Shown here piece by piece: positions 1-64,000 of a stretch of 64,000 nt of DNA. The notes under the pieces are model-generated. The model had not been told where the DNA came from and did not search any database. It worked only from the letters and a program-made list of their open reading frames with translations. This DNA comes from Cyanobacteriota bacterium (GTDB taxonomy: Bacteria > Cyanobacteriota > Cyanobacteriia > Cyanobacteriales > Microcoleaceae). The translations under genes were made by a program, and so were the position numbers. Each line of letters starts with the position of its first letter. Positions within the stretch are counted from its first letter, which is position 1. The stretch lies in NCBI GenBank assembly GCA_034189005.1, contig JAXHVR010000009.1, forward strand, positions 11,413 to 75,412. The letters run 5' to 3'.

Positions 1-105
1 TTCCACCGACCCTCACTACCTTCTGAAAGAGAAGGCCATTATTACCGACATAACTGAGGGCTGATTATCATTTTATGATAGAAAAGTTGATTACCAACCG
101 AGGCC

Positions 106-636
106 ATGACCCAGCTATCAGTATCCGAAAGCGTCAGTTTTGAAGAAGCGATCGCCTTTACCCGAGAATTCCTCTCCCAGATGGAAGCGGGCAAACTCTC
201 AGAAGCAGAAATAGAAACGGCGATCGCCTCCTTAGTTAAAAGTAAAAATGGGGCCAGGGGATTTTTAGTGACCTATTTAACCGACGACCGACCTTTGGCC
301 GACGAACCAACCCCCGCAGTATTTGGGGCCTTAGAAACTGCCCCGGAAACAGTCCCCGAATTATTAGTCAAAAACGTTGCTATGTCGGCGGGCATGGCCG
401 TATATCATCGCCGGAATGGAGACGAAGAGATGGCAGGCAATTCCGAGAGAGTGCGATCGCGCAGCGCCAGTTTGATCCAAAATCTCAAGATTCCGGCCCT
501 CCAAACTACTGCCAAAGAACTCTACAATAGTGCCACTACCGGGGAAGGGGTTTACAAAGAATTTCTCGAACGTTGGGGCTACGACGAGGAACAGCGAAAG
601 GCCATGAGTCAAGCTTTAAAACCGTTGGTAGCGTAA
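106..636 (+). CDS. conserved hypothetical protein (176 aa)
   Basis: Clean ORF with normal composition and no recognisable motif. The antisense ORF 364..612 is a shadow. Confidence 0.55.
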   Translation: MTQLSVSESVSFEEAIAFTREFLSQMEAGKLSEAEIETAIASLVKSKNGARGFLVTYLTDDRPLADEPTPAVFGALETAPETVPELLVKNVAMSAGMAVYHRRNGDEEMAGNSERVRSRSASLIQNLKIPALQTTAKELYNSATTGEGVYKEFLERWGYDEEQRKAMSQALKPLVA

Positions 637-846
637 GGCCCGTTTGTAGTAAGCGCTTTAGCGCTAAAGCCTTTTGTAGTAAGGGCTTTAGCGCTTGAAA
701 TAATCTATTTTTTTAATCGCTAAAGCGATTACTACCAACTATCCCAGTGGAGGTGAAACGTTGCCAGAAAAGAAAGTTCGTTATAGAATCTGACATCAAG
801 CAAATTTGCTTGGCCCCATCTTATTAAAGGAAAACAAAAAATTCCC

Positions 847-1695
847 ATGAAAGAAATTGGCCGCAAGCCAGGTAGGTTTAGTAGTTGGCTGCCCGTTGAA
901 GATCGATGGTGGGTCAACTTTAACCTGCTGTTGACATTAGTACGAAGAGATTTAGAAGCTAGATATAAGGGTTCTATTCTCGGCAACCTGTGGCCATTAA
1001 TCAATCAGCTATCCCAACTCCTGATTTACACTTATGTCTTTTCCATCGTCCTCCAGGTAAAACTAAACCTCCAAGGACTGCCAACTGACAGTAAATTAAC
1101 CTTTGGACTGTGGTTGTTTGCCGGACTCGTACCGTGGTTAGCTTTTACTGGGGGTTTAACTCAGGCTGCTGCTTCGGTAATAGGACAGCCAAACTTGGTT
1201 AAAAAAGTGGTATTTCCTCTATCCTTGCTTCCCTTGGTTCCCATTTTTTCTACCTTCCTAGAAAGCACTTTTGGGTTAATCGCTTTAATAGCAATGGTAG
1301 GGTTATTAACTCACCAATTACATATTACTTTATTGCTGCTACCTTTGGTTTGGTTGCCTCAGCTTTTATTAACAGCAGGACTGGGATATTTTACTTCTGG
1401 CTTAACAGTATTTTTGCGGGATATTCCTCAGAGTTTGGGAGTAATTTTGAACCTATGGTTTTATTTGACTCCTATAGTTTATCCAGTGGATAAAATTCCC
1501 GAAAATTGGCAATTTCTGGTGTTTTGGTGCAATCCTTTAACAGCGATCGCCGAAGTTTATCGCGACCTGATTTTAACAGGAAAAGTGACTCACTGGATGG
1601 AGTTGGGAATTGCTAGCATAACTTCCTGCGTCGTCTTTTACATCGGGTTTCAAGTTTATAAAAAGTTGCGTCCAGCTTTTGCCGACGTCTTATAA
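847..1695 (+). CDS. wzm: ABC-2 type polysaccharide/O-antigen export permease (Wzm-like)
   Basis: 282 aa with about 6 hydrophobic segments. N-terminal LLLTLVRRDLEARYKGSILG motif is typical of Wzm/TagG/KpsM permeases. The ATPase partner lies directly downstream. Confidence 0.85.
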   Translation: MKEIGRKPGRFSSWLPVEDRWWVNFNLLLTLVRRDLEARYKGSILGNLWPLINQLSQLLIYTYVFSIVLQVKLNLQGLPTDSKLTFGLWLFAGLVPWLAFTGGLTQAAASVIGQPNLVKKVVFPLSLLPLVPIFSTFLESTFGLIALIAMVGLLTHQLHITLLLLPLVWLPQLLLTAGLGYFTSGLTVFLRDIPQSLGVILNLWFYLTPIVYPVDKIPENWQFLVFWCNPLTAIAEVYRDLILTGKVTHWMELGIASITSCVVFYIGFQVYKKLRPAFADVL

Positions 1696-1728
1696 CAATT
1701 AATAATTAATAATTAATAATTAACAATT
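1693..1728. repeat. AT-rich heptamer array (TAATAAT/CAATTAA)
   Basis: Period-7 tandem repeat starting at the wzm stop codon. Confidence 0.9.
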
Positions 1729-1846
1729 TGGTAACGGATGAGTTGTTGGTCCCCCCCCATAAATCTAGCTTGTAGTAATCGCTTTAGCGATTTATCTATA
1801 TGAATCGCTAAAGCGATCGCTACGAACGAACGCTGCTACATCTTTA

Positions 1847-1884
1847 CAACTAACAACTGACAACTAACAACTAACAACTAACAA
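1847..1884. repeat. heptamer array (CAACTAA)
   Basis: Period-7 repeat ending 2 nt before the wzt ATG. Confidence 0.9.
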
Positions 1885-1886
1885 GA

Positions 1887-3302
1887 ATGTCAGAAACCAT
1901 AATTTCTCTCCAAAATGTTTGCAAGTGTTTTAAACGGTATGCCCATCCAGCAGACCGTTTAAAAGAGATATTATTTCCGGGAAAAAGTCGGGCGGAAGAA
2001 TTCTGGGCGTTACGAGATATTAATATAGAAGTAAAAAGAGGGCATACTCTGGGAATTGTGGGGCGAAATGGTTCTGGTAAAAGTACCCTTTTGCAAATCA
2101 TTGTCGGAACTTTAACGCCGACAATGGGGGACGTACGAGTTATTGGTAGAATTTCCGCCCTGTTAGAGTTGGGCAGCGGATTTAATCCAGAATTTACTGG
2201 CAGGCAAAATGTCTTTTTTAACGGGCAACTTTTGGGTTTGAATACTCAAGAAATAGAAAAAAGATTCGATAAAATTGCTGGTTTTGCCGATATCGGCGAC
2301 TTTATCGACCAACCGGTAAAAACTTATTCTAGCGGGATGTTTATTCGGTTGGGTTTTGCCGTCGCTACTAGCGTGGATCCTGATATTTTAGTGGTAGATG
2401 AAGCTTTGTCGGTGGGAGATGAGGCTTTTCAGAGAAAGTGTTTTGCCCGCATTCAGGATATCCAAGAAAGGGGCGGGACGATTCTTTTCGTGTCTCATGC
2501 TGCTTCTACGGTGGTACAATTATGCGACTCGGCGATTTTGATGGATAGGGGAGAAATGCTGCTTTACCACAGCCCGAAATTTGTGGTTTCTAAGTATCAA
2601 AAATTGATTTATGCTTTCCCGGATAAAATACCGACTATTAGGGAGGAAATTAGAACTCTTCCTAATTTAACTGCTGATGATTATTCTTTGGGCGAAGATG
2701 CAGAAGAGGAGGAGGAAGAAGAAACTTCGGAATCTAATTCTACAACTGAGGCTGGAAATAATAATTCCAGCCATCCAGAGTCAGATTATGAGGAATATTA
2801 CGATGCCGAAATGATGCCTTCTAATACCATACATTACCCTAATAAGGGGGCGGAAATTATCGACCCTCATGTGATTGCTTTGGATGGTAGAAGGGTCAAT
2901 CATTTAATTAATCGTCGGGAATATATTTACACTTATAAAGTTGCTTTTAGAAATTCGACTTCTAAGGTTAGGTTTGGTATGTTGATTAAAACTTTAAGCG
3001 GGTTTGAGTTGGGAGGTGCTTCTTTACACGGTTACACTAAGTCGATAGACCGGGTTAAAGGTCAACAAACTGTTACTGTTAAGTTTAAGTTTCAATGCAT
3101 TTTAAATCCGGGAGTGTACTTTTTAAATGCTGGAGTGGTGGGAATGTCTGAAGACCATTTAACTTATTTGGCAAGGTGTATCGATGTGGCGATGTTTAGG
3201 GTGCAACATTGTACGGAACATTCCTGCGGTACGGGGGTTGTAGATTTGTTGGTGGAACCTAGTTTGAAGGTTCGCGATGGTTTGCTGGCAATTAATAATT
3301 AA
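1887..3302 (+). CDS. wzt: ABC glycan exporter ATP-binding protein with C-terminal carbohydrate-binding-type domain (Wzt-like)
   Basis: Walker A GRNGSGKST, signature YSSGM, Walker B ILVVDEALS. An acidic/Asn-rich linker (EEEEEEETSESNST) is followed by a ~150-aa beta-rich C-terminal domain as in Wzt_C. The ORF ends ...AINN* inside a heptamer array. Confidence 0.88.
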   Translation: MSETIISLQNVCKCFKRYAHPADRLKEILFPGKSRAEEFWALRDINIEVKRGHTLGIVGRNGSGKSTLLQIIVGTLTPTMGDVRVIGRISALLELGSGFNPEFTGRQNVFFNGQLLGLNTQEIEKRFDKIAGFADIGDFIDQPVKTYSSGMFIRLGFAVATSVDPDILVVDEALSVGDEAFQRKCFARIQDIQERGGTILFVSHAASTVVQLCDSAILMDRGEMLLYHSPKFVVSKYQKLIYAFPDKIPTIREEIRTLPNLTADDYSLGEDAEEEEEEETSESNSTTEAGNNNSSHPESDYEEYYDAEMMPSNTIHYPNKGAEIIDPHVIALDGRRVNHLINRREYIYTYKVAFRNSTSKVRFGMLIKTLSGFELGGASLHGYTKSIDRVKGQQTVTVKFKFQCILNPGVYFLNAGVVGMSEDHLTYLARCIDVAMFRVQHCTEHSCGTGVVDLLVEPSLKVRDGLLAINN

Positions 3303-3323
3303 TAATTAATAATTAATAATTAA
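3291..3323. repeat. heptamer array (TAATAAT) containing the wzt stop
   Basis: Period-7 repeat. Confidence 0.9.
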
Positions 3324-3390
3324 GCGGATAACAGGCAAGATGCAATTAACAGATAACAGGCAAGATGCCTGTTCTACAATTAACCATAAA

Positions 3391-3462
3391 AATCGCTGAA
3401 GCGATTACTACGAACTAAATTAATAATTAACCATAAAAATCGCTGAAGCGATTACTACGAAC
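3391..3462. repeat. two AATCGCTGAAGCGATTACTACGAAC hairpins as a 47-bp tandem duplication
   Basis: Copies at 3391 and 3438. Family members also at 642-736, 1769-1827, 17787-17848, 18744-18768 and 42912-42944. Confidence 0.9.
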
Positions 3463-3502
3463 TAAATTAATAATTAACCATAAAAAATTTACCATAAAAA
3501 AA

Positions 3503-4633
3503 ATGATAGTTGAGGCGGACGAAAGGATAGTTAAAAGTTGGTTGGAAGAGCAAACTAGGTATCCTCAAGATTTTAAGACTAATATCTCGGAAGCTGATGA
3601 GATGTTTTTATATGCTTTGCAGAATTTGGGCGATCGCGATCGCGCTACTATTCGTTATTATTTCATCGGTAAAAGAATACTTGATGCGGTAAAACAAGTT
3701 CTTAATTGGCACTTTGAGAAAACACAAATATCCTCTTTTCTCGATTTTGCTTGCGGTTACGGTAGGTTTACTCGCTATTTAATTCAGGAGTTGCCCCCAG
3801 AGAAAGTTTGGGTAGCGGATATTTACGCCGAGGCGGTGAATTTTCAACGGGAATATTTGGGGGTTAATGGCATTGTTTCGACGGTTGAACCGGAAGACTT
3901 TTCCCTGGAAAATAAGTTTGATTGTATTTTAGCTTGTTCCTTTTTTAGTCATATTCCCGAGAGAAGATTTGCCAGTTGGATGCAAAAGTTGTACGATTTG
4001 TTAACAAATGTAGGGGTGTTAATGTTTAGCGTCCACGATGAGGCGCTTTTGCCTTCTAATGTGGAAATAGGAAGTGGGGGAATTTTGTTTTCCCCTGCCA
4101 GCGAAAGTCGGTTTTTGGATAAGGAGGAATACGGCACTACTTTTGTTAATGAAGCATTTGTTAGGAAAGTAGTAGCATCGGTAAGCGAAGGCCAAGCATT
4201 TATTTGCCGCATAAAAGAGGGTATTTGCGGGGCTCAAGATTTGTATTTAGTAAGCAAAAAACCTTTCAAAGATTTGGATAGTTTTAATTTTCGATACCAT
4301 CCTAAAGCTGGTTTGGAGTATTGTCAGGCGATCGCTGACGATCGTATCCGTTTGAAGGGCTGGGCGATCGATCTCAACCCACAGGGTAAAATAGATGATA
4401 TTTTAATTGTTGTCAATGGCCAAATAGTTGAAAAATGCCAGCCAAGCTATTCGCGACCAGATCTGGCTGAAAGATTTCCAAATTCTGAGTTATTGAATTG
4501 CGGTTGGTCTTGCGATTTTGCCACGGATAAAGTATCCTTGGATGATGTTATTTCTATTAAGGCAGTTAATAATTATGGCTTGGAATGGATTATGGAGGTT
4601 AATACTCTAAAACAATTAACAACTAACAATTAA
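3503..4633 (+). CDS. class I SAM-dependent methyltransferase with C-terminal GW/RPD beta-module
   Basis: Motif I LDFACGYGRFTRYL. The C-terminal ~100 aa (RLKGWAID...SRPDLAERFP...GW) recurs in other proteins of the locus. Confidence 0.8.
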   Translation: MIVEADERIVKSWLEEQTRYPQDFKTNISEADEMFLYALQNLGDRDRATIRYYFIGKRILDAVKQVLNWHFEKTQISSFLDFACGYGRFTRYLIQELPPEKVWVADIYAEAVNFQREYLGVNGIVSTVEPEDFSLENKFDCILACSFFSHIPERRFASWMQKLYDLLTNVGVLMFSVHDEALLPSNVEIGSGGILFSPASESRFLDKEEYGTTFVNEAFVRKVVASVSEGQAFICRIKEGICGAQDLYLVSKKPFKDLDSFNFRYHPKAGLEYCQAIADDRIRLKGWAIDLNPQGKIDDILIVVNGQIVEKCQPSYSRPDLAERFPNSELLNCGWSCDFATDKVSLDDVISIKAVNNYGLEWIMEVNTLKQLTTNN

Positions 4634-4658
4634 TAATTAACAATTAACAATTAACAAT
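4611..4658. repeat. heptamer array (CAATTAA/CAACTAA/TAATAAT mix) spanning a stop codon and ending at the next ATG
   Basis: Period-7 repeat between 3503..4633 and 4662..10895. Confidence 0.9.
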
Positions 4659-4661
4659 TTT

Positions 4662-7600
4662 ATGAATGCAAAAAATAGTAATAGTAAAAACCATAAAGCT
4701 TTTTTGATTTCTGGGATGCATCGTTCCGGTACTTCTTTGACAGCTTCTTTGCTGCAAAAGGCGGGGATTAATATTGGTAAAAAATTAGTGGGGCCGGAAT
4801 ATGGAAATATTAAGGGTCATTTTGAGAACATAGATTTTGTCAAATATCATCAGGAAATATTGCGATCGCAAAATATTGATGACTTGGGCAGCAACCTTTT
4901 AGACGAACAAGAAATTGTAATTGGAGAAAAGGAGAAAAAAAGAGGAAGACAGTTAATTAAAAAGCATCAAAAAGGTAAGGATTTGTGGGGGTGGAAAGAC
5001 CCTAGAACTACATTATTTTTGGATTTGTGGTTGGAATTACTGCCGTACGCAAACTTTATTTTTATCTTCCGATCGCCCTGGGAAGTAGTTGACTCTCTCT
5101 ATCGGCGATCGACGGATGAAAACTTGGTAGAATCTCCAGAGGTTGCCGTGAAAATGTGGCAGCTTTATAACCGCAGAATATTGAAATTTAATCAAAACTT
5201 ACCAGACCGATGCCTGATAGCTAACGTGGATAAGGTGGGTAAAAATCCTGAAGGTTTTATTAAAGCAATTAACGATAAATTTAATCTAAATTTAACAGCA
5301 CCATCGGAGGAAAACTTTGATGAATCTTTATTAATTAAAAATATAGAAAATACTCATCGCCCCTGGTTGATAGAGAAAAACTATCCCCAAACTTTAGAAA
5401 TTTATCGGCAGCTAAAAGCAGCGGCGATCGAAATCGAACCAGCGGACGATGGCGAAGAAAAAATTAGCGCCCCAACTTCAGAAAATTGGGCGTTTAGAGA
5501 TTGGTTCGACGTCCGCAGTTTAGAAAAACAAGCTCAGATTCTAGAATTAGAAGCTTTGCAATTACATAAAGATGTCGAAGACTGGCATAAATTATTTGAA
5601 GAAGCGCAAGAAAGAGCGATCGCCCTAGAAGCGGCATTAGGAGAAACGGAACTAAAACTAGACGGCAAAGAACTAAAACTACAAGAATCTTCAGAGAAAT
5701 TAGAAGGACTAGAAGCGGAACTCGGAGAAGCCCAAACACAGTTAGACGGTACTAAAGTTAAATTATTAGAATCTCAAACCAAAGTAGCAACTTTAGAAAG
5801 AAAACTCGGACAAACCCAAGCACAATTAGACGGTACCCAGGTCAAACTTATAGACTCCCAGAAAAAAGTCCTGGGATTAGAAACAGATTTAGGGCAAACT
5901 CAAGCCAGACTGGAAGGTTCTGAAACTCGCTTTCAAGAATCTTTAACTAAACTTGTGGGACTAGAAACTAAACTCGGTCAAACCGAGGTGCAATTAGAAG
6001 GGACTAAAACCAAATTACATCAGTCTCAGAAGCTTTTGTTAGGACTGGAAACAGAATTAGGACACGCTCAAATTCAGTTGAATACTACTCAATTGAAATT
6101 AGAAGAGTCCCAGAAGAAAATACAGGGTTTAGAGAAAGAATTGGGAGACACTCAGTTGCGACTGGATGGTTCTCAAGCACAAATAAAAGAGTCCCAGGCA
6201 AAAATAGGAGAGTTAGAAGGGGAACTGGGAGAAACCCAACAGCGACTGGATGGTTCTCAAGCACAAATAAAAGAGTCCCAGGCAAAAATAGGAGAATTAG
6301 AAGGGGAACTGGGGCAAACCCAACAGCGACTGGATGGTTCTCAAGGACAAATAAAAGAGTCCCAGGCAAAAATAGGAGAGTTAGAAGGGGAACTGGGAGA
6401 AACTCAGTTGCGACTGGATGGCAGTCAAAACCAATTAAAACAATCTCAATCAAAAATAGGGGAGTTAGAAGGGGAACTGGGGCAAACCCAACAGCGACTC
6501 AACGGCACTCAAGTCAAATTAGATGAGTCCCAGGGGAAAATACAGGTATTAGAAACGGAACTGGGGCAGACTCAACAACAACTACAGGGGACTCAGGCAC
6601 AACTGGGGCAAACTCAAGCAGAATTAACTCAAACCCAGACTGCCCTCGGTCAAACTCAAAGCGCCCTAAGCCAAACCCAGACATTATTAGGAGAAACTCA
6701 GACGGTTTTGGTGCAAACCGAGGTGACTCTGGGGCAAACTCAGGCAGAATTAATCGCCCAACGGCAGGAAACTCAAGAACTGCGGGAAGAAATTTTAGCC
6801 ATGAGATCTTCCAAGTTCTGGAAACTGCGGGAGAAATGGTTTAATTTCAAACGGAGACTGCGGGGGTTGCGATATTGCATCCGCAAGGCTTCGCCAACGC
6901 GCTTTGTCTTCTCCCTCGACACTCCCACCAGTTGGGAAATTTCCAGCCCTCAATTAGAAGTAGTTGGCTGGTGTTTTGCGCAGGGCGCAAACTTATTTAA
7001 CAACAATAACGGAAATCTTGAAGTGGATGCCATCCGCGCCCGCATCGCAGACCGAACCTTTGACGGCAGCTACGGCATCGAACGCCTCGACGTCGCCCAA
7101 AAACACGACCATACCCCCGCCGCCCAAAATTCGGGCTTCCAAATTCAACTGGAACTACCCCCAGGACGGCATCAACTGGTACTAGAAGCAAAAGATAGGA
7201 AGGATAAATGGCATAGCATCGCCTCCTATCCCATCATCGTTTCCACGGTTCAAGCAAACTTCGATGCCCCGGCAACCTTCGAACAACGGGAAGGAATGGT
7301 GTTATTTGCCGGCTGGTGTTGCCATCCAGAGAAGAAAATTTCCAAATTAACCCTGCGTTGCGGCGATGTTTCTATCGACTGCGCCTACGGTTTGCGTCGC
7401 AAAGATGTCGCCGAAGCTTTCCCACAATGGGTTGGCAGTTTGGATAGCGGTTTCGAGGCAACTGTAGAGTTACCGCCGGGAGAATGGCCGCTAATTTTAG
7501 AGGCAACTTTAGATACCGGGGAAATTGTCGGTTTTCAATGCCAGAATAGTTTGAAAGTCCGCCGCTACGGCGTTTTAGACCGCGCTAAAGACAAGCGCCT

Positions 7601-10600
7601 GGAGTTGTTGCAGCTTGGGGCTGCGGTTCGCAAGCGCGCCGCTGAGAGGAAACAGCGTTTGGGGCGGATCGTACCTTTGCCCTGGGAGTTGCCCCGCGTC
7701 GCCCGCCGGGTTATCGAGATGTATCGGGAACAAAAAAGTTTTGGGGAGTTGTCGCCGCCGGCTGGTTTTCTGATGCCGGTGTCGGTGGAACCTTACGAAG
7801 CTTGGTTGGAGGTGAATAAATGGGGCGATCGCGCTTTCGATCGTCTGACATCTCGCTTGGAAGGGGCGGCGGCGGATAGTTTGCCGAAAATTTCCGTGGT
7901 GATGCCGGTTTATAACCCGCCAGTGGAGTTTTTACGGGAGGCGATCGCCAGCGTAACCAACCAAGTTTACCAAAACTGGGAACTCTGCATCGCCGACGAC
8001 TGCAGTACCGACCCGGAAATTCGCCAAATTTTAAGCGAGTTGGCAGCGGACGATCCAGCCGACGACGACCGTAGAACAGGCGTCTCGCCTGTTCCAGCAG
8101 AAAGCGACGACCGTAGAACAGGCGTCTCGCCTGTTCCAGCAGACCCTCGCATCAAAATAAAATTTCGCGAAGAAAACGGCAACATCAGCGCCGCGACCAA
8201 CACCGCCGCCTCTCTGGCGACGGGAGACTTTATTCTATTCCTAGACAACGACGACGAACTAACTCCCGACGCCCTAGCAGAAGTCGCCCTCTATCTGGCA
8301 GAACATCCAGAAACCGACTTCCTCTATTCCGACGACGACAAGATCGATACGGAAGGCGATCGCTTCGACCCTCAATTCAAACCCGAATGGTCTCCAGAGT
8401 TGCTTCTATCCTTCATGTACATGGGGCATCTCTGCGCGGTTCGCCGAGAAATCTTTGAAAAAGTCGGAGGTTTGCGAGTCGGTTACGAAGGTTCCCAAGA
8501 CTACGACTTCGCCCTCCGGGCAACGGAAGTTTCCCGCAAAGTTGCCCATTTACCGTTAATCTTGTACCACTGGCGAACCGCCCCCGGTTCCACTGCCGTT
8601 TCCGGCGGCGAAAAACCTGCCAGTTTTGCAGCGGGGCGGCAGGCGGTACAAGATGCCTTGGATCGTCGCGGGGTTTCGGGGAAAGTAGATCGACCGGACT
8701 GGGCGATCGCTGAGAATTTGGGAATTTTTGCCCCGGAGTTTCCCCAGACCGGCCCTTCGGTGACGATTATTATTCCTACTAAAAATCAACTCCATTTTAT
8801 CAAGGGTTGTCTGGAGTCTCTGGAGAAGACTTCTTATCAGAATTATCGGGTTTTTGTCATCGATAATGAAAGCGACGATCCGAAAACTTTGGAGTATTTG
8901 GAAGGTGTTGGAGGATCCCCCCCTGCCCCCCTTGAAAAGGGGGGAGAAAGAAAGGTTGGAAAAGCGGGAGAAGTACGGGTTTTAAAAATACCTAATGAGG
9001 GGGGGAAATTTAATTTTGCCGCCATTAATAACCGCGCTGTCGAACAAGCAGAAACAGATTATATTCTATTTCTTAATAACGACACGGAAATTATTACCGA
9101 AAATTGGTTGAGTCAGATGGTTGGTTACGCCCAACTCCCCGGAGTCGGTGCCGTTGGGGCGAAGCTGATTTATCCAGACGGACGGATCCAACACGCGGGA
9201 ATAATTCACGGTTTGCATCACGGTCTGGCGGGTCATGCTTTTAAGTTAATGCCTTCGGAAAATCGCGGTTATTTGTCTCAAGCTGCGGTAGGGAGAAATT
9301 ATTCGGCGGTGACTGCTGCTTGTATGTTAACTCATAGGGAATTGTTTTTAGAAATGGGCGGTTTTGACGAGGAGAAATTCGCCGTTGCTTATAACGATGC
9401 GGACTACGGTTATCGACTTTTAGAAAAAGGTTATCGTTCGGTTTATTGCCCCGAAGCGGAGTTAATTCATCGGGAAGGAACCAGTCGCGGTTTTGTGGAT
9501 AATCCCCGGGAGGAAGCAATTTTTCGCCGCCGCTATGCCGAGATGGTAGATAAGTTTTATAGTCCCCATTTCTCTCTGGCAAATGAGTTATTCGAGGTTC
9601 AACCTCGGCGCTATTTTCTATCCCCCCCAACTCCCCTTGGAAAAGAGGAAGACCGTAGAACAGGCATCTTGCCTGTTGATGATGCGGAACAAGAAACCCG
9701 GTTTTTTGGAAAAACCGGGTTTCTGGGGGGGAGGAAAATTACATTATTAATGTGCAGTAATTCTTTAGATTTTACTGGGGCGCCTTTACATCAATACGAA
9801 ATTGCAGTTCAACTAGCTTCTGAAGGAATAGTTAAACCCATAATATTTTCTCCCACGGAAGGTCCGTTGCGTAAGGTTTACGAGGAGAAAAATATTGAAG
9901 TAATAGTGTTAGATAATCCCCTGGAACATATTTATCAACGGGATGATTACGATGCCGCATTGGAAAGCTTTGCTAAAGAAATAGAAGGGCTAAATGCTGA
10001 CGTAATTTATGCTAATACTTTAGAGAACTTTTTCCTAATAGATATTGCCCAGATGCTAAATATTCCTAGCGTTTGGAACGTTCACGAAAGCGAACCTTGG
10101 CAAACTTATTTTAATCGCTTCGGACCGGAAATAGCGACTCGCGCTTTGGAATGTTTCCGCTATCCTTATCGGATTATTTTTGTGGCGGATGCGACGCGGG
10201 ATAAATATTTACCTCTCAACAGTCACCATAATTTTACGGCAATTCATAACGGTTTGGATTTGGAATTGTTGAAAAGTTCGGCTAAGAAATGGTCTCCAGA
10301 GGAGGCGAGGGCGGCTTTGGGAGTTAATTCCGATGAGATTGTTTTGTTAATTTTGGGGACGGTTTGCGAAAGAAAAGGTCAAGAAGATTTGGTTAAAGCA
10401 ATACCTTATATTGGGGCGGAATGGGTAGGTAAAATTAAGTGTTTTATTGTAGGCGATCGCCCCAGTTTATATAGCAGTCAATTATCTGCTTTGGTGGCGG
10501 GTTTACCAGAGGAGTTAAAAGGGCGCATAGAAATAGTTCCAGAAACTCCCGATACTGCCAAATATTATCAAGCAGCAGATATCTTCGTTTGTACTTCGCG

Positions 10601-10895
10601 AATAGAAAGTTATCCCCGAGTAATCTTAGAGGCAATGGCTTATAATTTGCCAATAGTTACGACTCCAGTTTTCGGCATTGTGGAACAAGTGAAACCGGGA
10701 ATTAACGGTTTGTTTTATACCCCAAACCAACCCGAAGAATTAGCCTCGCAGTTGATGATTTTATTGGAGGATGAAGAGTTAAGGTTGCGACTGGGAGATA
10801 ATGCGAAATATGTGTTGGATGCGTTGAATACTTTTGAAGAAATGACCGCAGCTTACAGTCAGATATTTTGCGAAGCGTATTTGAGTCGTTCGTAA
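4662..10895 (+). CDS. 2077-aa multidomain glycan assembly protein: sulfotransferase, ~430-aa coiled coil, 2x beta-module, GT2, GT2, GT4
   Basis: PAPS-type motifs GMHRSGTS and FRSPWEVVDSLYRR. 28-aa/7-aa repeats span nt ~5520-6810. GT2 signatures are VVMPVYNP..DDCSTD..LDNDDE and IIIPTKN..IDNESDD..LNNDTE. The C-terminal GT4-like part reads FVCTSRIESYPRVILEAMAYNLPIV. Confidence 0.85.
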   Translation: MNAKNSNSKNHKAFLISGMHRSGTSLTASLLQKAGINIGKKLVGPEYGNIKGHFENIDFVKYHQEILRSQNIDDLGSNLLDEQEIVIGEKEKKRGRQLIKKHQKGKDLWGWKDPRTTLFLDLWLELLPYANFIFIFRSPWEVVDSLYRRSTDENLVESPEVAVKMWQLYNRRILKFNQNLPDRCLIANVDKVGKNPEGFIKAINDKFNLNLTAPSEENFDESLLIKNIENTHRPWLIEKNYPQTLEIYRQLKAAAIEIEPADDGEEKISAPTSENWAFRDWFDVRSLEKQAQILELEALQLHKDVEDWHKLFEEAQERAIALEAALGETELKLDGKELKLQESSEKLEGLEAELGEAQTQLDGTKVKLLESQTKVATLERKLGQTQAQLDGTQVKLIDSQKKVLGLETDLGQTQARLEGSETRFQESLTKLVGLETKLGQTEVQLEGTKTKLHQSQKLLLGLETELGHAQIQLNTTQLKLEESQKKIQGLEKELGDTQLRLDGSQAQIKESQAKIGELEGELGETQQRLDGSQAQIKESQAKIGELEGELGQTQQRLDGSQGQIKESQAKIGELEGELGETQLRLDGSQNQLKQSQSKIGELEGELGQTQQRLNGTQVKLDESQGKIQVLETELGQTQQQLQGTQAQLGQTQAELTQTQTALGQTQSALSQTQTLLGETQTVLVQTEVTLGQTQAELIAQRQETQELREEILAMRSSKFWKLREKWFNFKRRLRGLRYCIRKASPTRFVFSLDTPTSWEISSPQLEVVGWCFAQGANLFNNNNGNLEVDAIRARIADRTFDGSYGIERLDVAQKHDHTPAAQNSGFQIQLELPPGRHQLVLEAKDRKDKWHSIASYPIIVSTVQANFDAPATFEQREGMVLFAGWCCHPEKKISKLTLRCGDVSIDCAYGLRRKDVAEAFPQWVGSLDSGFEATVELPPGEWPLILEATLDTGEIVGFQCQNSLKVRRYGVLDRAKDKRLELLQLGAAVRKRAAERKQRLGRIVPLPWELPRVARRVIEMYREQKSFGELSPPAGFLMPVSVEPYEAWLEVNKWGDRAFDRLTSRLEGAAADSLPKISVVMPVYNPPVEFLREAIASVTNQVYQNWELCIADDCSTDPEIRQILSELAADDPADDDRRTGVSPVPAESDDRRTGVSPVPADPRIKIKFREENGNISAATNTAASLATGDFILFLDNDDELTPDALAEVALYLAEHPETDFLYSDDDKIDTEGDRFDPQFKPEWSPELLLSFMYMGHLCAVRREIFEKVGGLRVGYEGSQDYDFALRATEVSRKVAHLPLILYHWRTAPGSTAVSGGEKPASFAAGRQAVQDALDRRGVSGKVDRPDWAIAENLGIFAPEFPQTGPSVTIIIPTKNQLHFIKGCLESLEKTSYQNYRVFVIDNESDDPKTLEYLEGVGGSPPAPLEKGGERKVGKAGEVRVLKIPNEGGKFNFAAINNRAVEQAETDYILFLNNDTEIITENWLSQMVGYAQLPGVGAVGAKLIYPDGRIQHAGIIHGLHHGLAGHAFKLMPSENRGYLSQAAVGRNYSAVTAACMLTHRELFLEMGGFDEEKFAVAYNDADYGYRLLEKGYRSVYCPEAELIHREGTSRGFVDNPREEAIFRRRYAEMVDKFYSPHFSLANELFEVQPRRYFLSPPTPLGKEEDRRTGILPVDDAEQETRFFGKTGFLGGRKITLLMCSNSLDFTGAPLHQYEIAVQLASEGIVKPIIFSPTEGPLRKVYEEKNIEVIVLDNPLEHIYQRDDYDAALESFAKEIEGLNADVIYANTLENFFLIDIAQMLNIPSVWNVHESEPWQTYFNRFGPEIATRALECFRYPYRIIFVADATRDKYLPLNSHHNFTAIHNGLDLELLKSSAKKWSPEEARAALGVNSDEIVLLILGTVCERKGQEDLVKAIPYIGAEWVGKIKCFIVGDRPSLYSSQLSALVAGLPEELKGRIEIVPETPDTAKYYQAADIFVCTSRIESYPRVILEAMAYNLPIVTTPVFGIVEQVKPGINGLFYTPNQPEELASQLMILLEDEELRLRLGDNAKYVLDALNTFEEMTAAYSQIFCEAYLSRS
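6158..6577 (+). repeat. five near-identical 84-bp (28-aa) tandem units inside the coiled-coil region
   Basis: GCGACTGGATGG recurs at 6158, 6242, 6326, 6410 and 6494, exactly 84 nt apart. The unit encodes LEGELGETQQRLDGSQAQIKESQAKIGE. Confidence 0.95.
6563..6752 (+). repeat. nine 21-bp (heptad) tandem units, consensus LGQTQxx
   Basis: CAAAC(T/C)CA(A/G)-type units every 21 nt; peptide LGQTQAE LTQTQTA LGQTQSA LSQTQTL LGETQTV. Confidence 0.9.
8064..8142 (+). repeat. two in-frame tandem copies (42-nt period) of the GTAGAACAGGCGTCTCGCCTGTT palindromic element inside a GT2 domain
   Basis: GACGACCGTAGAACAGGCGTCTCGCCTGTTCCAGCAG occurs at 8064 and 8106 and encodes DDRRTGVSPVPAES twice. Confidence 0.95.
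9654..9723 (+). repeat. in-frame GTAGAACAGGCATCTTGCCTGTT element plus AGAAACCCGG/CCGGGTTTCT hairpin in the GT2-GT4 linker
   Basis: Encodes RRTGILPV...ETRFFGKTGFL. Both elements also occur intergenically in the window. Confidence 0.95.
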
Positions 10896-10912
10896 TATTA
10901 AAGCAAGCAAAT

Positions 10913-11176
10913 ATGAAGAACAAATTTACTTCGAGAAACTCTCAGACTGACTGGGAACGCCTAGACGCGATGACTGATGAAGATATAGATTTTTCCGATT
11001 GTCCACCCCTGACGGAGGAGTTTTTTGAAAATGCTACTCTAAGAATACCAGCAGTTCGAGCTCGTAACTTAATTGAGCTAGATGCTGACGTGATGGCGTG
11101 GTTTCGAGAGCAAGATGCAGAGTATAGAACGACGATTAATTCAATATTGCGACGTTATGTAGAGAGTAGGAAATAG
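10913..11176 (+). CDS. BrnA/DUF4415-like antitoxin-family small protein (orphan)
   Basis: TDWERLDAMTDEDIDFSDCPPLTEEFF ... LDADVMAWFREQ..YRTTINSILRRYV resembles the BrnA family. Start trimmed to the ATG at 10913, downstream of the previous stop. No BrnT-like partner seen. Confidence 0.55.
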   Translation: MKNKFTSRNSQTDWERLDAMTDEDIDFSDCPPLTEEFFENATLRIPAVRARNLIELDADVMAWFREQDAEYRTTINSILRRYVESRK

Positions 11177-11450
11177 CTTGGAAACACCAGAGATCTCAGA
11201 AACCGGGTTTCTCAATTAACTTCTCGCTTGAGAGGCAAAAGTTATGCGAGAAACCCGGTTTCTTGTGAGTTAAAAAACATCTTTTGCAACGTCCATCTAA
11301 CCATAGGTGGGGGAACTGCATTGCCGTAAAGAATATAGCGATAACGATCGCTCTCTTCCTCTTAGGTCGCGCTTCGCTTCTTCTTTGTATTCTACCATAC
11401 AGAAAAATTACCAAATGTTTGATAATTGTCTATGGTAAAAGGAGAGAAAA

Positions 11451-13574
11451 ATGATTTTAGTTATTAGCCGTCTAACCATCAAATCTAAACTGACAATTAT
11501 GCTTTTAGGAGTCAGTTTGGGTTCCATATTAGTCATCGGATACTTAAGCTGGAATCGCGCGCGAAATACCCTCCAAGAAACCATATTCAATCAATTAACC
11601 AGCGTCCGTTCTTCCAAAGCTTATCAAATCGAATCATACTTCCAAAACCTGCGAAATCATGTAGAAACTCTCTCGGAAAACCGGATGATTGTCGCCGCAA
11701 TGGTAGAATTTAATAAAGAATTCAAACAGCTAAATAGAGCATATATTCCCGTAGATTGGGTAACGAAAATAGAGGGATATTATGAAAACGAATTTTTCCC
11801 CAGACTCTCTAAAAATATCCCAGGTCAACCCAATATCGAAAACTACCGGCCTTTAGGTCAAGCAGCGAGATACCTTCAATATTATTACGTCGCCAATAAC
11901 CCCAATCCTTTAGGAGAAAAAGACAATTTAGTAAAAGCAGAAGACGGTAGCGAATACAGCAATTATCATGCTAAATACCACCAACTTTTCAGAAATTTAA
12001 TTAAAAAATTTGGCTACTACGATTTATTTTTAATTAATTTTGAAACAGGAGATATCGTCTATTCCGTTTATAAAGAAACCGATTATGCGACTAATTTACA
12101 ACGAGGCCCCTACCGTCAAAGCAATTTGGCAAAAGTAATCCAAAAAGTACGAGAAAATCCCGATCGCGGTTCGATTCAATTAGTCGATTTTCAACCCTAC
12201 CGCCCTTCTTATGCAGCCCCCGCTGCCTTCTTCGCCGCCCCAATTTATAACGGACCTTATATCGTCGGTATTTTAGCAGTACAACTTCCAGTGGATGAAA
12301 TTAATAATGTCTTGACTGGAAACCAAAATTGGGAGGGAGATGGTTTGGGAGAATCTGGGGAAACTTATTTAGTAGGTTCTGACTTTTTAATGCGGTCTAT
12401 TTCTCGATTTTTGATTGAAGATATGGAGGAATATACCAAAACCTTGAGGGCGATCGCTACCCCAGAAAGCACTGTCGAATTAATCCAACAATTACAAACA
12501 TCTATTTTATTACAATTAGTAGATACCGAAGCCGCCAGAGAAGCCCTCCAAGGCATTAAAGGCACGAAAATAGTTGACGATTATCGCGGCATACCGGTTC
12601 TTAGTTCCTATTCTCCTCTTAATATTGAAGGAGTAGATTGGGCGATTTTATCAGAAATGGACGTTGCGGAAGCTTACCGACCGATGTACGGCTTGCAAAC
12701 ATACCTTTTAAGAGCAACTGTAATTCTTATTTTACTAATTACCTTTCTCGCCTGGCTTCTTGCTTATAAATTTGTCGAACCCATTAATACAATTATGGAA
12801 AAGGTCCGTAAAGTAGGCGACGGGGAACTCGATGTGGAAGTGAAATTAAACTCTAAAGATGAGTTCGGAGAACTGGCGCACACTTTTAACGAAATGGTTC
12901 GCGGCATCCGCCAACAAACTAAGTTAATTGAGGAAAAAAATCGCGAAAATGAGGAATTGTTATTAAATATTTTGCCAACAGCAGTGGCAGAAAGAATGAA
13001 AAAAGGCGAAGATAGCATCGCCGATCGCATCGAAGAAGTTACCGTATTATTTGCAAGTTTGGGAGGTTTGAGCAAATTTGGTGCTTCTAGGGAAGTCCGG
13101 GAAATTGCTAATATGCTTAACGAGTTAATTCATTCTTTCGATGTCCTGGCAGAAAAACATTATGTGGAAAAATTGAAAACTATTAGCGAACGTTACATTG
13201 GCGTTTGTGGGGTCGCAACTCCCCGTTTGGACCATGCCAAACAATCCTTGGATTTGGCTTTGGAAATGTTACATACTCTGGAACGTTTTAATAGCAAATA
13301 CGGAACCGATCTGACTCTGCGCATCGGCATCGATAGCGGGGAAGTGATGGCTGGAATTATTGGTATTAAAAAGTTCATGTACGACCTCTGGGGCGAGACC
13401 GTAAATATTGCCAGTTACCTCAGCCTTGAAGCTAAATCGAATACGATTTTAGTCAGCGAAGAAATTTATAATAGTTTGCACGATTTATATGTTTTTCAAC
13501 CGGGGGAGGCGATGGAGTTTGAAGATAAAGGTTTGTTGAAAACTTGGATGTTAATCGATCGTTGTAAATTGTAA
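11451..13574 (+). CDS. membrane sensor protein: TM, large periplasmic (Cache-like) domain, TM, HAMP, class III cyclase-homology domain
   Basis: AAGGAG RBS. HAMP reads EPINTIMEKVRKVGDGELDV..EFGELAHTFNEMV. The CHD reads VTVLFASLGGLS..KLKTISERYIGV..RIGIDSGEVMAGIIG..YDLWGETVNIASYL, and its catalytic positions look non-canonical. Confidence 0.85.
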   Translation: MILVISRLTIKSKLTIMLLGVSLGSILVIGYLSWNRARNTLQETIFNQLTSVRSSKAYQIESYFQNLRNHVETLSENRMIVAAMVEFNKEFKQLNRAYIPVDWVTKIEGYYENEFFPRLSKNIPGQPNIENYRPLGQAARYLQYYYVANNPNPLGEKDNLVKAEDGSEYSNYHAKYHQLFRNLIKKFGYYDLFLINFETGDIVYSVYKETDYATNLQRGPYRQSNLAKVIQKVRENPDRGSIQLVDFQPYRPSYAAPAAFFAAPIYNGPYIVGILAVQLPVDEINNVLTGNQNWEGDGLGESGETYLVGSDFLMRSISRFLIEDMEEYTKTLRAIATPESTVELIQQLQTSILLQLVDTEAAREALQGIKGTKIVDDYRGIPVLSSYSPLNIEGVDWAILSEMDVAEAYRPMYGLQTYLLRATVILILLITFLAWLLAYKFVEPINTIMEKVRKVGDGELDVEVKLNSKDEFGELAHTFNEMVRGIRQQTKLIEEKNRENEELLLNILPTAVAERMKKGEDSIADRIEEVTVLFASLGGLSKFGASREVREIANMLNELIHSFDVLAEKHYVEKLKTISERYIGVCGVATPRLDHAKQSLDLALEMLHTLERFNSKYGTDLTLRIGIDSGEVMAGIIGIKKFMYDLWGETVNIASYLSLEAKSNTILVSEEIYNSLHDLYVFQPGEAMEFEDKGLLKTWMLIDRCKL

Positions 13575-13580
13575 ATTGTT

Positions 13581-15017
13581 ATGGAAGAATCTATCTTAAT
13601 TTGGGGAGTGGCTTTAATTTTAGGCTTTCCTCTGGTCAGCCTTGTATTAGGAGAAGCGATCGATCGCTTAGAACGCGATCGCCATCCTTTAGCTAAATTC
13701 TTGGGCAATACTCGCACTTTAATTTTGCCACCTTTGGCAGTGTTGTTAGTAATGCAATTAATCCTCGATGTTACTGACGGTCTTTTTTTGCGAATAGTCG
13801 AGACGCTTTACTGGATCGCAGCAACGATAACCTGCTTATCTCTAGTAAATGGAGTCCTCACCACCAAAAGCAAAACCGCTGCTTGGCAATTACGACTACC
13901 AAATCTCTTTTTTCAAGTTGCGCGCGCCCTCGTAGTTTTAGCGATCGCTTCCTATCTTCTCGGAGGCATCTGGTCGATCGATCTCAGCAGAGTTGCCAGC
14001 GCCTTGGGAGTTGGTTCCTTAGTAATTGCCCTCGCCTTACAAGATACTCTCAGCAACCTAGTTTCTGGATTCTTGCTGCTATTTTCTAAACCTTTCGTCG
14101 TCGGCGACTGGATTAAATACGGAGATTACGAAGGTCGGGTTATCGACCTAAACTGGCGGGCGGTGACTATAGAAACTATTTTCAAAGTTCATATCGTCAT
14201 CCCCAACGGAGTTTTAGGGCAAGAAACCATCGTTAACTATTCCATGGAACCGGCCCGGTGGGACTCGATTCAAATAGGTTTCTCTTACGACCATCCCACC
14301 AACTACGTTATGGACGTCTTAAAAAGTTTGACAAAAGACATTAAAGATATCGCCACCGATCCCCCACCCTTTGCTTGCGTAGATGCCTACGACGATTTCG
14401 CCATCACCTATTCTTTATGGTTTTGGGTTCTACCAGAGAAGGCGTGGTTCGTTCAAAACGAACTCAAAGGCAGGATTTTCTATGCTGCGAAACGTCACGA
14501 CCTCAATATTCCCTTTCCCATCAGGACTTTGCATCACGTTAGGACTCCCAGCAGCGTCCCGGATGTTGGTATTGAGATTGCCGAATTTCTCCACTCGCTT
14601 CCGTATTTCACGTCTTTGGAAGAGTGGACGATCGCTTCTCTTGCTAGAACTGCGGACATCAAATATTATGGAAAAGGCGAGAGAATTGTTAAAGAAGGAG
14701 AATTCGATTTAGGTCTTTATATTATTGAAGAAGGGACGGTCAAGCTTTCAGTTACCGACGATCGCGATCGCCGTTCAGAAGTCGTCAGTCTGGGGCCGGG
14801 AGATTTCTTTGGAGAAATGGCACTCCTCCCAGGGGAAGCAAGTTTGGTATCCGTGACGGTTATTGAGGATTTGAAAGCTATTTTTATAGATAGCGTTTCC
14901 GCAATTAATTCGATCCAGGGAAATTCTAAGTTTATCGCCCAGATGAATAAATTCGTCGAACAGCGTACCGAAACCGTGACTTTGGTTAAAGGAAGCAAAG
15001 ATTTGTTAAATAATTAA
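13581..15017 (+). CDS. MscS-family mechanosensitive channel with C-terminal cyclic-nucleotide-binding domain (bCNG-type)
   Basis: MscS core LALQDTLSNLVSGFLLLFSKPFVVGDWI...VIPNG. The C-terminal CAP_ED-like part reads GERIVKEGE..LYIIEEGTV..GDFFGEMALL. Starts 7 nt after the cyclase-homology gene. Confidence 0.85.
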   Translation: MEESILIWGVALILGFPLVSLVLGEAIDRLERDRHPLAKFLGNTRTLILPPLAVLLVMQLILDVTDGLFLRIVETLYWIAATITCLSLVNGVLTTKSKTAAWQLRLPNLFFQVARALVVLAIASYLLGGIWSIDLSRVASALGVGSLVIALALQDTLSNLVSGFLLLFSKPFVVGDWIKYGDYEGRVIDLNWRAVTIETIFKVHIVIPNGVLGQETIVNYSMEPARWDSIQIGFSYDHPTNYVMDVLKSLTKDIKDIATDPPPFACVDAYDDFAITYSLWFWVLPEKAWFVQNELKGRIFYAAKRHDLNIPFPIRTLHHVRTPSSVPDVGIEIAEFLHSLPYFTSLEEWTIASLARTADIKYYGKGERIVKEGEFDLGLYIIEEGTVKLSVTDDRDRRSEVVSLGPGDFFGEMALLPGEASLVSVTVIEDLKAIFIDSVSAINSIQGNSKFIAQMNKFVEQRTETVTLVKGSKDLLNN

Positions 15018-15043
15018 TAATTAATAATTAATAATTAATAATT
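15008..15043. repeat. heptamer array (TAATAAT) containing the MscS-cNMP stop
   Basis: Period-7 repeat. Confidence 0.9.
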
Positions 15044-15054
15044 GTCCCAATTAT

Positions 15055-15141
15055 GATTATGAAAAATTAGGGGGCCAGAAACCCGGTTTCTCAAAGAAAC
15101 CGGGTTTCTAAAATATCGCGAACGATCTACGGCTTGCTATA
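15055..15141. mobile_element. TATAGCAA-family element, 5'-truncated copy
   Basis: GATTATGAAAAATTAGGGGGCCAGAAACCCGGTTTCTCAAAGAAACCGGGTTTCT...CGGCTTGCTATA. Confidence 0.8.
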
Positions 15142-15219
15142 GTTTGAAAAAACCCGGTTTCTGTTCCACGCCCAGATCTCCCGTTTCACTTTCAAAGATG
15201 CATCCAGGAGGACAGCCTA

Positions 15220-16293
15220 ATGCGTAAATGGAATTATGGTCTTTTAGCGATTTTAGTTTTTGGGTTGCTTGCCTGTAACGGGGATGGAAGGCGATCGCCC
15301 CCATCGACCGGCAAAGCAGAAAATAACCCATATTTGATTTTGGCAGAACAGGAATTATCCCCGCCGACATTACCAAAAAATCGTTCCTCCCCCACTCCCC
15401 CACCGAAAACAAAAACTGCTGTTAATACTGGAATTCGCTTACCAAAAGTCAATCCTTTAGAAGTAGAAGGAGATTTAACCATAGCAGGAAGTTATACCGT
15501 TTTCCCCCTAACCAAGAGAATCTTCCATCGCTTTGTAGAAGAAGGTTATGCGGGAATTCTTAAACTCGACAGTATTAGTTCCGACGAAGGTTTTAAACTG
15601 TTTTGTCAAGACGGAAAAATTGACATTGCTAATGCCAGTCGTCCGATTAATTTTGAAGAAATAGATGCTTGTAATGCTAAGGGGCGATCGCCTTTACAAT
15701 TTCCGGTCGGCAGCGATGCGATCGTCGTGGTGGTTCATCCAGAAAACAATTTTCTTAACAATGTCAGTTTCTACGAATTAGACCTAATTTTTACTGCTAG
15801 AAACTGGTCTGACGTCAATCCTTCTTGGCCTAACCAACCAATTCAACGTTTTGTAGGCCATCGGGATTCGGAAATTGTAGAATTTTTTGCAGCAATAGTT
15901 TTTAATAGCAATCTACAGCCTATTTTCAACGCGCCCAACACGAAATTTACCGAAATAGATATAGAGTTAATCCGGAGAGTAAGTAGCAATAAATACGCAG
16001 TTGGATTTTTAAGTTACGCTAATTATCGGCAAAATGCTGAAAGTTTAAAAATGCTTTCAATTGAAGGAGTAAAAGCGGATTTTAACGCTATTGAAAACGA
16101 ACAATATTTTTTAGTTCGTCCGCTGTTTATTTATACCGACGCTAAGATGATGAAAAATAATCCCCAAGTAGCCGATTTTATTAACTTTTATCTGACTAAT
16201 GCCAGCGAAGAAGCGTGGCAAATTGGTTATTTTCCAGCAAGTAAGAGGGAATTGGAGGAAGCGAAATTAAAGTTTTTAGAAGAGACGAGGTAA
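15220..16293 (+). CDS. PstS-family (PBP-like 2) substrate-binding lipoprotein
   Basis: Lipobox LLAC after a signal peptide, GGAGGA RBS, and GSYTVFPL...ANASRPI..EE pattern as in phosphate-binding proteins. Confidence 0.65.
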   Translation: MRKWNYGLLAILVFGLLACNGDGRRSPPSTGKAENNPYLILAEQELSPPTLPKNRSSPTPPPKTKTAVNTGIRLPKVNPLEVEGDLTIAGSYTVFPLTKRIFHRFVEEGYAGILKLDSISSDEGFKLFCQDGKIDIANASRPINFEEIDACNAKGRSPLQFPVGSDAIVVVVHPENNFLNNVSFYELDLIFTARNWSDVNPSWPNQPIQRFVGHRDSEIVEFFAAIVFNSNLQPIFNAPNTKFTEIDIELIRRVSSNKYAVGFLSYANYRQNAESLKMLSIEGVKADFNAIENEQYFLVRPLFIYTDAKMMKNNPQVADFINFYLTNASEEAWQIGYFPASKRELEEAKLKFLEETR

Positions 16294-16296
16294 TAT

Positions 16297-16329
16297 CAAT
16301 TAATAATTAATAATTAATAATTAATAATT
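16297..16329. repeat. heptamer array (TAATAAT)
   Basis: Period-7 repeat just after the PstS-like gene. Confidence 0.9.
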
Positions 16330-16510
16330 GGGTATTAGGCGTAAAACCATTGATTTTACTGGCTTGGCATTTTTTACCCTCTTGTTTTTATTACGCTCAT
16401 TTATTGCGACTTGATATAAGGGGGTATTTAAGGCGCTTAATTTCACAAGTTGCAAAAAAAAGAGATTTGCGCTAGACTTGCGGGGATATGCGACAAAAGG
16501 ACTCCAGTAG

Positions 16511-16539
16511 TTGTTGTAAATTAGACTATTCTCTATAAT
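16511..16539 (+). promoter_or_regulatory. candidate sigma70-type promoter for 16576..17787
   Basis: TTGTTG, a 17-nt spacer, then TATAAT (16534-39), about 37 nt upstream of the ATG. Confidence 0.3.
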
Positions 16540-16575
16540 TGCCCAAGCCTCTGACTATAACCCACATTCCCACAA

Positions 16576-17787
16576 ATGTTCAACCTCGACACTCCCCAAA
16601 CCAAGGAATTAAATTACTTAACCAAATTTGCCGGGTGGTATATTCCCGAGGAATCTATTCCAGTTGGGGGAGAAGTTAAACTACAAATTTATCTCAACGG
16701 CAAACCTCATGCAGCTTTATTGCATGGAGGCGATCGCCCCGACGTAGCCAAAGTTTTTCCCGACAAAAAAAACGCCGCAACTAGCGGTTTTTGGGGCGAA
16801 CTATTGCTGCCGGAAACTATTAAACCAGAATCAAATATAGAAATAGAAATAGTAGCAGAGGGCAACCCTACCAAATCTCTTTATAAAAATCAATTTAAAG
16901 TAATTGGTAAACCCAAAATATTCCCAGAAAGAGAGAGGATATTTAACCTCGAAGAAATGTTGAAATGTCCGAGTTGCGACAATCGAATTAAGAAACCGGG
17001 TTTATTTGAAAAACCCGGTTTCTGGAACCGAGATTCACTCACCAACAGGCAAGATGCCTGTTCTACGAATTCCTGCCAGCAAACAAATTGCCCCATCTGG
17101 AAAAGAGGCAATACCTTCCATTTTTTACAACCAGAAGAAGTACCCTTCACCAGACTAACAGAACCGCAAAACACCCATCCCTATTCCGAAAGCATTCTCA
17201 AAGTCTTAGAAAAAATCGGAGATAAAGGAATAGTATTAGACTTTGGTGCCGGCAACACCCAACCAGAATACCTAAAACCCAATATTTGCTATCTGGAAGT
17301 GCAGCAATATCCCTTCACAGATATCGTCTGTACCACTCCCAAACTACCCTTCGCAGACAACAGTTTTGATGGAGTCATAAGTCACGCAGTCTTCGAACAC
17401 ATTCCCAATCCTTTTATAACTGCAAAAGAACTTTTTAGAATTTTAAAACCTGGAGGATTAATATTTATCGACACCGCATTTTTACAACCATTTCACAGCG
17501 ACCCAAATCATTATTTCAACATGACAATTCAAGGCTTGCGGCAAATAATGTCGGACTTTGAAGAAATCAACAGCGGCATTTTAGAACATCATTATCCCTC
17601 TTATAGTTTAATGATGTTAATCAGAATAATTTGGCCCCATCTGGAACAAAAACAATGGAAAAATCGTTTGGCAGACTGGCACGCATTTTTAATCCAAGAA
17701 GGCGATAATCTCGATGAAATGTTAGGCGAAAAAGGCAGAGAAATCCTCGCAGCAGGCGTCTTTTTTGAAGGGCGAAAACCAATTTAG
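16576..17787 (+). CDS. GW/RPD beta-module fused to class I SAM methyltransferase (type 11)
   Basis: The N-terminus FAGWYIP...GDRPDVAKVFP...SGFWG matches the recurrent module. The C-terminus has VLDFGAGN..FDGVISHAVFEHIPNP..LKPGGLIFI. The linker contains in-frame palindromic repeats. Confidence 0.8.
   Translation: MFNLDTPQTKELNYLTKFAGWYIPEESIPVGGEVKLQIYLNGKPHAALLHGGDRPDVAKVFPDKKNAATSGFWGELLLPETIKPESNIEIEIVAEGNPTKSLYKNQFKVIGKPKIFPERERIFNLEEMLKCPSCDNRIKKPGLFEKPGFWNRDSLTNRQDACSTNSCQQTNCPIWKRGNTFHFLQPEEVPFTRLTEPQNTHPYSESILKVLEKIGDKGIVLDFGAGNTQPEYLKPNICYLEVQQYPFTDIVCTTPKLPFADNSFDGVISHAVFEHIPNPFITAKELFRILKPGGLIFIDTAFLQPFHSDPNHYFNMTIQGLRQIMSDFEEINSGILEHHYPSYSLMMLIRIIWPHLEQKQWKNRLADWHAFLIQEGDNLDEMLGEKGREILAAGVFFEGRKPI
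16991..17066 (+). repeat. in-frame AGAAACCGGG/CCCGGTTTCT hairpin plus AACAGGCAAGATGCCTGTTCTAC element in the module-MTase linker
   Basis: Encodes KKPGLFEKPGFW ... RQDACSTN. Confidence 0.95.
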
Positions 17788-17875
17788 TTCGTAGTAATCC
17801 CTTCAGGGATAGAAAAAGTTCGTAGTAATCGCTTCAGCGATTAAAATAATCCATTCCCAATTCCCCATTTAGAAA

Positions 17876-18751
17876 ATGCAAAAACCAACCATTCCCCCAG
17901 GTTACAAAACCCAAGCAGAAGACACCACCCCAGAAGCAGAAATTATCTTATATCAAATGTTGAGAAATCTTCCCCAAGAACGAAGAGTCCAGCAGATGAT
18001 GACCTTAAACAAACAATTGAGGGCGATCTTCTGGGAAAATTTTGGCAAAAAGTATTCTACACTAACCCAGAGGGCTCGCAAACTAGAACTCATTAAGTTA
18101 GAATTGGGCGAAACTTTCTGTCAAATTGACCGACTCGTGGAGAAAGATTTTATGCTAGAAACTCCCATCGAATTAGCAGCAGCGATCGCTAAAATACTCG
18201 AAGAATTAAACATCCCTTATTTTGTAGGAGGAGGACTGGCCAGTTCAATCCTGGGAGAAGTACGAACCACCATCGATGCAGACCTTGCTATCTTACTCGA
18301 AGAAACCGATGCCTCGCAACTTATCGAAAAAATGCAATCGGATTTTTATATCAGCGAAACAGCAGTCGAAGATGCCTTACGCTACCGAACAAATACTTTC
18401 AATGTCATTCACTTAACTTCTGCTTTAAAAGCCGATATTTATCTAATTCGAGGCGACGATAATTTTCGTAAAACTGCCCTGACTCGCAGAACAAAAGTGT
18501 TTCCCACCGACTCCCCTTCTTTATCATTCTACATCTGTTCCGCAGAAGATATCATCCTACAAAAACTAACTTGGTACTGCATTGCCAGAAATAAATCAGA
18601 TAAGCAATGGAGAGATATTTTAGGAGTATTGAAACTTCAAGGATACCGACTAGATTTCGATTACCTCAAGTATTGGTCTGCAGAATTAAAAGTAACAGAA
18701 GAATGCGATCGCGCCCTAACTGAATCAGGTTTAAGCAATCCCAGTTCGTAG
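17876..18751 (+). CDS. hypothetical protein, possible minimal nucleotidyltransferase fold
   Basis: GGGLASSILGEVRTTIDADL resembles the GGxAxxxxGxxRxTxDxD NTase motif. The stop codon TAG lies inside a GTTCGTAGTAATCGC repeat. Confidence 0.5.
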   Translation: MQKPTIPPGYKTQAEDTTPEAEIILYQMLRNLPQERRVQQMMTLNKQLRAIFWENFGKKYSTLTQRARKLELIKLELGETFCQIDRLVEKDFMLETPIELAAAIAKILEELNIPYFVGGGLASSILGEVRTTIDADLAILLEETDASQLIEKMQSDFYISETAVEDALRYRTNTFNVIHLTSALKADIYLIRGDDNFRKTALTRRTKVFPTDSPSLSFYICSAEDIILQKLTWYCIARNKSDKQWRDILGVLKLQGYRLDFDYLKYWSAELKVTEECDRALTESGLSNPSS

Positions 18752-18789
18752 TAATCGCTTCAGCGATTGAAAGCTTAAAAATCAACAAT

Positions 18790-19545
18790 ATGAAAAAACT
18801 AAAAGGACCAGATTTTCTCATAATCGGCACCCAAAAAGGCGGCACAAATTCCTTATATAATTATTTAATACAACATCCCAAAGTTGCCCCGGCATCCGGC
18901 AAAGAAATACATTATTTTGACTTCAACTTCGATAAAGGATTAGACTGGTATCAATCTCAATTTGCCGACGTCGCCCCAGACATAATAACAGGAGAAGGAA
19001 GCCCTTATTATTTATATCATCCATTAGTAGCCCCCAGACTCTACGATTTATATCCCCAAGTAAAGTTAATTGTCTTGCTGAGAAACCCCGTAGAAAGAGC
19101 AATTTCTCATTATTACTGGGAAGTAAAGATAGGATGCGAAAGTTTGAGTTTAGCCGAAGCGATCGCCTCCGAATCAACTCGACTCGCAGGCGAAACCGAA
19201 AAAATCGTACATGAGGGAACCTATTACAGTTTTAACCATCAACATTACAGTTATCTCGCCCGGGGCATTTATGTCGAACAACTGCAAAACTGGATGAAAG
19301 TTTTCCCCAGAGAACAATTTTTAATCCTCAAAAGCGAAGACTTTTTCGACTCTCCGGCAGCTACCATGGGAAAAGTAGAGCAATTTTTAGAATTGCCTTC
19401 CCACAAATTAGATGAATATATCCCCTACAACCAAAATGATTACCCCCCAGTCAGCGACGCCATTTATCGACAATTAACAGAATATTTCCAGCCTTACAAC
19501 CAGAGGTTGTCTCAAGAATTGGGGATCGATCTTTTTGTAAAATAG
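18790..19545 (+). CDS. sulfotransferase family protein
   Basis: 5'-PSB-like IIGTQKGGTNSL and 3'-PB-like LLRNPVERAISHYY motifs. Confidence 0.85.
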   Translation: MKKLKGPDFLIIGTQKGGTNSLYNYLIQHPKVAPASGKEIHYFDFNFDKGLDWYQSQFADVAPDIITGEGSPYYLYHPLVAPRLYDLYPQVKLIVLLRNPVERAISHYYWEVKIGCESLSLAEAIASESTRLAGETEKIVHEGTYYSFNHQHYSYLARGIYVEQLQNWMKVFPREQFLILKSEDFFDSPAATMGKVEQFLELPSHKLDEYIPYNQNDYPPVSDAIYRQLTEYFQPYNQRLSQELGIDLFVK

Positions 19546-19551
19546 GGATAA

Positions 19552-19670
19552 AATCGCTGAAGCGATTACTACGAACATAAAAAGGGGATTGATTTTTTTT
19601 AATAATTACTCTAAAATCGCTGAAGCGATTACTACGAACATAAAAAATCGCTGAAGCGATTACTACGAAC
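19552..19670. repeat. three AATCGCTGAAGCGATTACTACGAAC hairpins
   Basis: Copies at 19552, 19615 and 19646. Confidence 0.9.
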
Positions 19671-19680
19671 TATATTAATT

Positions 19681-20385
19681 ATGAATATTGAATACGAAAA
19701 AGCTTGGGATGAATACATTCACAATTGGCAAAAAAGCGGCGACGATAATCTTGCTTATCCAGGGGACGAATGGATAGGGAAAGCCGCTGGGGCAGCTAAT
19801 TCTTTAGCAGAATATGAAGCCTTAATAGAACAGAAATTTATTGTGCCTTATGTAAAGGCAACAGACACCGTATTAGAAATAGGAATAGGTGGAGGAAAAA
19901 CCGCAGCTTTATTATTAAAACACTGCGCCAAATTAATCTGCGCCGACATCTCCGCAGAAATGTTAAAAGCAACAAGCGATCGCCTGAAAAACAACACAGT
20001 TAGCTACATCAAACTAGACGGCATCGCCTTAGAAGGAATAGCCCCAAAATCCGCCGATATTTGCTTTTGTTACGACACGATGGTACACATAGAACCGCGA
20101 GACATCTTTAACTACCTAACCCAAATTCCTCTCCTATTAAAAGGAGAACGTCTGTGCCTATTTCATCACACCAATATTCTCAGCGACTTAGGCTGGAAAA
20201 AATTCCTCTCCGACTGGGATAAAAACCTTTTAGGGAAAAGACATGGAACAGCATTTTCCGTAATGACAGATAATATTATGGAAAAATTCCTGACAGACCT
20301 AAATTATCAGATAATTCTCAAAGACACCAAAACAGTCCCAAGAGATTGCGTTTGGATATGTCAAGCACCTAAAATCGACATTTAA
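19681..20385 (+). CDS. class I SAM-dependent methyltransferase
   Basis: Motif I VLEIGIGGGKTA and post-I ICADIS; typical size. Confidence 0.7.
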   Translation: MNIEYEKAWDEYIHNWQKSGDDNLAYPGDEWIGKAAGAANSLAEYEALIEQKFIVPYVKATDTVLEIGIGGGKTAALLLKHCAKLICADISAEMLKATSDRLKNNTVSYIKLDGIALEGIAPKSADICFCYDTMVHIEPRDIFNYLTQIPLLLKGERLCLFHHTNILSDLGWKKFLSDWDKNLLGKRHGTAFSVMTDNIMEKFLTDLNYQIILKDTKTVPRDCVWICQAPKIDI

Positions 20386-20432
20386 GAAGAAGGTAATTCC
20401 CCATTACCCATTACCTATTACCCATCCCCCAA

Positions 20433-21695
20433 ATGAAAGCCCTATTCCTCCATCCCAACTTTCCCGCCCAATACCGTCATATTATTACCAGCCTGGGTGC
20501 CAATCCAAACAATCAAGTAGTATTCGGCACAAAAAACGAACGTCCAGAATGGAAAATACCCGGAGTTTATAAAGCACTATTCGCCCCCAGTCGCGACGCC
20601 CGCCCCGAAACTCACCACTACGTCCGGCCCTTAGAAAACGCCGTCATCCACGGACAAGCAGTATTTAGAATGGCCGAACAATTAAAAGCCCAAGGCTTTG
20701 TCCCCGACGTAGTTTGCGGCCACTCCGGTTGGGGACCGACCTTATTTGTTAAAGAAGCCTTTCCCGACGTCCCCCTTCTTTGTTACTTCGAGTGGTTCTA
20801 TCACGCCAAAGGGTCAGATGCCGATTTTGACCCCGCCGAACCCTTAAGCGTAGATGACATGGCCAGGATTAGGGTTAAAAACTCTCCCATATTGCTCGAT
20901 CTCTACACCTGCGACTGGGGCCTGTCTCCGACATTTTGGCAGCGATCGCAATTTCCCCCACAACTCCAAAGCAAACTCTCCGTCCTCCACGACGGCGTAG
21001 ATACCGACTACTTCAAACCCAACCCCGGGGCCAAACTTGTTTTACCCAACATCGATCTCTCTGGAGTAGAAGAACTGGTAACTTATGTATCGAGGGGAAT
21101 GGAACCTTACCGAGGCTTTCCAGAATTCATAGAAGCGATCGCCTACGTCCAAGAAAGAAGGCCCAACTGCCATGTAGCGATCGTCGGTTCCGAACGAGTC
21201 TGCTACGGCAAGGCCCTACCAAACGGCGTCAGCTACAAAGAATATATGCTCAAAAAAATCCCCCTGGACCTATCCCGAGTCCACTTCCTGGGTTCGTTAC
21301 CTTACGCCATGTATTTAAAGGTAATTCAAGCATCCGACGTCCACATTTATTTAACTCGGCCCTTTGTTTTATCTTGGTCGATGATAGAATCTCTCTCAAC
21401 AGGGTGCTTAGTTATCGGTTCCGATACGGCCCCAGTCAGCGAAGTCATCGAGGACGGAGTAAATGGCCTATTAGTCGATTTCTTCTCCCCCAAACAGATA
21501 GCCGATCGCGTTGACGAAGTATTAGACAGTCCGACCAGAATGGCAGAATTGCGCGCCAAAGCGCGGCAAACCGCATTAGAAAGATATGCTCTCTCTGACT
21601 TACTGCCCCAACACCTGAAATTAATAGAACAAGTTGCCAACCGTTCCTTACCGACAACTATAGGCCAAAAACTCCCAAAACATCTCGTTCCCTAA
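20433..21695 (+). CDS. glycosyltransferase, GT4/group 1-like
   Basis: GT-B-like C-terminal part: YVSRGMEPYRGF...VHIYLTRPFVLSWSMIESLSTGCLVIGSDTAPVSEVIEDGVNGLLV. Confidence 0.78.
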   Translation: MKALFLHPNFPAQYRHIITSLGANPNNQVVFGTKNERPEWKIPGVYKALFAPSRDARPETHHYVRPLENAVIHGQAVFRMAEQLKAQGFVPDVVCGHSGWGPTLFVKEAFPDVPLLCYFEWFYHAKGSDADFDPAEPLSVDDMARIRVKNSPILLDLYTCDWGLSPTFWQRSQFPPQLQSKLSVLHDGVDTDYFKPNPGAKLVLPNIDLSGVEELVTYVSRGMEPYRGFPEFIEAIAYVQERRPNCHVAIVGSERVCYGKALPNGVSYKEYMLKKIPLDLSRVHFLGSLPYAMYLKVIQASDVHIYLTRPFVLSWSMIESLSTGCLVIGSDTAPVSEVIEDGVNGLLVDFFSPKQIADRVDEVLDSPTRMAELRAKARQTALERYALSDLLPQHLKLIEQVANRSLPTTIGQKLPKHLVP

Positions 21696-22263
21696 AAGGC
21701 CACAAGGTTCCACGCCCCACGGGGGAACTAGAACTAAATAATCCCGTCCAGAAAGGGTGTTAAGTTTTATTTCAATCCTTATAATGGTTTGAAATTAACC
21801 AAATGCAACTACGGACAAAACTGATTGTCCTTATAGCGATTGGATGGCATAGTTTAGGAAATCTAATATGCAGGTGGAACAATTTATGGTAAAAGACTCG
21901 CTATAATAAGCCATCCCAAAAGCATCGACCGATGTCCAGCAAACTTAAAGGCAAAAAACCTAAGTTTAGACTTAAGCGTTTAAACTAATGCCAGCTACCC
22001 TAAAAGGAAAATCGGGATCTAAAAATAAACAAGGGGCCCTAGCCTGCTCCCAAAGTCCAGCAAAACCAAAAATATCTGGCCAAATTGGGGGCGCGGACAT
22101 AAAAATAGACAGATTTATGATTAAAAGGCTAGACTTATCCCCGATCTACAAGTTAAACTACAGCCGAATCAAAATAGTAAAAGTTGTTATTGGCGGCATT
22201 TGCAGTCACAACAAACAGAAACAGAAAGTTCGATGACCATTTTGTATGAGGAGTGAATAAAGA

Positions 22264-24318
22264 ATGGTAACTCTGACAACAGGCGACGATCGCTTTAACC
22301 AAGACCAAGAAGCCGGCGACGCCATACCACAAGCCGATACGATTAACGCCCTTCCGGGGGACGATTTTATTGAAACTTCTACCCTGGGTGGCAGTTTAGT
22401 ATTGGGCGGGCAAGGTAGGGATACTCTAATCGGTCAAGGCCCAGTAGATACCCTAGCAGGCGGACCCAACGAAGACATCCTGCGATTGACAGGCAATGCT
22501 AATTTTGGGTTTGGCGATAACGTACCAAACCCCAATCAATTACAAGATATAGACAATGCTAACTTTGGTCCGGCAGGCAACGACAGCATAGAAGCGAACG
22601 GGCGTTCGAGCGTTTACGGTGGCGGTGGAGAGGACTTTATCCAAGGTATCTCCGGTTCCAACTGGTTTAGCGGCAACCAAGGTAACGACACTGTAATCGC
22701 AGGACTTCAGGGAAGAGACTCCATTTACGGGGGTAAAGGCAACGACGTTATCGGTGCCCTCCTGACTAGCGGTGGAAGTAATAACCTTGGCATACAAGGA
22801 TTGCAAGCCAGCGGCTCCCAACTACGCTTAGGTGGGCCATCAGGAAACTTCGTCTCTGGTAACTCCGGGACCGACTTCGTAAGAGGCTCCCAAGATCGCG
22901 ACATGATCTACGGTGGTAAAGACAACGACACCTTAGAAGGCGTGGGCACCCAAGTCTATGTCTCCGGCGATCGGGGCAATGATGTCGTATCTGTATTGAA
23001 CCGAGAAGTCGAGGTTGCCTTCACCGACCTACGAGCCGTTCAGGCTAGCGAAAGGTCAACCTTGCTAGGCGGTACCGGCAACGACTCCCTACAAGGCCCC
23101 ATCGGCAACTTTGGCGATGGCAGGAACTCCTTGAGCGGCGGTGTCGGTCGCGATACCATCCGAGGCTGGGCTTCTCGCGATACCTTAGAAGGGGGCGCTG
23201 GGGACGATCTGATTTCTTCAGGTTTACCCGACGATAGCCTCAACGGCTTGGTAAACCAAAACGGCGTACCTCTCAATAGTGGCAACTACTTAGGACAAAA
23301 CCGATTAGATGGCGGCGAAGGTAACGACACCCTGGTAGCCGGATCCCTCAGCGACAGCATGATCGGCGGCGTGGGTAACGACTGTCTCAGCGGTATCTTT
23401 AACCAAGCCAACGGCGGCGTGGGTAACGACACCATAGATGCAACCAGCATTGGTACTGGCGTTGCTATAAGTCAGGTTACCCTAACAGGTGGATCGGGCA
23501 ACGATGTCCTCTTGGGTAACACCAACGCCGGCGTTACCAACTTCTTCGACGACGGTAGCGGCAACGACCTGATCGTCTTTGGTGGGACATCCAACCAGCT
23601 AATCGGTGACGGTGGCGGTAACGACACCGTACGGGCAGCACAAACTAGCACCGATAATCTTTCTATCTCGCTTTTCAATGGCAGCAATACCTTAATCGGT
23701 GCCCTGGGCGACGATAGTTTGATAACTGGTGGCGGCAATGACTCCCTCCGAGGGGAAGGAGGAAACGATACCCTCTTCGCTAGTGGAGGCGATGACATTC
23801 TCTGGGGCGGATCGGGAAGCGACTCCCTCAGCGGCGGCAACGGCAACGACACTCTCTACGGTCAAGGTAGCACTGGCAGCAGTGCGGACGTACTCATCGG
23901 CGGTGCCGGTCAAGACAGTTTTGGTTTCTTTGGCGAGACGAATGCAAATGCCATTACAACCATCCGAGACTTTAACCCCAACGATGATGACATCCTCTTG
24001 AGCGGCGATAGCTATCGCTTTAATTTCACAGCGAGCGATCCCGGCGGTCAGGGTATAACCGCAAGCGACTTACAACAGACCATTATCGTCGCCAATGGCA
24101 ACTACCGTCCAAATCTAGACCCCCGTGGCAATGCTCCAGTATTCATTTACGAGCGAAATCCTGCTGGTGCAGGCGGACAGGCACTTGGAGTAGGCGTGTT
24201 GAAGTACGACTTTAACGGTTCCGAGGGTGATGGCTCTGAGGTGGTTACCATCGCGCGCTTTAGTCCTATAAACGACGTAACCCCGAACTTGTCGTCAAAC
24301 AACCTCATCATTATCTAA
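22264..24318 (+). CDS. secreted Ca-binding GGxGxD-repeat (RTX / oscillin / cyanobacterial HlyA-like) protein
   Basis: GAGGAG RBS. Dozens of GGxG(N/D)DxL-type repeats (GGTGNDSLQG, GGEGNDTLVAG, GGNGNDTLYG). No Cys-rich regions and no N-terminal signal peptide. A strong intrinsic terminator lies downstream. Confidence 0.85.
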   Translation: MVTLTTGDDRFNQDQEAGDAIPQADTINALPGDDFIETSTLGGSLVLGGQGRDTLIGQGPVDTLAGGPNEDILRLTGNANFGFGDNVPNPNQLQDIDNANFGPAGNDSIEANGRSSVYGGGGEDFIQGISGSNWFSGNQGNDTVIAGLQGRDSIYGGKGNDVIGALLTSGGSNNLGIQGLQASGSQLRLGGPSGNFVSGNSGTDFVRGSQDRDMIYGGKDNDTLEGVGTQVYVSGDRGNDVVSVLNREVEVAFTDLRAVQASERSTLLGGTGNDSLQGPIGNFGDGRNSLSGGVGRDTIRGWASRDTLEGGAGDDLISSGLPDDSLNGLVNQNGVPLNSGNYLGQNRLDGGEGNDTLVAGSLSDSMIGGVGNDCLSGIFNQANGGVGNDTIDATSIGTGVAISQVTLTGGSGNDVLLGNTNAGVTNFFDDGSGNDLIVFGGTSNQLIGDGGGNDTVRAAQTSTDNLSISLFNGSNTLIGALGDDSLITGGGNDSLRGEGGNDTLFASGGDDILWGGSGSDSLSGGNGNDTLYGQGSTGSSADVLIGGAGQDSFGFFGETNANAITTIRDFNPNDDDILLSGDSYRFNFTASDPGGQGITASDLQQTIIVANGNYRPNLDPRGNAPVFIYERNPAGAGGQALGVGVLKYDFNGSEGDGSEVVTIARFSPINDVTPNLSSNNLIII

Positions 24319-24400
24319 ACCTACCAAAAATTCTCGTTAGTTCTCATAGAACTAATGAGGTTTTTCTGGATGGTTCCACAGATAAATACTCAAAAATAAA

Positions 24401-24446
24401 CCCCCGCAGATAAGCCCTGAAAAGGTTCCTGCGGGGGTTTATTTTT
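24401..24446 (+). terminator. rho-independent terminator after the RTX-like gene
   Basis: CCCCCGCAG (24401-09) pairs with CTGCGGGGG (24429-37), followed by TTTATTTTT. Confidence 0.8.
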
Positions 24447-24473
24447 ATCGTGTTAATGGATTAAGATATGGGC

Positions 24474-24536
24474 TTGCTTGTAGTAATCGCTTTAGCGATT
24501 GATATCTATGAATCGCTAAAGCGATTACTACAAGCA
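24474..24536. repeat. GTAGTAATCGCTTTAGCGATT double hairpin, central loop GATATCTATG (inverted relative to the copy at 27826)
   Basis: CTTGTAGTAATCGCTTTAGCGATTGATATCTATGAATCGCTAAAGCGATTACTACAAGC. Confidence 0.9.
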
Positions 24537-24576
24537 AGCCTACGAAGTTTACCCACAATTTTAGCCGTTCTGGCGC

Positions 24577-24682
24577 TATAGCAATCCGCGCAGGGATTAT
24601 GAAAAATTAGGGGGCCAGAAACCCGGTTTCTTTGAGAAACCGGGTTTCTAAAATATCGAAGGGCGATCTACGGCTTGCTATA
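24577..24682. mobile_element. ~105-bp MITE-like element, TATAGCAA...TTGCTATA termini, central AGAAACCCGGTTTCT / AGAAACCGGGTTTCT hairpin
   Basis: Full-length copy. The same element is seen at 47779..47882 (inverted) and 59656..59954 (interrupted). Confidence 0.85.
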
Positions 24683-24685
24683 CTA

Positions 24686-24732
24686 CAATTGTTAATTGTT
24701 AATTGTTAATTATTAATTATTAATTATTAATT
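24686..24732. repeat. heptamer array (complement of CAATTAA/TAATAAT) containing the stop of minus-strand CDS 24720..25628
   Basis: Period-7 repeat. Confidence 0.9.
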
Positions 24733-25628
24733 GCTTCCTCTTCCTTTTCCTCAGCCTTGGCTTTATCCTCGGCAAAGGGTATTTGATTGCCAATCAAACT
24801 TAAGAAAGTAGTGCCAAAATGCTGAATTTCCAGAAAACTAGCGTCGCTAGCGGCTGTTTTATAAATTCTAAAGGTTTTCATAATTCCCAAAGTCGCCGCA
24901 CTTTCTAAAGGACCGATAAAGCTCGTATCCCGGTCTAAAAAATAAGGCTTGCTCGCCCATTCGGCCATCTGTTGTGCGTTTAAAAAATAACAGCCGGCAT
25001 GAGGATTGAGAGTGCGCTGGAAAGTAATTGGTTGTTCCATAATTTTGCCGCTTAATTGCGATCGCTCCCTAACATTTTGATAAGCTGCGGTTACTTTCGG
25101 GTTAAGGTCTCCATCAATATAAGCTTTCGGCACCGGCCCCAAAGGAGATATTTCATAACGGTTTGGTTGAAGTAAATTGCCACTCCCCGTATTATGGGTA
25201 AACCAATTTAATTTAACAAAAAACCAAGGGTCGTGTAATACTAAATCGTCTTCTAAATAACAGTAATAATCGTATTTACCGAGGCAAGATTTTAACACTG
25301 CCTGACATTCATAGCCTAAAAGCATCGGTTCGGCATTGGTGTTGTGGTGCATCAAAAAATTAGATGCTACGGGAATTTCTGATAACAAATGGAAGTTTTT
25401 AGTCGTACAAACAATAATATCCACTTCGTGACAGTGGGACTCGTTGGAAGCGATCGCTTCATATTTTCCAATATTAATTGCATATTGGGATTTACCATAC
25501 AAAGCCCGCAAAGCAGTCAAACAAGTAGTAAAAGCTATTCGGCGGGACTGAGGATCTTTGCGCAAAGAACCGTGTTTGCCGTCTCCTTCTGGATTAAAAA
25601 AATGAGCAATTGTAAATAATATTCGCAT
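24720..25628 (-). CDS. hypothetical protein, possible glycosyltransferase (YLEDD motif)
   Basis: ORF trimmed to the MRILFTIAHFF start, 8 nt after the stop of the upstream gene. DxD-like YCYLEDDLV. Ends ...EEAINN* in a heptamer array. Confidence 0.6.
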   Translation of the reverse strand: MRILFTIAHFFNPEGDGKHGSLRKDPQSRRIAFTTCLTALRALYGKSQYAINIGKYEAIASNESHCHEVDIIVCTTKNFHLLSEIPVASNFLMHHNTNAEPMLLGYECQAVLKSCLGKYDYYCYLEDDLVLHDPWFFVKLNWFTHNTGSGNLLQPNRYEISPLGPVPKAYIDGDLNPKVTAAYQNVRERSQLSGKIMEQPITFQRTLNPHAGCYFLNAQQMAEWASKPYFLDRDTSFIGPLESAATLGIMKTFRIYKTAASDASFLEIQHFGTTFLSLIGNQIPFAEDKAKAEEKEEEAINN

Positions 25629-25636
25629 AATTATTA

Positions 25637-27331
25637 TTAATCGGTAAACAACTCTGGGACGCGACTTCGTAACTCTTCGTTTAAACTGGGCAATCGGTCT
25701 CGCATTTCTAAATACCAGTCCCGCCGCTGGCGGTAATGTTGGCAGAGCAAGCGATTTTCCCCGACCCAATTATAAGCATTAACGGCTATTCTACGGCGCA
25801 AATTTGTATTTTCTATCAGTTCTTTTAATTTTGCTTCAAATTCGCCAACCGAACGATAAATTAAACCTGTTTCTCCTTCGACGATCGACCCTTGGTAAAC
25901 GGTGGGGCTTGCTAAAACTGCCGCCCCAGAACCGGCACATTCTACGAATTTTAAATCGGATTTCATTTGATTAACTGGATTGTCGTTGAGGGGTAATAAA
26001 CCTATGTCGCAAGTGTAGAGTATTTCTTTATATTTCTCGTAATTGCAAAAGGGTTCAAACTGTTTGTTCGTGGTATTTAAACTGTCATAAAAGAGGCGAT
26101 CGTGAATAATTTTAAATCTAATTTTTTCTCCATATTCCGACAGCAATTTATTAATAGCTGGCATAATCGGTTCCCAATCTTGCTCCCGGTTTAAAGCACC
26201 AAAAAAGATAGTAATTGTCTCGTTCTTATCGTAATTTCGCGGGGGAGGTAAATAAGCTAAATGATTGGTAAAAACTGCGACGTTAGGATTGTATTGACGC
26301 AAAAAATCCGCTAAAGGTTCCGTGGAAGTTTGAACGCAATGGCAGCCGCGATAGCTTAAATAATTATTATCGGCATATTCCCGACGGCGCAGGGGGTTGT
26401 CGTCTATTTCAGCTACTATTAAATAACCTCGCTGGAGGAGATTTTTAAGTTGTTGGATGTGGGTGGGATAAGTCATAATAGTCCGCTGCCAAATAAAGAC
26501 TTTTTCTTCTGCTGGCAGGGGGGCGCTTAAATCGGCAGATTTGACTGCAGAAATAGTACGAATTCCGGGAATAGTTGCACTGAGGCGATCGGGTTCTAAA
26601 ACTCGGACGCGATCGCAACCTGTGGGTGCCATAATAATAGTTTGAATTAACAACCTTCGGGGTGGCAAAGATGATTTGGTGGCGCGGACGATGTAATATT
26701 CGGCGGCAGTTTGAGTGGCGAAATTTCCCGGGGACAAATGTAAAGTATTAGCCAGAGGTTCTATTAATTGTCGGAATCTTTGAAACTCTTCTCCTTTCTT
26801 TCCTTTAGTTTGAATTTCATATACCTGCAAAAGGGCTTCAGCAAAGAGTGATTTCAGGGAATTTAAAGTAAACCATCGATCGATATTGTCTGGGTTTTCC
26901 CATTCACCTTTAATCAGATTAAGAATTCTGCGCCAATGTTGAACGTTTGGGATAATTGCTAAAATTTGACCGTCATCCTTAAGCCAAGTTTTATGGTATG
27001 TTAAAACAGATAAAGGATTGGATATTTCCGCGAGAGTCGAACCGTAAACCAGACAGTCAACGGTGCCTGGTTCGATATCTAAGAGGTTGGAGTTGTCTTG
27101 CAGGGGGGCGATGTTGCATCCGCAACGCTTCGCGATAGCTACTTTATCCAATTTTTGTTTGGCAAGATTAGCTAATTCTGGATTAGATTCAATACCGATA
27201 TAAAAACAGCGGGGATTAATCAATTTGTAGCGAGCTCCAGTAGCGCCGCTGCCGCAACCAAATTCTATTATTAATTTGGCATCTGCGGGTAGCAATTTGA
27301 GGATATCTTGGTTTATTTGTTCGACTTCCAT
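25637..27331 (-). CDS. bifunctional methyltransferase / glycosyltransferase-like protein
   Basis: N-terminal motif I IIEFGCGSGATG. The C-terminal GT-B-like end reads FVECAGSGAAVLASPTVYQGSIVEGETGLIY. Confidence 0.72.
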   Translation of the reverse strand: MEVEQINQDILKLLPADAKLIIEFGCGSGATGARYKLINPRCFYIGIESNPELANLAKQKLDKVAIAKRCGCNIAPLQDNSNLLDIEPGTVDCLVYGSTLAEISNPLSVLTYHKTWLKDDGQILAIIPNVQHWRRILNLIKGEWENPDNIDRWFTLNSLKSLFAEALLQVYEIQTKGKKGEEFQRFRQLIEPLANTLHLSPGNFATQTAAEYYIVRATKSSLPPRRLLIQTIIMAPTGCDRVRVLEPDRLSATIPGIRTISAVKSADLSAPLPAEEKVFIWQRTIMTYPTHIQQLKNLLQRGYLIVAEIDDNPLRRREYADNNYLSYRGCHCVQTSTEPLADFLRQYNPNVAVFTNHLAYLPPPRNYDKNETITIFFGALNREQDWEPIMPAINKLLSEYGEKIRFKIIHDRLFYDSLNTTNKQFEPFCNYEKYKEILYTCDIGLLPLNDNPVNQMKSDLKFVECAGSGAAVLASPTVYQGSIVEGETGLIYRSVGEFEAKLKELIENTNLRRRIAVNAYNWVGENRLLCQHYRQRRDWYLEMRDRLPSLNEELRSRVPELFTD

Positions 27332-27436
27332 CGGATTAAAGCCCCGGAATTTGAGCAGCTATTATTTTATCATTAATTTGAGCGAACGACAAAGTGCGGG
27401 ATGTAACGAATTAGTTATTGATGGGACAAGCTAGCG

Positions 27437-27525
27437 CTAGTAGTTTGCGTGCAGGGATTATGATAAGATTTGGAGCCAGAAACCCGGTTTAAGAAACCGG
27501 GTTTCTTAAATATCGCAAATGATTA
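27437..27525. mobile_element. diverged TATAGCAA-family element
   Basis: GTTTGCGTGCAGGGATTATGATAAGATTTGGAGCCAGAAACCCGGTTTAAGAAACCGGGTTTCTTAAATATCGCAAATGA. Confidence 0.65.
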
Positions 27526-27547
27526 TTTCTTCTATTCTCATATTAAA

Positions 27548-27805
27548 ATGACTACTCAACAATTACTAGATAAATGGCAAGCTTTAGACATCGACGAACG
27601 AGAACGAGTTTTAGCGTTTATTGACTCTATAGAACGCCAAAAGCAACAGAGCAAATCTACTTCTAGTTTAGGCAAAAAATTAAGAAAAATTCGCCAAGAC
27701 ATCATTAATTCAGGCATTCCTTTATTGACAGCAGAAGAGGTAGAAAGAGAGAAAGCAGAACGCCGTGGTGGTTATTTAGCACCAGTAGTATCGCCACGCA
27801 GCTAA
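27548..27805 (+). CDS. small antitoxin-like hypothetical protein
   Basis: Trimmed to MTTQQLLDKW because the upstream part of the ORF is MITE sequence. The ...EREKAERRGG tail resembles small cyanobacterial antitoxin-like proteins. The last codons run into a 132-bp palindrome. Confidence 0.4.
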   Translation: MTTQQLLDKWQALDIDERERVLAFIDSIERQKQQSKSTSSLGKKLRKIRQDIINSGIPLLTAEEVEREKAERRGGYLAPVVSPRS

Positions 27806-27923
27806 AATTGTGGGTAAAGCAAAAGTTTGTAGTAATCGCTTTAGCGATTCATAGATATCAATCGCTAAAGCGATTACTACAAGCAAGCCTACGAAGTTTA
27901 CCCACAATTTTAGCTGCGTGGCG
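27792..27923. repeat. 132-bp near-perfect palindrome built around the GTAGTAATCGCTTTAGCGATT double hairpin
   Basis: Outer arms are CGCCACGCAGCTAAAATTGTGGGTAAA / TTTACCCACAATTTTAGCTGCGTGGCG. The central loop is CATAGATATC. Confidence 0.9.
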
Positions 27924-28098
27924 CTAGTAGAGTGCGCGCCGCGCATCAGCACCATAATTCAAAGCGAACAACCGACACAGAATTAAATAAATCAACCTCG
28001 AACCTGAAAATTAATGTAATAATTTTGTGCGCGCCGCGCACCAGCCCAAACCTTTAAATTAATGTAATAATCTGGTGCGCGGCGCGCGCACTACTAGC
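27923..28098. mobile_element. ~176-bp element with GC-rich inverted termini GCTAGTAGAGTGCGCGCCGCGCA / TGCGCGGCGCGCGCACTACTAGC, abutting the ATG of the 1559-aa gene
   Basis: Three copies of GTGCGCGCCGCGCA(C/T)CAG (27932, 28027, inverted 28072) and two copies of ATTAATGTAATAAT (28010, 28058). Confidence 0.7.
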
Positions 28099-28100
28099 TT

Positions 28101-31100
28101 ATGAATTGCAAAGTTTGTCAATCTCAATCTCTTCCATTTGCCAGCGCTAAAATTTTAAACAGCAAATACAATATCCAATATTTTCAATGTCAAAACTGCG
28201 GTTTTATTCAAACTGAAGAACCTTACTGGTTAGGTGATGCTTATGCAAAAGCGATCGCCCCCAGCGATGAAGGTTTAATCTTTAGAAATTTGATGCTGGC
28301 GCAAATTACTAACAACATAATTAGTAACTTTTTTAGTCCCGAAGATAATTTCATAGATTTCGGCGGCGGTTACGGTTTGTTTGTGCGTTTAATGCGAGAC
28401 ATCCGCTACAACTTTTTCTGGCAAGATAAATATTGTCAAAATCTTTTCGCCGAGGGTTTTGAAGCCAAAGGCATTAGCTCTTATCAATTACTAACTGCTT
28501 TTGAAGTATTCGAGCATTTAGTCAATCCTTTGGAAGAAATAAAAGAACTCTTAAAATATTCCCCAAATATCCTCTTCAGCACCGAAATTATTCCACCAAA
28601 TAACCCAAAACCCGACGAGTGGCACTACTACGCCCTCAACGAAGGTCAACACATTTCTTTATATAGCCTTCAATCCTTATCAGTCTTAGCAGAAAAATTG
28701 GGCTTGAATCTCTACACCAATAATTCATCCATCCACCTGCTGACAAAAAAGAAAATATCTCAAGAATCTTTTGCAAAACAGTCTGAATATAACGCAGCAA
28801 AACTGAGACAATATTTGTGGCGATCGCGAGATTATCTAAAAACATTTGAACTCCTCAAAGCTACCGATAAAAAAACAAACATTCCCCAAACTCACTCCTT
28901 CGTCAGCCGGGAATTAGGAGTCAACGTCGCCGGTTTTGTTAAAGGAGAATTAGGCATAGGAGAAGGAGTAAGAGCAACAATTAGAGCCATAGAAACTACA
29001 GGCATTCCTTATGTCATTAATAACATCATCAGCACCCCCCACCGCAACTCAGATATTACCTATCAAGACAAATTTTCCCACGAAAATCCTTACCCCATAA
29101 ATATCTTTCAAGTCAACGCCCACGAAGTCAACACCTTTATGAAAAGAGGGGCGATCGAAAAATACTTTCCAGGGCGATATAATATCGGTTTTTGGGCGTG
29201 GGAACTTACTAAATTTCCCCCAGAATGGATGTCGGCTTTTGCACCGTTTAACGAAATTTGGGCTTACAGCAACTACTGCGTGGAATCAATTGCAGCGGTC
29301 TCGCCGATACCGGTTATTAAAATGATGCCCAGTATTTCTTTGCCGATGCCTTCTCTGGTCCGAGAAGATTTAAAATTGCCGCCAGATAAATTTATCTTTC
29401 TATTTATATTCGACTTTTTCAGCCATCTGGAACGAAAAAATCCCATCGCTACTATTAAAGCCTTCAAACAAGCTTTTGGGGAGAGTAACCCGGACGTTTT
29501 GTTAGTGATTAAATGTTCTAACTCGCAAAAATTTCCTGCCGATAGAGCGAGATTAATTGAAGCGATCGCCAACAGCCCATCTATTAAATTAATAGACGGT
29601 TATTTATCCAAAGATAAAATTAACGCCCTGCTCTATCACTGCAACTGTTATGTATCCCTGCATCGCGCCGAAGGCTTTGGTTTAACTATGTCGGAAGCCA
29701 TGTTTTATGGCAAACCAGTAATTGCTACTGGTTATTCTTCTAATATAGAATTTATGAACGTCGGCAATAGCTTTTTAGTCGATTACGAGAAAGTAGAAAT
29801 ATCTGGAAATTACGGACCTTACAAACGAGGAGATATTTGGGCAGAGCCCGGCGTCGAACATTGCGCCAATTTAATGCAATATGTTTTTAATAATTATCAA
29901 AAAGCCCAACAAGTAGGGGCGAGGGCAGCCAGGGAATTAAAGACTTTATTAAGCCCGGAGGCGATCGGGGAAAAAATTAAAAACCGTTTGGAATATATTG
30001 CTAAATTAACAGATAATTTCAGCAGCTTACCTCAACCGGGTTTAATCGCGCCATCCGGTTTTTCGTTATCCCAGAAACCCGGTTTTTTGAAAAAACCGGG
30101 TTTCTCGAAGGCAAAAAACCAACAGCCCTTAGTCAGTCTTTGCATCCCGACTTTTAATGGAGAAGCTTTTATTAAAGAAGCCCTTATAAGCGCTACTTCT
30201 CAGACATATCCAAATTTAGAAATAATCGTTGCCGACGACAGTTCCACCGATAGAACCGTCGAGATAGTCAGAGAATTTCAGCGAGAAAATCCCGCCGCTG
30301 ACTTGCGAATTATTCTGCATCGAAATTATGGTTTAGTCGGTAATTTAAACTTTTGCATCTCCCAGGGGCGAGGTAAATATATTAAGTTTTTATTTCAGGA
30401 TGACTTGTTGGCATCGAACTGCGTCGAGGAAATGGTTGAACTAGCAGAAAGCGATCGAGAAATAGGTTTAGTATTTTCTCCCCGGCGAGTGTTTTTAGAA
30501 CCTGGGGCCGAGTCGAATCAAACTTGTATGGCAGCATATCGAGGCACTCAAGATTTACATAAAGATTGGTCGAATTTAAAAACAGTTCAGTGGGGGAAAG
30601 AATTATTAATAGATGCTAATTGGATGATAGGTCGGTTGAATAAAATTGGCGAACCGACAACGGTTTTAATTCGCAAAGAAGTTTTTGATAAAGTAGGAGT
30701 TTTCGATCCTAGCCTGACTCAACTTTTAGATGTGGATATGTGGTTGAGAATTATGGGGAATTTTAAAATTGCTTTTGCGAAGGAAACTTTATCGCAACTG
30801 CGGGTCCATCCCCGCCAGCAAACTCAACTCAATCTAACTTCTGGGAAAAATACTGAAGATTATCAGCGGTTTTATCAGAAATTATTAGAGGATTCGACTT
30901 ATAGCTTTTTGAATCGGGAGCTTAAAGAAAAAGTAAGACGAAAATTAGGTATTAAATATGAATTGAATCTCTCCCAAATTTCAACTTTGGTTAAAGAGTA
31001 TCAAAAATCTCTGAGGAACGATTCCGCATTAATTAATCTGCGACAAGCTCGCTTGGAACTTGCGAAGAGATTGGTGCAACTCCCAGCAGAAGAGTTGAAA

Positions 31101-32780
31101 AAAAGTTATGGGTTGGAACTTGGTAAAATACATCAAGCTTTGGCAAGTTGCGGTCTGAAAAACGAACCCATGACCGAGGAAGAAAACCGGTTTTTTGCTC
31201 CCATCGCCGAGGGCGTGGCTAAAGGTTGGAATTCCCCGAACGCCTTGCAATATTTTTTAGCTTTTATTCTTTATAAGTATGCTTATCAGTTGCCAGTTAA
31301 TTACCAAAGGGCTCCCATACCGAGATGGTTGTTTTCTGATTTTCTGAAATTGATTTTCGAGACTCCTCTGAGCTTTCAGCAAAAAGAAGAATTAGAAAGC
31401 TATTGTCAATACCTGCAAGGTCTCATTCATTATATGAGAAGCAATGCTTTTACTAATACTAACCCAGAAGTCAGACAGAGTTTAGCTGCTTTTATTAAAA
31501 ATAATGTCAATTTAACTGGTTTGTATCTGAGGGATTTACCGTTGGGAGATATCCAGAAGCAGTTAGCCGATATCTGGGAGTTTGCTTTGCAAAACGAGGG
31601 GCATCAACTCGATTATAATTTTTCTGCAAAAACAGACATTCGCTCTCCCATTCGCCTCGGTATTTTGTTGGATAAATTAGGCGCTAACGAGCAGACTTTT
31701 GCCATTATTCCTATTATTAAATATTTATACCGACAAAAATTCGATTTAGTGCTTTATAATTTACAGGTAGAAGATGATAGCCTGGCCGATTATTGTCAAA
31801 AATTGCCAATTAACATAGTCCAACTCCCAAAAACCTTGCTGCAACAAGCTCAGAGGATACGCAGAGACGACCTCGATCTTCTCTGGGTTGGTGCGGAGCC
31901 GACGGCTCGCGCTAACCCTATCGCTCAGTTGGCCCTACATCGCCTAGCAAGAGTCCAGCTAACAACTGCCACAGTTGCCCCAGATACCACGGGCATCCGC
32001 AATATGGACTATTTCATTTTGGGAGAGTTAACATTGCCACTCCCCCCAGGACCGGGAAGCCCTCAGCAGTATCGAGAAGAATTAAAAGTAATTGGGGGCA
32101 GCGGTTTTTGTTTTGAATATCCCGTACAGACACAGCCAGAAGTTAAGCCGACTCGTCAGAGTTGGGGGGCATCCGCCGATACGATCGTTTTCGCCTCCGG
32201 TGCGGCCAGATCGAAAATTGGCCCGGAATTGAAAGAAGCGTGGGTGAAGATTTTAGGGGCAGTGCCGAACTCCGTATTGGTGTTGTATCCCTTTGGGGAA
32301 GGAACTTTCGATTATGCTCTGATGGTTTTATTTAAGCAAATGCGATCGCTTTTGGCCCGTTCTGGGGTTGACAAAAGTAGGTTAGTTGTGATAAAAGGGT
32401 TAAAGTCTAGTGCAGATGCGAGGGAGTGTTTGAAGCTTGCCGATGTTTATTTGGACTCGTTTCCCTGGAGCGGGGCTGCATCTTTAGTAGAACCATTATC
32501 AGAGTCCGTCCCAACCGTCGTAAAGGAGGGAGCAACTCCTAGAGGACGACAAGGCGCGGCCATGCTGCGAGAATTGGGAGTTCCGGGATTAGTGGCAGAT
32601 AACGAAAATAATTATATAAAATTAAGTATAGAATTGGGTCGCAATCGAGAATTGCGCCAATGGTACGGGGGACAGATCGAGCATAAAATGGCTGCTAATC
32701 CACAGTGGTTAGATGGCGGCAGTTATGCTGCGAAGATGGGAACCCTTTTAGAAAAGCTCGTTAAAAGAGGAATTAAATGA
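28101..32780 (+). CDS. 1559-aa multidomain protein: Zn-ribbon SAM-MTase, GT4, GT2, GT41 (SPY/OGT C-terminal)-like domain
   Basis: CKVCQS..CQNCGF Zn-ribbon plus an MTase fold. The GT4-like part reads YVSLHRAEGFGLTMSEAMFYGKPVIATGYS. The GT2 part reads LCIPTFNG..ADDSSTD..FQDDL. The C-terminus DSFPWSGAASLVEPLSESVPTVV..GRQGAAML resembles OGT/SPINDLY catalytic lobes. Confidence 0.82.
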   Translation: MNCKVCQSQSLPFASAKILNSKYNIQYFQCQNCGFIQTEEPYWLGDAYAKAIAPSDEGLIFRNLMLAQITNNIISNFFSPEDNFIDFGGGYGLFVRLMRDIRYNFFWQDKYCQNLFAEGFEAKGISSYQLLTAFEVFEHLVNPLEEIKELLKYSPNILFSTEIIPPNNPKPDEWHYYALNEGQHISLYSLQSLSVLAEKLGLNLYTNNSSIHLLTKKKISQESFAKQSEYNAAKLRQYLWRSRDYLKTFELLKATDKKTNIPQTHSFVSRELGVNVAGFVKGELGIGEGVRATIRAIETTGIPYVINNIISTPHRNSDITYQDKFSHENPYPINIFQVNAHEVNTFMKRGAIEKYFPGRYNIGFWAWELTKFPPEWMSAFAPFNEIWAYSNYCVESIAAVSPIPVIKMMPSISLPMPSLVREDLKLPPDKFIFLFIFDFFSHLERKNPIATIKAFKQAFGESNPDVLLVIKCSNSQKFPADRARLIEAIANSPSIKLIDGYLSKDKINALLYHCNCYVSLHRAEGFGLTMSEAMFYGKPVIATGYSSNIEFMNVGNSFLVDYEKVEISGNYGPYKRGDIWAEPGVEHCANLMQYVFNNYQKAQQVGARAARELKTLLSPEAIGEKIKNRLEYIAKLTDNFSSLPQPGLIAPSGFSLSQKPGFLKKPGFSKAKNQQPLVSLCIPTFNGEAFIKEALISATSQTYPNLEIIVADDSSTDRTVEIVREFQRENPAADLRIILHRNYGLVGNLNFCISQGRGKYIKFLFQDDLLASNCVEEMVELAESDREIGLVFSPRRVFLEPGAESNQTCMAAYRGTQDLHKDWSNLKTVQWGKELLIDANWMIGRLNKIGEPTTVLIRKEVFDKVGVFDPSLTQLLDVDMWLRIMGNFKIAFAKETLSQLRVHPRQQTQLNLTSGKNTEDYQRFYQKLLEDSTYSFLNRELKEKVRRKLGIKYELNLSQISTLVKEYQKSLRNDSALINLRQARLELAKRLVQLPAEELKKSYGLELGKIHQALASCGLKNEPMTEEENRFFAPIAEGVAKGWNSPNALQYFLAFILYKYAYQLPVNYQRAPIPRWLFSDFLKLIFETPLSFQQKEELESYCQYLQGLIHYMRSNAFTNTNPEVRQSLAAFIKNNVNLTGLYLRDLPLGDIQKQLADIWEFALQNEGHQLDYNFSAKTDIRSPIRLGILLDKLGANEQTFAIIPIIKYLYRQKFDLVLYNLQVEDDSLADYCQKLPINIVQLPKTLLQQAQRIRRDDLDLLWVGAEPTARANPIAQLALHRLARVQLTTATVAPDTTGIRNMDYFILGELTLPLPPGPGSPQQYREELKVIGGSGFCFEYPVQTQPEVKPTRQSWGASADTIVFASGAARSKIGPELKEAWVKILGAVPNSVLVLYPFGEGTFDYALMVLFKQMRSLLARSGVDKSRLVVIKGLKSSADARECLKLADVYLDSFPWSGAASLVEPLSESVPTVVKEGATPRGRQGAAMLRELGVPGLVADNENNYIKLSIELGRNRELRQWYGGQIEHKMAANPQWLDGGSYAAKMGTLLEKLVKRGIK
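30073..30105 (+). repeat. in-frame AGAAACCCGG-loop-CCGGGTTTCT hairpin in the GT4-GT2 linker of the 1559-aa protein
   Basis: Encodes QKPGFLKKPGFS. Confidence 0.95.
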
Positions 32781-32909
32781 GCGATCGCTATGATTAAATC
32801 CTCTAATATTGGCCATATTCGGGTGGAACCTGAAGCATTTAAAAGCGTCACAGGGTTCTCAGGGAGAAGGCAGGGGGCGCGTTGCTCCGATAATATACAA
32901 AAATAGTTT

Positions 32910-32964
32910 AACAATTAACAACTAACAACTAACAACTAACAACTAACAATTAACAATTAACAAT
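32910..32964. repeat. heptamer array (CAACTAA/CAATTAA)
   Basis: Period-7 repeat upstream of the PPIase gene. Confidence 0.9.
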
Positions 32965-33008
32965 AAAAAAAATAAGTTAGTGCTGGTGAAACGGGAGATG
33001 AAATAAGG

Positions 33009-33770
33009 ATGACAGAACTGTTTCAAGTAGGAGAGAAAATAGTGAAGGCAGAAGAAATACCAACGCTGTTAAAGCGGTATCAATTAATGCCTCATTTTTT
33101 GCGTGGATTGATAATAGATGACGCCATAGCCGATGTGACTTGCAGCGAGGAAGAAAAAGCGAAGGCTATGGAGCAGTTGATGGCGCAATATCAATTAACA
33201 ACGCCAGAGACTAAAGAAGCATGGTTAAAAAGCCAGGGTTTAACCGAAGAAGAATTAGAAGAAATAGCAGCGCGACCAGTAGCGATCGAAAAATTTAAAC
33301 AGGCAAAGTGGAGCAATAAAATAGAAAGGTATTTTCTCACGCGGAAAAGCAGTCTGGACAGGGTAGTATATTCTCTGATTAGAACCAAAAATTACAACTT
33401 GGCTCAGGAGCTATACTATCGGGTATCAGAAGGAGAACAGTCCTTTGCGGAAGTAGCCAGCAAATACAGCGAAGGCCCAGAGGCCAAGACGGGAGGTCAA
33501 TTAGGCCCGGTACCGTTGAGCCAGCCTCACCCGGCCATTAGCAAGATTTTATCCGTAAGTCAACCAGGGCAACTATGGGCTCCGAGGGGTTTGGCAGAAT
33601 GGAGCGTGATTATCAGGTTAGAAAAATTCATCCCAGCCCAATTGGACGAACAAATGCGACCGGCTTTAATAAACGAAATGTTTGAAACTTGGCTTCGAGA
33701 AGAAACAGCCAAGCTAGGAAATCTAGTGCTAAAGGAACGGGAAAAGTTGGAAGTGCAAATGAATAGTTAA
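33009..33770 (+). CDS. PpiC/parvulin-type peptidyl-prolyl isomerase
   Basis: FAEVASKYSEGPEAKTGGQLGPV parvulin signature. No obvious signal peptide. Immediately upstream of the T1SS ABC/HlyD pair. Confidence 0.75.
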   Translation: MTELFQVGEKIVKAEEIPTLLKRYQLMPHFLRGLIIDDAIADVTCSEEEKAKAMEQLMAQYQLTTPETKEAWLKSQGLTEEELEEIAARPVAIEKFKQAKWSNKIERYFLTRKSSLDRVVYSLIRTKNYNLAQELYYRVSEGEQSFAEVASKYSEGPEAKTGGQLGPVPLSQPHPAISKILSVSQPGQLWAPRGLAEWSVIIRLEKFIPAQLDEQMRPALINEMFETWLREETAKLGNLVLKEREKLEVQMNS

Positions 33771-33872
33771 GAAAATCGATGAGTCTCGGAATGTCGGTAA
33801 GATAGTCGCGACAATAAGCGAACAAAGACCGAGAGAACAAACAAGGTCTCAATTATAAAAAAAGAAAACTCG

Positions 33873-36800
33873 ATGGCTAGTTCGACAATTTCTAGGTTAC
33901 AGGTAGAGGAATTTCTGACAGAAAGGCATCCTTTCGATCGCCTTTCTCAAGAAACCCTAAAAAATTCAGTAGTAGGAAAGTGCCAGCTTTTGGGGTATAA
34001 GACGGGACAACCCCTATTCGAGCGAGACAAGATGCCCACGCAGATAGCAATAATCTATGAGGGGCAGGCCCGAGTATTGGGTTTAGACCAGCGATCGCAA
34101 CGAAACACGAGCTTGCAAGTAGTAGGGCCTGGAACCGTATTGGGTTGGGTGGGTGCCATCAGAGGTATTCCCTGCGAAACGGCGATCGCCTCGACGGATT
34201 TAATCGCCATAACCCTACCAGTAGAAGATTTCCTGGCATTAGTAGCAGCCGAGCCCGCCTTTGGGGAAGTATTCACAGACCATGCCTCCCCCATAGAAGT
34301 ATTCGAACTGCTAAGTGCAGAATTGGCAAGAAGGGCGGATATTTCGGTAAATACCAAAGAATACGCCAAAAAGATTTGGGAAGATACCGTTGTAGTCAAC
34401 CTGCAAGGGGGCAATAGAAAGGAAGAAGACCTGGCTAAGGCTTTAGACTCAGAAAAAGTTTGGCTCGTAAGCAGCGGGGTAGTAGGAGATTATCCCACGG
34501 GGAGCAGGTTAGCTCTCAATGGGTCGAATAAATCAATAAAAATAGAAGGCCCCAGGGGAGCGAGGTTAATAGGATTTCCCGAAGAATCTCAGGCCGCCGC
34601 AGCCCCACAAGAAGAAATAGCCGAAGAAACTACCAACGGTAATGGCAACGGAAAATTAGCAACGATAGATATCTCGAAGATTCCCGAAGCGCCAGCACGT
34701 CCGCCGGGCCCGACAGTAAAAGAAGAAGCACTCCAAAACAGTAAATACCCAGTAATAAGAGCTAAGGGAGATCTAGAGGGGCCTTTGGCTTGCTTCCAAA
34801 TGCTTGCCAAATATCTCAGGCTTAAGTTTCGCAAAGACGTAATTCGTCGAGTCCTGACAAATCAGTTGAGTAGCGCGGGCAGGATCTCGATGCAAGCTTG
34901 CGGGGCGATCGCTCAAATGATGGGATTGCAAGGCCAGCTAGTGCAAGTGCCGGCAATGTCGGTAAATCGACTAAGGGCCCCTGCCCTGATTCAATGGCAA
35001 GATGGCTTCGCGGTAATTTACAGCATTACCGAACAGGAAATAGTCTTAGCCAGTCCGGCACGGGGACTAGAGAGGCTAAAACCGGGGATGTTTGCGGAAA
35101 TTTGGGGCGAAATGGGTCAAATCCTGTTGCTGACGGCCCCAAGCAGCGAAGAAAAGGAGCAATTTAGCTTTTGGTGGTTCGTACCAGCCTTGATGGAACA
35201 TCGCACCGTCTTTATTGAGGTGTTGATTTCTTCCTTCTTCGTGCAGGTGTTTGGTCTGGTAAACCCGCTAATGACCATGATCATCATCGATAAAGTCATG
35301 GGCAACCGCAACATTGAAGCCCTAGATATGTTGGCCCTGTTGATGTTAATCGTGGCCCTATTCGAGGCCCTCCTCAGCGGTCTGCGTACCTTTTTATTCG
35401 TCGATACTACCAACAGGCTAGATGTAAAACTAAGCTCGGAGGTAATCGACCACTTACTGCGCCTGCCCCTGAACTATTTCGACAATCGGCGGGTGGGAGA
35501 TTTGACCGGCCGAATTGCGGAACTGGCTAATATCAGAAACTTCCTCACGGGTACGGCCTTGACGGTGGTATTAGATGCCATCTTCTCGGTGATTTATATC
35601 GCGGTAATGTTGGCTCTTAACCCATTAATGACGGCGGTGGCTTTAGCTGGGGTGCCGTTTTTTGCGGTGATTATTTTGGTCAACTCTCCCATCATCCAAC
35701 GACTGCTGCGGAAAAAAGCCGAACGTTATGCCGACTCTCAATCTTATTTGGTAGAAATTCTTAACGGCATCCAGACAGTAAAAGCTCAAAATTTGGAGTT
35801 GCGTTCTCGCTGGGAATGGTCTAGCCGTTACGCTCGTTTTATGACGGCGAGTTTTAATACAGTTCTGACCCAAACAACTGCCAGTTCTATTAGTAGCTTT
35901 TTGAATAAATTATCCGGTTTGGCCCTGCTGTGGGTGGGTGCTTATTTGGTCATAGACGGAAGCTTATCTGTAGGTGGATTGATTGCTTTTAGGATTATTG
36001 CCGGTAACGTGACGGGTTCTTTGCTTCGCTTCGTTAGCGTCTGGCAGAGCTTCCAGGAAGTAGGTATGTCGGTGGAACGCCTGCGGGACGTTTTGGATAC
36101 TCCAGGGGAGGTGGATGAGGAAGACCGAAATAATATCGATATGCCAGAGATTAAAGGGCAGGTGAAATTTGAGGAGCTTTCCTTCCGCTTTGGCGAAAGC
36201 GGACCTCTTCAACTGGCAAATGTAAACTTGGACTTCCCTGAAAATTCTTTTGTGGGAATTGTGGGTTTGAGCGGTTCGGGTAAGAGTACGTTGATGAAGT
36301 TATTGCAGCGTCTTTATAAACCGCTTTCCGGTCGGATTTTTCTGGACGGGTATGATATTCATAAGGTGGAATTGTATTCGTTGCGCCGACAAATAGGGGT
36401 GGTGCTGCAAGATACTTTGCTCTTTAACGGAACGGTGCAAGATAATATTGCTTTGTCTAATCCCGATGCTAGTACCGATGAGATTGTAAGGGCTGCGAAA
36501 ATAGCGGTGGCTCACGATTTTGTGATGAATTTGTCGGCTGGTTATAACACGGTGGTGGGGGAGAGAGGATCGAGTTTGTCTGGAGGACAAAGACAGCGAA
36601 TTGCGATCGCTCGTACGGTTTTACAAAACCCAAATATCCTGATTTTAGACGAGGCAACTAGCGCTTTGGATTACAGTTCCGAACGTCAGGTTTGCGATAA
36701 TTTGGCGGAGGCTTTTAAGGGTAAAACGGTGTTCTTTATTACCCACCGTTTGACTACGGTCAGAGGGGCAGATTCTATCATAATGATGGACCAAGGTTCT

Positions 36801-36887
36801 GTGGTGGAACAGGGAACTCACGAAGAATTAATGGCTCTAAAAGGTCGTTACTATTGCCTGTACCAACAACAAGAAGCGGAACAATAA
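33873..36887 (+). CDS. type I secretion ABC transporter: cNMP-binding domain, C39-like (apparently non-catalytic) domain, TMD, NBD
   Basis: N-terminal CAP_ED-like region. The C39-like region reads YPVIRAKGDLEGPLACFQML...LIQWQDGFAVIY...VLASPARG. The NBD has GLSGSGKST, LSGGQRQR and ILILDEATSALD. Confidence 0.9.
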   Translation: MASSTISRLQVEEFLTERHPFDRLSQETLKNSVVGKCQLLGYKTGQPLFERDKMPTQIAIIYEGQARVLGLDQRSQRNTSLQVVGPGTVLGWVGAIRGIPCETAIASTDLIAITLPVEDFLALVAAEPAFGEVFTDHASPIEVFELLSAELARRADISVNTKEYAKKIWEDTVVVNLQGGNRKEEDLAKALDSEKVWLVSSGVVGDYPTGSRLALNGSNKSIKIEGPRGARLIGFPEESQAAAAPQEEIAEETTNGNGNGKLATIDISKIPEAPARPPGPTVKEEALQNSKYPVIRAKGDLEGPLACFQMLAKYLRLKFRKDVIRRVLTNQLSSAGRISMQACGAIAQMMGLQGQLVQVPAMSVNRLRAPALIQWQDGFAVIYSITEQEIVLASPARGLERLKPGMFAEIWGEMGQILLLTAPSSEEKEQFSFWWFVPALMEHRTVFIEVLISSFFVQVFGLVNPLMTMIIIDKVMGNRNIEALDMLALLMLIVALFEALLSGLRTFLFVDTTNRLDVKLSSEVIDHLLRLPLNYFDNRRVGDLTGRIAELANIRNFLTGTALTVVLDAIFSVIYIAVMLALNPLMTAVALAGVPFFAVIILVNSPIIQRLLRKKAERYADSQSYLVEILNGIQTVKAQNLELRSRWEWSSRYARFMTASFNTVLTQTTASSISSFLNKLSGLALLWVGAYLVIDGSLSVGGLIAFRIIAGNVTGSLLRFVSVWQSFQEVGMSVERLRDVLDTPGEVDEEDRNNIDMPEIKGQVKFEELSFRFGESGPLQLANVNLDFPENSFVGIVGLSGSGKSTLMKLLQRLYKPLSGRIFLDGYDIHKVELYSLRRQIGVVLQDTLLFNGTVQDNIALSNPDASTDEIVRAAKIAVAHDFVMNLSAGYNTVVGERGSSLSGGQRQRIAIARTVLQNPNILILDEATSALDYSSERQVCDNLAEAFKGKTVFFITHRLTTVRGADSIIMMDQGSVVEQGTHEELMALKGRYYCLYQQQEAEQ

Positions 36888-36890
36888 AAA

Positions 36891-37049
36891 GTTGTTAGTT
36901 GTCAGTTGTTAGTTGTCAGTGGTTAGTTGTCGATAGAGGATTAACGATTGACAATTAACAATTAACAATTAAGCGGATAACAGGCGAGACGCCTGTTCTA
37001 CTAACAATTAACGATTAACAATTAACGATTAACTATATTAACAACTAAC
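36891..37049. repeat. composite: GTTAGTT-type array, CAATTAA/CGATTAA arrays and one AACAGGCGAGACGCCTGTTCTAC element
   Basis: Fills the whole ABC-HlyD intergenic spacer. Confidence 0.9.
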
Positions 37050-37059
37050 CAGAAAAAAT

Positions 37060-39237
37060 ATGGCACAGAATACGACGGCGAGTTTCGAGCAACCGGTAAT
37101 TTTAGAAAAGCCAGCGATTTTATCGCGGGTATTTATGTGGATAATTATGCTCGTAAGCGCCAGTTCAATAGTTTGGGCTTATTTCGCCGAGCTAGATCAA
37201 AACGTACCAGCAATAGGTCAACTAGAACTGAAAGACGGTGCGAGAGACGTTCAAGCGCCTACCAGCGGTACGGTGGTGAGACTTCATGTGGAAGGGGGCG
37301 ATCGCGTGGAAAAAAATCAGCCCATACTAACTTTCAGACCGACAATTCCTAAAGCAGATTTAGCTTCTCTGCTAGAAGTGAAAGAGGCCCTCGAAAAAGA
37401 AAATGAATTCTACGAAGATTTAGTCGAAGGAAGAATACGGCAAGGAGAGCGTCCCGATTTAGAAGCATTGGCCAAAGACCGCCAAGCGCGACAAGCAGAA
37501 ATAGATACTTACGAAGCTCTGATAAATCAGCTATATCGCAACTCTGGCAGAAGAATTAATATAGACTCCGGCCAGCGAGCGCTTTATGATAATGCCATAG
37601 CAGAATATAGCTCTAGGATAGGAGCAATTGAATTACAAATAGAAGAGCTGCAAAAACAATTGCAACAAGCCAGGCAAGAGGAAGAAGCGGCAAGAGATCG
37701 CTTGAGAGTGGCTCAAACTCAATTGGAATTTACCCGACAGCAAGTTCAATTCGCCCAACAACAATTAGACAATAGCAGGCAGCAAATAGTATTTGCTAAC
37801 GAACAGTTAGAGAACTCCAAGCAACAGTTAGAGTATGCGAAGGAACAGCTAGCTAATTCTCAGGAGCAATTAAAGTATTCAGAAGAACAATTACAACTGG
37901 CTAGAGGACAGTTTACGAAATCAGAAGAGGTTTTGCAGTCAAATCAGGAAATTTTAGATAATATTTCGCCACTGGTGGAAGAAGGAGCAATAGCTCAGTT
38001 GCAGCAAAAACGGCAGCAACAAGAAGTTATTCGAGGTGAAAGCGAATTATTAGGTCAGCGCGATCGCATAGAATCTCGTTCTGCAGAAATAAATACCAGA
38101 AGAGGAGATATTAATTCCCGCCGGGCAGAAATAAATAACCGAGAAGGAGATGTGACCGCCCGCCTGGCAGAAATTAAAAGGATAGAAGGAGATATTAATT
38201 CCAGACAAGCGGAAGTCAGTTCCCGTTTAGCTAGTATTAATAGCAGTGAAGGAGAAGTTCAAGCACTCCAAGCAGAAATTAGGCGCAATCAATTAGAACA
38301 AGAACGCATCGCTGTTTCTATAGAAAGAACTAGGGAACAGTTGCAAAATACCAAAGATTCTTGGGCGAGAGAGCTATATAACAGAATTGCCACTAATAAA
38401 ACGGCCCTCGCTGGCATAGATTCTCAGTTTAGCAGGCTACAACTGGATAATAAAAAAAGACTAACGGAGATGAACGCTCAAGTAGAAAAGCTGACAGAAA
38501 GCCGGAACGACCAAGTGTTAAAATCACCCGTATCGGGGATAGTATTCGATTTAACACCAGGAAGTAAAGAGGAATCTTCGTTAGATATAGGGAAAGACCC
38601 AATCTGTCAATATGTGATTAATGAAATTATAAAACCAGGAGATGTTAAGCCGAAAAAATGCGAGGAAGCTAATTATGAAGCGCAGCAAACGGAACCACTG
38701 CTAACAATTTTGGACGATGACGAAGGGTTGGAAGCAGTAGTTTATATTCAAAACAAGGATATAGCTTTAATATTGAATGCTTTGCGGGAAAAACGGAAAA
38801 CATTGGAACCGTTAGACGGTGAGGAGTTAGCTGGTGGGGAAGTAGTAGATTGCGAACCGGGTAAAAGTTGCGTTTGTCCCGAACTTAGGGAAAACCGAGA
38901 AAAGTTGGGAATAAACGACCTGCAATGCGTTCCAGTAGAGGTGCAGGTACAAGCTTTACCTGCTAATGAATTTGGTACCGTTGCAGGGGAGGTAATCTCT
39001 ATTAGTAAGGATGCCATACCACCGGACCCCCAGCAAGAAAGACCTTTCTTTTCTTTTGAGACTACCATTAAGTTAAGTCGTCAGACGGTGACTTTGGACA
39101 GGGAAAGCGATTTAGAGATTGCTCTGCAGAATGGCATGGCGGTTAATTCTAATATTAATGTCGGTAAGCGATCGGTATTAGAGCTATTCTTGAGCCGCTT
39201 TACCAGTAAGTTTAAGGGTTTGACTACTGTTAATTAA
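37060..39237 (+). CDS. HlyD-family membrane fusion protein with very long coiled-coil hairpin
   Basis: N-terminal TM, lipoyl-like GTVVRLHVEGGDRVEKNQPIL, two blocks of 14-residue repeats, and a C-terminal beta-barrel half (SPVSGIVFDL ... GMAVNSNINVGKRSVLE). Confidence 0.85.
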   Translation: MAQNTTASFEQPVILEKPAILSRVFMWIIMLVSASSIVWAYFAELDQNVPAIGQLELKDGARDVQAPTSGTVVRLHVEGGDRVEKNQPILTFRPTIPKADLASLLEVKEALEKENEFYEDLVEGRIRQGERPDLEALAKDRQARQAEIDTYEALINQLYRNSGRRINIDSGQRALYDNAIAEYSSRIGAIELQIEELQKQLQQARQEEEAARDRLRVAQTQLEFTRQQVQFAQQQLDNSRQQIVFANEQLENSKQQLEYAKEQLANSQEQLKYSEEQLQLARGQFTKSEEVLQSNQEILDNISPLVEEGAIAQLQQKRQQQEVIRGESELLGQRDRIESRSAEINTRRGDINSRRAEINNREGDVTARLAEIKRIEGDINSRQAEVSSRLASINSSEGEVQALQAEIRRNQLEQERIAVSIERTREQLQNTKDSWARELYNRIATNKTALAGIDSQFSRLQLDNKKRLTEMNAQVEKLTESRNDQVLKSPVSGIVFDLTPGSKEESSLDIGKDPICQYVINEIIKPGDVKPKKCEEANYEAQQTEPLLTILDDDEGLEAVVYIQNKDIALILNALREKRKTLEPLDGEELAGGEVVDCEPGKSCVCPELRENREKLGINDLQCVPVEVQVQALPANEFGTVAGEVISISKDAIPPDPQQERPFFSFETTIKLSRQTVTLDRESDLEIALQNGMAVNSNINVGKRSVLELFLSRFTSKFKGLTTVN

Positions 39238-39280
39238 TAGGTAATTGCTAGAGCAAGGGGCGCTGCCTCCGCACCTTGCA

Positions 39281-39430
39281 GGGTGCATCTCAATTTTGAA
39301 GAAAGCCAAAAATTAAACGCTTTTTGTTAGCGGTCAGTTGTTAGTTGTTAGTTGGACGGCTGACTACTAACTGCTAACAACTAACAAAAATTATTAATCT
39401 TTTGGTATTTTTACAAATATGAGATGCTCC
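39281..39430. mobile_element. MITE, GGGTGCATCTCA-TIR family, heptamer (GTTAGTT/AACTAAC) core, flanked by 9-bp direct repeat CACCTTGCA
   Basis: TIRs are GGGTGCATCTCA and TGAGATGCTCC. CACCTTGCA occurs at 39272-39280 and 39431-39439. Confidence 0.85.
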
Positions 39431-39567
39431 CACCTTGCATCCCAATTTTCCCGATGTTTTTTACCCCTGCCGTTTCTCCGGTGGGGGTATTTTTGTTGTA
39501 AACTATTGGCTATTAATTTAGCAACGGATGATGCTGGTGGATGTAACTATGGATGTTAGTTGTTAGT

Positions 39568-39664
39568 CGTAGATCGTTCGCGATATTGAAGACAAACCCG
39601 GTTTCTTTGAGAAACCGGGTTTCTGGCCTCCTAATTTTTCATAATCCCTGCACGGATTGCTATA
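39568..39664. mobile_element. TATAGCAA-family element, inverted, one end truncated
   Basis: CGTAGATCGTTCGCGATATT...GAAACCGGGTTTCTGGCCTCCTAATTTTTCATAATCCCTGCACGGATTGCTATA. Confidence 0.8.
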
Positions 39665-39745
39665 GTTGTTAGTCGTCAGTTAATTGGTTTTGCGCGGGCA
39701 ATTAGCAACTCCAAATTCTCAATTCCCAATTCCCGATTTTTAATA

Positions 39746-41518
39746 ATGCTTAAACATTTCCCCAGATTATCTGACAACAAAATACTTTTATTAATTCTCT
39801 ATATTCTCCCAGTTGCTCTACTTTTATGGTTCGTGGCTAGCTTTAGCGTTAACGTTCCTTTTTGGGACCAGTGGAGATTGGTAAATATGTTCGATAAAGT
39901 AGGCAGCGGCAATGCTAGTTTTTCGGACTTTTTTGAAGTTCACGGACACCACCGCATCTTTTTCCCAAAAATTATTATTACTGCCCTAGCTTTTGCTTCT
40001 GGATGGAATACTCAATACGAGATAATTTGCAGCGTTATTTTTGTGGTTATAACCTTTTGGTTCCTGTGCAAAATTGCCGCGAGTAAAACGCAAAATAAAG
40101 GCGATAATTTAATGCATATCGCCAATATTTTAACCTGTATGTTGCTGTTTTCTTTGGTTCAACATCAAAACTGGTTGTGGGGGTTTACGCTTTTTTGGTT
40201 TTTGACTAATTTATGTTTGGTAATGGCGGTGTTTTTTCTCTGTTGTAATGAGAAGCGATCCTGTGGGGGCGAACAGGGGAGGCACCTGTTCTACGCCGGT
40301 ACTTCCTGTTTTATCGGCAGCTTTACTTTAGCCCAAGGTTTGCTCGCTTGGCCGATTCTAATTCCAGCAGTTTTCTCTCTGGAAGGCAACTTCCGTCAAA
40401 AACTCAAAAGAGTTTTAATCTGGATGGGAATTTTTCTAGTTTCATGTTTCATCTATTCTCTTAATTACAACCCAATTCGCGAACCACAACCATTTTTATT
40501 TTTGGAACGACCTTTCGTAGTAATTAATTACTTTTTCACCGTTCTAAGTTTGCCTCTGGTGCGGGTTCCCATTCCTTCAATTATCGTCGGCTTTTTATTA
40601 TTCTCGTGTTTCCTATTTTTTTGTTTCTATTTTATAAGAATAAGAGGCAAGATGCTGGTTCTACATCCAGAGGCATTGCCTTGGTTGTCCGTAGGTTCCT
40701 TCGCCATCATCTCATCCCTTTCTATTACCGCAGGACGGGCCCAATACGGCGTAGAAAATGCAATTATTTCCTCCAGATATACCACGACATCGGTCTTATT
40801 AATCGTTGCTTTAATTCATTTATTGGCATTGTTTTGGCGTCAAAACTCTCTCTCGAATTCAATATTTACTATTGGTGCGGTCATTTTAACAGGTATTATC
40901 GCTGTAAACTCGATTTATGTTATTAACAGAATTAAAACAGAATTGCCTTATATGCAAGGTAGAAAAGAGTGCTTGGAAATTATTAATTATCTGGAAAAGT
41001 CTGAATTTATGCAAGAAGCGCCAGAGAGTTGTTTGGTATTATTAAACGGCAAAACTTGGTTGGTCAGAGAAGGGGCAGAAATTATGGATAAATTGGGATG
41101 GCGTGAATTTCCCGACGAGATGGAATTTGTTAGCACGCCAGAACGGGTTTATGGTTATTTGGATACGCCTCCAGATGGGTTGGGGGAAACAGGCAAGATG
41201 CCTGTTCTACGGAATGAGGCGGTAACTGTAACTGGATGGGCGACTATTCCAGAAAGGGAGGAAACGCCGAATTTAGTGTTATTATCTTCAGGGGAAAATC
41301 GAACTTTTTTTGCCAATGCTTATGTAGTATTAGACAGCCCCGATCTAGCTAAAACTTTAAAGTCAAAGGAATACAAAAAAGCGAGATGGCAAGCGGAGTT
41401 TTCGGGTAAAGATTTAGGAATGGGAGAGGGGGCGATCGCTGCTTGGGTATATAATGCCAAAGACAAGCAATTTGTTAAATTAAGCGACGAATTAAAAATA
41501 GAAGTTAAAAAGCCTTGA
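39746..41518 (+). CDS. polytopic membrane protein (GT-C-like?) with C-terminal GW/RPD-type beta-module
   Basis: About 12 hydrophobic segments and a soluble C-terminal ~120 aa (VTVTGWATIP...DSPDLAKTL). Same architecture as 44531..46309. Confidence 0.7.
   Translation: MLKHFPRLSDNKILLLILYILPVALLLWFVASFSVNVPFWDQWRLVNMFDKVGSGNASFSDFFEVHGHHRIFFPKIIITALAFASGWNTQYEIICSVIFVVITFWFLCKIAASKTQNKGDNLMHIANILTCMLLFSLVQHQNWLWGFTLFWFLTNLCLVMAVFFLCCNEKRSCGGEQGRHLFYAGTSCFIGSFTLAQGLLAWPILIPAVFSLEGNFRQKLKRVLIWMGIFLVSCFIYSLNYNPIREPQPFLFLERPFVVINYFFTVLSLPLVRVPIPSIIVGFLLFSCFLFFCFYFIRIRGKMLVLHPEALPWLSVGSFAIISSLSITAGRAQYGVENAIISSRYTTTSVLLIVALIHLLALFWRQNSLSNSIFTIGAVILTGIIAVNSIYVINRIKTELPYMQGRKECLEIINYLEKSEFMQEAPESCLVLLNGKTWLVREGAEIMDKLGWREFPDEMEFVSTPERVYGYLDTPPDGLGETGKMPVLRNEAVTVTGWATIPEREETPNLVLLSSGENRTFFANAYVVLDSPDLAKTLKSKEYKKARWQAEFSGKDLGMGEGAIAAWVYNAKDKQFVKLSDELKIEVKKP
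40271..40294 (+). repeat. in-frame GAACAGG..CCTGTTCTAC palindromic element (variant loop)
   Basis: GAACAGGGGAGGCACCTGTTCTAC inside CDS 39746..41518. Confidence 0.85.
41188..41210 (+). repeat. in-frame AACAGGCAAGATGCCTGTTCTAC element
   Basis: Identical 23-mer to 17044..17066 and 3357..3379. Encodes TGKMPVLR at the start of the C-terminal module. Confidence 0.95.
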
Positions 41519-41570
41519 CAGTTCCGCCAATATTTGTTTAAATTTTCTAGTGAAGCAATTGGGGTGGATT

Positions 41571-42008
41571 ATGACATTAATCGAAACATTAAAAGAAAAT
41601 CGGCTCATGCAAACAGAACGAGAAATTAATAGTTTTGAAACGGCATTAGCTGAAATTGCTAATAATCCCAATGAAGAAGATTTACCCAAATATCATTTAA
41701 TTCTGGACGATCGATGCCAACAACCCGAAGTAATGTTCGGTTTAGTTCACTTTCTGGAATCTTTTGAACCTGAAACTCAACTTCAAGCATTTATAAAAGT
41801 AATTCCTCAATTAGCGCTCGATGCTCCAGAATGGACCAAAATTTTACATAATCGTATTTTAAATGATGAATTTGCTTGTAATACTTATTTAAAAATTTTG
41901 CGATCGCTTAATTCAGAAAAGCCTCATTTTATTTATTATTTATTAGAAGAAAGTGCGGCAAATCATCTGAAGCGAGAATTGATTAGTATGTCAGCAGCAA
42001 ACCAATAA
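41571..42008 (+). CDS. hypothetical protein
   Basis: ORF preceded by a GGTGGA RBS-like element at the ATG at 41571. No motif recognised. Confidence 0.5.
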   Translation: MTLIETLKENRLMQTEREINSFETALAEIANNPNEEDLPKYHLILDDRCQQPEVMFGLVHFLESFEPETQLQAFIKVIPQLALDAPEWTKILHNRILNDEFACNTYLKILRSLNSEKPHFIYYLLEESAANHLKRELISMSAANQ

Positions 42009-42023
42009 TACCAACGAACAAAT

Positions 42024-42920
42024 ATGACGATCGCCAATTGCCCTATATGTCAATCTCCCGAATTTAGCTATTATCCAGCGGGGCAAAATTACACCTTAGC
42101 AAAATGTCGCCAATGCGATATGGTGTGGGATAATAAGCCCCCGGCAGAACCGACGGCAATCTATCAGGCTAATTATTATCAAAACGAAGGAGGTAAAGGA
42201 GGTTATTCCGACTATTTAGCAAGCATGAAAATGAATAGCAAAACATTTAACCGCCGCCTGGTAGCTGCCGGGAAAAAGTTAGGAGGCGATATTGCATCCG
42301 CAACGCTTCGCGAACGCCCTTTATTATTAGATGTCGGTTGCGCTTTGGGAGATTGTTTGTTAGAAGCAAAAAAATTGGGATGGGAAAAGCCTAGGGGTTT
42401 AGAAGTATCGGAATATGCGGTAGAATTTGCTCGCAGCAGAGACTTATTAGTATTCCAAGGAGACTTATTTAATCATTCTTTCCAGCCCAACTCTTTCGAT
42501 TTAATAACTCTCCAAGATATGCTAGAACATACCACAAATCCTCTATCTCAACTCGAAGCAGCTTATCAACTGCTAAAACCGGGGGGCTGGATTTTAATAA
42601 CTACTCCCAACGTGGATGGAATCTTAGCTAAATTACTCGGTTCTTTCTGGTATCATTACAAACCTGGAGAACACTTGACATATTTTTCGTTAAAGACTAT
42701 AAATATTGCATTAGAAAAGACTGGCTTTGTCGAGATAGAATCGAAACCTACCAGTAAATCTCTAAGCGTGGAATATATCTTGGACAGGCTGAAATATTAT
42801 CAACCTCAAGTATTCTCAATTTTGCTTAAATTAGCTCGGAAGTTAAATTTAGATCGATTAGTTTTTGAAGTGGGAACAGGGGAGTTAGAAGCGTGGGGAC
42901 AAAAACCGACAAATCGCTGA
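42024..42920 (+). CDS. Zn-ribbon class I SAM-dependent methyltransferase
   Basis: CPICQS..CRQCDM, motif I LLDVGCALGD, and LKPGGWILITTPN. The stop TGA lies in the loop of an AATCGCTGAAGCGATT hairpin repeat. Confidence 0.8.
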   Translation: MTIANCPICQSPEFSYYPAGQNYTLAKCRQCDMVWDNKPPAEPTAIYQANYYQNEGGKGGYSDYLASMKMNSKTFNRRLVAAGKKLGGDIASATLRERPLLLDVGCALGDCLLEAKKLGWEKPRGLEVSEYAVEFARSRDLLVFQGDLFNHSFQPNSFDLITLQDMLEHTTNPLSQLEAAYQLLKPGGWILITTPNVDGILAKLLGSFWYHYKPGEHLTYFSLKTINIALEKTGFVEIESKPTSKSLSVEYILDRLKYYQPQVFSILLKLARKLNLDRLVFEVGTGELEAWGQKPTNR

Positions 42921-42958
42921 AGCGATTACTACGAACAACGAACAACTAATAATTAACT

Positions 42959-43507
42959 ATGAACGTAATTAAAACAGAAATACCAGATGTTTTATTAATC
43001 GAACCCAAAGTTTTTGGGGACGATCGCGGCTTCTTTTTTGAAAGTTTCAACCAGAAAAGTTTCTCAGACAAAACAGGAGTAAATCTTGACTTCGTTCAAG
43101 ACAATCATTCCCGTTCTGTCAAGGGAGTTTTGCGAGGTTTGCACTACCAAATAGAACAAACTCAAGGTAAGTTACTCAGAACAGTTGTCGGAGAAATATT
43201 CGATGTCGCCGCAGACATTCGCAAAAATTCTCCAACCTTTGGCAAGTGGGTAGGTTATATGCTAACTGCGGAAAATAAACGACAACTTTGGATACCGCCG
43301 GGTTTTGCCCACGGTTTTTTAGTAGTATCTGAAGTGGCGGAAGTTTTGTACAAAGCGACGGATTATTACGCGCCGCAACACGAACGTTCTATTCTTTGGA
43401 ACGACCCAGATATTGGCATTGAGTGGCCGATAGAAGGGATAACGCCAATTTTATCTAAAAAAGACGAAGCAGGTAAAACATTTAAAACAGCGGAAATATT
43501 TGAATGA
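42959..43507 (+). CDS. rfbC: dTDP-4-dehydrorhamnose 3,5-epimerase
   Basis: FGDDRGFFFESFN..VQDNHSRS.KGVLRGLHYQ..QGKLLRTV.GEIFDVA.DIR..SPTFGKW..WIPPGFAHGF is a classical RmlC. Confidence 0.93.
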   Translation: MNVIKTEIPDVLLIEPKVFGDDRGFFFESFNQKSFSDKTGVNLDFVQDNHSRSVKGVLRGLHYQIEQTQGKLLRTVVGEIFDVAADIRKNSPTFGKWVGYMLTAENKRQLWIPPGFAHGFLVVSEVAEVLYKATDYYAPQHERSILWNDPDIGIEWPIEGITPILSKKDEAGKTFKTAEIFE

Positions 43508-44382
43508 AAATATTATTAACAGGACTGGACGGACAATTAGGCAAACAATTGCAATCTTTCCTCGCACCTTTGGGGGATTTAACTACTGTAGGACGGGCAA
43601 CTTTAGACTTAGCAAATGCTGAGGATATTTATAAAGCGATCGAGGAAGTTAAGCCGGAAATAATTGTTAATGCGGCAGCTTATACTGCGGTTGACAAATC
43701 GGAAAGCGAAGTGGAATTAGCCACGGCAGTTAACGGTACGGCCCCAGGGATTTTAGCCGCCGAAGCTGAAAGGTTGGGGGCGACTTTAATTCATGTTTCG
43801 ACGGATTATGTATTTGATGGAACTCGAAGCGTTCCTTATTTGGAAAGCGATCCTACTAATCCCCTCGGTGCTTATGGCGCTTCTAAGTTAAAAGGTGAAG
43901 AAGCAATTGAGAAGACCAATGCCAAGTATGTTATTATCAGAACTGCTTGGGTTTATGGTGCTTATGGCAAGGGAAATTTTGTCAAAACTATGCTGAGATT
44001 GGGGAAAGAAAGGGAGGAATTGCGAGTAGTTTACGACCAAGTTGGAACTCCGACTTGGACGGGAGATTTGGCAGGGGCAATTAGTCAATTAATACCCCGT
44101 TTGAGTGGAGATAATTTGGGGATTTATCATTATACCAATAGCGGGGCTATTAGTTGGTACGATTTCGCGATCGCCATTTTTGAAGAAGCAGAAAAACTCG
44201 GTTTTCCTCTTAAGATTAAACGAGTGGTTCCTATTACTACTGCCGAATATCCAACACCGGCAAAACGCCCTGCTTATTCAGTATTAAATTGCGCCAAAAT
44301 TTCCCAAGTTCTCGAAACTTATCCGCCCCACTGGCGGGAAGGTCTCCGACAAATGTTGAAGGAGTTGGCAGAGATTTCGTAG
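43504..44382 (+). CDS. rfbD: dTDP-4-dehydrorhamnose reductase
   Basis: MKILLTGLDGQLG Rossmann start, STDYVFDG, YGASKLKGE. ATGA overlap with rfbC. The stop TAG lies within a GTAGAACAGG repeat. Confidence 0.93.
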   Translation: MKILLTGLDGQLGKQLQSFLAPLGDLTTVGRATLDLANAEDIYKAIEEVKPEIIVNAAAYTAVDKSESEVELATAVNGTAPGILAAEAERLGATLIHVSTDYVFDGTRSVPYLESDPTNPLGAYGASKLKGEEAIEKTNAKYVIIRTAWVYGAYGKGNFVKTMLRLGKEREELRVVYDQVGTPTWTGDLAGAISQLIPRLSGDNLGIYHYTNSGAISWYDFAIAIFEEAEKLGFPLKIKRVVPITTAEYPTPAKRPAYSVLNCAKISQVLETYPPHWREGLRQMLKELAEIS

Positions 44383-44518
44383 AACAGGCGTCTCGCCTGT
44401 TATCCGTAGAACAGGCGTCTCGCCTGTTTCCGTAGAACAGGCGTCTCGCCTGTTTCCGTAGAACAGGCGTCTCGCCTGTTATCCGTTACCGCTGGAACAG
44501 GCGAGACGCCTGTTCTAC
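44378..44518. repeat. array of four direct copies plus one inverted copy of GTAGAACAGGCGTCTCGCCTGTT
   Basis: 27-29-nt period with no unique spacers. The first copy contains the rfbD stop codon. Confidence 0.92.
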
Positions 44519-44530
44519 AATTATTTTTTT
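44458..44530 (+). terminator. terminator-like long hairpin formed by the last direct and the inverted GTAGAACAGG copies, followed by a T-run
   Basis: A 23-bp stem (44458-80 pairs with 44495/6-44518) followed by AATTATTTTTTT. Confidence 0.4.
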
Positions 44531-46309
44531 ATGTTAATGAAAGAAAAGCTAAATTGGGGATTTATTATCCCAACAATTATCGGATTTTTACTACCAGCAA
44601 TCTACGTTTTATATCTGATATCGCAAGCGGGGCATCTGCTCAATTTCGACTATTGGTGGATGATAAAAAATATCTACTCAATAGATGGCTTTTCGACAAA
44701 TCCTTTCGACTGGATGTTTCGCGCCAACGAACATTTTGTCCTAATTCCCGCTATTATTTACGCCCTCAATATTGTTATTACCAAAGGCTCAAATATTGGT
44801 CTGTGTTTGGCAACATTTTTATTAGCTGTAGTTCAAAGTGTTTTTTTAATTAAATTATTGCCAGAAAAGGTAACAGGGAATAGCAGGGTTCTGCGGTTAT
44901 TAATAATCTGTATTTCTCTATTTAACTTTACCCCCGCAGCCGCCCATAATTGGATGCGAGGTTATAGCGGCGTGCATTGGGTTATTGCTAATTTATTTGT
45001 TATTGCTTCTATTTATTGCCAGACAAAATTATTACAATCTAATCCTAACAAATGGGCAATTGCTAGCATCATCTTCGGCATTTTAGGCTGCATCAGTTAC
45101 AGCACTCCGCTAGCATTATGGCCGATATTATGTGCTGCTTCGCTTTTAATGCGGTTGCCAAGGCGGATTATTATTGCTTATTTTACCTGTACAATTTTAG
45201 TCGTAGGTACTTATTTTATTACCTACAAAACCCCCTCCCACCATCCATCTTTATCCCAAGTTAATCTTGTCGATACCCTCGCCTATATTCCTGTTTATTT
45301 AGGAGCAATTTTCAGTCATAATATTCCGGTTGCTTTAATAATTGGAACTTTCGGTTTAATTTTGGCGGCAGTTTTTCATCTTTATTGGTTATTATCAAAA
45401 CCGTTGAATAATATCGACTGGTTGCCGTGGTTGTCGATAATAATCTACAGTTTTGGAACGGCATTAATGGCAGCAATTAGTCGTTCTGGTTTTGGCATCG
45501 AACAAGCGATCGCCTCCCGTTACGCTACCCTCCCCGCCCTTTTTTGGTTGAGTCTAATCGTCTTAACAATTTTTAGGATAAACCAGACACAAATCTCCTC
45601 TATTTCCAAGGGGAAAATCTCAGAAACCCGGTTTTTTAAAAAAACCGGGTTTCTAGATCGGCTATTTAGAAAAAAGCAATATTTTCTAATACCAGTAGTC
45701 GCAGTGGTGACAGTTTTAACAATCTTAACCTACGGAGTCGGGGGCAAAACTGCGGAGGCGATCGCCCTAAGAGCAACCTATCAACCTTTAGTAGCATTAT
45801 CCGTACAACTTAATATCGCCGACCCCCTATTAATTCAGGAAAAAGTAGGCAACAGACCGGAAGCTTTTATTAGCTTATTAGATGCATTAAAAGCTCATAA
45901 TTTAGTGCCTTTTCATAAGAATATTAAAAATGATAATTTTTGCGTTCCATTAGGAATAAAAATTGATAGCAATCTATTAACAAACGAACCCCAAGAAAAC
46001 GTGCCCGGATATTTCGATCCCATAACCCAATATACCCCCGCAACAGCCAGAGTAAAAGGTTGGGTGGGGGAAAGCGACAAAATTAAATGTATTGCCATCC
46101 TCAACCAAGATAGAATAGTAAGAGGTTTTGGGATGTCTGGCTTTCCCCGCCCCGACGTAGCCGAAATTATGGGTTCCGAGTTTGAGTCATCGGGCTGGAA
46201 AGGATACATCGAAGCATCCCCAGACGATGTTTTAGCTGCCTACGTTTCCTTGAAAAACCGTCCCGGTTGGGTAGTATTGCGCGATAAGCGCAGTTTAATT
46301 AATAATTAA
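44531..46309 (+). CDS. polytopic membrane protein (GT-C-like?) with C-terminal GW/RPD beta-module
   Basis: About 12 hydrophobic segments. C-terminus reads ARVKGWVGE...FPRPDVAEIMG...SGWKG. An in-frame palindromic repeat encodes SETRFFKKTGFL. Ends ...LINN* in a heptamer array. Confidence 0.7.
   Translation: MLMKEKLNWGFIIPTIIGFLLPAIYVLYLISQAGHLLNFDYWWMIKNIYSIDGFSTNPFDWMFRANEHFVLIPAIIYALNIVITKGSNIGLCLATFLLAVVQSVFLIKLLPEKVTGNSRVLRLLIICISLFNFTPAAAHNWMRGYSGVHWVIANLFVIASIYCQTKLLQSNPNKWAIASIIFGILGCISYSTPLALWPILCAASLLMRLPRRIIIAYFTCTILVVGTYFITYKTPSHHPSLSQVNLVDTLAYIPVYLGAIFSHNIPVALIIGTFGLILAAVFHLYWLLSKPLNNIDWLPWLSIIIYSFGTALMAAISRSGFGIEQAIASRYATLPALFWLSLIVLTIFRINQTQISSISKGKISETRFFKKTGFLDRLFRKKQYFLIPVVAVVTVLTILTYGVGGKTAEAIALRATYQPLVALSVQLNIADPLLIQEKVGNRPEAFISLLDALKAHNLVPFHKNIKNDNFCVPLGIKIDSNLLTNEPQENVPGYFDPITQYTPATARVKGWVGESDKIKCIAILNQDRIVRGFGMSGFPRPDVAEIMGSEFESSGWKGYIEASPDDVLAAYVSLKNRPGWVVLRDKRSLINN
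45622..45654 (+). repeat. in-frame AGAAACCCGG-loop-CCGGGTTTCT hairpin in a loop of the membrane protein
   Basis: Encodes SETRFFKKTGFL. Confidence 0.95.
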
Positions 46310-46393
46310 TAATTAATAATTAATAATTAATTATCTAATTCAAAGGCCAACCAATAACCCAATTGTTAATTGTTAATTGTTAATTGTTAATTA
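46297..46393. repeat. TAATAAT array, 35-bp spacer, then inverted AATTGTT array, filling an intergenic spacer
   Basis: Period-7 repeats on both sides. Contains the stop of 44531..46309 and ends at the ATG at 46394. Confidence 0.9.
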
Positions 46394-47356
46394 ATGTCAA
46401 ACCGCCTAAGTTTTGTAATACCAGTTCGCAACGAAGAAGCGACCATAAAACCTCTATTCTATCGCATCAACGAAGTCATGGTTCGAGAAGGAATAGATAG
46501 TTATGAAGTGCTGTTTATCGACGATGGCAGTAGCGATCGCTCTTGGAAAGAAATAACAGAACTAATCCCCCAACATCCCACCTTAATTAAAGGTATCAAA
46601 CTCCGCCGCAACTTTGGCAAGTCAGCCGCCCTTTCCGCTGGTTTTGGCAAAGCAACTGGTAACATTATTTTTACTCTCGACGGCGACCTTCAAGACGACC
46701 CCGCAGAAATTCCTAAATTTTTGCAAAAACTAGAGTCGGGATACGATCTAGTCACCGGCTGGCGAAAACGTCGCAACGATCCGCTTTCTAAGACCTTGCC
46801 CTCGAAACTATTTAATCGAGTAACATCTCTGCTGACTGGAGTCAAATTGCACGATTTTAATTGCGGTTTCAAAGCTTATCGAAAAGAAGTCTTGGACTGT
46901 ATTAAATTGTACGGAGAATTGCATCGATATATTCCAGTTTTAGCGCACAGTCTCGGATTTAGAATTACCGAAGTTGCAGTAGAACACCATCACCGGCAAC
47001 ATGGCAAATCGAATTATGGATTAGAACGTTACGCCCGAGGTTTTCTCGATCTTTTGACCGTATTGGCAACTACTCATTATTTACGCAAACCGGGTCATTT
47101 GTTTGGTGGTTTGGGATTATTGGTGGGTGCCGTTGGCGTAGCAGCTTTGATTTATTTAAGCATATTATGGTTGATGGAAATTAGACCCATCGGCACTCGT
47201 CCTTTATTCTTTTTTGGGATTTTATGCGTCATTTTATCGGTGCAATTGATATCTTTAGGAGTCTTGGCGGAGTTGGTTACTAGGAATGTCAACGATGATT
47301 ATGTCGAGAAGCAGATTTGCGAGGTTATTGATGAGTCGGAGAAAAAGAGCGATTAA
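46394..47356 (+). CDS. GT2 polyprenyl-phosphate glycosyltransferase (GtrB/ArnC/DPM1-like)
   Basis: FVIPVRNEE..FIDDGSSD..GKSAALSAGF..TLDGDLQDDP..GWRKRRND plus two C-terminal TM helices. Confidence 0.88.
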   Translation: MSNRLSFVIPVRNEEATIKPLFYRINEVMVREGIDSYEVLFIDDGSSDRSWKEITELIPQHPTLIKGIKLRRNFGKSAALSAGFGKATGNIIFTLDGDLQDDPAEIPKFLQKLESGYDLVTGWRKRRNDPLSKTLPSKLFNRVTSLLTGVKLHDFNCGFKAYRKEVLDCIKLYGELHRYIPVLAHSLGFRITEVAVEHHHRQHGKSNYGLERYARGFLDLLTVLATTHYLRKPGHLFGGLGLLVGAVGVAALIYLSILWLMEIRPIGTRPLFFFGILCVILSVQLISLGVLAELVTRNVNDDYVEKQICEVIDESEKKSD

Positions 47357-47380
47357 AAATGTAAACTAGGAGGTTGAAAA

Positions 47381-47644
47381 ATGACACCCATTCAAAAAGC
47401 AAAAGAAGAGTTGTTTGTAGTAATTGAAAAATTACCAGAACATAGACTGGCAGAAGTTTTGCAATTTGCTAATTTTTTGCTGTACTCTCAACAACAGTTT
47501 TTGGAATTTAAAAAAGAAGATTCTACATCTTCCGAGAAAACTGAAATAAAGGGGGGCGATCGCGACCCTCTATCAAACTTTATTGGTGCGATTGAATCCG
47601 GTTCTCTAGCTCAAAATATCGATAAAGAACTTTATTGGCAATAA
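47381..47644 (+). CDS. small DUF2281-like antitoxin-family protein (orphan)
   Basis: N-terminus ELFVVIEKLPEHRLAEVLQFANFLL is typical of small antitoxin-like proteins. GGAGG RBS. No toxin partner follows. Confidence 0.45.
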   Translation: MTPIQKAKEELFVVIEKLPEHRLAEVLQFANFLLYSQQQFLEFKKEDSTSSEKTEIKGGDRDPLSNFIGAIESGSLAQNIDKELYWQ

Positions 47645-47778
47645 ACTGTTGCCAGAAAGATTGTTTGACTTATTATCATCTCAATAAAGATGAAATTAAT
47701 GCAGAAATTGCAGCAGAAGAGGCAGAGGGCGATCGAATTGAGGCAGAACATAAAGCAGGAAAAGTTACAACTAAGAAC

Positions 47779-47882
47779 TATAGCAAGCCTAAATCATTCG
47801 TGATATTTTAGAAACCCGGTTTCTTGAAGAAACCGGGTTTCTTGCCCCCAAATTTTTCAGAATCCCTGCACAGATTGCTATA
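47779..47882. mobile_element. TATAGCAA-family element, inverted orientation
   Basis: TATAGCAAGCC...GAAACCCGGTTTCTTGAAGAAACCGGGTTTC...CCCTGCACAGATTGCTATA. Confidence 0.85.
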
Positions 47883-47900
47883 ACAACTGAAAATTAACCC

Positions 47901-49112
47901 TTAACGCTCGTACTTTTCCAATAAAGGCTCCAATTTAACATCGGATAACAACTTACCATAAGGAGCGCGCACTTCCACATTTTCCGAGCTATTTTCTCCG
48001 ACCAAAGCTGTCTTAGGAGTCAAAATATATCGTCCTTGATGAGTTCTTCGATCGCCAGTAATACGGAACTCTAAATCTCGATTGTAAGTATCCTTGGCGT
48101 ACTGAAGATGGAGGCGAGTAATAAAAGCGCGATCGCCACTAATTCCTAACTCTTTCAACTCCTCTGGATTTAAAGGTTCGCTACTACAAGGATCGCAAGA
48201 AGCAGTATCCCAAGCATACTCCGTTACCACCGTTTCTCGCCCCGTCGCCTTAATAGTTGAAGCTAGCAAATCTTTATAAAACTCCCCAAAACGCGGTTCT
48301 ATTTCCTGGGGAACAGCAAAATTACTAGGAATCATCACGTTAGTGTAATTACTAGCCTCCGCCCGACCGTACATACTGAGGAAATAAACAATAATACTTT
48401 GAGTGCCTTCGGAGTTAATTTTTCCTAATTGAAAAGGCAGCATAATATTGCGGGCATTAGCAACCGTAAATTGTAAGGGTCGCAAATCTTTAAAACCCAG
48501 TCTTTGTTGCGCTTCTAAATTGACTTTAACTACAAAAAAGAAAAGGTTTTTGTCGATATAAGGTTGCAGATAGCGGGCGCTACCTCCAGGTAGTTGATAT
48601 TGATTTTCTCGCAACCAACTTTCTAAAGCATTTGATTCGGTAGCGCTGAGAATTACCACATCATATTCTCCCACGCTAAACCGTTCTATTACCCGTACTG
48701 GAGCGCTTTCTGGAAGGGCATTATCTGTTAAAACGGGCCCGTTTCTTCTAAATTGCTGGGAGGCATCGTATCGAACCAGTCGCGGTGCGGTAAAATCATT
48801 TAAACGTTGAAAAAGATTATCTGGAATTACCCGAACGTCTTCTTTTTTTAGAACCACTGGGACCGGTAAAACTAGGGCAAATTCTTCCGGGTCTCCTTTA
48901 TAATCAAATGCCAAACTGTAGGTTGTGCGATCGCCTTGATGGGCTATAGCGACTTCCGAACGATTGTTAAACATTTCAGCATCCACTTTAGCCACGAAAA
49001 AACCGCAAAATGCTAATACGTTTCTGGTGTTTAAAGAAAGTATGCCAATAAAAATTGTTAAAAACAAATACAAATGTTTTTGCTTAATCTTTACCTTAGA
49101 ACTATGAAACAT
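47901..49112 (-). CDS. DUF2330 family secreted protein
   Basis: Signal/TM then AFCGFFVAKVD motif, characteristic of DUF2330. Confidence 0.75.
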   Translation of the reverse strand: MFHSSKVKIKQKHLYLFLTIFIGILSLNTRNVLAFCGFFVAKVDAEMFNNRSEVAIAHQGDRTTYSLAFDYKGDPEEFALVLPVPVVLKKEDVRVIPDNLFQRLNDFTAPRLVRYDASQQFRRNGPVLTDNALPESAPVRVIERFSVGEYDVVILSATESNALESWLRENQYQLPGGSARYLQPYIDKNLFFFVVKVNLEAQQRLGFKDLRPLQFTVANARNIMLPFQLGKINSEGTQSIIVYFLSMYGRAEASNYTNVMIPSNFAVPQEIEPRFGEFYKDLLASTIKATGRETVVTEYAWDTASCDPCSSEPLNPEELKELGISGDRAFITRLHLQYAKDTYNRDLEFRITGDRRTHQGRYILTPKTALVGENSSENVEVRAPYGKLLSDVKLEPLLEKYER

Positions 49113-49130
49113 TTTAACCTCTATTTTTGA

Positions 49131-49580
49131 CTATTTGTAATAGTTTAAGCCGTTTTCTAAATATCGTTTTAATTCCCCTGCCATTCTCTCCATACCCTTT
49201 TGTTCGTCCTGCTTGATAAAAGGTAAAAAAAGGCGAGTCAACCAGCCAGAAAATTCTTCGCGATGAACGTATTTAGTGCGCCTAAAACCAATTTTTTGTA
49301 ATTCAAATATATGGTAGCTGCGAAACCCAGGAATTTGAGAAACCCAAGCCAGACAAATTTCTGGTTGTATTAATGTTACAGTAGGCTCAAACTCCGTTTC
49401 ATCTTCACCTTGAGTCCGCCAAAGGGATAAATTTACTTCCTCTCCCTGTTTGAAAGGTTTGCTGGAGTCGCGATCGAATAAAAAAGTATTCCACTTCACC
49501 CAATGCTCTTTATGAAAAAGTACCAGCCAAACTTTGCTTATGGAAGCATTAATTTCAATTTCTGTGTAGAGAGTCGGCAT
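49131..49580 (-). CDS. SRPBCC (START/polyketide-cyclase-like) family protein
   Basis: 149 aa; the EIEINASISKVWLVL start is typical of the SRPBCC fold. Confidence 0.65.
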   Translation of the reverse strand: MPTLYTEIEINASISKVWLVLFHKEHWVKWNTFLFDRDSSKPFKQGEEVNLSLWRTQGEDETEFEPTVTLIQPEICLAWVSQIPGFRSYHIFELQKIGFRRTKYVHREEFSGWLTRLFLPFIKQDEQKGMERMAGELKRYLENGLNYYK

Positions 49581-49723
49581 AATAACTTTAGATTTTAGAC
49601 TGAAGCAGATGGGAAAAGGGTCGCCCCCATCTGGTGCTTATGGAAAGAGCCGTTGTATTTAATTGAAACTTTAACAGCAATAACCATTAAGATAGAGAAC
49701 TTAAAATCCCAAACAAATCGACC

Positions 49724-51112
49724 ATGACAGAACTAACTCCAAACCCATCCTTTAGTTTAACAATGCGCATAGAAGTCCCCAACCGTCCGGGGATGTTGGC
49801 CTCAGTAGCTCAGGCAGTGGCCACCGTCGGCGGAAGTGTCGGACATCTGGACTTAATAGAGCAAACCCGCAAGATAACTCTGCGAGAAATTACCATCGAT
49901 GCCTCCAGCACGGAACACGCCGAAAAAATTGTCGAAGTTGTCAAAGCACTGCCAGAGATAAAAGTTATCGAAGTCTCCGATCGCACTTTTGACCTCCATC
50001 GCAGCGGCAAAATTACCGTAGAAAGTAAAATACCTCTGAAGTCCCAGGCAGATTTAGCGATGGCCTATACTCCCGGGGTGGGTCGAATTTGTAAGGCGAT
50101 CGCCGAAAAACCAGAAGAGGTTTACAACCTGACCATCAAGCAAAATACCGTAGCGATCGTCACCGACGGTAGCGCCGTATTGGGACTCGGCAACCTCGGC
50201 CCGGCAGGGGCCCTTCCCGTCATGGAAGGTAAAGCCATGCTCTTCAAAGAATTTGCAGGCATCGACGCCTTCCCCATCTGTCTCGACACCCAAGACACCG
50301 ATGCCATAGTCGAAAGCGTCAAGAATATCGCCCCAGTGTTCGGAGGAGTGAACTTAGAAGATATTGCGGCCCCTCGTTGTTTTGAGATAGAAGCCAAACT
50401 GCGGCAAATCTTAGATATTCCAGTGTTTCACGACGACCAACACGGCACCTCTATCGTTACTTTGGCAGCTACGATCAATGCCCTTAAATTAGTTAATAAA
50501 TCAATAGAAGAAATATCCATTGTTATTAATGGTGCCGGTGCTGCTGGTGTAGCTATTGGTCGGTTGTTGCGAAAAGCGGGGGTCAATCAAATTATCATGT
50601 GCGACTCCAAAGGCATTATTTGCAAAAATCGCGATAGCTTAACTCCAGAAAAAACCGAATTTGCCGGAGAGAAGGAGGGTTCGTTGAGCGATGCAATGGT
50701 GGGGGCCGATATGTTTTTAGGTGTAAGTATGCCAGGATTAGTTAATCCCGAAATGGTGCGGTCTATGGCCAAAGACCCCATCCTCTTTGCGATGGCCAAC
50801 CCAATTCCCGAGATCCAGCCAGAATTGATTATGGGAGATGTAGCAGTGATGGCCACGGGTCGCAGCGATTATGCCAATCAAATCAATAACGTTTTGGCAT
50901 TCCCAGGGATATTTCGGGGTGCTTTGGACTGTCGGGCCAAGACCTTCACGACTAATATGTATTTAGAGGCAGCAAAGGCGATCGCCTCCTTAGTCCGACC
51001 AAGCGAACTCGACAAAGAACATATCATTCCCTCAGTATTCGACCGCAGGGTGGTAACTGCAGTAGCGACAGCAGTCTCTCATACGGCCCGTCAAGATGGA
51101 GTAACGATTTAG
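49724..51112 (+). CDS. NAD(P)-dependent malic enzyme with N-terminal ACT domain
   Basis: LAMAYTPGVGRICKAI, VAIVTDGSAVLGLGNLGP.GALPVMEGKA.LFK.FAGIDAFPI, NGAGAAG. Confidence 0.92.
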   Translation: MTELTPNPSFSLTMRIEVPNRPGMLASVAQAVATVGGSVGHLDLIEQTRKITLREITIDASSTEHAEKIVEVVKALPEIKVIEVSDRTFDLHRSGKITVESKIPLKSQADLAMAYTPGVGRICKAIAEKPEEVYNLTIKQNTVAIVTDGSAVLGLGNLGPAGALPVMEGKAMLFKEFAGIDAFPICLDTQDTDAIVESVKNIAPVFGGVNLEDIAAPRCFEIEAKLRQILDIPVFHDDQHGTSIVTLAATINALKLVNKSIEEISIVINGAGAAGVAIGRLLRKAGVNQIIMCDSKGIICKNRDSLTPEKTEFAGEKEGSLSDAMVGADMFLGVSMPGLVNPEMVRSMAKDPILFAMANPIPEIQPELIMGDVAVMATGRSDYANQINNVLAFPGIFRGALDCRAKTFTTNMYLEAAKAIASLVRPSELDKEHIIPSVFDRRVVTAVATAVSHTARQDGVTI

Positions 51113-51190
51113 TTTTATTATTTAAGTCCCGACCTCTGTAGCTCAGATTTACCATACCCGGTTTCTCAAAAATCGGGTATGAAATCTTTT

Positions 51191-51238
51191 TCTAATTAAC
51201 AATTAATAATTAATAATTAATAATTAACAATTGACAAT
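51191..51238. repeat. heptamer array (CAATTAA/TAATAAT)
   Basis: Period-7 repeat downstream of the malic enzyme gene. Confidence 0.9.
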
Positions 51239-51378
51239 TTAAGTCTAAGCCGCTCGTGGCAAGTTATCGGGCTTTTTGACTGTTTGAAAAATTTAAAAAC
51301 TATTTTAGCTTCCGTAGAAAAAAGCTATATATTACCCATAATAAATAATTAAAAGTAGCGGATAAAAATAAAAATAAA

Positions 51379-52848
51379 ATGACTCAATCTTTAAAACCAG
51401 CAAAAACAATTAAAATGAGATCGAAAAAACGCCAAGCTTCTTTGTTTGAAAAAATAATGGCAATTGTAGCAATGGCGAATCTAGCTTTAGTGTTTTTTAA
51501 TATGACCTACGTCCCCATGCGGGATTTGTACTTTCGCTATCTTCCAAGTTTAGTCGCGATTTACGACCCAGTTAAAGGAATCGAACCAAACCGAGATACT
51601 CAAAAATATTTAGATACAGTAGAGGAACTGAAAGCAGAATTAAGTCCCACATCCGAGTCTCCCCAAGAAGTTAGCAGATTGCTCGAAGAATTGCGAGAAG
51701 AAAGCGTCGATATGATTAATGAAAATCCCTTTCAAACTGCTGGGAAAAGCGGAGTTTTAGAAAGAATAAAAAATCGAATGAGGGATAAAGTTCCTAATTC
51801 CGAAGATTCTGCAAAAGAAGCATTTGAAATTTTTTGGAGCAAAGAATATTTAGAACGAGAAGGCTGGATAGAAGAAATGAATTGGTTTGAAAGCCAAATA
51901 AAACCATTAATGGAAATTAACTATTATCGAGGTATTGGGGAAAGTGGAGAACTAACTGACTATTTTTGGAAGATAGATTTACCTTTTATTATCCTTTTTG
52001 GTTTAGAATTTCTCGCTCGGACTTTTACGATTAGTCGGCGTCATGTAGGGGTGAGTTGGCGAGACGCTATGCTATGGCGATGGTACGATATTTTTCTACT
52101 CCTGCCTTTTTGGCGATGGTTGCGAGTAATTCCAGTGACAGTTCGCTTGCAGCATGGTAATTTATTAGATTTAGAACCTATAAGAGCTCAAGCAAGTCGA
52201 GGTTTTGTTGCTAGCTTTGCTAGAGAATTAACAGAAGTGGTATTGCTTCAAACCATAGATAAAATTCAGCAAGATGTTAACAGCGGGGATCTAGCCAAAC
52301 GGCTATTTAGTGGCGAGCAGCGCGAATATATAGACTTGAATAATATTAATGAAATAGAAGAGATATTTAGTCGCTTGCTGCGAGTTGTTTTTGTCAAAGT
52401 TATGCCCGAATTAAGACCGGAGATAGAAGCTTTATTGCGATACAATATCGAAGGATTCATTAAAGAATCTCCAGCTTATAAAAGATTAAAGCCAATACCA
52501 GGTTTTGATAACTTAGCCGATGGATTGGCAGAACAGTTAGTAACAGAGCTATCTAATTTAGCAAGTTTTGGTCCCCAGAACGCTTATGAAAACATACAAA
52601 AATCCATGGACGATCCCGTAGGTACTGAATTATCAAATAAATTGGTGTCGCACTTCGGCAGAACATTAGGAGAAGAAATCAAAAAAGAACAAACCTTGGC
52701 AGAATTTCAATCTCTAATTTCAGCTTTTTTAGAAGAAGTAAAAGTCAATTATGTGATGCAAATTAGTCAGGACGATGTAGATCGCATTATCGAACAAAGC
52801 AGAGAATTGCATATTAAAGGCCAACAATCCCCTGAACCCCTTAGATAA
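51379..52848 (+). CDS. hypothetical membrane protein with S4-like Arg-rich segment
   Basis: TM segments and LLLPFWRWLRVIPVTVRL, followed by a long soluble C-terminal part. No family assigned. Confidence 0.55.
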   Translation: MTQSLKPAKTIKMRSKKRQASLFEKIMAIVAMANLALVFFNMTYVPMRDLYFRYLPSLVAIYDPVKGIEPNRDTQKYLDTVEELKAELSPTSESPQEVSRLLEELREESVDMINENPFQTAGKSGVLERIKNRMRDKVPNSEDSAKEAFEIFWSKEYLEREGWIEEMNWFESQIKPLMEINYYRGIGESGELTDYFWKIDLPFIILFGLEFLARTFTISRRHVGVSWRDAMLWRWYDIFLLLPFWRWLRVIPVTVRLQHGNLLDLEPIRAQASRGFVASFARELTEVVLLQTIDKIQQDVNSGDLAKRLFSGEQREYIDLNNINEIEEIFSRLLRVVFVKVMPELRPEIEALLRYNIEGFIKESPAYKRLKPIPGFDNLADGLAEQLVTELSNLASFGPQNAYENIQKSMDDPVGTELSNKLVSHFGRTLGEEIKKEQTLAEFQSLISAFLEEVKVNYVMQISQDDVDRIIEQSRELHIKGQQSPEPLR

Positions 52849-53055
52849 TAGAAAACTCCGCCGGCGAAAATGAATGCTACAATGAAACCCGTATATGTAA
52901 AAAAGCTTGCAGGGGACTGGGCCAAGATAAGCTGAAGCCTAGAAAACATAAGGCATAAGGCACAAATAAAGCTCGACAGTAAGAGCAGCAGCCTAGCAAG
53001 TATTTACCGCTTTATAATGGCCACATATAGAGTTAAGTGGCTGGTTTTAACTGGT

Positions 53056-53079
53056 AGTGGGTCAAGCCCACTTTTTTTG
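53056..53079 (+). terminator. short GC hairpin plus U-run 15 nt upstream of the rimP ATG
   Basis: AGTGGG-TCAAG-CCCACT followed by TTTTTT. Only a 6-bp stem. Confidence 0.35.
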
Positions 53080-53093
53080 TTGTATTTTTTTCC

Positions 53094-53555
53094 ATGACTC
53101 ATCCTTTAGTACCAAAAATAATAGATGTTGCTACCCCGATCGCCCGAGAATTGGGGCTAGAAGTAGTGGGAGCAGTATTTCAAACGAACCATAACCCTCC
53201 AGTTATGCGAGTAGATATTCGCAACACAAAGCAAGATACGGGTGTGGATGACTGCGAACGTATGAGCGTAGCTTTGGAAGAAAAATTAGACTCGATAGAT
53301 ATTATTCCCGATGCTTATTCGCTAGAAATTTCTAGCCCCGGGATTTCTAAATACCTGTCTAGCGATCGCGAATTCCAAACCTTTAAAGGCTTTCCCATAA
53401 CCGTTCAAACCACAGAAGCTTACAAAGGCAAAACAGAATGGACGGGAAAACTTATTAGTCGAGATGAAACAGCAGTTCATATAAATCAAAAAGGAAGAAA
53501 AGTTTCCATTAAGCGAGAATTAATTGCCAAAGTAGAACTATCCGAAGAAAAATAA
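53094..53555 (+). CDS. rimP: ribosome maturation factor RimP
   Basis: Size, the LEISSPGI motif, and position directly upstream of nusA. Confidence 0.88.
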
Positions 53556-53687
53556 TTCCCTGCTGGGGCAGCGGTGAGAAAGATCGAAAAGGCGGCAACC
53601 GAGAACCAAAAGAAGATTATTAAACCGTGAATGTTAGTCGGTTTGCCAAAGCTCAAAATTAATTAATAGGAGGAGAATAATAAAATC

Positions 53688-55073
53688 ATGTCAATGGTTC
53701 GTTTGCCCGGACTTCAAGAAATGATTGATAGCATCAGCAAAGAGCGCAATCTACCAAAACAAGCAGTTCAGACTGCCTTGCGAGAAGCCTTGTTGAAAGG
53801 ATACGAGCGCTATCGCCGCACCCAAAGGCGCGAAGAACTCAACTTTAATGAAGATTATTTTGATAACTTTGAAGTAGAACTAGATGTTGAAGAAGAAGGA
53901 TTTAGAGTTCTTGCCACTAAGACTATTGTCGAAGAAGTGACAAATCCCGACCATCAAATAGCCTTAAAAGAGGTATTGGAAGTAGCCGACGAAGCGCAAT
54001 TAAACGATACCGTTTTCTTGGATGTAACGCCCGAACAAAACGAATTCGGTAGAATGGCAGCAATTCAAACAAAACAAGTACTTGCTCAAAAACTCCGGGA
54101 TCAGCAGAGAAAAATGATTCAGGAAGAGTTCCAAGAATTAGAAGGAACAGTATTGCAAGGGCGAGTATTAAGGTTTGAAAGGCAATCGGTAGTATTAGCT
54201 GTTAGTAGCGGTTTTGGCAGGCCGGAGGTAGAAGCAGAACTGCCAAAAAGGGAACAACTGCCCAACGACAATTACCGAGCTAATGCTACTTTCAAGGTCT
54301 ATTTAAAACGAGTCTGCGAAGGCTCTACCAGAGGACCACAACTGCTGGTATCGAGAACCGATGCCGGTTTAGTGGTGTATCTTTTTGCCAATGAAGTGCC
54401 AGAAATTGATGAGGAAGTAGTAAGAATTGTGGCAGTGGCCAGAGAAGCAAATCCGCCCTCGCGCTATGTGGGTCCGAGAACAAAAATCGCTGTGGATACG
54501 TTGGAAAGGGATGTGGAGCCTGTAGGAGCTTGTATTGGGGCCAGAGGTTCCCGCATTCAGGTGGTGGTTAACGAGCTTCGGGGTGAAAAAATAGATGTGA
54601 TTCGTTGGTCCCCCGACCCCGCTACCTATATAGCTAATTCCTTAAGTCCAGCTAGGGTCGAAGAAGTGCGATTGATGGACCCCGAAGAACGCAGGGCTCA
54701 CGTTCTGGTCCCAGAGGACCAGCTTAGTTTGGCTATTGGTAAAGAAGGTCAAAACGTGCGGTTGGCGGCAAGGCTTACTGGTTGGAAAATAGATATTAAG
54801 GATATTGACAGGTACGATCGCGACGAAGAAGACACCAAGCAAGCCGAAGAATTGACTCGCAGAGAGGCATATATCGCGGCAGCCGACCTAGAATATGAGG
54901 AGGAGGAGGAGGAAGAAGAAGAAATAGAAATGGAAATGACTTCAGGAACAACACCTGATGAAGATGAAATAGAAGATGAAATAGAAGATGAAATAGAAGA
55001 TGAAATAGAAGATGAAATAGAAAAACTTCAGAGCGAAGAAGAGCCAGCAGAGGAAATAGAGACTTTTTCATAG
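53688..55073 (+). CDS. nusA: transcription termination/antitermination factor NusA
   Basis: N-terminal domain, S1 and KH motifs (GACIGARGSRIQ, LAIGKEGQNVRLA). Acidic C-terminal tail with (EDEI)5. Confidence 0.93.
   Translation: MSMVRLPGLQEMIDSISKERNLPKQAVQTALREALLKGYERYRRTQRREELNFNEDYFDNFEVELDVEEEGFRVLATKTIVEEVTNPDHQIALKEVLEVADEAQLNDTVFLDVTPEQNEFGRMAAIQTKQVLAQKLRDQQRKMIQEEFQELEGTVLQGRVLRFERQSVVLAVSSGFGRPEVEAELPKREQLPNDNYRANATFKVYLKRVCEGSTRGPQLLVSRTDAGLVVYLFANEVPEIDEEVVRIVAVAREANPPSRYVGPRTKIAVDTLERDVEPVGACIGARGSRIQVVVNELRGEKIDVIRWSPDPATYIANSLSPARVEEVRLMDPEERRAHVLVPEDQLSLAIGKEGQNVRLAARLTGWKIDIKDIDRYDRDEEDTKQAEELTRREAYIAAADLEYEEEEEEEEEIEMEMTSGTTPDEDEIEDEIEDEIEDEIEDEIEKLQSEEEPAEEIETFS
54958..55022 (+). 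repeat. 12-nt microsatellite (GAAGATGAAATA)x5 in the nusA 3' end
   Basis: Encodes EDEIEDEIEDEIEDEIEDEI. Confidence 0.95.
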
Positions 55074-55156
55074 AAAACTCCCGTTTTTCCCAAACTTGGC
55101 AAATAATCTAAATCGTGTCTGTCCCCCAACTGCAAGCTAAAGTAGCTCTAATCGAG

Positions 55157-55447
55157 ATGAAACCTAACTACCGTCGTTGTGCGATCTGTAGAAAAGTGGC
55201 CCATAAAGAAGCTTTTTGGCGAGTTGTTAGGCTCTCCTCTTCCCACATGGTACAATTAGATAAAGGAGAGGGGCGCTCTGCTTATCTCTGTCCCCAAGCT
55301 GACTGCCTTAAGGCGGCTCAGAAAAAAAATAGATTGGGACGCTCTCTAAAAGCGCCCGTAAATAAGGAGATATATCAAGCACTGGAGGAGCGTTTGGCTA
55401 GTTCTATTGTTTCAGGCGATCGCCCGGAGACAGAAAAAACTTATTAA
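55157..55447 (+). CDS. ylxR: YlxR/DUF448 family RNA-binding protein
   Basis: MKPNYRRCAICRK..GRSAYLC motifs and position after nusA. The ATG at 55157 is preferred over the upstream GTG at 55115. Confidence 0.8.
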   Translation: MKPNYRRCAICRKVAHKEAFWRVVRLSSSHMVQLDKGEGRSAYLCPQADCLKAAQKKNRLGRSLKAPVNKEIYQALEERLASSIVSGDRPETEKTY

Positions 55448-55872
55448 TAGAGTCAATTAGCAGCAGATGAAAACCGCTTAAGTTTTTCCCTTATTGCTTC
55501 TTGTTGCTAGTGAGGTTGGAAATTTTGGTAGCCATAGATAGTTGCTAGGCATAGTTTGCCAAATAGAACCACAAACAAACCCACTCTAGTTCGTTTAGTC
55601 CCTTTTAACTTTATTTAACTAGAGGCGAAAGCCTACAAAAAAGAAGCTACAAGGAAATTTTAGTAAGATAAACAGGAGAAAGCAGTAGAAAGGCACTGAC
55701 TGACTGACGGTAGTGTAAAAGTAAAGACTCAAGTAAAGTAAGAAATAGTAGCAGCCAAAATCCACCCAAAAATTAGCAAAAAAAGGCAATAAATCCTAAG
55801 CAGTAAACGCAAAATTCCCTGGAATGCCTCGTTCTGGAGAGAAAGGTAAACGAACAGGGGAAAGTTATTGAC

Positions 55873-55981
55873 GGGAGCATCTCATCGAAGCAAAAACGCT
55901 TTCTTACCTATTACCTATTACCTATTACCCATTACCAAAAAGCGTTAAATTCTTGGCTTTCTTCAAAATTGAGATGCACCC
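55873..55981. mobile_element. MITE of the same TIR family (opposite orientation), CCTATTA heptamer core, 9-bp TSD GTTATTGAC
   Basis: TIRs are GGGAGCATCTCA and TGAGATGCACCC. GTTATTGAC occurs at 55864-55872 and 55982-55990. The subterminal TTGAAGAAAGCCAA..AACGCTTTTT is shared with 39281. Confidence 0.9.
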
Positions 55982-56448
55982 GTTATTGACTAACAAAAAC
56001 CGATTTTTCGGCAATTAAACAAAAAAACAACAAAATTATAAAAGGTAGATTGTCTTCTTAATAACTAATACCGATATTTGAACCTATATTTCTCTTCATT
56101 CCTAGAAGGGAAAAAACATTATTTCCTATTTCTAATTTACCCAAAAATATCTGGGAAAAAATTAGGCAAAAATGAGGAAAAAAAATCTGAGTAGCTCCCT
56201 AGAGAGGCGCAAAACCTATTCCCAGAAACCGGGTTTATGATGGGGAAAATGCCGATACTTCGTTAAGAGAGCGTCAGAAGCCCGGTTTCGCAGGCGGGAA
56301 TTCTAGTGGATTTTAGCTATCTCAAGATGAAGAAACTATAAAGATCGCTATCTATTATAAAGAAAGGAAAATGACTGGAATGTAATATTTAGTAAAAACT
56401 TGCGAATCGGCAAAGTAAATATAGCTTGGTACTTTGAGGCAAGATTGG

Positions 56449-59400
56449 ATGAACAACGGCAAAGTAAGAATTTACGAATTATCAAAGGAATTAAATTTGG
56501 AAAACAAAGACATATTAGCAGTTTGCGACTCTCTAAACATTTCAGTGAAGAGCCACAGTAGCACTATTACAGAATCAGACGCAGAAAGGATTCGCAAAAC
56601 CGCAGAAAATATGCCCCACTCAGCGGGTAAGTCCCCTGGTAACGACCGAGGCAATTTACAACAAAAAGACTCAGGGTCTAATGCAGGGGAACGTAAAAAG
56701 CAGCAGATACTAGAAATCCGCAAACCTAAAAAACAAAAAGAGAGGGCCAACAATGAAGAACAAGGCCAAAACAATAATACTTTAGTGGCCACTCCTCCCC
56801 AAGCTCCCGTGTCTGTTAAGGAAGCTCGATCGCCAGTAAAACCGAAACTAAATTCTCCTCCAAGCCCCCAGTCAGATCGAGAAGCAGTAAATGGTGTTGC
56901 AGCAGAACCAGAGGCAGAACAACAAGAGAATAAAAACAACTCCTCAACTTCAAGGGATACATCCTCGGAAAAATTAGAAAAAGAAAAAGTAGAGTTGGTA
57001 GGGCCGCCACCTAGACCGACCAATTCTACTCGCAAACAAGGGATTTCTCTACCGACCCTAAGCGATCGCCCTACACCGAAAAAGAAACAGGATGCAAAAA
57101 GGAAGAGGGATAAGGACAAAGGAAGGGACAAAGAAGATGATTCTCTGTCCGCAAGGGTAAATAAAGGTACATCGGATAAAGCAATGCCCAAGCCCGTCGT
57201 GGCCGAAAGTACCGATGCTCTAAAGGGTAAGGAAAGGCCTCGAAAAGGGAAACCAACGGTCAAAATCAAACCAGTTCCAGAATTGCAGCGACCGCAACCG
57301 GCTCGTAAGCCCGCTCCAGTAGGGAAAGTAGATGGAGAAGACGATCTAGATGAAGACAACAAAGAACTTCAAGAGCCAGAAAATCAAGATCTGGAACTGG
57401 AATTAGAAAAACCGAGGCGAAAAGCAGTAAGCCCAGCGAAACTAACCCCGCCCCGGGTCAACAAGCGCGCTCCAAAATGGGAAGACGAAGAAGAAGATGG
57501 CGAGGGACGGCTTAAAAGTGCTAAAGCGGCAGCCAAATCTAAACGTCTTCGTCCTAAGCCTATAGATGATGATGATGTGGATCTCGATGAGGACGAATCT
57601 TTAGAGATGCCAGCGCCGGCAACAGTTAGCTTGTCTCTGGCCAGACCTCCTAAGCCGAAAAATAATCAAGCTCCCAAACAGAAACCAAGCCCCAGTATGC
57701 CGACCATTGCGGGGCCCGATAAAAATAAGAAAAGCAAACCTTCTCGGGATGGATCGGGGGATAGCAATTCTCAAGCATCCGAGCCCCAGCGACCAGAAAC
57801 ATTAGTTTTGGCAGAATCAATGACCGTGCAAGAGTTGGCAGCAACTTTGTTGGTTCCCGAAACGGATATTATTAAGCGCCTGTTTATGAAAGGGGTTGCA
57901 GTTAATATCACTGAAACTCTGGATATGCCGACGATTAAATCGGTGGCTGAAGAACTAGGGGTTGAGATAGAAACGCCGTCTGAAGAATCAGCGGCTAAGA
58001 AAACAACAGAAATGCTAGAGGAGGCAGATTTAGAAAACCTCCAGCGTCGCCCGCCAGTAGTGACAATTATGGGTCACGTCGATCACGGTAAAACTACTCT
58101 GCTCGATTCGATCCGCTCTACTAAGGTGGCTCAGGGAGAAGCAGGCGGTATTACCCAGCACATCGGTGCTTATCATGTGGATGTGGAACATAACGGCGCG
58201 AATCAACAGGTGGTATTCCTAGATACTCCCGGTCACGAAGCTTTCACGGCGATGAGGGCCAGGGGTACGAGAGTTACTGACGTGGCAATTCTGGTAGTGG
58301 CTGCTGATGATGGGGTACGACCTCAGACGAAAGAGGCTATCAGTCACGCTAAGGCTGCTGGAGTTCCTCTGGTAGTGGCCATTAACAAAATTGATAAGGA
58401 AGGGGCTAATCCCGATCGCGTGAAGCAAGAACTGATGGAACAAGGCTTGGTCCCGGAAGAATGGGGCGGCGATACGATTATGGTTCCAGTCAGCGCTATC
58501 CAAGGAGAAAACCTGGATAGTCTCTTGGAAATGATTCTGCTGGTTTCGGAGGTAGAAGATCTACAGGCCAATCCAAACCGACTTGCTAAGGGAACAATAA
58601 TTGAAGCCCACTTGGATAAGGCACGGGGACCAGTGGCTAGTTTGCTGGTGCAAAACGGCACCCTGAAATTAGGAGATGTAGTGGTTGCCGGTACTGCCTA
58701 CGGTAAGGTACGAGCGATGATAGACGATCGCGGCGATCGCGTGGAAGAGGCCGGTCCTTCTTTCGCGGTGGAGGTTCTGGGATTGCGCGACGTGCCCAAG
58801 GCAGGGGACGAGTTCGATGTCTTTGAAGAAGAGAAAGAAGCATCGGCCATCGCAGGCGATCGAGTCCAACAAGCCCGAGCAAGCCGCTTGCTTCAAGGTC
58901 GATACAGCCTCAGCGCTTTATCAGCCAGGGCCCAAGAGGGAGAACTCAAGGAACTTAATTTAATTCTCAAGGCTGACGTGCAGGGTTCTTTGGAAGCTAT
59001 TTTAGGCTCGTTGCGACAACTGCCTCAAAAAGAAGTCCAACTAAGTTTGCTATTGTCTGCCCCAGGAGAAATTACGGAAACTGACATCGACTTGGCTGCA
59101 GCTAGCGGTGCCGTGATTATTGGCTTCAATACGACGATGGCTACGGGAGCCCGTCAAGCTGCGGATCTAGCAGGGGTGGACGTACGGGAATATAACATCA
59201 TCTATAAGCTCTTGGACGATATCGAGGGAGCTATGGAAGGTCTCCTAGAACCAGAATTGGTGGAAGAGCCTCTTGGCGAAACTGAGGTAAGGGCTGTCTT
59301 CTCTATCAGTCGCGGTGCTGTTGCCGGCTGTTACGTTCTCTCTGGGAAGATGATTCGCAACTGCAAGGTGCGGGTACGTCGCAACGGTGAGGTTATCCAT

Positions 59401-59562
59401 GAGGGTATTCTCGATTCTCTCAAACGGATGAAGGATGATGTCAAGGAGGTCAATGCCGGTTATGAATGCGGTATTTCCTTGAGTAACTTTAGCGGTTGGG
59501 CTGAAGGGGATATTATCGAGGCTTACCGGATGGCAACTAAACGTCGGAAGCTTTCTAGTTAA
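56449..59562 (+). CDS. infB: translation initiation factor IF-2
   Basis: [16 protein letters not shown] start, Lys/Pro/Glu-rich N-terminal region, and G domain [25 protein letters not shown] strong terminator lies downstream. Confidence 0.95.
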
Positions 59563-59588
59563 TCGACGATCGATAAAGATATAAAAAA

Positions 59589-59617
59589 GGGAGCAGCCAT
59601 TGGCTGCTCCCTTTTTT
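59589..59617 (+). terminator. rho-independent terminator after infB
   Basis: GGGAGCAGCC-ATT-GGCTGCTCCC followed by TTTTTT. Confidence 0.88.
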
Positions 59618-59655
59618 GTTAGTTGGAAGGTTGGCAGAAAAAGTCTCCAAGCAAA

Positions 59656-59954
59656 TATAGCAATCCGTGCAGGGATTATGAAAAATTAGGAGGCCAGAAA
59701 CCCGGTTTCTTTAACAATACCTTCGCCAAAATAAAAAATAGCATTCGTAGGTTGGGTGCAGCGTAGCGAAACCCAACACTCACGCCCCCCCGCATCCCAA
59801 AGGGTGGCCGTTCGGGTCTTTTCCTTATGTTGGGTTTCGCTCGTTGATGTTGGGTTGCGCTATCGCTCCACCCAACCTACAAGAAAATGGCGAAGGTATT
59901 CTTTAAGAAACCGGGTTTGTCTTCAATATCGCGAACGATCTACGGCTTGCTATA
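59656..59954. mobile_element. TATAGCAA-family element with a second ~190-bp palindromic element (59712..59904) inserted in its central loop
   Basis: The outer halves match 24577..24682. The inner element has arms AATACCTTCGCC/GGCGAAGGTATT, GTAGGTTGGGTG/CACCCAACCTAC and AGCGAAACCCAAC/GTTGGGTTTCGCT. Confidence 0.85.
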
Positions 59955-59972
59955 TTAGCTCCACCTCAAAAA

Positions 59973-61199
59973 TCACTGTTGGGTTAATAAGAAAATCGTC
60001 TGAAACAAACCAATAACGACTCCTAATATTCCACCTAAATTAACAATCGCTTGTAACTCGCTTCTAACAATGCCATTAACTGCTGTTTCTAGGTCTTGGG
60101 GAGAAGTTCCTTTGACGCGGGCGATAATCGCGCTGTCGATATTTAAAATAGGAATTGCTTCGGCGACAATTTTTTCTAAATCTCGCTCCAAATAGCGCTC
60201 TATAACTAATGCTAATTCTTTACTAACCAAAGACAAAGAATTATTGACTACGGATGAATTACGCAGTCGATTAATAATTAGTTCTGCTATATTTTCCCAA
60301 TTAATAGAAACGCTCAATCCCTTAATCAAATCTACCCCTTTATCCTTGAGGTATAAGCGAACGCTGTCTCCGAGAGCTTTTCTTAGCTGCTTTACTGTGG
60401 AAACTGGTAAATTTTGTAAGGAAGCATTTAACAACCATTCCAGAACTCTTTCTTGCAGCCCTAGAGAGTCGATCGACTCCTGCAATAGTTTATTAGATTC
60501 TTCTTTTTCGTCGAGACAAAATGTGCGCAAACGAGTTAAGGTATTGCGCAAACCTAATAAGTTAGCAACTACCCAATAGGTACCGCTTGTTTTTTCTCGA
60601 AAGCGTTCGTCAATAATGGAAATGTTGCGATCGGTTAAAAAGTCAATTAAACCTTGTCGCACTAAATCTGGCGGCAAAACTACTTTTAATAACCAATCTG
60701 ATAGCTGAGTTGCTTGGGCTTCGGTGAATTGAAACTCTAGCAAAATTTGGTCAAAAATTTGGTCTATCTGAGGTTCTAAAAAGTCTTCTTTTCTGGCGAA
60801 CACTTTCAAAACTCGGGGTAGAGATTCTCCGAGCAAATCTCTTAGAATATTAGCCAGAATTTTTGCTGTTTTCTTATCGTTGTCTTTCTTAATTTGGTCT
60901 AAACCCATGCGCAAAAGCCAGGTAATTGCTGCTTCTATGCGTTCGGTTTGCAGCAGTCGCCGCGCTAGATTTTGCAATTCTGATGGGGTAAGCAGGGAGC
61001 CCATAATTGTATCGGCTACCCGCTTGGCTAACCTTTCTTGGTTAGCTGGAATTAGGCCGGGAGTGAAAGGCAGTTTTCGCCCAAATATGTAATAAGCTCG
61101 ATAGGGGCGAAACAACATTTTTATGGCTATTTCGTTGGTGAAATAACCAATAACTCCACCGGCTACTGGTGGTATGAAGTAAACCCAGAAACTAGACAA
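59973..61199 (-). CDS. DUF445 family membrane protein
   Basis: [20 protein letters not shown]...[16 protein letters not shown] motif at the N-terminus and a C-terminal TM. Confidence 0.78.
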
Positions 61200-61232
61200 T
61201 TTTAAATTTAATACTTGCGACAGAGTTGAAAA

Positions 61233-61494
61233 GGGTGCATCTCAGTTTTTAAGAAAACCAATAACTTACTCTTTTTTGTTTGTAGAACAGGCGTCTCGCC
61301 TGTTGGTCTCGCCTGTAACGTAGAACAGGCGTCTCGCCTGTTGGTCTCGCCTGTAACGTAGAACAGGCGTCTCGCCTGTTGGTCTCGCCTGTAACGTAGA
61401 ACAGGCGTCTCGCCTGTAACGTAGAACAGGCGTCTCGCCTGTTGGTTGGCAGAAAAAGTCTATTCGTAGATACGAGATGCGCTCGTAGATATTC
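61233..61494. mobile_element. degraded member of the GGGTGCATCTCA family carrying a 38-nt tandem array as core
   Basis: Left end GGGTGCATCTCAGTTTTTAAGAAAACC and right end GAGATGCGCTC. No TSD recognisable. Confidence 0.6.
61282..61446. repeat. tandem array, 38-nt unit GTAGAACAGGCGTCTCGCCTGTTGGTCTCGCCTGTAAC x3 plus two shorter units
   Basis: Units start at 61282, 61320, 61358, 61396 and 61421. Confidence 0.92.
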
Positions 61495-61504
61495 TAGGCC
61501 TAGC

Positions 61505-62206
61505 CTAAACTTTTTTTAAAACTAATACTCCCATCATAGCGCCAGCGATTGGATAATGTGTTGCCTTGACAAATCCTGCTTTATGTGCTAGGGATACTTG
61601 TTCTTTTCCTGTAGGGAATTTGTCTAAGCTGGGGCTGATATAAGCATATTCTTCGGTCAGGCCCATCATTTGCGCTGTGGGTACGACGAAATAATCGAGA
61701 TACCATTGCTGAAACTGACGCATCAGGGGGCTGCTGGGGCGGTGCATATCTAAAATCGCTGCGCTGGCATTGGGTTTGAGGACTCGGTGCAATTCTTTCA
61801 GGCAGCGAGGAATGTCTAGGACGTTGCGAAGGCCGTAGCCCATTGTAATTGCGTCGAAATAGTTGTCGGCAAATGGCAAGTCGAGGGCGTCTCCTTCTTG
61901 CCAGACGATGGGACTTAATTTGCTGGTAAAGGGTTTGTTTCGAGAGCGGGCGATCGCCAACTGTTCCACTGAAAAGTCTAGGCCGAAGACTGTTCCCCGA
62001 GTTCCCACCTCCCTTGCTAGGAGCAAAGCTAAATCCCCGCTGCCGCAGCAAAGATCTAAACAAAGAGCCCCCGGACTAGCGCCGCTCCACTTGACAGCCA
62101 TTTGCTTCCAGACGCGGTGCTGGCCAAAACTCAAGCGATCGTTTAACCGATCGTAAACTGGGGCAATGCGGTTAAATATCTCTTGAATTTCTGTGCGATC
62201 GCTCAT
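61505..62206 (-). CDS. menG: demethylphylloquinone/menaquinone methyltransferase (UbiE/MenG family)
   Basis: IFNRIAPVYDRLND..SFGQHRVWK, LDLCCGSGDLA, GYGLRNV. Confidence 0.88.
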   Translation of the reverse strand: MSDRTEIQEIFNRIAPVYDRLNDRLSFGQHRVWKQMAVKWSGASPGALCLDLCCGSGDLALLLAREVGTRGTVFGLDFSVEQLAIARSRNKPFTSKLSPIVWQEGDALDLPFADNYFDAITMGYGLRNVLDIPRCLKELHRVLKPNASAAILDMHRPSSPLMRQFQQWYLDYFVVPTAQMMGLTEEYAYISPSLDKFPTGKEQVSLAHKAGFVKATHYPIAGAMMGVLVLKKV

Positions 62207-62210
62207 ATTT

Positions 62211-62282
62211 CAATAATTAATAATTAATAATTAATAATTAATAATTAACCATTCACAATTAATAATTAACCATTAATAATTA
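62211..62282. repeat. heptamer array (TAATAAT with variants) between the menG start and the response-regulator stop
   Basis: Period-7 repeat. Confidence 0.9.
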
Positions 62283-62303
62283 CTTGGGGTCTGGTTTTTG
62301 ATG

Positions 62304-63254
62304 CTACTTTTTCAGACAAGTTAAGGCCAAGGCTACTTCTTGAGAAGAGATATGAATAGTTGTCAATTCATCGGGGCGAAGCTGGCAAGGATTTTTCCAT
62401 TGAATGGACAAAAGGGCGATCGCTTCGTTGCGATAGACAATAGGCATAGCTATATGAGATTTGATGCCCGAAGTCTGATAATGCTCCACGCCGGAGAGGT
62501 TTTTATCCGCAGACACGTTCACTGTGGCTTGAATAGTTTGAGAAGCGATGGCCTCCTTAACCAGAGGGTCATCTGCCAGCCAGTTATCGGCCCCACCGTC
62601 GATCGCGTGCATCCCTTGAACTGGAGTCAGAGCATTTGCTTCTACCAGTTGCAAGATGCAAACATCGGCAAGAAAACTATCGCTAAAAGCATTAGCAATT
62701 GCCTCCATAGCGGCGTCGAAACTTTCTGACTCTTGAGCGATGTCGATAATTGTTTGTAGCAATTGGGCTTGGAGCTCCGCTCGGTAAAGCTCCTCCGTCC
62801 GTTGGCTCAAAAGTTCGTAAGTTTCAGCGGCCTTTTGTACCACTGCCTTGAGCTCGTTTGGGTCCCAAGGCTTAGTAATATATTTATAAACCTGTCCCGA
62901 ATTAATGGCATCCACCAAGTCCTCAATATCCGTGAAACCGGTCAGAATGATCCGAACCGTATTCGGGAATTCGGGCAAGGTTTTGCTGAGGAACTCGGTT
63001 CCTTTCATTTCTGGCATTCGTTGGTCGGAGATAATCACAGCAACTTCTCCTTCTTCGGCCAGGAGTTCTAGGGCGCGAACTCCGCTGTCTGCTTTGAGAA
63101 CGCTGAAATCTCGTCTGAAGGTGCGGTAGAGCAAGTCCAGATTGTCTGGTTCGTCATCTACCACCAACATTTTTGGTTTTTTTCGTCTATTTAAACTCAT
63201 TAATTGACGTTTAATGCTATCGAGCTCGGGAATAGAATTTTCCACTCTTATCAA
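62304..63254 (-). CDS. response regulator receiver domain fused to GAF-like domain
   Basis: MLVVDDEPDNL...ISDQRMPEMKGTEFL...YKYITKPWD receiver, followed by a C-terminal ~150-aa GAF-like region. Confidence 0.78.
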   Translation of the reverse strand: MIRVENSIPELDSIKRQLMSLNRRKKPKMLVVDDEPDNLDLLYRTFRRDFSVLKADSGVRALELLAEEGEVAVIISDQRMPEMKGTEFLSKTLPEFPNTVRIILTGFTDIEDLVDAINSGQVYKYITKPWDPNELKAVVQKAAETYELLSQRTEELYRAELQAQLLQTIIDIAQESESFDAAMEAIANAFSDSFLADVCILQLVEANALTPVQGMHAIDGGADNWLADDPLVKEAIASQTIQATVNVSADKNLSGVEHYQTSGIKSHIAMPIVYRNEAIALLSIQWKNPCQLRPDELTTIHISSQEVALALTCLKK

Positions 63255-63787
63255 TCTTTTATAACTAACAAATAAGCTTTCTGTTTTCCCTAGTACTTAG
63301 ATATTTTCTTTCGTTAGTCGTGACTTTTTTTAAAAGTTATTATCTTAACAATTTTATCTGGTTTTGTCAACTTCGGTCTTAATCCCAAAGGATTTTTAGG
63401 TTTTTTCCTAGTGGGAGAGGGGAGACTGGCGGTGGGCTTTACTTGTCGGGAACCTGCCCCCTCCTGCTATCCTATTTTCGATAGAGTGAAATAGAATTGG
63501 GGCTTGTGGCAATAATTTTAATATCTACTTTATCAGCTTTGGGAAAAGAGCTAATATTTTTTTACCATTTTCTCAAAATTTATGACAGAATAGGATTTGC
63601 TTTGGGGCTCGCGGCCGCTATTAACAGCAAGCAATTTTACTCATGCTTTGAATTAGAATAGTCAGACCTCATAACGGAAATCTGGAAAAAAGAACCCTTA
63701 ATACAGGGGGACTTTTTGCTGTAAAAGTATTTACAAGGCCTTTATTGTCCCAAACTTTATATTAGTGCATCAAGCGTACTTTTTTTT

Positions 63788-64000
63788 ATGACTCAAATAT
63801 CACAAAATCCATCTAACGATGGAGAGCAAAGGCCCGAAAATTCCGTAGATGTCCAAGAATTAATAGCTCGACTTCGCCGGAAAGAAGGTGGTTGGGTAGA
63901 GTGGGGAGATGCCTGCAACACTCTACAAAAATCTGGCTACAACTCTCAGACAATTTTTGAGGAAACTGGATTTGAACCAGTGCATCAAAATCAGGTGATT
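63788..64000 (+). CDS. raf1: probable RuBisCO accumulation factor 1 (N-terminal fragment, runs off window)
   Basis: LRRKEGGWVEWGDACNTLQKSGYNSQTIFEETGFEPVHQNQVI matches my recollection of the cyanobacterial Raf1 N-terminus. Partial only. Confidence 0.5.
   Translation, partial: MTQISQNPSNDGEQRPENSVDVQELIARLRRKEGGWVEWGDACNTLQKSGYNSQTIFEETGFEPVHQNQVI

Follow-up and report, generated by a model that had tools for sequence, protein, structure and literature searches.

WbbB and WbdD-WbdA (Klebsiella O12, E. coli O9a) combine a distal modifying enzyme, a long coiled coil and proximal glycosyltransferases, and are found beside Wzm and a Wzt that carries a carbohydrate-binding module (CBM) (PMC11231755). 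The Wzt CBM (Wzt_C, PF14524) is an accessory beta-sandwich that reads the glycan in the same type of pathway as that described here (PMC11231755); it is restricted to the transporter, where export is gated by its recognition of the modification at the chain end. ORF12 (GT136), a GT-C glycosyltransferase of Citrobacter youngae O1, has an Ig-like, beta-rich domain that follows the last transmembrane (TM) helix of its polytopic membrane part, and this C-terminal periplasmic CBM binds unmodified O-polysaccharide in pull-downs, while the CBMs of EmbC and AftD bind their acceptors (PMC11127046). The ORF12 locus is also ABC-transporter-dependent, with Wzm and a Wzt-CBM, a coiled-coil terminator and a polyprenyl-phosphate glycosyltransferase.

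The 64-kb window, the whole stretch of DNA that was analysed, contains a locus resembling both systems, in which six segments (m1 to m6) recur on five of the following eight proteins.

847..1695, + strand: Wzm (Pfam ABC2_membrane, 8e-23)
1887..3302, + strand: Wzt with the Wzt_C carbohydrate-binding domain (Pfam ABC_tran plus Wzt_C, 4e-25)
3503..4633, + strand: class I SAM methyltransferase, host of m1 (Pfam Methyltransf_12/25/23/11), directly after wzm-wzt
4662..10895, + strand: giant enzyme of 2,077 aa, host of m2 and m3 (Pfam)
16576..17787, + strand: methyltransferase, host of m4 (Pfam Methyltransf_11/23 at aa 201-309)
39746..41518, + strand: polytopic membrane protein, likely a GT-C-type glycosyltransferase, host of m5 (hydropathy; paralogue of ORF 44531..46309)
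44531..46309, + strand: polytopic membrane protein, likely a GT-C-type glycosyltransferase, host of m6 (hydropathy; synteny with a GtrB-like GT2)
46394..47356, + strand: ArnC/GtrB/PgfS-like polyprenyl-phosphate glycosyltransferase (NCBIfam), adjoining the m6 host

The locus encodes a glycan pathway that depends on an ABC transporter, with Wzm, Wzt-CBM and a giant enzyme resembling WbbB; the presence of Wzm and of a Wzt with Wzt_C indicates both the dependence on an ABC transporter and the recognition of a chain-terminal modification. The parts of the giant enzyme are, in order, a sulfotransferase (Sulfotransfer_3 at aa 15-211, Pfam), a coiled coil of ~450 aa (aa 286-718, with matches to tropomyosin, crescentin and myosin tail), a basic amphipathic segment (aa 717-746, hydrophobic moment 0.57, net charge +7), m2, m3 and a GT2, GT2 and GT4/GT1 series (Pfam GT2, GT2, GT4 at aa ~1040-2049), m3 lying directly upstream of this GT2-GT2-GT4 polymerase part. 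As in the WbbB/WbdD type, a modifying domain and glycosyltransferase modules are separated by an extended coiled coil, and a Wzt-CBM is encoded in the locus. Unlike WbbB and WbdD-WbdA, the giant enzyme has a sulfotransferase as its putative terminator and two Ig-like modules between coiled coil and polymerase; the term 'Ig-like' is not mentioned for the prototypes in PMC11231755. An 84-bp tandem repeat occurs within the coiled-coil region of the gene.

The m1 host, a candidate chain modifier or terminator, has its methyltransferase domain at aa 58-187 (Pfam), with no Pfam domain on the m1 part. Neither of the two methyltransferases nor the giant protein, the carriers of m1 to m4, has a signal peptide or TM segment, and from this absence of export signals m1 to m4 are predicted to be cytoplasmic.

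Inference that the m5 and m6 hosts are likely GT-C-type enzymes draws on several features. The m6 host has about 13 TM helices by hydropathy, an acidic/aromatic loop ('NFDYWW') after TM1 and a very basic loop (aa 352-381, 8 K/R) ahead of the last TM helix; the loops after TM1 in the two membrane hosts read 'FWDQW' and 'NFDYWW...D...E', with invariant D40 and E67. UniRef names some orthologues of the m6 host RgtA/B/C/D-like or DUF2079. The full-length AF2 model of a membrane host was poor (pLDDT 45), and Foldseek with this model gave no significant match, STT3 and PglB being the sole targets with TMq>0.2; a PDB sequence search with a membrane host gave no match. The m6 host is adjoined by ORF 46394..47356, a GtrB/ArnC-type gene (ArnC-type 5.4e-53, PgfS 1.2e-43, both under the NCBIfam equivalog cut-offs), and this pairing is kept in Oscillatoria nigro-viridis PCC 7112, where the gene of the m5-type protein is also followed by a GT2 gene. 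No such neighbour accompanies the m5 host in the window, and none of the scanned ORFs, all of 100-150 aa or longer, matched a GtrA-type flippase. The prediction that m5 and m6 are periplasmic comes from hydropathy and the positive-inside rule. The six segments are arranged as follows.

m1, nt 4310-4630, + strand: aa 270-376 of ORF 3503..4633, C-terminal end of the SAM-methyltransferase; predicted cytoplasmic
m2, nt 6900-7244, + strand: aa 747-861 of ORF 4662..10895, first of the tandem pair in the giant protein
m3, nt 7245-7571, + strand: aa 862-970 of ORF 4662..10895, second of the tandem pair in the giant protein
m4, nt 16576-16911, + strand: aa 1-112 of ORF 16576..17787, N-terminus of the methyltransferase; predicted cytoplasmic
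m5, nt 41180-41515, + strand: aa 479-590 of ORF 39746..41518, C-terminus of the polytopic membrane protein; predicted periplasmic
m6, nt 46004-46306, + strand: aa 492-592 of ORF 44531..46309, C-terminus of the polytopic membrane protein; predicted periplasmic

The earlier note had described a recurrent, beta-rich module of ~100 aa, in six copies, on five different proteins, soluble enzymes as well as polytopic membrane proteins. All six segments of ~105 aa are present in the expected ORFs and frames, and the description holds on each of these counts; the module is autonomous, with a placement that varies from C-terminal to N-terminal to internal tandem. The modules are ~105-110 aa long, are mutually 16-34% identical and have in common the core GW ... 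[R/S]-[P/L/K]-D-[V/L]-A ... G[F/W], the last motif being R-W in m5; the alignment of all six shows G, W, D and A without variation. Every copy is on a glycan-pathway protein, and none is on the window's 16 kb of housekeeping genes or on the interspersed non-glycan genes. The window contains no seventh copy detectable with a profile of external sequences among its 372 six-frame ORFs (minimum length 50 aa).

Comparison of the copies with one another left some room for chance resemblance, with some or all of the segments unrelated and sharing short motifs alone. Pairwise BLAST linked just m2 with m3 (3e-13), m3 with m4 (2e-5) and m1 with m6 (2e-4), several other comparisons lacking significance; leave-one-out profiles of the six recovered m1 (1e-8), m3 (2e-5) and m4 (9e-5), were weak for m6 (0.027) and m5 (0.14) and missed m2 (3.3); and Pfam and NCBIfam were silent on the six segments. 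Against this, the independent external profile, made from 300 domain instances in external proteins and zero window sequences, placed exactly these six segments at the top of the 372 ORFs, with E values of 1.8e-13 (m1), 1.1e-12 (m4), 6.9e-9 (m3), 5.3e-8 (m2), 3.1e-5 (m6) and 0.047 (m5), compared with 1.6 for the best background ORF. In addition, a search of 1.8 billion proteins with the six-copy profile retrieved 3,208 cluster representatives at E<=1e-3. The outcome envisaged in the earlier note, that profile comparison would find the segments unrelated, thus did not occur; the external profile scores rule out chance for m1 to m4 and m6, and chance resemblance anywhere in the set is very improbable.

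Only m5 is marginal by sequence, as the sixth-best ORF. Its membership is supported by the paralogy of its host, which is collinear with the m6 host (E 7e-10), by its PCC 7112 orthologue, which is 44% identical and matches the external profile at 1.7e-4, and by its in-register position in alignment A6; comparison by hhalign of m5 plus orthologues with the other five gave E 0.0014 and a probability of 17%, again with motifs in register. Judged from sequence, then, the six segments are homologous copies of one Ig-like domain.

The earlier note could not assign the module to a named family; this can be corrected, in that profile comparisons identify it as a divergent branch of the bacterial Ig-like domain Big_7 (Pfam PF17957). 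The Big_7 model matched no host protein (E<=1) and no isolated module (E<=10), the window modules falling short of its gathering score of 24.1 bits, and NCBIfam models detected none of the copies; the link therefore runs through intermediates. The 300 domains of the external profile come from proteins with arrays that Pfam labels Big_7; against Big_7 the consensus of the external family scores 3.7e-16, and the glycosyltransferase-linked arrays P0141, P0083 and P0073 exceed the gathering score. Through these intermediates homology to bona fide Big_7 extends to m1 to m4 (2e-13 to 5e-8) and m6 (3e-5); m5, at 0.047, is marginal by itself. Module and Big_7 are alike in their ~110-aa period (the module family often forms tandem arrays with a period of ~111 aa), their GW ... 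RPDV ... SGF pattern, their all-beta sandwich (predicted for the module) and their occurrence singly or in tandem. They differ in their carriers, which for Big_7 are typically secreted hydrolases (amidases, glucosaminidases, subtilases, chitinases) and in the window are enzymes of biosynthesis (methyltransferases in the cytoplasm, a polymerase and membrane enzymes of GT-C-like type).

Modelling of m4 with AF2 gave seven strands and one short helix at RPDVAK (pLDDT 69.9, pTM 0.58), with five mutually consistent models, and the top Foldseek matches of the m4 model were Ig-like domains and glycogen-targeting CBM21 (TM 0.45-0.55, E at least 0.05). The fold class predicted for the module, with moderate confidence, is a seven-strand Ig-like beta-sandwich. 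Zero Foldseek matches of the m4 model reached E<=0.001, and the CBM resemblance therefore holds at the level of fold class only; the CBM-like or Ig-like fold proposed in the earlier note stands to that extent and no further. Profile searches of PDB sequences matched no CBM, EmbC included, and so gave no link to a CBM of solved structure. Wzt_C is a different family, related to the module by sequence in neither direction: its model matches ORF 1887..3302 and none of the modules, and the module profiles miss that ORF. The best PDB sequence match of the module profile (E 0.009) was the unresolved C-terminal domain of the endolysin EfAmi1, which has been proposed as a peptidoglycan-binding module (PMC10167349).

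The modules are kept in every orthologue examined, at 42-92% identity compared with 24-55% for the coiled coil. Specifically, m1 is kept in the L003, L004 and L005 orthologues (42-71% identity), m2 in the L003-L005 orthologues of the giant protein and m4 at aa 3-102 of the L004 orthologue; m3 is 64% identical to its L005 counterpart, compared with 68-73% for the glycosyltransferase domains. Across 27 orthologues of the m6 protein, residues G510, W511, G537, F538, R540, D542 and W556 do not vary.

We propose as the likeliest reading, with confidence evenly divided for and against, that these Ig-like modules of the Big_7 branch are accessory, CBM-like polymer-targeting units, each of which would hold its enzyme on the nascent polysaccharide of this pathway. 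In the cytoplasm before export, m2 and m3 would act at the membrane-proximal end of the coiled coil, beside the GT2-GT2-GT4 polymerase of a WbbB-like terminator-ruler-polymerase, and m1 and m4 would bring two methyltransferases onto the same chain. In the periplasm after export, m5 and m6 would serve two GT-C-type enzymes adding side branches from polyprenyl-phosphate-linked donors, the donor for the m6 host being provided by the adjoining GtrB-like ORF 46394..47356. Variable placement, whether N-terminal, C-terminal, internal or tandem, is typical of autonomous targeting modules. The nearest precedent is ORF12, to whose CBM the module is likened by description and not by sequence comparison; the window family sits on cytoplasmic enzymes too, which is not described for ORF12-type systems, and the dispensability of the ORF12 CBM under tested conditions (PMC11127046) counts against a binding role. 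For targeting within the cytoplasm the analogy is CBM21 of the glycogen-targeting subunit PTG, likewise a small beta-sandwich, which keeps an enzyme on a polysaccharide in the cytoplasm. The parallel is one of mechanism alone: the Foldseek match (E 0.075, TM 0.47) lacks significance, the sequences show no relationship and the ligands are different. The literature consulted is near-silent on the function of Big_7, and binding by a Big_7-type domain on a biosynthetic enzyme is unreported there. Copies with 16-34% identity do not imply a single shared epitope. Since the near-invariant GW, RPDVA and GF motifs recur in family members whose substrates differ widely, they probably determine the fold and are less likely to contact a ligand; if there is specificity, it would reside in variable loops.

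Two other functions were weighed against polymer targeting. Docking or oligomerisation would mean that m1 to m4 bind one another or share a partner, and that the methyltransferases thereby join the giant enzyme in a single chain-extension complex, with m5 and m6 acting likewise among the GT-C enzymes. Ig-like domains commonly make protein-protein contacts, and the tandem Ig-like domains of the cytoplasmic glycosyltransferase TarS act in trimerisation, which counts for docking. Also in its favour, ABC-transporter-dependent O-polysaccharide assembly uses multiprotein complexes with recruitment sites on the coiled-coil protein at its end nearest the membrane (PMC11231755), and m2 and m3 are at that very end, right behind the basic amphipathic segment. 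However, the carriers appear to occupy two compartments, and a single network joining all six copies is thus unlikely; the arrays of up to 9 copies on secreted cell-wall hydrolases and endolysins of the wider family fit polymer avidity or spacing better; and the low identity among the copies is a further argument against docking. We regard docking as unlikely overall. The earlier note had offered docking and glycan recognition together: a joint network of all carriers is improbable and one of the cytoplasmic carriers alone is possible, while glycan recognition, as the better supported inference, draws on the compartment logic and the ORF12 precedent.

The module could also be passive, a unit that lacks a specific ligand, serves only as spacer, stalk or aid to folding and stability, and was spread by domain shuffling. 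Carbohydrate-active enzymes often contain Ig-like domains that are nothing more than spacers, which counts against binding, and Ig-like E-set domains are frequent linkers there. The long, stalk-like arrays (4-9 copies) ahead of GT2-GT2 enzymes in other phyla agree with such a passive element, as do motifs that look like fold determinants common to unrelated contexts and the lack of a ligand-binding homologue in the PDB sequence profile search and in Foldseek. Single terminal copies on small methyltransferases (m1 at the C-terminus, m4 from residue 1), however, cannot space anything, and m3 comes close to the catalytic domains in conservation and far exceeds both the coiled coil and genuine linkers. 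The restriction of all six copies to glycan-pathway proteins argues the same way. A purely passive role therefore seems improbable to us.

Polymer targeting could take a stronger form, in which one Ig-like module family is a pathway-wide 'address tag': all enzymes with a task on this polymer carry a copy, and each copy recognises the same nascent chain. We hold this form to be doubtful. If true, one shuffled domain would direct enzymes to their substrate on either side of the membrane, ahead of export the polymerase/terminator and two methyltransferases, and afterwards two side-branching GT-C enzymes. As a corollary, the long cytoplasmic arrays that relatives in other phyla carry on GT2-GT2 enzymes could stand in for the coiled coil, serving as a chain-length ruler or processivity clamp. 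None of the eight external glycosyltransferase-linked arrays has an N-terminal hydrophobic segment or TM stretch, a feature present in 94 of the 150 external proteins, mostly cell-wall hydrolases.

Between 0.8 and 47.4 kb the window carries a mosaic locus for polysaccharide assembly, and housekeeping genes follow past 47.4 kb. Close homologues are from Okeania, Trichodesmium, Microcoleus and Oscillatoria, pointing to a filamentous cyanobacterium as the source. Five proteins of the locus carry the six copies, m1 to m6, of a module of about 100 aa:

847..1695, Wzm
1887..3302, Wzt with the Wzt_C carbohydrate-binding domain
3503..4633, methyltransferase with m1 (4310..4630)
4662..10895, giant protein with m2 (6900..7244) and m3 (7245..7571)
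16576..17787, methyltransferase with m4 (16576..16911)
39746..41518, membrane protein with m5 (41180..41515)
42959..44382, rmlC / rmlD
44531..46309, membrane protein with m6 (46004..46306)
46394..47356, ArnC/GtrB/PgfS-like polyprenyl-phosphate glycosyltransferase
several positions in the 0.8-47.4 kb locus, methyltransferases, sulfotransferases and glycosyltransferases

The six segments, picked out by eye in the earlier note, are present in the ORFs and frames proposed there, and their alignment has in common the motif GW ... [R/S]xD[V/L]A ... G[F/W], in which G, W, D and A are invariant. BLAST linked m2 with m3 (3e-13), m3 with m4 (2e-5) and m1 with m6 (2e-4), the remaining pairs being weak, and leave-one-out profiles recovered m1, m3 and m4 (1e-8 to 9e-5), found m6 and m5 weakly (0.027 and 0.14) and failed for m2. 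Because this within-window evidence was uneven, outside sequences were brought in. An exhaustive HMMER search of 1.84 billion cluster representatives with the six-copy profile returned 3,208 proteins at E <= 1e-3, 901 at E <= 1e-10 and 101 at E <= 1e-30; the best 150 external proteins have 2-9 domain occurrences each at a median spacing of 111 aa, which fixes the domain length. When a profile built from 300 external domain instances, with zero window sequences, was compared with the 372 six-frame ORFs of the window, its top six ORF matches were exactly the six proposed segments (m1, 1.8e-13; m4, 1.1e-12; m3, 6.9e-9; m2, 5.3e-8; m6, 3.1e-5; m5, 0.047; best background, 1.6), and no seventh copy was found in these ORFs, including a second giant protein (28101..32780) and Wzt. 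The six-copy observation is confirmed, and for five of the segments chance resemblance is refuted. An origin by recent duplication inside the locus was also rejected, since the copies are only 16-34% identical and each is separately retained in orthologues.

The sole marginal member of the six is m5. A profile of m5 and its orthologues compared with the other five copies gave an E-value of 0.0014 at a probability of only 17%, with the motifs in register. Its membership is supported by its host, a collinear paralogue of the m6 host, by its in-register alignment with the other copies, and by its orthologue in Oscillatoria nigro-viridis PCC 7112 (44% identical), which matches the external profile at 1.7e-4.

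Neither Pfam nor NCBIfam assigned anything to the six segments, whether the host proteins or each module alone (at E<=10) were scanned; the sub-threshold matches fell on m2 only (MalQ_N and the DUF4399 beta-sandwich). The consensus of the external family, in turn, matched Pfam PF17957 (Big_7, 'Bacterial Ig domain') at 3.7e-16, and Big_7 arrays are borne by the highest-ranking external proteins: amidases, glucosaminidases, subtilases and NlpC/P60 hydrolases. These two results place the window copies in a named family, as what their sequences indicate to be a divergent Big_7 branch reached solely via intermediates. The view that the module could not be assigned to a family is therefore withdrawn, and the co-occurrence pattern is upheld and recurs in related loci. 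The literature searched lists Big_7 as an auxiliary domain in chitinases and adhesins and says almost nothing else about its function. Kinship of the module to the Wzt_C carbohydrate-binding domain of the same locus was considered and rejected: Wzt_C was found on Wzt, where the module profile had no match.

Structure prediction supports an Ig-like fold class. The AlphaFold2 model of m4, built from a shallow 12-row alignment (homologue searches with module alignments had yielded just 5 and 2 proteins), shows seven beta-strands plus a single short helix that coincides with RPDVAK, with a pLDDT of 69.9, a pTM of 0.58 and five concordant models. Foldseek found nothing significant for this model in the PDB or BFVD, the best non-significant matches being Ig-like domains (MHC II, CD22, FN3, phage) and the glycogen-targeting CBM21 at TM 0.45-0.55. 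Thus, of the CBM-like or Ig-like fold raised in the earlier note, the fold class was borne out and a specific structural analogue was not. [quoted passage not shown] This domain, which appears from its sequence to be a distant member of the Big_7-like family, is absent from the 8C4D crystal structure; the EfAmi1 authors described its structure and function as unknown and proposed a peptidoglycan-binding role (PMC10167349).

The carriers are predicted to fall on both sides of the membrane. Both methyltransferases and the giant protein lack an N-terminal hydrophobic segment and any transmembrane-grade stretch, so m1-m4 are predicted to be cytoplasmic, as expected for enzymes using SAM, PAPS and nucleotide sugars. 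The m5 and m6 hosts are paralogues with a short basic N-terminus, about 13 hydrophobic segments, an acidic/aromatic loop after TM1 ('FWDQW', 'NFDYWW') and a soluble C-terminal region of ~190 aa that ends in the module. A loop with 8 K/R just before the last TM helix of the m6 host predicts a periplasmic location for its C-terminal region. These proteins are most likely GT-C glycosyltransferases of a three-component periplasmic glycosylation system, because a GtrB-like gene adjoins that of the m6 host, because the GT-C-like/GtrB-like pairing recurs in PCC 7112 (whose m5-type protein, too, is next to a GT2), and because UniRef names some orthologues 'RgtA/B/C/D-like' and 'DUF2079'. The full-length AlphaFold2 model of the m6 host (27 close orthologues) reached a pLDDT of 45 and gave only weak Foldseek matches to STT3/PglB, the rest being meaningless; an m6-host profile retrieved only noise from PDB sequences. 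Directly after the m5 host gene lies an Imm30 immunity-protein gene (41550-42008; 5e-35), at the position where the PCC 7112 orthologue is directly followed by the GT2 gene, and the m5 host in the window may therefore have lost a dedicated lipid-donor synthase.

The giant protein (2,077 aa), which adjoins Wzm and the CBM-bearing Wzt, is composed as follows:

aa 15-211, sulfotransferase
aa 286-718, coiled coil of ~450 aa (Pfam tropomyosin, crescentin and myosin-tail matches)
aa 717-746, basic aromatic (amphipathic) segment, net charge +7, hydrophobic moment up to 0.57, about 3 SD over the protein mean
thereafter, m2, m3, GT2, GT2 and GT4

[quoted passage not shown] In WbbB/WbdD systems an amphipathic helix and the polymerase occupy the membrane-proximal end of the coiled coil (PMC11231755), and m2 and m3 would accordingly lie where the lipid-linked chain is extended. 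An 84-bp (28-aa) unit is tandemly repeated within the coiled coil (6158-6542; 4.6 copies, 84% match). The coiled coil differs in length among relatives and is less conserved than any other part of the protein, as would be expected of a tunable chain-length ruler.

The module-bearing methyltransferase and the giant protein with two modules are both retained in three related loci (82%, 82% and 52% identity), one of which, L004, additionally has the methyltransferase with the N-terminal module. Relative to the most distant locus, L005, identity is 64% for m3, 46% for m2, 42% for m1, 68-73% for the glycosyltransferase domains and 24% for the coiled coil (only 48% alignable); relative to L004 it is 82% for m4 and 57% for the linker between m4 and its methyltransferase. 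These region-by-region identities indicate purifying selection on the modules. L005 (JBLNEP010000089.1, 1-20408) is labelled 'Actinomycetota bacterium MAG69' and has the same gene order (two ORFs at the wzm/wzt positions, the methyltransferase with a module, the giant enzyme); this may reflect a binning error or horizontal transfer.

Eight of the 150 best external proteins, from Nitrospirota, Sedimentisphaerales and metagenomes, are arrays in which 4-9 modules join the same GT2-GT2 pair, plus GT1/GT4 or GT9. They lack an export signal, three of the eight pass Pfam's Big_7 threshold, and those named at source are called only glycosyltransferases or heptosyltransferase/GT2 enzymes. In P0141, P0030 and P0045 (Nitrospirota and other phyla), cytoplasmic arrays of 8-9 modules, roughly 1,000 aa and apparently without coiled coil, precede GT2-GT2 and might serve as an alternative spacer/ruler or a multivalent polymer clamp.

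The best-supported reading is that the module would be an accessory polymer-targeting domain working like a CBM, and we infer glycan binding from several lines of evidence. The carriers occupy two compartments, and the glycan, before and after export, would be the only thing that all of them encounter. In C. youngae O1, the closest characterised system to this locus, the C-terminal periplasmic Ig-like domain of the GT-C enzyme ORF12 binds the unmodified O-polysaccharide, a behaviour in which EmbC and AftD resemble it (PMC11127046), providing a precedent. The wider family occurs on cell-wall-polymer enzymes and at the C-terminus of an endolysin, where a peptidoglycan binder has been proposed; placement is position-independent and copies are multiplied in tandem, as is typical of targeting modules; and the modules are conserved in orthologues. 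Recurring as they do on carriers with unrelated substrates, the near-invariant motifs are probably fold determinants, and specificity, if any, would reside in the variable loops.

Protein-protein docking within each compartment is a plausible alternative for m1-m4, as ABC-transporter-dependent pathways use multiprotein complexes; docking of this kind would operate separately on the two sides of the membrane. A passive spacer role fits poorly with the conservation of m3 and with small methyltransferases having a single copy at one terminus.

Work on ABC-transporter-dependent glycan assembly has centred on coiled-coil rulers, terminators and the transporter CBM. The Big_7 family, CBMs on Wzt and GT-C enzymes, and coiled-coil terminator/polymerase proteins are already known; in the literature searched we found no description of a Big_7-type module on cytoplasmic methyltransferases and a WbbB-like polymerase, nor of a single module family shared by five enzymes that belong to one pathway and lie on both sides of the membrane. 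The pattern bears on how the polymer is located by periplasmic GT-C enzymes and by tailoring enzymes, methyltransferases among them: a common selectable Ig-like module on five enzymes yields the testable hypothesis that one accessory domain targets substrate on both sides of the membrane. It also provides a family label for ~100-aa regions of glycosyltransferases, methyltransferases and GT-C-like proteins, thousands in all, that are blank in Pfam/NCBIfam, ties the 'unknown' EfAmi1 domain to the same family, and brings to notice a cyanobacterial WbbB-like giant enzyme with a distal sulfotransferase.

Genes unrelated to the glycan pathway are mixed into the locus. Cyclic-nucleotide signalling genes at 11451-15017 and 33873-39237 comprise an adenylate/guanylate cyclase bearing dCache and HAMP domains, an MscS channel with a cNMP-binding domain, and a C39-peptidase ABC exporter that has a cNMP-binding domain at its N-terminus, plus a HlyD-like partner; in PCC 7112, too, the exporter-HlyD pair precedes the m5-type gene. 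An RTX-repeat protein is encoded at 22264-24318. Separately, the locus encodes the second, module-free giant multi-domain enzyme (28101-32780; 1,559 aa), which combines methyltransferase, GT1/GT4, GT2 and GT41-like domains.

Two families of short palindromic DNA repeats, AGAAACCCGGTTT-N-AAACCGGGTTTCT and AGAACAGGC-N-GCCTGTTC, are scattered in the window, both intergenically (11198-11262, 15077-15110, 24617-24650, 27478-27507, 39610, 44378-44470, 47810-47843, 59696 and 61319-61420) and inside ORFs (8061, 8103, 9645, 9690, 17067, 30077, 41211 and 45620). Several lie in-frame at inter-domain linkers, encoding peptides such as ETRFFKKTGFL, DDRRTGVSPVPA, GETGKMPVLR and NRQDACST. At the N-terminal edge of m5 there is one that the PCC 7112 orthologue lacks, and the basic loop of the m6 host holds another.

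What the first reader, a model, noticed from the sequence alone, without database searches (positions are those of the whole stretch)
4662..10895. Sulfotransferase, 430-aa coiled coil and three-GT polymerase fused in one protein: a possible sulfate-capping molecular ruler for an ABC-exported glycan
Seen: a single 2077-aa ORF with the following parts, in order. (1) N-terminal PAPS-type sulfotransferase motifs (GMHRSGTS; FRSPWEVVDSLYRR). (2) About 430 residues of uninterrupted heptad/28-aa repeats. (3) Two ~100-aa beta-modules. (4) GT2, GT2 and GT4 domains. Directly upstream are wzm and a wzt that carries a C-terminal cap-binding-type domain. Established: in ABC-transporter-dependent O-antigen pathways, chain length is set by a terminating enzyme held away from the polymerase by a coiled coil. 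Examples are E. coli O9a WbdD (methyl/phosphate cap) and Klebsiella O12 / Raoultella WbbB (beta-Kdo cap, with terminator, coiled coil and GTs in one polypeptide). The Wzt C-terminal domain reads the cap. Inference: this protein follows WbbB logic but with a sulfotransferase at the terminator position. That would make sulfate the chain-terminating export signal, with a ruler several times longer than the described ones. I am not aware of such a system being described.
Basis: partly seen in the sequence, partly recalled or inferred. Interest (0 to 1): 0.85.

Follow-up and report, generated by a model that had tools for sequence, protein, structure and literature searches.

The report
Sulfotransferase-headed coiled-coil glycan polymerase, cyanobacterial
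A 2077-residue cyanobacterial enzyme holds a sulfate-adding domain about 63 nm from three sugar-adding domains on a rigid rod, next to a sugar-chain exporter. This is the layout bacteria use to measure and cap surface sugar chains, but here with sulfate, a cap chemistry we found described nowhere.

Summary
ORF 4662..10895 encodes a sulfotransferase domain (PAPS is the activated-sulfate donor such enzymes use). Profile, motifs and fold all agree on this. It is followed by an unbroken ~427-residue heptad/28-residue-repeat coiled coil, a conserved basic Trp-rich helix, two Ig-like β-modules, then GT2, GT2 and GT4. wzm and a wzt with a Wzt_C carbohydrate-binding module (CBM) lie upstream.

One correction: a methyltransferase gene (3503..4633) sits between wzt and the giant gene, and it is co-conserved with them.

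The fused protein is not a one-off. 47 of 80 related genomic loci (Microcoleus, Okeania, Arthrospira, Planktothrix and others) have it, and 38 of 43 with enough flank have wzm plus wzt-CBM. Spacer length varies from ~45 to ~440 residues. Relatives also exist as ST–coiled coil–amphipathic helix proteins, the WbdD layout. Homologous chassis carry methyltransferase or GT2 heads instead. One operon has an APS kinase (the PAPS-making enzyme) between wzt and the ST-polymerase.

Best reading (~0.55): a WbbB/WbdD-type ruler-terminator machine with a sulfotransferase terminator, possibly working with the methyltransferase.

Main rival: the sulfotransferase decorates internal residues of a spirulan-like sulfated rhamnan.

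I rate it a new variant of a known kind. No prior description was found.

The parts
847..1695 (+). wzm, ABC-2 type permease of the glycan exporter
   Evidence: Pfam ABC2_membrane 8e-23. Present on the same strand in 41 of 43 fused loci with enough flank.
1887..3302 (+). wzt, the ATPase of the exporter. NBD aa ~1-260. C-terminal Wzt_C carbohydrate-binding module aa 315-454 (nt ~2829..3248).
   Evidence: Pfam ABC_tran 1.9e-20 and Wzt_C 4.3e-25, 88.8 bits. The NBD is closest to Aquifex aeolicus Wzt 8dku/7k2t, E=4.6e-72. The CBM is conserved across 53 ST-linked loci (median 63% identity), including R343, R362, K368, R430, R438.
3503..4633 (+). SAM-dependent methyltransferase (aa ~58-187) with a C-terminal beta-module (aa ~255-376). 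It is co-conserved with the system and is a candidate co-terminator or internal O-methylase.
   Evidence: Pfam Methyltransf_12/25/23/11. The C-terminus shares the GW...RxD[VL]AExFP signature with beta-module 2 (E=0.004). Present in 37 of 43 fused loci. Fused N-terminally to the ST head in Hormoscilla L049/L054 and UBA2566 L065. No specific similarity to WbdD.
4662..10895 (+). The giant ORF, 2077 aa: ST - coiled coil - basic helix - 2 beta-modules - helical linker - GT2 - GT2 - GT4
   Evidence: The same one-ORF architecture occurs in 47 related loci.
4662..5516 (+). N-terminal PAPS-type sulfotransferase domain (aa 1-285), the proposed chain terminator
   Evidence: Sulfotransfer_3, 37 bits. Family-invariant residues R21, S22, G23, S25, E55, K112, R137, S145. 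Profile hits to CurM ST, OLS ST and TPST1. AF2 pLDDT >90 in the core. All top 50 Foldseek PDB hits are sulfotransferases.
5517..6797 (+). Coiled-coil rod (aa 286-712, ~63 nm if fully helical), built of 28-residue units; the proposed molecular ruler
   Evidence: Lag-28 identity 0.60. Unbroken heptad phase, 0 Pro. AF2 continuous helix aa 274-419. The spacer varies from ~45 to ~440 aa among relatives.
6158..6542 (+). 84-bp DNA tandem repeat (4.6 copies, 84% matches) inside the coiled coil; evidence of recent unit duplication
   Evidence: Tandem Repeats Finder. Assemblies of orthologues break here with N gaps.
6801..6884 (+). Conserved basic, Trp-rich helix MRSSKFWKLREKWFNFKRRLRGLRYCIR (net charge +10); candidate membrane-interface anchor at the proximal end of the rod
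   Evidence: The motif is conserved in all fused orthologues and lies at the extreme C-terminus of stand-alone ST-CC relatives. The protein has no TM segment. The membrane-binding role is inferred.
6900..7565 (+). Two tandem Ig/FnIII-like beta-sandwich modules (aa ~747-860 and ~864-968)
   Evidence: Mutual homology E=2e-14. AF2 pLDDT 70-88. Foldseek matches are generic FnIII/Ig tandems. 488 representative proteins carry the module, often in several copies. Function unknown: glycan binding or complex assembly.
7875..8696 (+). GT2 module 1 (aa ~1072-1345), DNDDE motif
   Evidence: Pfam Glycos_transf_2 / Glyco_tranf_2_2. Conserved in orthologues.
8745..9611 (+). GT2 module 2 (aa ~1362-1650)
   Evidence: Pfam Glycos_transf_2, best stretch aa 1368-1508; Glyco_tranf_2_3 aa 1365-1611.
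9729..10871 (+). GT4 (GT-B) module (aa ~1690-2070)
   Evidence: Pfam Glycos_transf_1 1.5e-32 and Glyco_trans_4_5. PDB GT4 hits.
19681..20385 (+). Second methyltransferase of the conserved cluster. In the window it is displaced ~8.8 kb downstream.
   Evidence: Pfam Methyltransf_25/11. The order MT2 > GT4 directly follows the giant gene in 27 of 36 full-length loci.
20433..21695 (+). Stand-alone GT4 (Glyco_trans_4_3 + Glycos_transf_1) of the conserved cluster; a possible primer/adaptor GT
   Evidence: Pfam 1e-72. Conserved downstream partner. The role is inferred.
18790..19545 (+). Separate small Sulfotransfer_1 enzyme; a candidate for internal sulfation
   Evidence: Pfam Sulfotransfer_1 3.4e-20. 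Found near the fused gene in only 6 of 36 loci.
42959..44382 (+). rmlC and rmlD (dTDP-L-rhamnose synthesis); a possible sugar supply for the glycan
   Evidence: Pfam dTDP_sugar_isom 2.4e-73 and RmlD_sub_bind 7e-107. The link to this cluster is inferred.

Best explanation
This is a single-polypeptide polymerase-terminator of an ABC-transporter-dependent glycan pathway. It is built on the WbbB / K. pneumoniae O7-ORF6 plan, with a PAPS-dependent sulfotransferase (ST) in the terminator position.

Proposed mechanism, with each step marked:
1. The protein oligomerises through its ~427-residue coiled coil (inferred).
2. It sits on the cytoplasmic face of the membrane through the conserved basic Trp-rich helix at the rod's proximal end (inferred).
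3. The GT2-GT2-GT4 modules extend an undecaprenyl-linked, probably rhamnose-containing chain at its non-reducing end. The stand-alone GT4 may help (inferred from domain content).
4. Only when the chain is long enough to span the ~63 nm rod can its tip reach the sulfotransferase. A rough estimate is ~125-140 sugars.
5. The sulfotransferase sulfates the terminal residue and blocks further extension. The co-conserved methyltransferase possibly acts with it (inferred).
6. The capped end is recognised by the Wzt C-terminal carbohydrate-binding module, which licenses export by Wzm/Wzt (inferred by analogy with E. coli O9a, K. pneumoniae O12/O4/O7).

Shown here: the domain identities, the continuous helical heptad rod, the conserved synteny, and the modularity of the head.
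Not shown: sulfation of the terminus, ruler behaviour, CBM specificity.
For: 1. The ST identity is secure. Pfam Sulfotransfer_3 passes the gathering threshold. The invariant 5'-PSB (RSGxS), KDP and 3'-PB (R...S) motifs align with TPST1. AF2 pLDDT is 86, and the top 50 PDB fold hits are all sulfotransferases.
2. The ST sits at the end of an unbroken ~427-aa heptad rod, opposite the GT modules. In every characterised system that position is held by the terminator (PMC11231755).
3. wzt carries Wzt_C. Of 43 fused loci with enough flank, 41 have wzm and wzt, and 38 have a recognisable Wzt_C.
4. Relatives exist as (MTase-)ST-CC-amphipathic helix proteins next to wzt-CBM and separate GT genes (L003, L049, L054, L062). 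That is the WbdD layout.
5. Homologous CC-beta-GT2-GT2(-GT4) chassis carry other heads: Methyltransf_24 in P0171 and P0191, GT2 in P0129 and P0175. These are the known terminator classes.
6. Trichormus L085 has the order wzm - wzt(Wzt_C) - APS kinase - ST-CC-GT2-GT2, with no methyltransferase in that core. The ST is the only non-GT modifier there, and it has a dedicated PAPS supply.
7. Spacer length varies from ~45 to ~440 aa by whole repeat units, while the flanking modules stay constant. That is expected of a tunable ruler.
8. Geometry: a catalytic site ~63 nm from the membrane-anchored reducing end is poorly placed to modify every repeat unit. Separate small sulfotransferase and methyltransferase genes are available for that.
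Against: - There is no experimental datum on the glycan, the enzyme or the transporter.
- A methyltransferase with a beta-module is co-conserved between wzt and the giant gene (37 of 43 loci). In Hormoscilla it is fused to the ST head. The methyl group, or methyl plus sulfate, could therefore be the cap.
- Three fused relatives (L059, L063, L083) sit beside a Wzt of only ~244-255 aa with no CBM. The ST head does not always go with cap-gated export.
- The best-known sulfated glycan of an orthologue-bearing genus, Arthrospira spirulan, is sulfated and O-methylated on internal repeat units (PMC11339812).
- Lyngbya L070 has only a ~45-aa spacer.
- Many stand-alone ST-CC paralogues lie far from any wzm/wzt.
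- The repeat is Gly-rich (10%) with Thr/Ser at the a+3 core position. Its oligomeric state and rigidity are unknown.
- The membrane role of the basic helix is inferred only.
Confidence: 0.55

Rival explanations
1. Decorating enzyme, not a terminator. The cluster makes a spirulan-like sulfated, O-methylated rhamnan (CPS, EPS or sheath polymer), and the N-terminal sulfotransferase sulfates internal repeat units. The coiled coil only oligomerises or scaffolds the synthase. Chain length and export are set otherwise, for example by the methyltransferase as cap or by transporter stoichiometry.
For: - Arthrospira has an orthologue (L040), and its spirulan is internally sulfated and methylated rhamnan (PMC11339812).
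- Maeda et al. proposed that an ABC-type cluster with sulfotransferases makes the A. platensis sulfated CPS (PMC8205485).
- rmlC and rmlD are in the window.
- Three relatives have a CBM-less Wzt.
- L070 has almost no spacer.
Against: - A catalytic site held ~63 nm from the polymerase and the lipid anchor cannot service every repeat unit evenly.
- The rod is an unbroken, repeat-expanded heptad array whose length varies between species, which is more than oligomerisation needs.
- Heads are swapped for methyltransferase or GT2 on homologous chassis, as terminators are.
- Separate small Sulfotransfer_1 and methyltransferase genes are available for internal decoration.
- 38 of 43 loci keep a CBM on Wzt.
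Confidence: 0.25
2. The methyltransferase is the real cap-maker. The neighbouring methyltransferase (3503..4633) adds the terminal O-methyl group that Wzt_C reads, as in E. coli O8 / K. pneumoniae O5 or G. stearothermophilus WsaE. The sulfotransferase adds a subterminal or secondary modification.
For: - The methyltransferase is encoded immediately after wzt and is present in 37 of 43 fused loci.
- Methyl caps are the commonest established terminator chemistry (PMC11231755).
- The methyltransferase is fused to the ST in Hormoscilla, which suggests joint action.
Against: - The methyltransferase is not on the coiled coil in the window. Its beta-module resembles the membrane-proximal modules of the polymerase, which would place it near the polymerase rather than at the distal tip.
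- Trichormus L085 keeps wzt-CBM plus ST-CC-GT2-GT2 with an APS kinase and no methyltransferase in the core operon.
- There is no similarity to the WbdD methyltransferase.
Confidence: 0.13
3. Non-glycan substrate. The TPST-like sulfotransferase head sulfates a protein tyrosine or a lipid/small molecule, and its fusion to the GTs reflects co-regulation only.
For: The closest structural and profile matches include tyrosylprotein sulfotransferases and the PKS-associated CurM/OLS sulfotransferases.
Against: - The domain is covalently fused to a three-GT polymerase in 47 loci and embedded in wzm/wzt glycan-export operons.
- No candidate peptide substrate gene is conserved nearby.
- The similarity to TPST is limited to the shared PAPS-binding core (15-20% identity).
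Confidence: 0.03

Closest known systems
WbbB of Klebsiella pneumoniae O12 / Raoultella terrigena (terminator, coiled coil and two polymerase GTs in one polypeptide)
   Same: - Order of parts: N-terminal terminator-position domain, then coiled coil, then C-terminal polymerising GT modules.
- Partnered with Wzm/Wzt, whose Wzt carries a CBM (PMC11231755).
   Different: - The head is a PAPS sulfotransferase, not a GT99 beta-Kdo transferase.
- No WbbB chain appeared among the PDB matches to the C-terminal 1371 aa.
- There are three GT modules instead of two, plus two extra beta-sandwich modules.
- The rod is much longer: ~427 residues, ~63 nm.
ORF6 of K. pneumoniae O7 (methyltransferase-kinase-CBM, coiled coil, two GT2 modules)
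   Same: - A single protein with a small-group-transferring terminator ahead of a coiled coil and GT2 polymerase modules.
- A beta-sandwich/CBM-like module is present in the same polypeptide.
- Orthologues are reported to exist with or without attached GTs, including in cyanobacteria (PMC11231755).
   Different: - The cap chemistry there is methyl-phosphate, made by two fused enzymes. Here the head is a sulfotransferase and the methyltransferase is a separate gene (fused only in Hormoscilla).
- The beta-modules here lie on the polymerase side of the rod, not beside the terminator.
WbdD/WbdA of E. coli O9a / K. pneumoniae O3
   Same: - The ruler principle: catalytic head, trimeric coiled coil, C-terminal membrane-binding region.
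- Stand-alone relatives of the window's head (L003, L062, L049/L054) have exactly this layout and end in the conserved SKFWKLR helix.
- Two modifying enzymes may cooperate, as the kinase and methyltransferase do in WbdD.
   Different: - WbdD's rod is ~20 nm (PMC5082667), versus ~63 nm here.
- There is no kinase here.
- The window's methyltransferase shows no specific similarity to WbdD.
- In the window the polymerase is fused, not recruited.
Xss sulfotransferases of the Synechocystis synechan pathway, and the ABC-type sulfotransferase clusters listed by Maeda et al. 2021
   Same: Cyanobacterial polysaccharide clusters that encode PAPS sulfotransferases. Maeda et al. note ABC-type clusters with sulfotransferases and suggest one makes the A. 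platensis sulfated CPS (PMC8205485).
   Different: - Synechan is made by a Wzx/Wzy pathway, with internal sulfation by stand-alone enzymes.
- No coiled coil, ruler or terminator role was proposed there.

Membership tests
Coiled-coil ruler/terminator systems of ABC-transporter-dependent glycan assembly (functional class: WbdD, WbbB, O4-ORF7, O7-ORF6) | Encoded together with a Wzm/Wzt ABC-2 exporter | tested here: met
   wzm 847..1695 and wzt 1887..3302 are on the same strand upstream. Conserved in 41 of 43 loci.
Coiled-coil ruler/terminator systems of ABC-transporter-dependent glycan assembly (functional class: WbdD, WbbB, O4-ORF7, O7-ORF6) | Wzt carries a C-terminal carbohydrate-binding module | tested here: met
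   Wzt_C, 88.8 bits, aa 315-454. Caveat: three related loci have a CBM-less Wzt.
Coiled-coil ruler/terminator systems of ABC-transporter-dependent glycan assembly (functional class: WbdD, WbbB, O4-ORF7, O7-ORF6) | An extended coiled coil separates a modifying enzyme from the polymerase/membrane end | tested here: met
   Unbroken heptad phase aa 300-685 with 0 Pro. AF2 continuous helix. ST is N-terminal and the GTs are C-terminal.
Coiled-coil ruler/terminator systems of ABC-transporter-dependent glycan assembly (functional class: WbdD, WbbB, O4-ORF7, O7-ORF6) | A membrane-association element at the proximal end of the coiled coil | tested here: inconclusive
   A conserved basic Trp-rich helix (net +10) lies directly after the rod, and at the C-terminus of stand-alone relatives. 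No TM segment. Membrane binding has not been demonstrated.
Coiled-coil ruler/terminator systems of ABC-transporter-dependent glycan assembly (functional class: WbdD, WbbB, O4-ORF7, O7-ORF6) | The distal enzyme modifies the non-reducing terminal residue and stops polymerisation | not testable with these tools
   Needs the glycan structure (NMR/MS) and in vitro assays.
Coiled-coil ruler/terminator systems of ABC-transporter-dependent glycan assembly (functional class: WbdD, WbbB, O4-ORF7, O7-ORF6) | Modal chain length scales with coiled-coil length | not testable with these tools
   Only natural spacer variation (~45-440 aa) was observed. No chain-length data exist.
WbbB protein family (GT99 beta-Kdo transferase head) | N-terminal GT99 beta-Kdo transferase domain and sequence homology to WbbB | tested here: not met
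   The head is Sulfotransfer_3. No WbbB chain appears among the 35 PDB matches (E<=1e-3) to the C-terminal 1371 aa. The resemblance is architectural, not homology.
WbdD family (kinase + methyltransferase terminator) | Kinase and methyltransferase catalytic domains homologous to WbdD | tested here: not met
   No kinase domain. The neighbouring methyltransferase has no WbdD hit in PDB at E<=1.
PAPS-dependent sulfotransferase superfamily (Pfam Sulfotransfer_3; TPST/CurM-ST-like) | 5'-phosphosulfate-binding loop and 3'-phosphate-binding motif | tested here: met
   GMHRSGTS (R21, S22, G23, S25) and R137...S145 are invariant in 46 family members. They align with GVPRSGTTL and RDGRASVHS of TPST1, and K112-D-P aligns with K-D-P.
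PAPS-dependent sulfotransferase superfamily (Pfam Sulfotransfer_3; TPST/CurM-ST-like) | Sulfotransferase fold | tested here: met
   AF2 pLDDT 86. The top 50 Foldseek PDB hits are all sulfotransferases, best E=1.7e-7.
PAPS-dependent sulfotransferase superfamily (Pfam Sulfotransfer_3; TPST/CurM-ST-like) | PAPS-dependent sulfuryl transfer activity and acceptor identity | not testable with these tools
   Indirect support only: an APS kinase gene lies inside the homologous Trichormus operon.
GT2 and GT4 glycosyltransferases (polymerase modules) | Profile match above threshold, with a DxD-type motif in the GT2 modules | tested here: met
   Glycos_transf_2 146.9 bits with 3 stretches; Glycos_transf_1 113 bits. 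DNDDE and NNDTE are conserved in orthologues.

The most novel reading that the evidence does not exclude
Sulfate, alone or together with an O-methyl group added by the co-conserved methyltransferase, is a previously undescribed chain-terminating cap in ABC-transporter-dependent glycan assembly. A dedicated Wzt CBM reads it as the export licence. A repeat-expandable coiled coil of up to ~63 nm sets chain length, and its unit number differs between Oscillatoriales species, so it tunes glycan length. This machine would be the long-sought synthase for spirulan-like sulfated rhamnans of filamentous cyanobacteria.
Probability: 0.35. Interest if true: 0.75.

Novelty: new variant of a known kind. Interest (0 to 1): 0.62.

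Why it matters
Chain termination coupled to export is an established principle for O-antigens, but the caps known so far are methyl, methyl-phosphate and Kdo. A sulfate cap would add a new chemistry and a new CBM specificity.

It would also extend the ruler paradigm to cyanobacteria, to rods about three times longer than WbdD's.

The family offers a natural series of ruler lengths, from ~45 to ~440 residues across culturable genera (Microcoleus, Arthrospira, Planktothrix, Okeania). That makes the ruler hypothesis directly testable by comparing chain lengths.

It also gives a concrete candidate gene cluster for the commercially and medically studied sulfated polysaccharides of Arthrospira ('Spirulina'), whose biosynthesis is unknown.

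If the sulfotransferase only decorates internal residues, the locus is still the first defined ABC-type synthase candidate for such polymers, but the conceptual novelty falls.

Tried and rejected
- Artefactual ORF fusion: rejected. The same single ORF occurs in 47 loci, and the splits seen in L005, L021, L030 and L039 are N gaps inside the repeat.
- The Gly-rich 28-mer is not helical: rejected. The heptad phase is unbroken, the glycines sit at outward positions, there is no Pro, and AF2 gives a continuous helix.
- Beta-modules as a specific CBM: not established. The AF2 model is only moderate (5-sequence alignment, pLDDT 66) and the Foldseek hits are generic Ig/FnIII tandems.
- Protein-database search with the beta/linker region returned only 4 fragments. 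The representative-library search was used instead.
- Single-sequence PDB search with the ST head was insignificant (E=0.18). A family profile was needed.
- Methyltransferase versus WbdD: no relationship found.
- The TPST-like similarity suggested protein-tyrosine sulfation: rejected on context.
- Look-up of P0074 gave no record. The Whitfield 2020 JBC review is not held in the library, so I could not check whether it lists sulfotransferase-type candidates.
- Contexts of the stand-alone ST-CC paralogues were only glanced at.
- Contexts of the methyltransferase-headed and GT2-headed chassis could not be fetched under the tool's restrictions.

Full report
**Observation.**
The ORF at 4662..10895 (+) is real and encodes 2077 residues. 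Pfam places the following domains:
- Sulfotransfer_3 at aa 15-211 (37 bits, threshold 27).
- Coiled-coil-type families across aa ~286-718.
- Two Glycos_transf_2 modules (aa ~1075-1300 and 1365-1613).
- A GT4 module (Glycos_transf_1, aa ~1695-2049).

Upstream are wzm (847..1695, ABC2_membrane) and wzt (1887..3302, ABC_tran plus Wzt_C at 88.8 bits). A 376-aa SAM-methyltransferase gene (3503..4633) lies between wzt and the giant gene.

**The head is a sulfotransferase.**
- A single-sequence PDB search was weak (CurM ST, E=0.18).
- The domain belongs to a family of at least 1,671 proteins.
- In an alignment of 46 members, R21, S22, G23, S25, E55, K112, R137, S145, R148 and R149 are invariant. These residues include the 5'-phosphosulfate loop, a K-D-P motif and the 3'-phosphate motif.
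- The family profile reaches CurM ST, the olefin-synthase ST and TPST1 at E = 5e-4 to 3e-3. The alignments read GmhRSGtSL/GVPRSGTTL, WKDP/NKDP and YRsPWevvdS/VRDGRASVHS.
- An AlphaFold2 model of aa 1-420 has mean pLDDT 86, with the core mostly above 90.
- All 50 best Foldseek matches in the PDB are PAPS-dependent sulfotransferases.

**The rod.**
- Residues ~286-712 show 60% self-identity at lag 28, with about 13 units in register.
- The heptad phase is unbroken from aa 300 to 685. One position is 93% L/I/V/M/F, and the a+3 position is Thr/Ser/Leu.
- There is no proline in 427 residues. The 10% glycine sits at outward-facing positions.
- AlphaFold2 models aa 274-419 as one helix.
- At 0.148 nm per residue the rod would be ~63 nm, about three times the ~20 nm of WbdD (PMC5082667).
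- An 84-bp DNA tandem repeat (6158..6542) shows recent unit duplication.

**After the rod.**
Directly after the rod comes MRSSKFWKLREKWFNFKRRLRGLRYCIR, with net charge +10. This motif is conserved in all orthologues, and the protein has no transmembrane segment. I infer an interfacial membrane anchor.

Two beta-sandwich modules follow. They are homologous to each other (E=2e-14) and model at pLDDT 70-88. Their fold matches are generic Ig/FnIII tandems. The methyltransferase's C-terminus carries a weakly related module (E=0.004).

**Comparative genomics.**
A scan of species-representative genomes found at least 592 relatives of the head, and 80 loci were kept. A domain-by-domain script gave the following:
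- ST and GT modules lie in one ORF in 47 loci. Four more are split only by N gaps in the repeat (one search shows an example).
- The genera include Microcoleus, Tychonema, Okeania, Dapis, Limnoraphis, Arthrospira, Planktothrix, Lyngbya and Kamptonema.
- Of the 43 fused loci with at least 4.5 kb upstream, 41 have wzm and wzt, 38 have a recognisable Wzt_C, and 37 have the methyltransferase.
- A second methyltransferase and a stand-alone GT4 follow the giant gene in 27 of 36 full-length loci. In the window these are at 19681..21695, displaced by ~8.8 kb.
- The ST-to-anchor spacer ranges from ~180 to ~440 aa among fused orthologues, while the beta-region stays ~335 aa. One Lyngbya variant has only ~45 aa.

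**Other layouts in the family.**
- ST-CC-GT2-GT2 proteins of ~1,100 aa occur with wzm/wzt in Nostoc, Trichormus and Coleofasciculus.
- (MTase-)ST-CC proteins of 420-660 aa end in the same SKFWKLR helix and lie beside wzt-CBM and separate GT genes (L003, L049, L054, L062). This is the WbdD layout.
- In Trichormus L085 the operon reads wzm, wzt(Wzt_C), APS kinase, ST-CC-GT2-GT2, with no methyltransferase in that core.

**The head is interchangeable.**
A search of 1.8 billion representative proteins with the beta/linker region found 488 relatives. Homologous CC-beta-GT2-GT2(-GT4) chassis carry the following heads:
- Sulfotransfer_3 in at least 13 clusters.
- Methyltransf_24 in P0171 and P0191.
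- GT2 in P0129 and P0175.
- Unidentified heads, or none.

Methyltransferases and GTs are the established terminator classes (PMC11231755). The sulfotransferase thus occupies a slot that evolution fills with terminators.

**Interpretation.**
The best-supported reading is a WbbB/O7-ORF6-type polymerase-terminator with a sulfotransferase terminator and a very long, tunable ruler. In this reading export is gated by the Wzt CBM. That CBM is strongly conserved in ST-linked loci, including five basic residues. The NBD is closest to the CBM-bearing Aquifex Wzt.

This is an analogy, not homology. No WbbB or WbdD chain appears in the sequence searches.

**Evidence against, and the rivals.**
- The co-conserved methyltransferase may be the cap-maker or a co-cap-maker. 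In Hormoscilla it is fused to the ST head.
- Three fused relatives have a Wzt with no CBM.
- Arthrospira, which has an orthologue, makes spirulan. This is a rhamnan sulfated and O-methylated on internal repeats (PMC11339812). Maeda et al. suggested that an ABC-type sulfotransferase cluster makes the A. platensis sulfated CPS (PMC8205485).
- The window has rmlC and rmlD, plus a separate Sulfotransfer_1 and further methyltransferases.

The geometric argument favours the cap reading: a site 63 nm from the anchor cannot modify every repeat evenly. It does not prove it.

**Novelty.**
Five full-text searches for sulfotransferase terms combined with ruler, terminator or Wzt terms found no description of such a system. 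A sixth, on Wzt CBMs and terminal sulfate, returned only an unrelated mass-spectrometry review. The 2024 Whitfield-lab survey lists only methyl, methyl-phosphate and Kdo terminators. The 2020 JBC review could not be consulted.

I rate this a new variant of a known kind. Confidence in the terminator reading is ~0.55, and interest is 0.62.

Noticed in passing
window 8063..8143, 9658..9678, 44382..44515, 61285..61444, and also 3354, 17043, 36978, 40271, 41187: A 21-nt palindromic repeat, GAACAGGCGTCTCGCCTGTT(N), is dispersed through the window: about 17 sites against 0 expected. It occurs mostly as intergenic arrays. Three copies are inserted in frame in the giant ORF. One is a perfect 42-bp tandem duplication encoding DDRRTGVSPVPAES twice, in a GT2 loop. 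Another lies in the GT2b-GT4 linker. Further copies lie inside ORFs 16576..17787 and 39746..41518. Orthologues lack these insertions, except the closest relative L006, which has a different copy at the same loop.
   Followed up: partly
window 11451..19545: About 8.8 kb separates the giant gene from its usual downstream partners (MTase2, GT4). It holds a Cache-HAMP adenylate/guanylate cyclase, an MscS channel with a cNMP-binding domain, a PBP-like protein, a methyltransferase, an unknown ORF and a Sulfotransfer_1 gene. It looks like an insertion relative to the Microcoleus gene order (L005).
   Followed up: partly
window 25637..27331 (-) and 28101..32780 (+): There are further multi-domain glycan enzymes: an MTase-GT fusion, and a 1559-aa MTase-GT4-GT2-GT41-like protein. 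Pfam reports no coiled-coil-type families for the 1559-aa protein. This may be a second glycan or protein-glycosylation system.
   Followed up: no
window 22264..24318 and 33873..39237: An RTX (HemolysinCabind) protein lies near a C39-peptidase ABC exporter with an N-terminal cNMP-binding domain and a HlyD-like protein, i.e. a type I secretion set. RTX-like genes also neighbour the ST-CC genes in Oscillatoria princeps (L003) and Planktothrix (L004).
   Followed up: no
L049 and L054 (Hormoscilla), L065 (UBA2566): The methyltransferase and the sulfotransferase are fused in one ORF. In L049 the order is MTase-ST-CC-amphipathic helix, ~655 aa. All three lie beside wzm and wzt-CBM. This is a two-enzyme head reminiscent of WbdD's kinase plus methyltransferase.
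   Followed up: partly
L059, L063, L083: ST-(CC)-GT fusion proteins sit beside a Wzt of only ~244-255 aa that lacks any C-terminal CBM. In these lineages the sulfotransferase head is uncoupled from CBM-gated export.
   Followed up: partly
L055, L057, L058, L061, L064, L066-L068, L074, L076, L078: Stand-alone ST-coiled-coil paralogues of 460-1005 aa have no wzm/wzt within 10 kb. One is a second copy in Arthrospira platensis PCC 7345 (L076). Their partners and function are unknown.
   Followed up: no
L046 (Okeania sp. KiyG1), and L010/L011: The GT2b-GT4 linker is hypervariable. It can expand to about 1,000 residues of low-complexity repeats, which accounts for orthologue lengths up to 3031 aa.
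   Followed up: partly
L001 (Gloeocapsa sp. PCC 7428): A 298-aa family member lies between a sulfatase and a GT4 gene, near PAPS reductase, with no ABC exporter nearby. This suggests a different use of the same sulfotransferase family.
   Followed up: no

Follow-up and report, generated by a model that had tools for sequence, protein, structure and literature searches.

Short palindromic repeats of the intergenic type lie in frame inside several genes of a cyanobacterial polysaccharide cluster, which raises the question of whether they built the very long proteins encoded there or arrived afterwards. We addressed this question in a window (the whole stretch of DNA analyzed, 64 kb) that represents an O-antigen/EPS gene cluster of a Microcoleaceae-type filamentous cyanobacterium. 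A first-pass annotation had reported the in-frame palindromes, which we found in five genes, and had proposed that they are exonised MITEs that created giant fusions. We consider it highly probable instead that REP-like hairpins inserted recently into loops and linkers that tolerate them, that these insertions are polymorphic and have been filtered by selection, and that the fusions are older than the repeats.

Hairpin repeats in frame in five genes

We detected three families of small hairpin repeats in the window (A, B, and C), and 100% of the in-gene copies are in frame. There are ten in-frame A and B sites, plus family C, spread over five genes, with ORFs that are intact and colinear with their orthologues. 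The host genes are as follows:

4662..10895, + strand: 2077-aa protein (sulfotransferase / coiled coil / GT2 / GT2 / GT4)
16576..17787, + strand: 403-aa protein (N-domain / zinc-ribbon / methyltransferase)
28101..32780, + strand: 1559-aa protein (methyltransferase / GT4 / GT2 / GT41)
39746..41518, + strand: 590-aa polytopic membrane protein
44531..46309, + strand: 592-aa polytopic membrane protein, distant paralogue of the 590-aa protein

Hairpin A is a 33-nt perfect hairpin (AGAAACCCGGTTT-loop-AAACCGGGTTTCT) with a 15-bp stem, present at 13 loci in the window, four of them in genes. Exact AGAAACCCGG..CCGGGTTTCT matches, for which shuffled sequence gives an expectation of 0, lie at 9692, 15077, 24617, 27478, 30073, 45622, and 47810; copies that deviate from this pattern or are split lie at 11199/11250, 15149, 16992/17010, 39593, 56225/56277, and 59697/59907. 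The four coding copies have the translations given by the first-pass annotation, and the coordinates it gave are right for the copies at 30073 and 45622 and off by one for the other two (9691-9723 and 16991-17023). The principal copies of hairpin A are listed here:

9692..9724, + strand: in frame as ETRFFGKTGFL, GT2-GT4 linker of the 2077-aa protein; common to L002, missing in L001
16992..17024, + strand: one stem mismatch, in frame as KKPGLFEKPGFW, within the CPSC..C..NCP zinc-ribbon loop of the 403-aa methyltransferase
30073..30105, + strand: in frame as QKPGFLKKPGFS, GT4-GT2 linker of the 1559-aa protein
45622..45654, + strand: in frame as SETRFFKKTGFL, loop between membrane helices of the 592-aa protein
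24577..24682, + strand: complete intergenic carrier, ~106 bp, with TATAGCAAKCCG terminal inverted repeats and a central hairpin A
11197..11264: two half-sites, 36 nt apart, intergenic
59695..59921: hairpin A with a ~195-bp nested element inserted in its loop, itself within a carrier element

The ~106-bp intergenic carrier folds into a long hairpin, and carrier-like copies lie near 15038-15142, 27443-27520, 39560-39668 (- strand), and 47793-47880 (- strand). The coding copies belong to a TTTTTT/AAAAAA subtype and consist of the hairpin alone, with no arms of this carrier.

Element B, a 24-nt REP tagged with GTAG, occurs 18 times in the 64 kb, with 6 copies in genes and 12 intergenic. Considering the window and related loci together, 27/27 copies consist of GTAG followed by AACAGGC[G/A]-NNN-[C/T]GCCTGTT, which corresponds to a 5' GTAG foot, an 8-bp stem whose closing pair covaries, and a 3-nt loop. 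The fold of element B ranges from -7.7 to -10.1 kcal/mol (z about -6 to -7), and the repeat hairpins are stable (z -5.6 to -6.8). Single intergenic copies lie at 3377 and 37001, and element B is embedded in heptamer arrays at 3290-3380 and 36950-37060. It is in frame at all six places annotated previously (8064/8106 in tandem, 9654, 17044, 40271, and 41188). Element C is a CCCCCC-TTGAAAA-GGGGGG hairpin; its copy at 8917-8944 was missing from the earlier list, and the third repeat type described there in the GT2-GT4 linker does exist and belongs to this family. The B and C features are as follows:

8063..8147, + strand: element B (8071, 8113), two 42-nt tandem units (DDRRTGVSPVPAES x2), 100% identical, first GT2 (GT-A) domain
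9653..9677 (9655), + strand: element B, A-T subtype, in frame as DRRTGILPV, GT2-GT4 linker of the 2077-aa protein
17044..17066, - strand: element B, in frame as NRQDACST, in the zinc-ribbon loop of the 403-aa protein that also holds hairpin A
40271..40294, - strand: decayed element B, in frame as EQGRHLFY, loop/helix start of the 590-aa membrane protein; intact in L050
41188..41210, - strand: element B, in frame as ETGKMPVLR, C-terminal part of the 590-aa protein
44378..44518: intergenic array of five element B, four direct and one inverted
61282..61442, + strand: intergenic array of five element B, 38-nt period
8917..8944, + strand: element C (CCCCCCCTGCCCCCC-TTGAAAA-GGGGGG), in frame as SPPAPLEKGG, alpha2-beta3 loop of the second GT2 domain; present in P0003, missing from distant orthologues
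9622..9650, + strand: degenerate C-like segment (PPTPLGKEE), third repeat type of the GT2-GT4 linker

The repeats had been placed mostly at domain boundaries, which is accurate for about half of them; the rest occupy the alpha2-beta3 loops of two GT-A domains, the zinc-ribbon loop, and membrane-helix loops. The 8064/8106 tandem is not at a boundary: it falls within the catalytic domain of the first GT2 of the 2077-aa protein, where it occupies the alpha2-beta3 loop, and the HMM match to chondroitin synthase 2z87 is interrupted at a single residue around it. Likewise, the copies at 40271 and 45622 are in membrane-protein loops.

Given that perfect palindromes are known to trouble assembly and that the window rests on one assembly, chimeric-read palindromes or mis-joined contigs might have produced false long ORFs. 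However, the same in-frame copies occur at the same positions in independent ENA, JGI, NCBI, and Logan assemblies (L001, L002, L050, P0122-P0124, P0244, P0246, and P0247), and orthologues match the ORFs over their full length. We regard an assembly or sequencing artefact as scarcely credible.

Age of the fusions and polymorphism of the insertions

Some repeats lie at GT2-GT4, GT4-GT2, and N-domain/methyltransferase junctions, and orthologue linkers in other genera are filled with other repeats, as could be the case if repeat-colonised spacers between once-separate genes had been read through and the repeats were relics of the spacers behind the giant fusions. Against this, every repeat-free orthologue is already fused. 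We found fused architectures without these repeats in orthologues from Okeania, Trichodesmium, Dapis, Kamptonema, Microcoleus, Tychonema, and Limnospira. For the 2077-aa protein, 12/12 aligned orthologues are fused (the alignment of 13 spans six genera), as are 119/119 of the other matches listed (1718-2565 aa, same GT2 and GT4-type Pfam families), and the GT2-GT4 linker of its orthologues is hypervariable, from 3 to ~700 aa, without these repeats. For the 1559-aa protein, GT4 and GT2 are fused in 17/17 aligned orthologues; one of these, P0121, is 92% identical and has no hairpin. Homologues of the 403-aa protein at 34-43% identity mostly share its N-domain / CxxC..CxxC / methyltransferase layout, with neither A nor B.

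Spacer read-through is also opposed by the closest relatives (92-93% identity), which are repeat-free at the same junction or loop, by the position of half of the sites inside domains or membrane-protein loops, and by the absence of the carrier arms from coding copies. The sole real architecture polymorphism that we found, the N-terminal methyltransferase of the 1559-aa protein, missing in Microcoleus, would favor such a history, but the methyltransferase-GT4 junction of this gene holds no repeats in the window, and PCC 7112 has no split gene. Overall, it is very improbable that the repeats in the five genes are spacer relics: already-fused, repeat-free orthologues had been named beforehand as the finding that would tell against a role in creating the fusions. 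In light of these comparisons, the repeats decorate the giant proteins and are no agents of gene fusion.

The repeat-free alleles sought in relatives were found (P0121, L048, L050, and L049), and relatives at 79-93% identity have 0, 1, 2, or 3 copies at identical spots. At the DNA level, the GT2-GT4 linker contains B and A in the window and L002, with heptamers instead in L001, and the 1559-aa gene is filled in the window and empty in L049. The hairpin site at 30073 has 0 copies in P0121 (92% identity) and P0125, and 1-3 copies in P0122-P0124. Both membrane proteins carry their repeats in loops, and the 592-aa protein has repeat-free close relatives: the DNA of its gene contains a 66-nt insertion (45601-45666) around the 45622 hairpin, for which L048 (93%) and L050 have empty sites, and A+ and A- alleles are interleaved in the protein tree. 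In the 403-aa protein, hairpin A at 16992..17024 is present as a CCAGG/CCTGG variant in L002 and missing from the homologues at 34-43% identity, and L002 has a 16-aa gap at the element B of 17044..17066. The first-GT2 loop holds two element B copies in the window, one in L001, and none in L002 or any other orthologue. At 41188, element B is intact in L050, decayed in L048, and not present in orthologues at 54-60% identity.

Two observations on these alleles count against our reading and are not predicted by simple cut-and-paste of a fixed unit. Insert sizes between filled and empty alleles vary (39, 66, and ~27 nt net), and two sites suggest replacement rather than addition (TGKPIII to TGKMPVL, and L049 compared to the window).

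Under the insertion model that we prefer, three families of very small non-autonomous hairpins would have multiplied in the lineage, chiefly in intergenic DNA, long after the multidomain proteins were fused. An occasional copy would insert in a gene, and selection would purge nearly all of these. The survivors would be copies with a whole number of codons and no stops, at sites that tolerate 8-22 added residues, such as hypervariable interdomain linkers, the GT-A alpha2-beta3 loop, the zinc-ribbon loop, and membrane-helix loops. Settled copies may then duplicate in tandem by slippage, decay, or be deleted, hence the 0-3 copies at one spot among close relatives.

Selection, reading frame, and hairpin-level evolution

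Both families are depleted in coding DNA. Given a coding fraction of 0.85, only 4/13 hairpin A loci (P = 1.5e-5) and 6/18 element B copies (P = 9e-7) are in genes. The claim that only the two stop-free frames are used was half right: none of 12 gene sites uses frame 1 (P about 0.008), yet the third frame, RNPVSxRNRVS, lacks stops in most loop variants. The frame preference is real, and stops are not its cause.

The variable stem pair of element B is G-C in 14 copies, A-T in 12, and mixed in 0. In the first-GT2 loop, copies are G-C in the window and A-T in L001, changing the encoded V/S to I/L, and orthologous hairpin copies in the methyltransferase differ as G..C and A..T, with both stem sides changed. 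The copy in the L002 GT2-GT4 linker keeps its stem at the cost of a Gly-to-Trp change. With both sides of the stem changing, the copies evolve at the level of the nucleic-acid hairpin, and we therefore infer that the encoded peptides are passengers, presumably neutral ones.

The in-ORF hairpins might alternatively have been recruited, as mRNA hairpins at which ribosomes pause or which flag sites of RNase cleavage between domains, as Pro-Gly-rich flexible spacers, or as hot spots for length variation in surface-polysaccharide enzymes. The use of two of three open frames at the 12 gene sites, stem complementarity that is kept even with amino-acid changes, and loops that are struck repeatedly with variable copy number all fit recruitment, as does the nature of the hosts, which are glycosyltransferases and membrane proteins of the O-antigen/EPS cluster. 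However, presence is patchy even where relatives are 90% identical, decayed copies occur (40271; 41188 in L048), the elements are strongly depleted from coding DNA, and gene conversion or hairpin-templated repair can maintain stems without function. Moreover, gene hosts of hairpin A in other genomes are unrelated (STAND NTPase, DAO, NRPS, and RTX), with copies inside nSTAND1, DAO, and NRPS adenylation domains. A recruited function is thus unlikely.

The 0/12 frame bias could point to some function as well, as could the perfection of the stems in coding copies, and we count this observation against the insertion model.

Probable route of movement and relation to known repeats

We found no target-site duplication of at least 4 nt at any of 138 hairpin A copies, and therefore hairpin A is not a DDE-type MITE. 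The base pair immediately outside the stem is depleted (12/138, compared to ~35 expected), and the foot is one-sided, with YYC on a single flank (flank logos YYC/GRR) and neither a GTAG nor a CGTC tag in the logos. The exonised-MITE proposal consequently does not hold: the carrier has terminal inverted repeats, yet coding copies lack its arms and hairpin A lacks duplications.

The Rickettsia palindromic elements (RPEs), reportedly described by Ogata et al. in 2000, are the analogy drawn previously. It stands and extends to intragenic REPs, and the repeats can be regarded as the cyanobacterial counterpart of both. Like RPEs, they are palindromes that occur in spacers as well as in frame within many unrelated genes, where the protein gains a short peptide and is not destroyed, and their presence varies among close relatives. 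Unlike the RPE-1 type (100-150 bp), the units are 24-33 nt, and the host belongs to a different phylum (a free-living filamentous cyanobacterium). RPE-4/6 have been re-described as CGTC-tagged REPs, and intragenic GTAG/CGTC REPs are on record (PMC3733652); in contrast, the tag of element B is GTAG and hairpin A has neither. Judged by the described unit length and tag, the repeats fall outside families RPE-1..8, and they probably have no sequence relationship to them.

The system of GTAG-tagged REPs and RAYT transposases (REPtrons/REPINs) includes intragenic REPs that encode 20-30 residues (PMC3733652, PMC6006769, PMC3116915); in cyanobacteria, RAYT subclasses whose REPs carry GT[AG]G are on record (PMC6006769). 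Element B resembles these in its GT[AG]G foot next to a stem-loop, covarying closing pair, 3-nt loop, high copy number, direct and inverted clusters, and mainly extragenic placement, in most cases downstream of genes. Like REPs, hairpin A is TSD-free and has a one-sided foot, but it differs from GTAG REPs in its lack of GTAG/CGTC and its 15-bp perfect stem. Element B probably moves by single-strand, hairpin-specific transposition of the REP/RAYT (Y1 HUH) type, and hairpin A probably by some similar TSD-free route. Unlike REPtrons, the repeats have no linked RAYT gene within the window: none of the 35 window ORFs scanned is a transposase (Y1_Tnp, RAYT, or other), and no gene family recurs beside hairpin A in 115 loci. 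Both results count against our reading.

Unexpectedly, hairpin A stems are identical in ~16 named cyanobacterial genera, Chloroflexota, and Planctomycetota, whereas classical REPs are species- or genus-specific. Such identity over three phyla is unusual for a merely selfish REP and is also counted against the insertion model.

The small dispersed repeats (SDRs) of Nostocaceae (families SDR1-8), reportedly described by Elhai et al. in 2008 (Genome Res 18:1484), are said to be 21-27-nt hairpin-forming dispersed repeats, in tandem heptamer arrays or nested in small elements, and presumably mobile. By description, the present repeats may be similar, being small hairpins of a filamentous cyanobacterium with element B nested in heptamer arrays. 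SDRs are reported in Nostocaceae only (PMC5861425), whereas the present genome belongs to Oscillatoriales/Microcoleaceae. Cyanobacterial MITEs (Nezha, MaeMITE, and Anabaena MITEs) have been reviewed, and MITE-ORF fusions were noted in Anabaena (PMC3184786); the ~106-bp intergenic carrier resembles these in its TATAGCAAKCCG terminal inverted repeats and long-hairpin fold, but the in-gene copies are bare 33-nt hairpins without carrier arms. Peptide HMMs define the palindromic amphipathic repeat coding elements (PARCELs), a class of protein-domain repeats with variable DNA (PMC2996958). Like PARCELs, the present repeats are patchy across phyla, and their dyad-symmetric DNA gives a similar peptide from both strands; unlike PARCELs, it is the DNA that is invariant and the peptide that is incidental.

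Hairpin repeats in the polysaccharide gene cluster

Given the Pfam annotation of 35 ORFs, the window (GC content 42.6%) carries an ABC-transporter-dependent (Wzm/Wzt) polysaccharide cluster, which contains many methyl-, sulfo-, and glycosyltransferases, dTDP-rhamnose genes, and an RTX protein with a type I exporter, followed by rimP-nusA-infB. The best named relatives of its proteins, at 52 to 62% identity, belong to Okeania, Trichodesmium, Dapis, Kamptonema, Microcoleus, and Tychonema, and metagenomic relatives reach up to 79 to 93%; the source is accordingly a member of the Microcoleaceae with sparse sampling. Nearly all genes are flanked by heptamer tandem arrays, and the cyanobacterial HIP1 octamer GCGATCGC is present in 60 copies. 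Gene order varies among relatives: in the window (11451-16293), the 2077-aa and 403-aa genes are separated by genes for an adenylate cyclase, a cNMP-gated MscS, and a phosphate-binding protein. All three are missing at that position in one relative (L002:16072-16288), and the cyclase and MscS genes are present there in another (L001), on a contig that stops after MscS. Five genes contain in-frame hairpin repeats.

Host genes of the in-frame repeats
4662-10895, + strand, 2077-aa protein (sulfotransferase, coiled coil, GT2, GT2, GT4)
16576-17787, + strand, 403-aa protein, with A and B between the two cysteine pairs of a CPxC..CxxC zinc-ribbon-like motif, itself between the N-terminal domain and the methyltransferase
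28101-32780, + strand, 1559-aa protein, with A within the GT4-GT2 linker
39746-41518, + strand, 590-aa polytopic membrane protein, with repeats in loops
44531-46309, + strand, 592-aa polytopic membrane protein, with repeats in loops

The first-pass annotation had reported palindromic repeats both between and within genes, and this observation was right, lying well above chance as judged by window shuffles. The exact pattern of family A, a 33-nt perfect hairpin (AGAAACCCGG..CCGGGTTTCT), occurs seven times in the window and zero times in the shuffles, so that the repeats are real and nonrandom. With variants and split copies counted, family A totals 13 loci, and the four copies within long ORFs have translations that match the peptides previously listed. 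Family B (GTAGAACAGGC-NNNNN-GCCTGTT) is present in 18 copies, six of them in ORFs, and includes a perfect 42-nt tandem at 8063-8147. Compared to a coding fraction of 0.85, both families are depleted in coding DNA (A, 4 of 13 loci, P = 1.5e-5; B, 6 of 18 copies, P = 9e-7), and both fold as stable hairpins (z -5.6 to -6.8). Intergenic copies of A are central in a carrier of ~106 bp whose inverted ends read TATAGCAAKCCG; copies in coding DNA consist of the hairpin alone and belong to the TTTTTT..AAAAAA subtype. Peptides predicted across repeat junctions include TGVSPVPAESDDR, TGILPVDDAEQETR, and ISETR/FFK.

Across 12 in-gene sites, A is read only as ETRF(F/L)xxTGFL or KPGFxxKPGF, and the RNPVSxRNRVS frame is used at none (0/12; P ~0.008). 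Stop codons do not account for this choice, because the third frame is open in most loop variants. We read the frame bias as selection against a less tolerable peptide, with some room for a functional reading.

Family B is built like a GTAG-tagged REP: GTAG forms an unpaired foot, followed by a stem of 8 bp and a loop of 3 nt. It is restricted to close relatives of the window. Fourteen copies close the stem with G-C and 12 with A-T; none is mixed. Copies are clustered in direct and inverted arrays, mostly downstream of genes, and are also embedded in heptamer arrays. Elhai reportedly located the SDRs of Nostoc inside heptamer arrays in 2008, a likeness to B in placement. In the 592-aa family, a Tychonema bourrellyi protein (P0289) carries a B-like peptide, CGTGILPVQ, in a different loop, at residue ~168; in-frame insertion of B, or of an element closely related to it, is thus suggested for Tychonema as well.

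Family C (CCCCCC-TTGAAAA-GGGGGG) lies in frame at 8917-8944, where it encodes SPPAPLEKGG, and degenerate copies adjoin A in two coding insertions, at 9622-9650 and 45589-45615. It recurs as GATCCCCCCCTNGCCCCCC-TTSAAAAG-GGGGG in Scytonema and a related MAG (L075:1142, L105:1893). Other in-frame tandem repeats in the window are unrelated to the hairpins: an 84-nt unit repeated 4.6 times where the 2077-aa gene encodes its coiled coil (6158-6542), and GAAGATGAAATA repeated five times at the NusA C terminus (54960-55022), encoding EDEI repeats.

Orthologues and the position of the repeats

It had been proposed that spacers filled with repeats were exonized and read through to create giant fusion proteins. 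This is refuted for all five genes, because orthologues without the repeats are already fused, the very result by which the first-pass annotation said its proposal would fall. For the 2077-aa protein, all 119 other matches listed are 1718 to 2565 aa long and share its GT2 and GT4-type Pfam families, and the GT2-GT4 junction is fused in all of 13 aligned proteins from six genera. The linker at this junction can be as short as 3 residues (P0044) or, filled with unrelated repeats, as long as ~700 (P0004, Okeania); at the DNA level it contains B and A in the window and L002, and ATTCCCC heptamers in L001. In the loop of the first GT2, the window has two copies of B, L001 (84% identity) has one, and L002 (79%) and more distant orthologues have none. 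The GT4-GT2 fusion of the 1559-aa protein is shared by 17/17 aligned orthologues. P0121 (92% identical) and P0125 lack the peptide encoded by the hairpin; P0122-P0124 contain between one and three copies of it. For the 403-aa protein, the L002 orthologue has A and lacks the 16 residues that B encodes, and homologues at 34 to 43% identity mostly have the three-part layout with neither repeat.

The membrane proteins provided similar series. In the 592-aa protein, the closest relative (93%), like several others, has an empty site, and the number of copies rises to three in P0247; on the tree, alleles with and without the repeat are intermixed, indicating repeated loss and/or gain. Of the two B copies in the 590-aa protein, L050 has both intact; in the window the first is decayed and the second intact, and in L048 the second is decayed. 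Both are missing from orthologues of 54 to 60% identity. Our metagenome scan for relatives of this protein reached at best ≤64% identity; closer ones came from protein searches.

The only genuine difference in architecture was the N-terminal methyltransferase of the 1559-aa protein, which is missing in Microcoleus and O. nigro-viridis; relative to window 28101-28900, the Microcoleus and PCC 7112 proteins begin at MNxNxGxNIxGY. We considered repeats as the source of a fusion/fission polymorphism of methyltransferase and GT4 and rejected this, since the junction in the window contained no repeats and the syntenic spacer of O. nigro-viridis PCC 7112 (L166:3600-4060) contained no split, separate, or remnant methyltransferase gene.

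The description of the repeats as lying mostly at domain boundaries is about half right: it fits the linker sites, but not those in GT2 domains and membrane-protein loops. In the 2077-aa protein, the one stretch that falls in an interdomain linker is 9622-9724, with its C-like, B, and A block. The B tandem is inside the first GT2 and follows the DDCSTD motif directly. When this GT2 is matched to the solved chondroitin synthase GT-A domain (2z87), the alignment is interrupted at one residue and 29 residues stay unmatched; the position is the alpha2-beta3 loop. Family C fills the equivalent loop of the second GT2. In other genomes, hairpin A is found inside nSTAND1 NTPase, DAO, and NRPS adenylation domains, as well as in linkers. 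The property that the insertion sites share is a tolerant loop or linker, and the repeat-bearing loops mark insertion-tolerant positions in GT-A glycosyltransferases and other enzymes that could be used in engineering.

Other tandem repeats (QINNPSVEANSPN..., SDKTEFLQQQE...) expand two linkers to hundreds of residues: the Okeania linker of P0004 and P0006, aligned to residues 1655-1690 of the 2077-aa protein, and the linker of P0135, P0127, and P0128 aligned to residues 250-270 of the 28101 ORF. Because Okeania and related genera fill the same linkers with other repeats, these linkers can be regarded as general repeat sinks.

The best explanation of these data is that REP-like hairpins inserted recently and in frame, and were tolerated, in anciently fused proteins. 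The insertions are polymorphic and, on this reading, recent; they would survive only in tolerant loops or linkers, and the host proteins were fused long before. The story of repeats as the glue of giant fusion proteins is thereby removed. This kind of insertion is already known from RPEs and intragenic REPs: intragenic REPs of 20 to 30 encoded residues have been described, and Rickettsia RPE-4/6 have been equated with CGTC REPs (PMC3733652). The families and the host group are new, giving a documented case beyond Rickettsia and Proteobacteria of tiny REP-like hairpins in frame in enzymes, and the series of filled, empty, and multicopy alleles among close relatives is unusually clear. PARCELs were rejected as an identity, as they are defined at the peptide level. 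The repeat segments inflate protein length and split Pfam matches, and they can mislead annotation, domain-boundary calls, and orthology.

Evolution of the in-gene copies

The in-gene copies behave as nucleic-acid hairpins rather than as peptides. At the orthologous site in the first GT2, a G-C stem pair in the window (TGVSPV) corresponds to A-T in L001 (TGILPV), with both sides of the stem changed and two amino acids replaced. In the methyltransferase, the orthologous A copies differ between the window (G..C) and L002 (A..T), and the A copy in the L002 linker reads CCAGG/CCTGG, which replaces Gly by Trp. In-gene A copies with CCAGG/CCTGG for CCCGG/CCGGG on both arms, encoding Trp (ETWFL, KTWFL), were seen at L002:14842 and 16706 and in P0003 and P0247; intergenic A copies on the same contig as these variants are of the CCCGG type.

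Copy number shifts through tandem duplication of identical units. Net insert sizes are variable (39, 66, and ~27 nt), and at two sites the element apparently overwrites similar sequence, indicating that insertion did not simply add a unit of set length, or that frame-restoring indels followed. At 41188-41210, B encodes ETGKMPVLR where distant orthologues (L003-L006) read (V/T)T(G/A)KP(I/L)II; B seems to have replaced a similar stretch here rather than simply being added.

Hairpin A in other genomes

We scanned one genome per species for the exact pattern and found at least 115 stretches with hairpin A.

Hairpin A loci
L051-L165, other genomes (e.g., L064, L065, L080, L081, L084, L108, L109, L140, L145, L160)
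window (e.g., 9692, 15077, and 24617)

The matches listed include Nostocales (Scytonema, Rivularia, Calothrix, Stigonema, Iningainema, Heteroscytonema) and Oscillatoriales (Microcoleus, Oscillatoria, Okeania, Phormidium, Aerosakkonema, Roseofilum, Hormoscilla, Limnoraphis, Microseira, Limnofasciculus). At least 10 matches are from Chloroflexota and Planctomycetota, where they lie at gene boundaries with flanks of 51 to 69% GC; contamination of MAGs was rejected as their source, as the hairpin sits within flanks of 58 to 69% GC. The stem of 13 to 15 bp is letter-identical in at least ~16 named cyanobacterial genera (GC 33 to 57%) and in these two phyla; loops are variable and flanks unrelated. 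By arithmetic, 26 fixed bases would be expected to match ~0.002 times in the scanned collection. In cyanobacteria, hairpin A is often central in different longer palindromes.

The first-pass annotation had suggested exonized MITE linkers. Among the matches listed (138 copies, 115 loci), we found no target-site duplication around hairpin A, and the base pair directly outside the stem is depleted; the YYC foot is on one side only. These features speak against a DDE-type MITE and for movement by a hairpin-specific, single-strand route. Hairpin A has neither a GTAG nor a CGTC tag, yet in these respects it behaves like a REP; the ordinary REP model leaves its cross-phylum identity unexplained. For tags of the kind seen in B, RAYT subclasses associated with GT[AG]G REPs have been described in cyanobacteria (PMC6006769).

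Pfam detected no transposase in the 35 window ORFs. When 357 ORFs lying ≤500 bp from A at the 115 loci listed were clustered all against all, no family recurred (largest cluster, 5); the clusters were ABC ATPases, TPR, RTX, pentapeptide, and Uma2 proteins. These searches linked neither A nor B to an enzyme. ORFs between close pairs of hairpin A were unremarkable. No family was assigned by an Rfam gathering scan of the window, IMG/VR viral contigs contained no exact match to hairpin A, blastn against PLSDB plasmids returned none, and a full-text literature search for the half-site sequences recovered only unrelated primers and sites.

Tentatively, hairpin A may be a single 33-nt mobile hairpin and no ordinary lineage-specific REP, although we consider this rather doubtful; behind it would then stand either a new hairpin-specific mobilization system that is dedicated to it and spreads horizontally, or a conserved host factor that recognizes the stem. 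If so, the 11-codon length and two benign frames would let it live inside genes. The cross-phylum identity, if it holds, points to a mechanism that moves or maintains a 33-nt DNA hairpin.

Some copies of A in the window are split. At 59695-59921, an element of ~195 bp with its own inverted ends (AACAATACCTTCGCC...GGCGAAGGTATTCTT) lies exactly in the loop of an A copy that is itself in the carrier, giving three levels of nesting. Two A half-sites at 11197-11264 have 36 nt between them, and two degenerate half-sites (AGAAACCGGGTTTAT ... AGAAGCCCGGTTTCG) occupy 56223-56291 in the ylxR-infB spacer, ~150 to 200 nt upstream of the IF-2 start.
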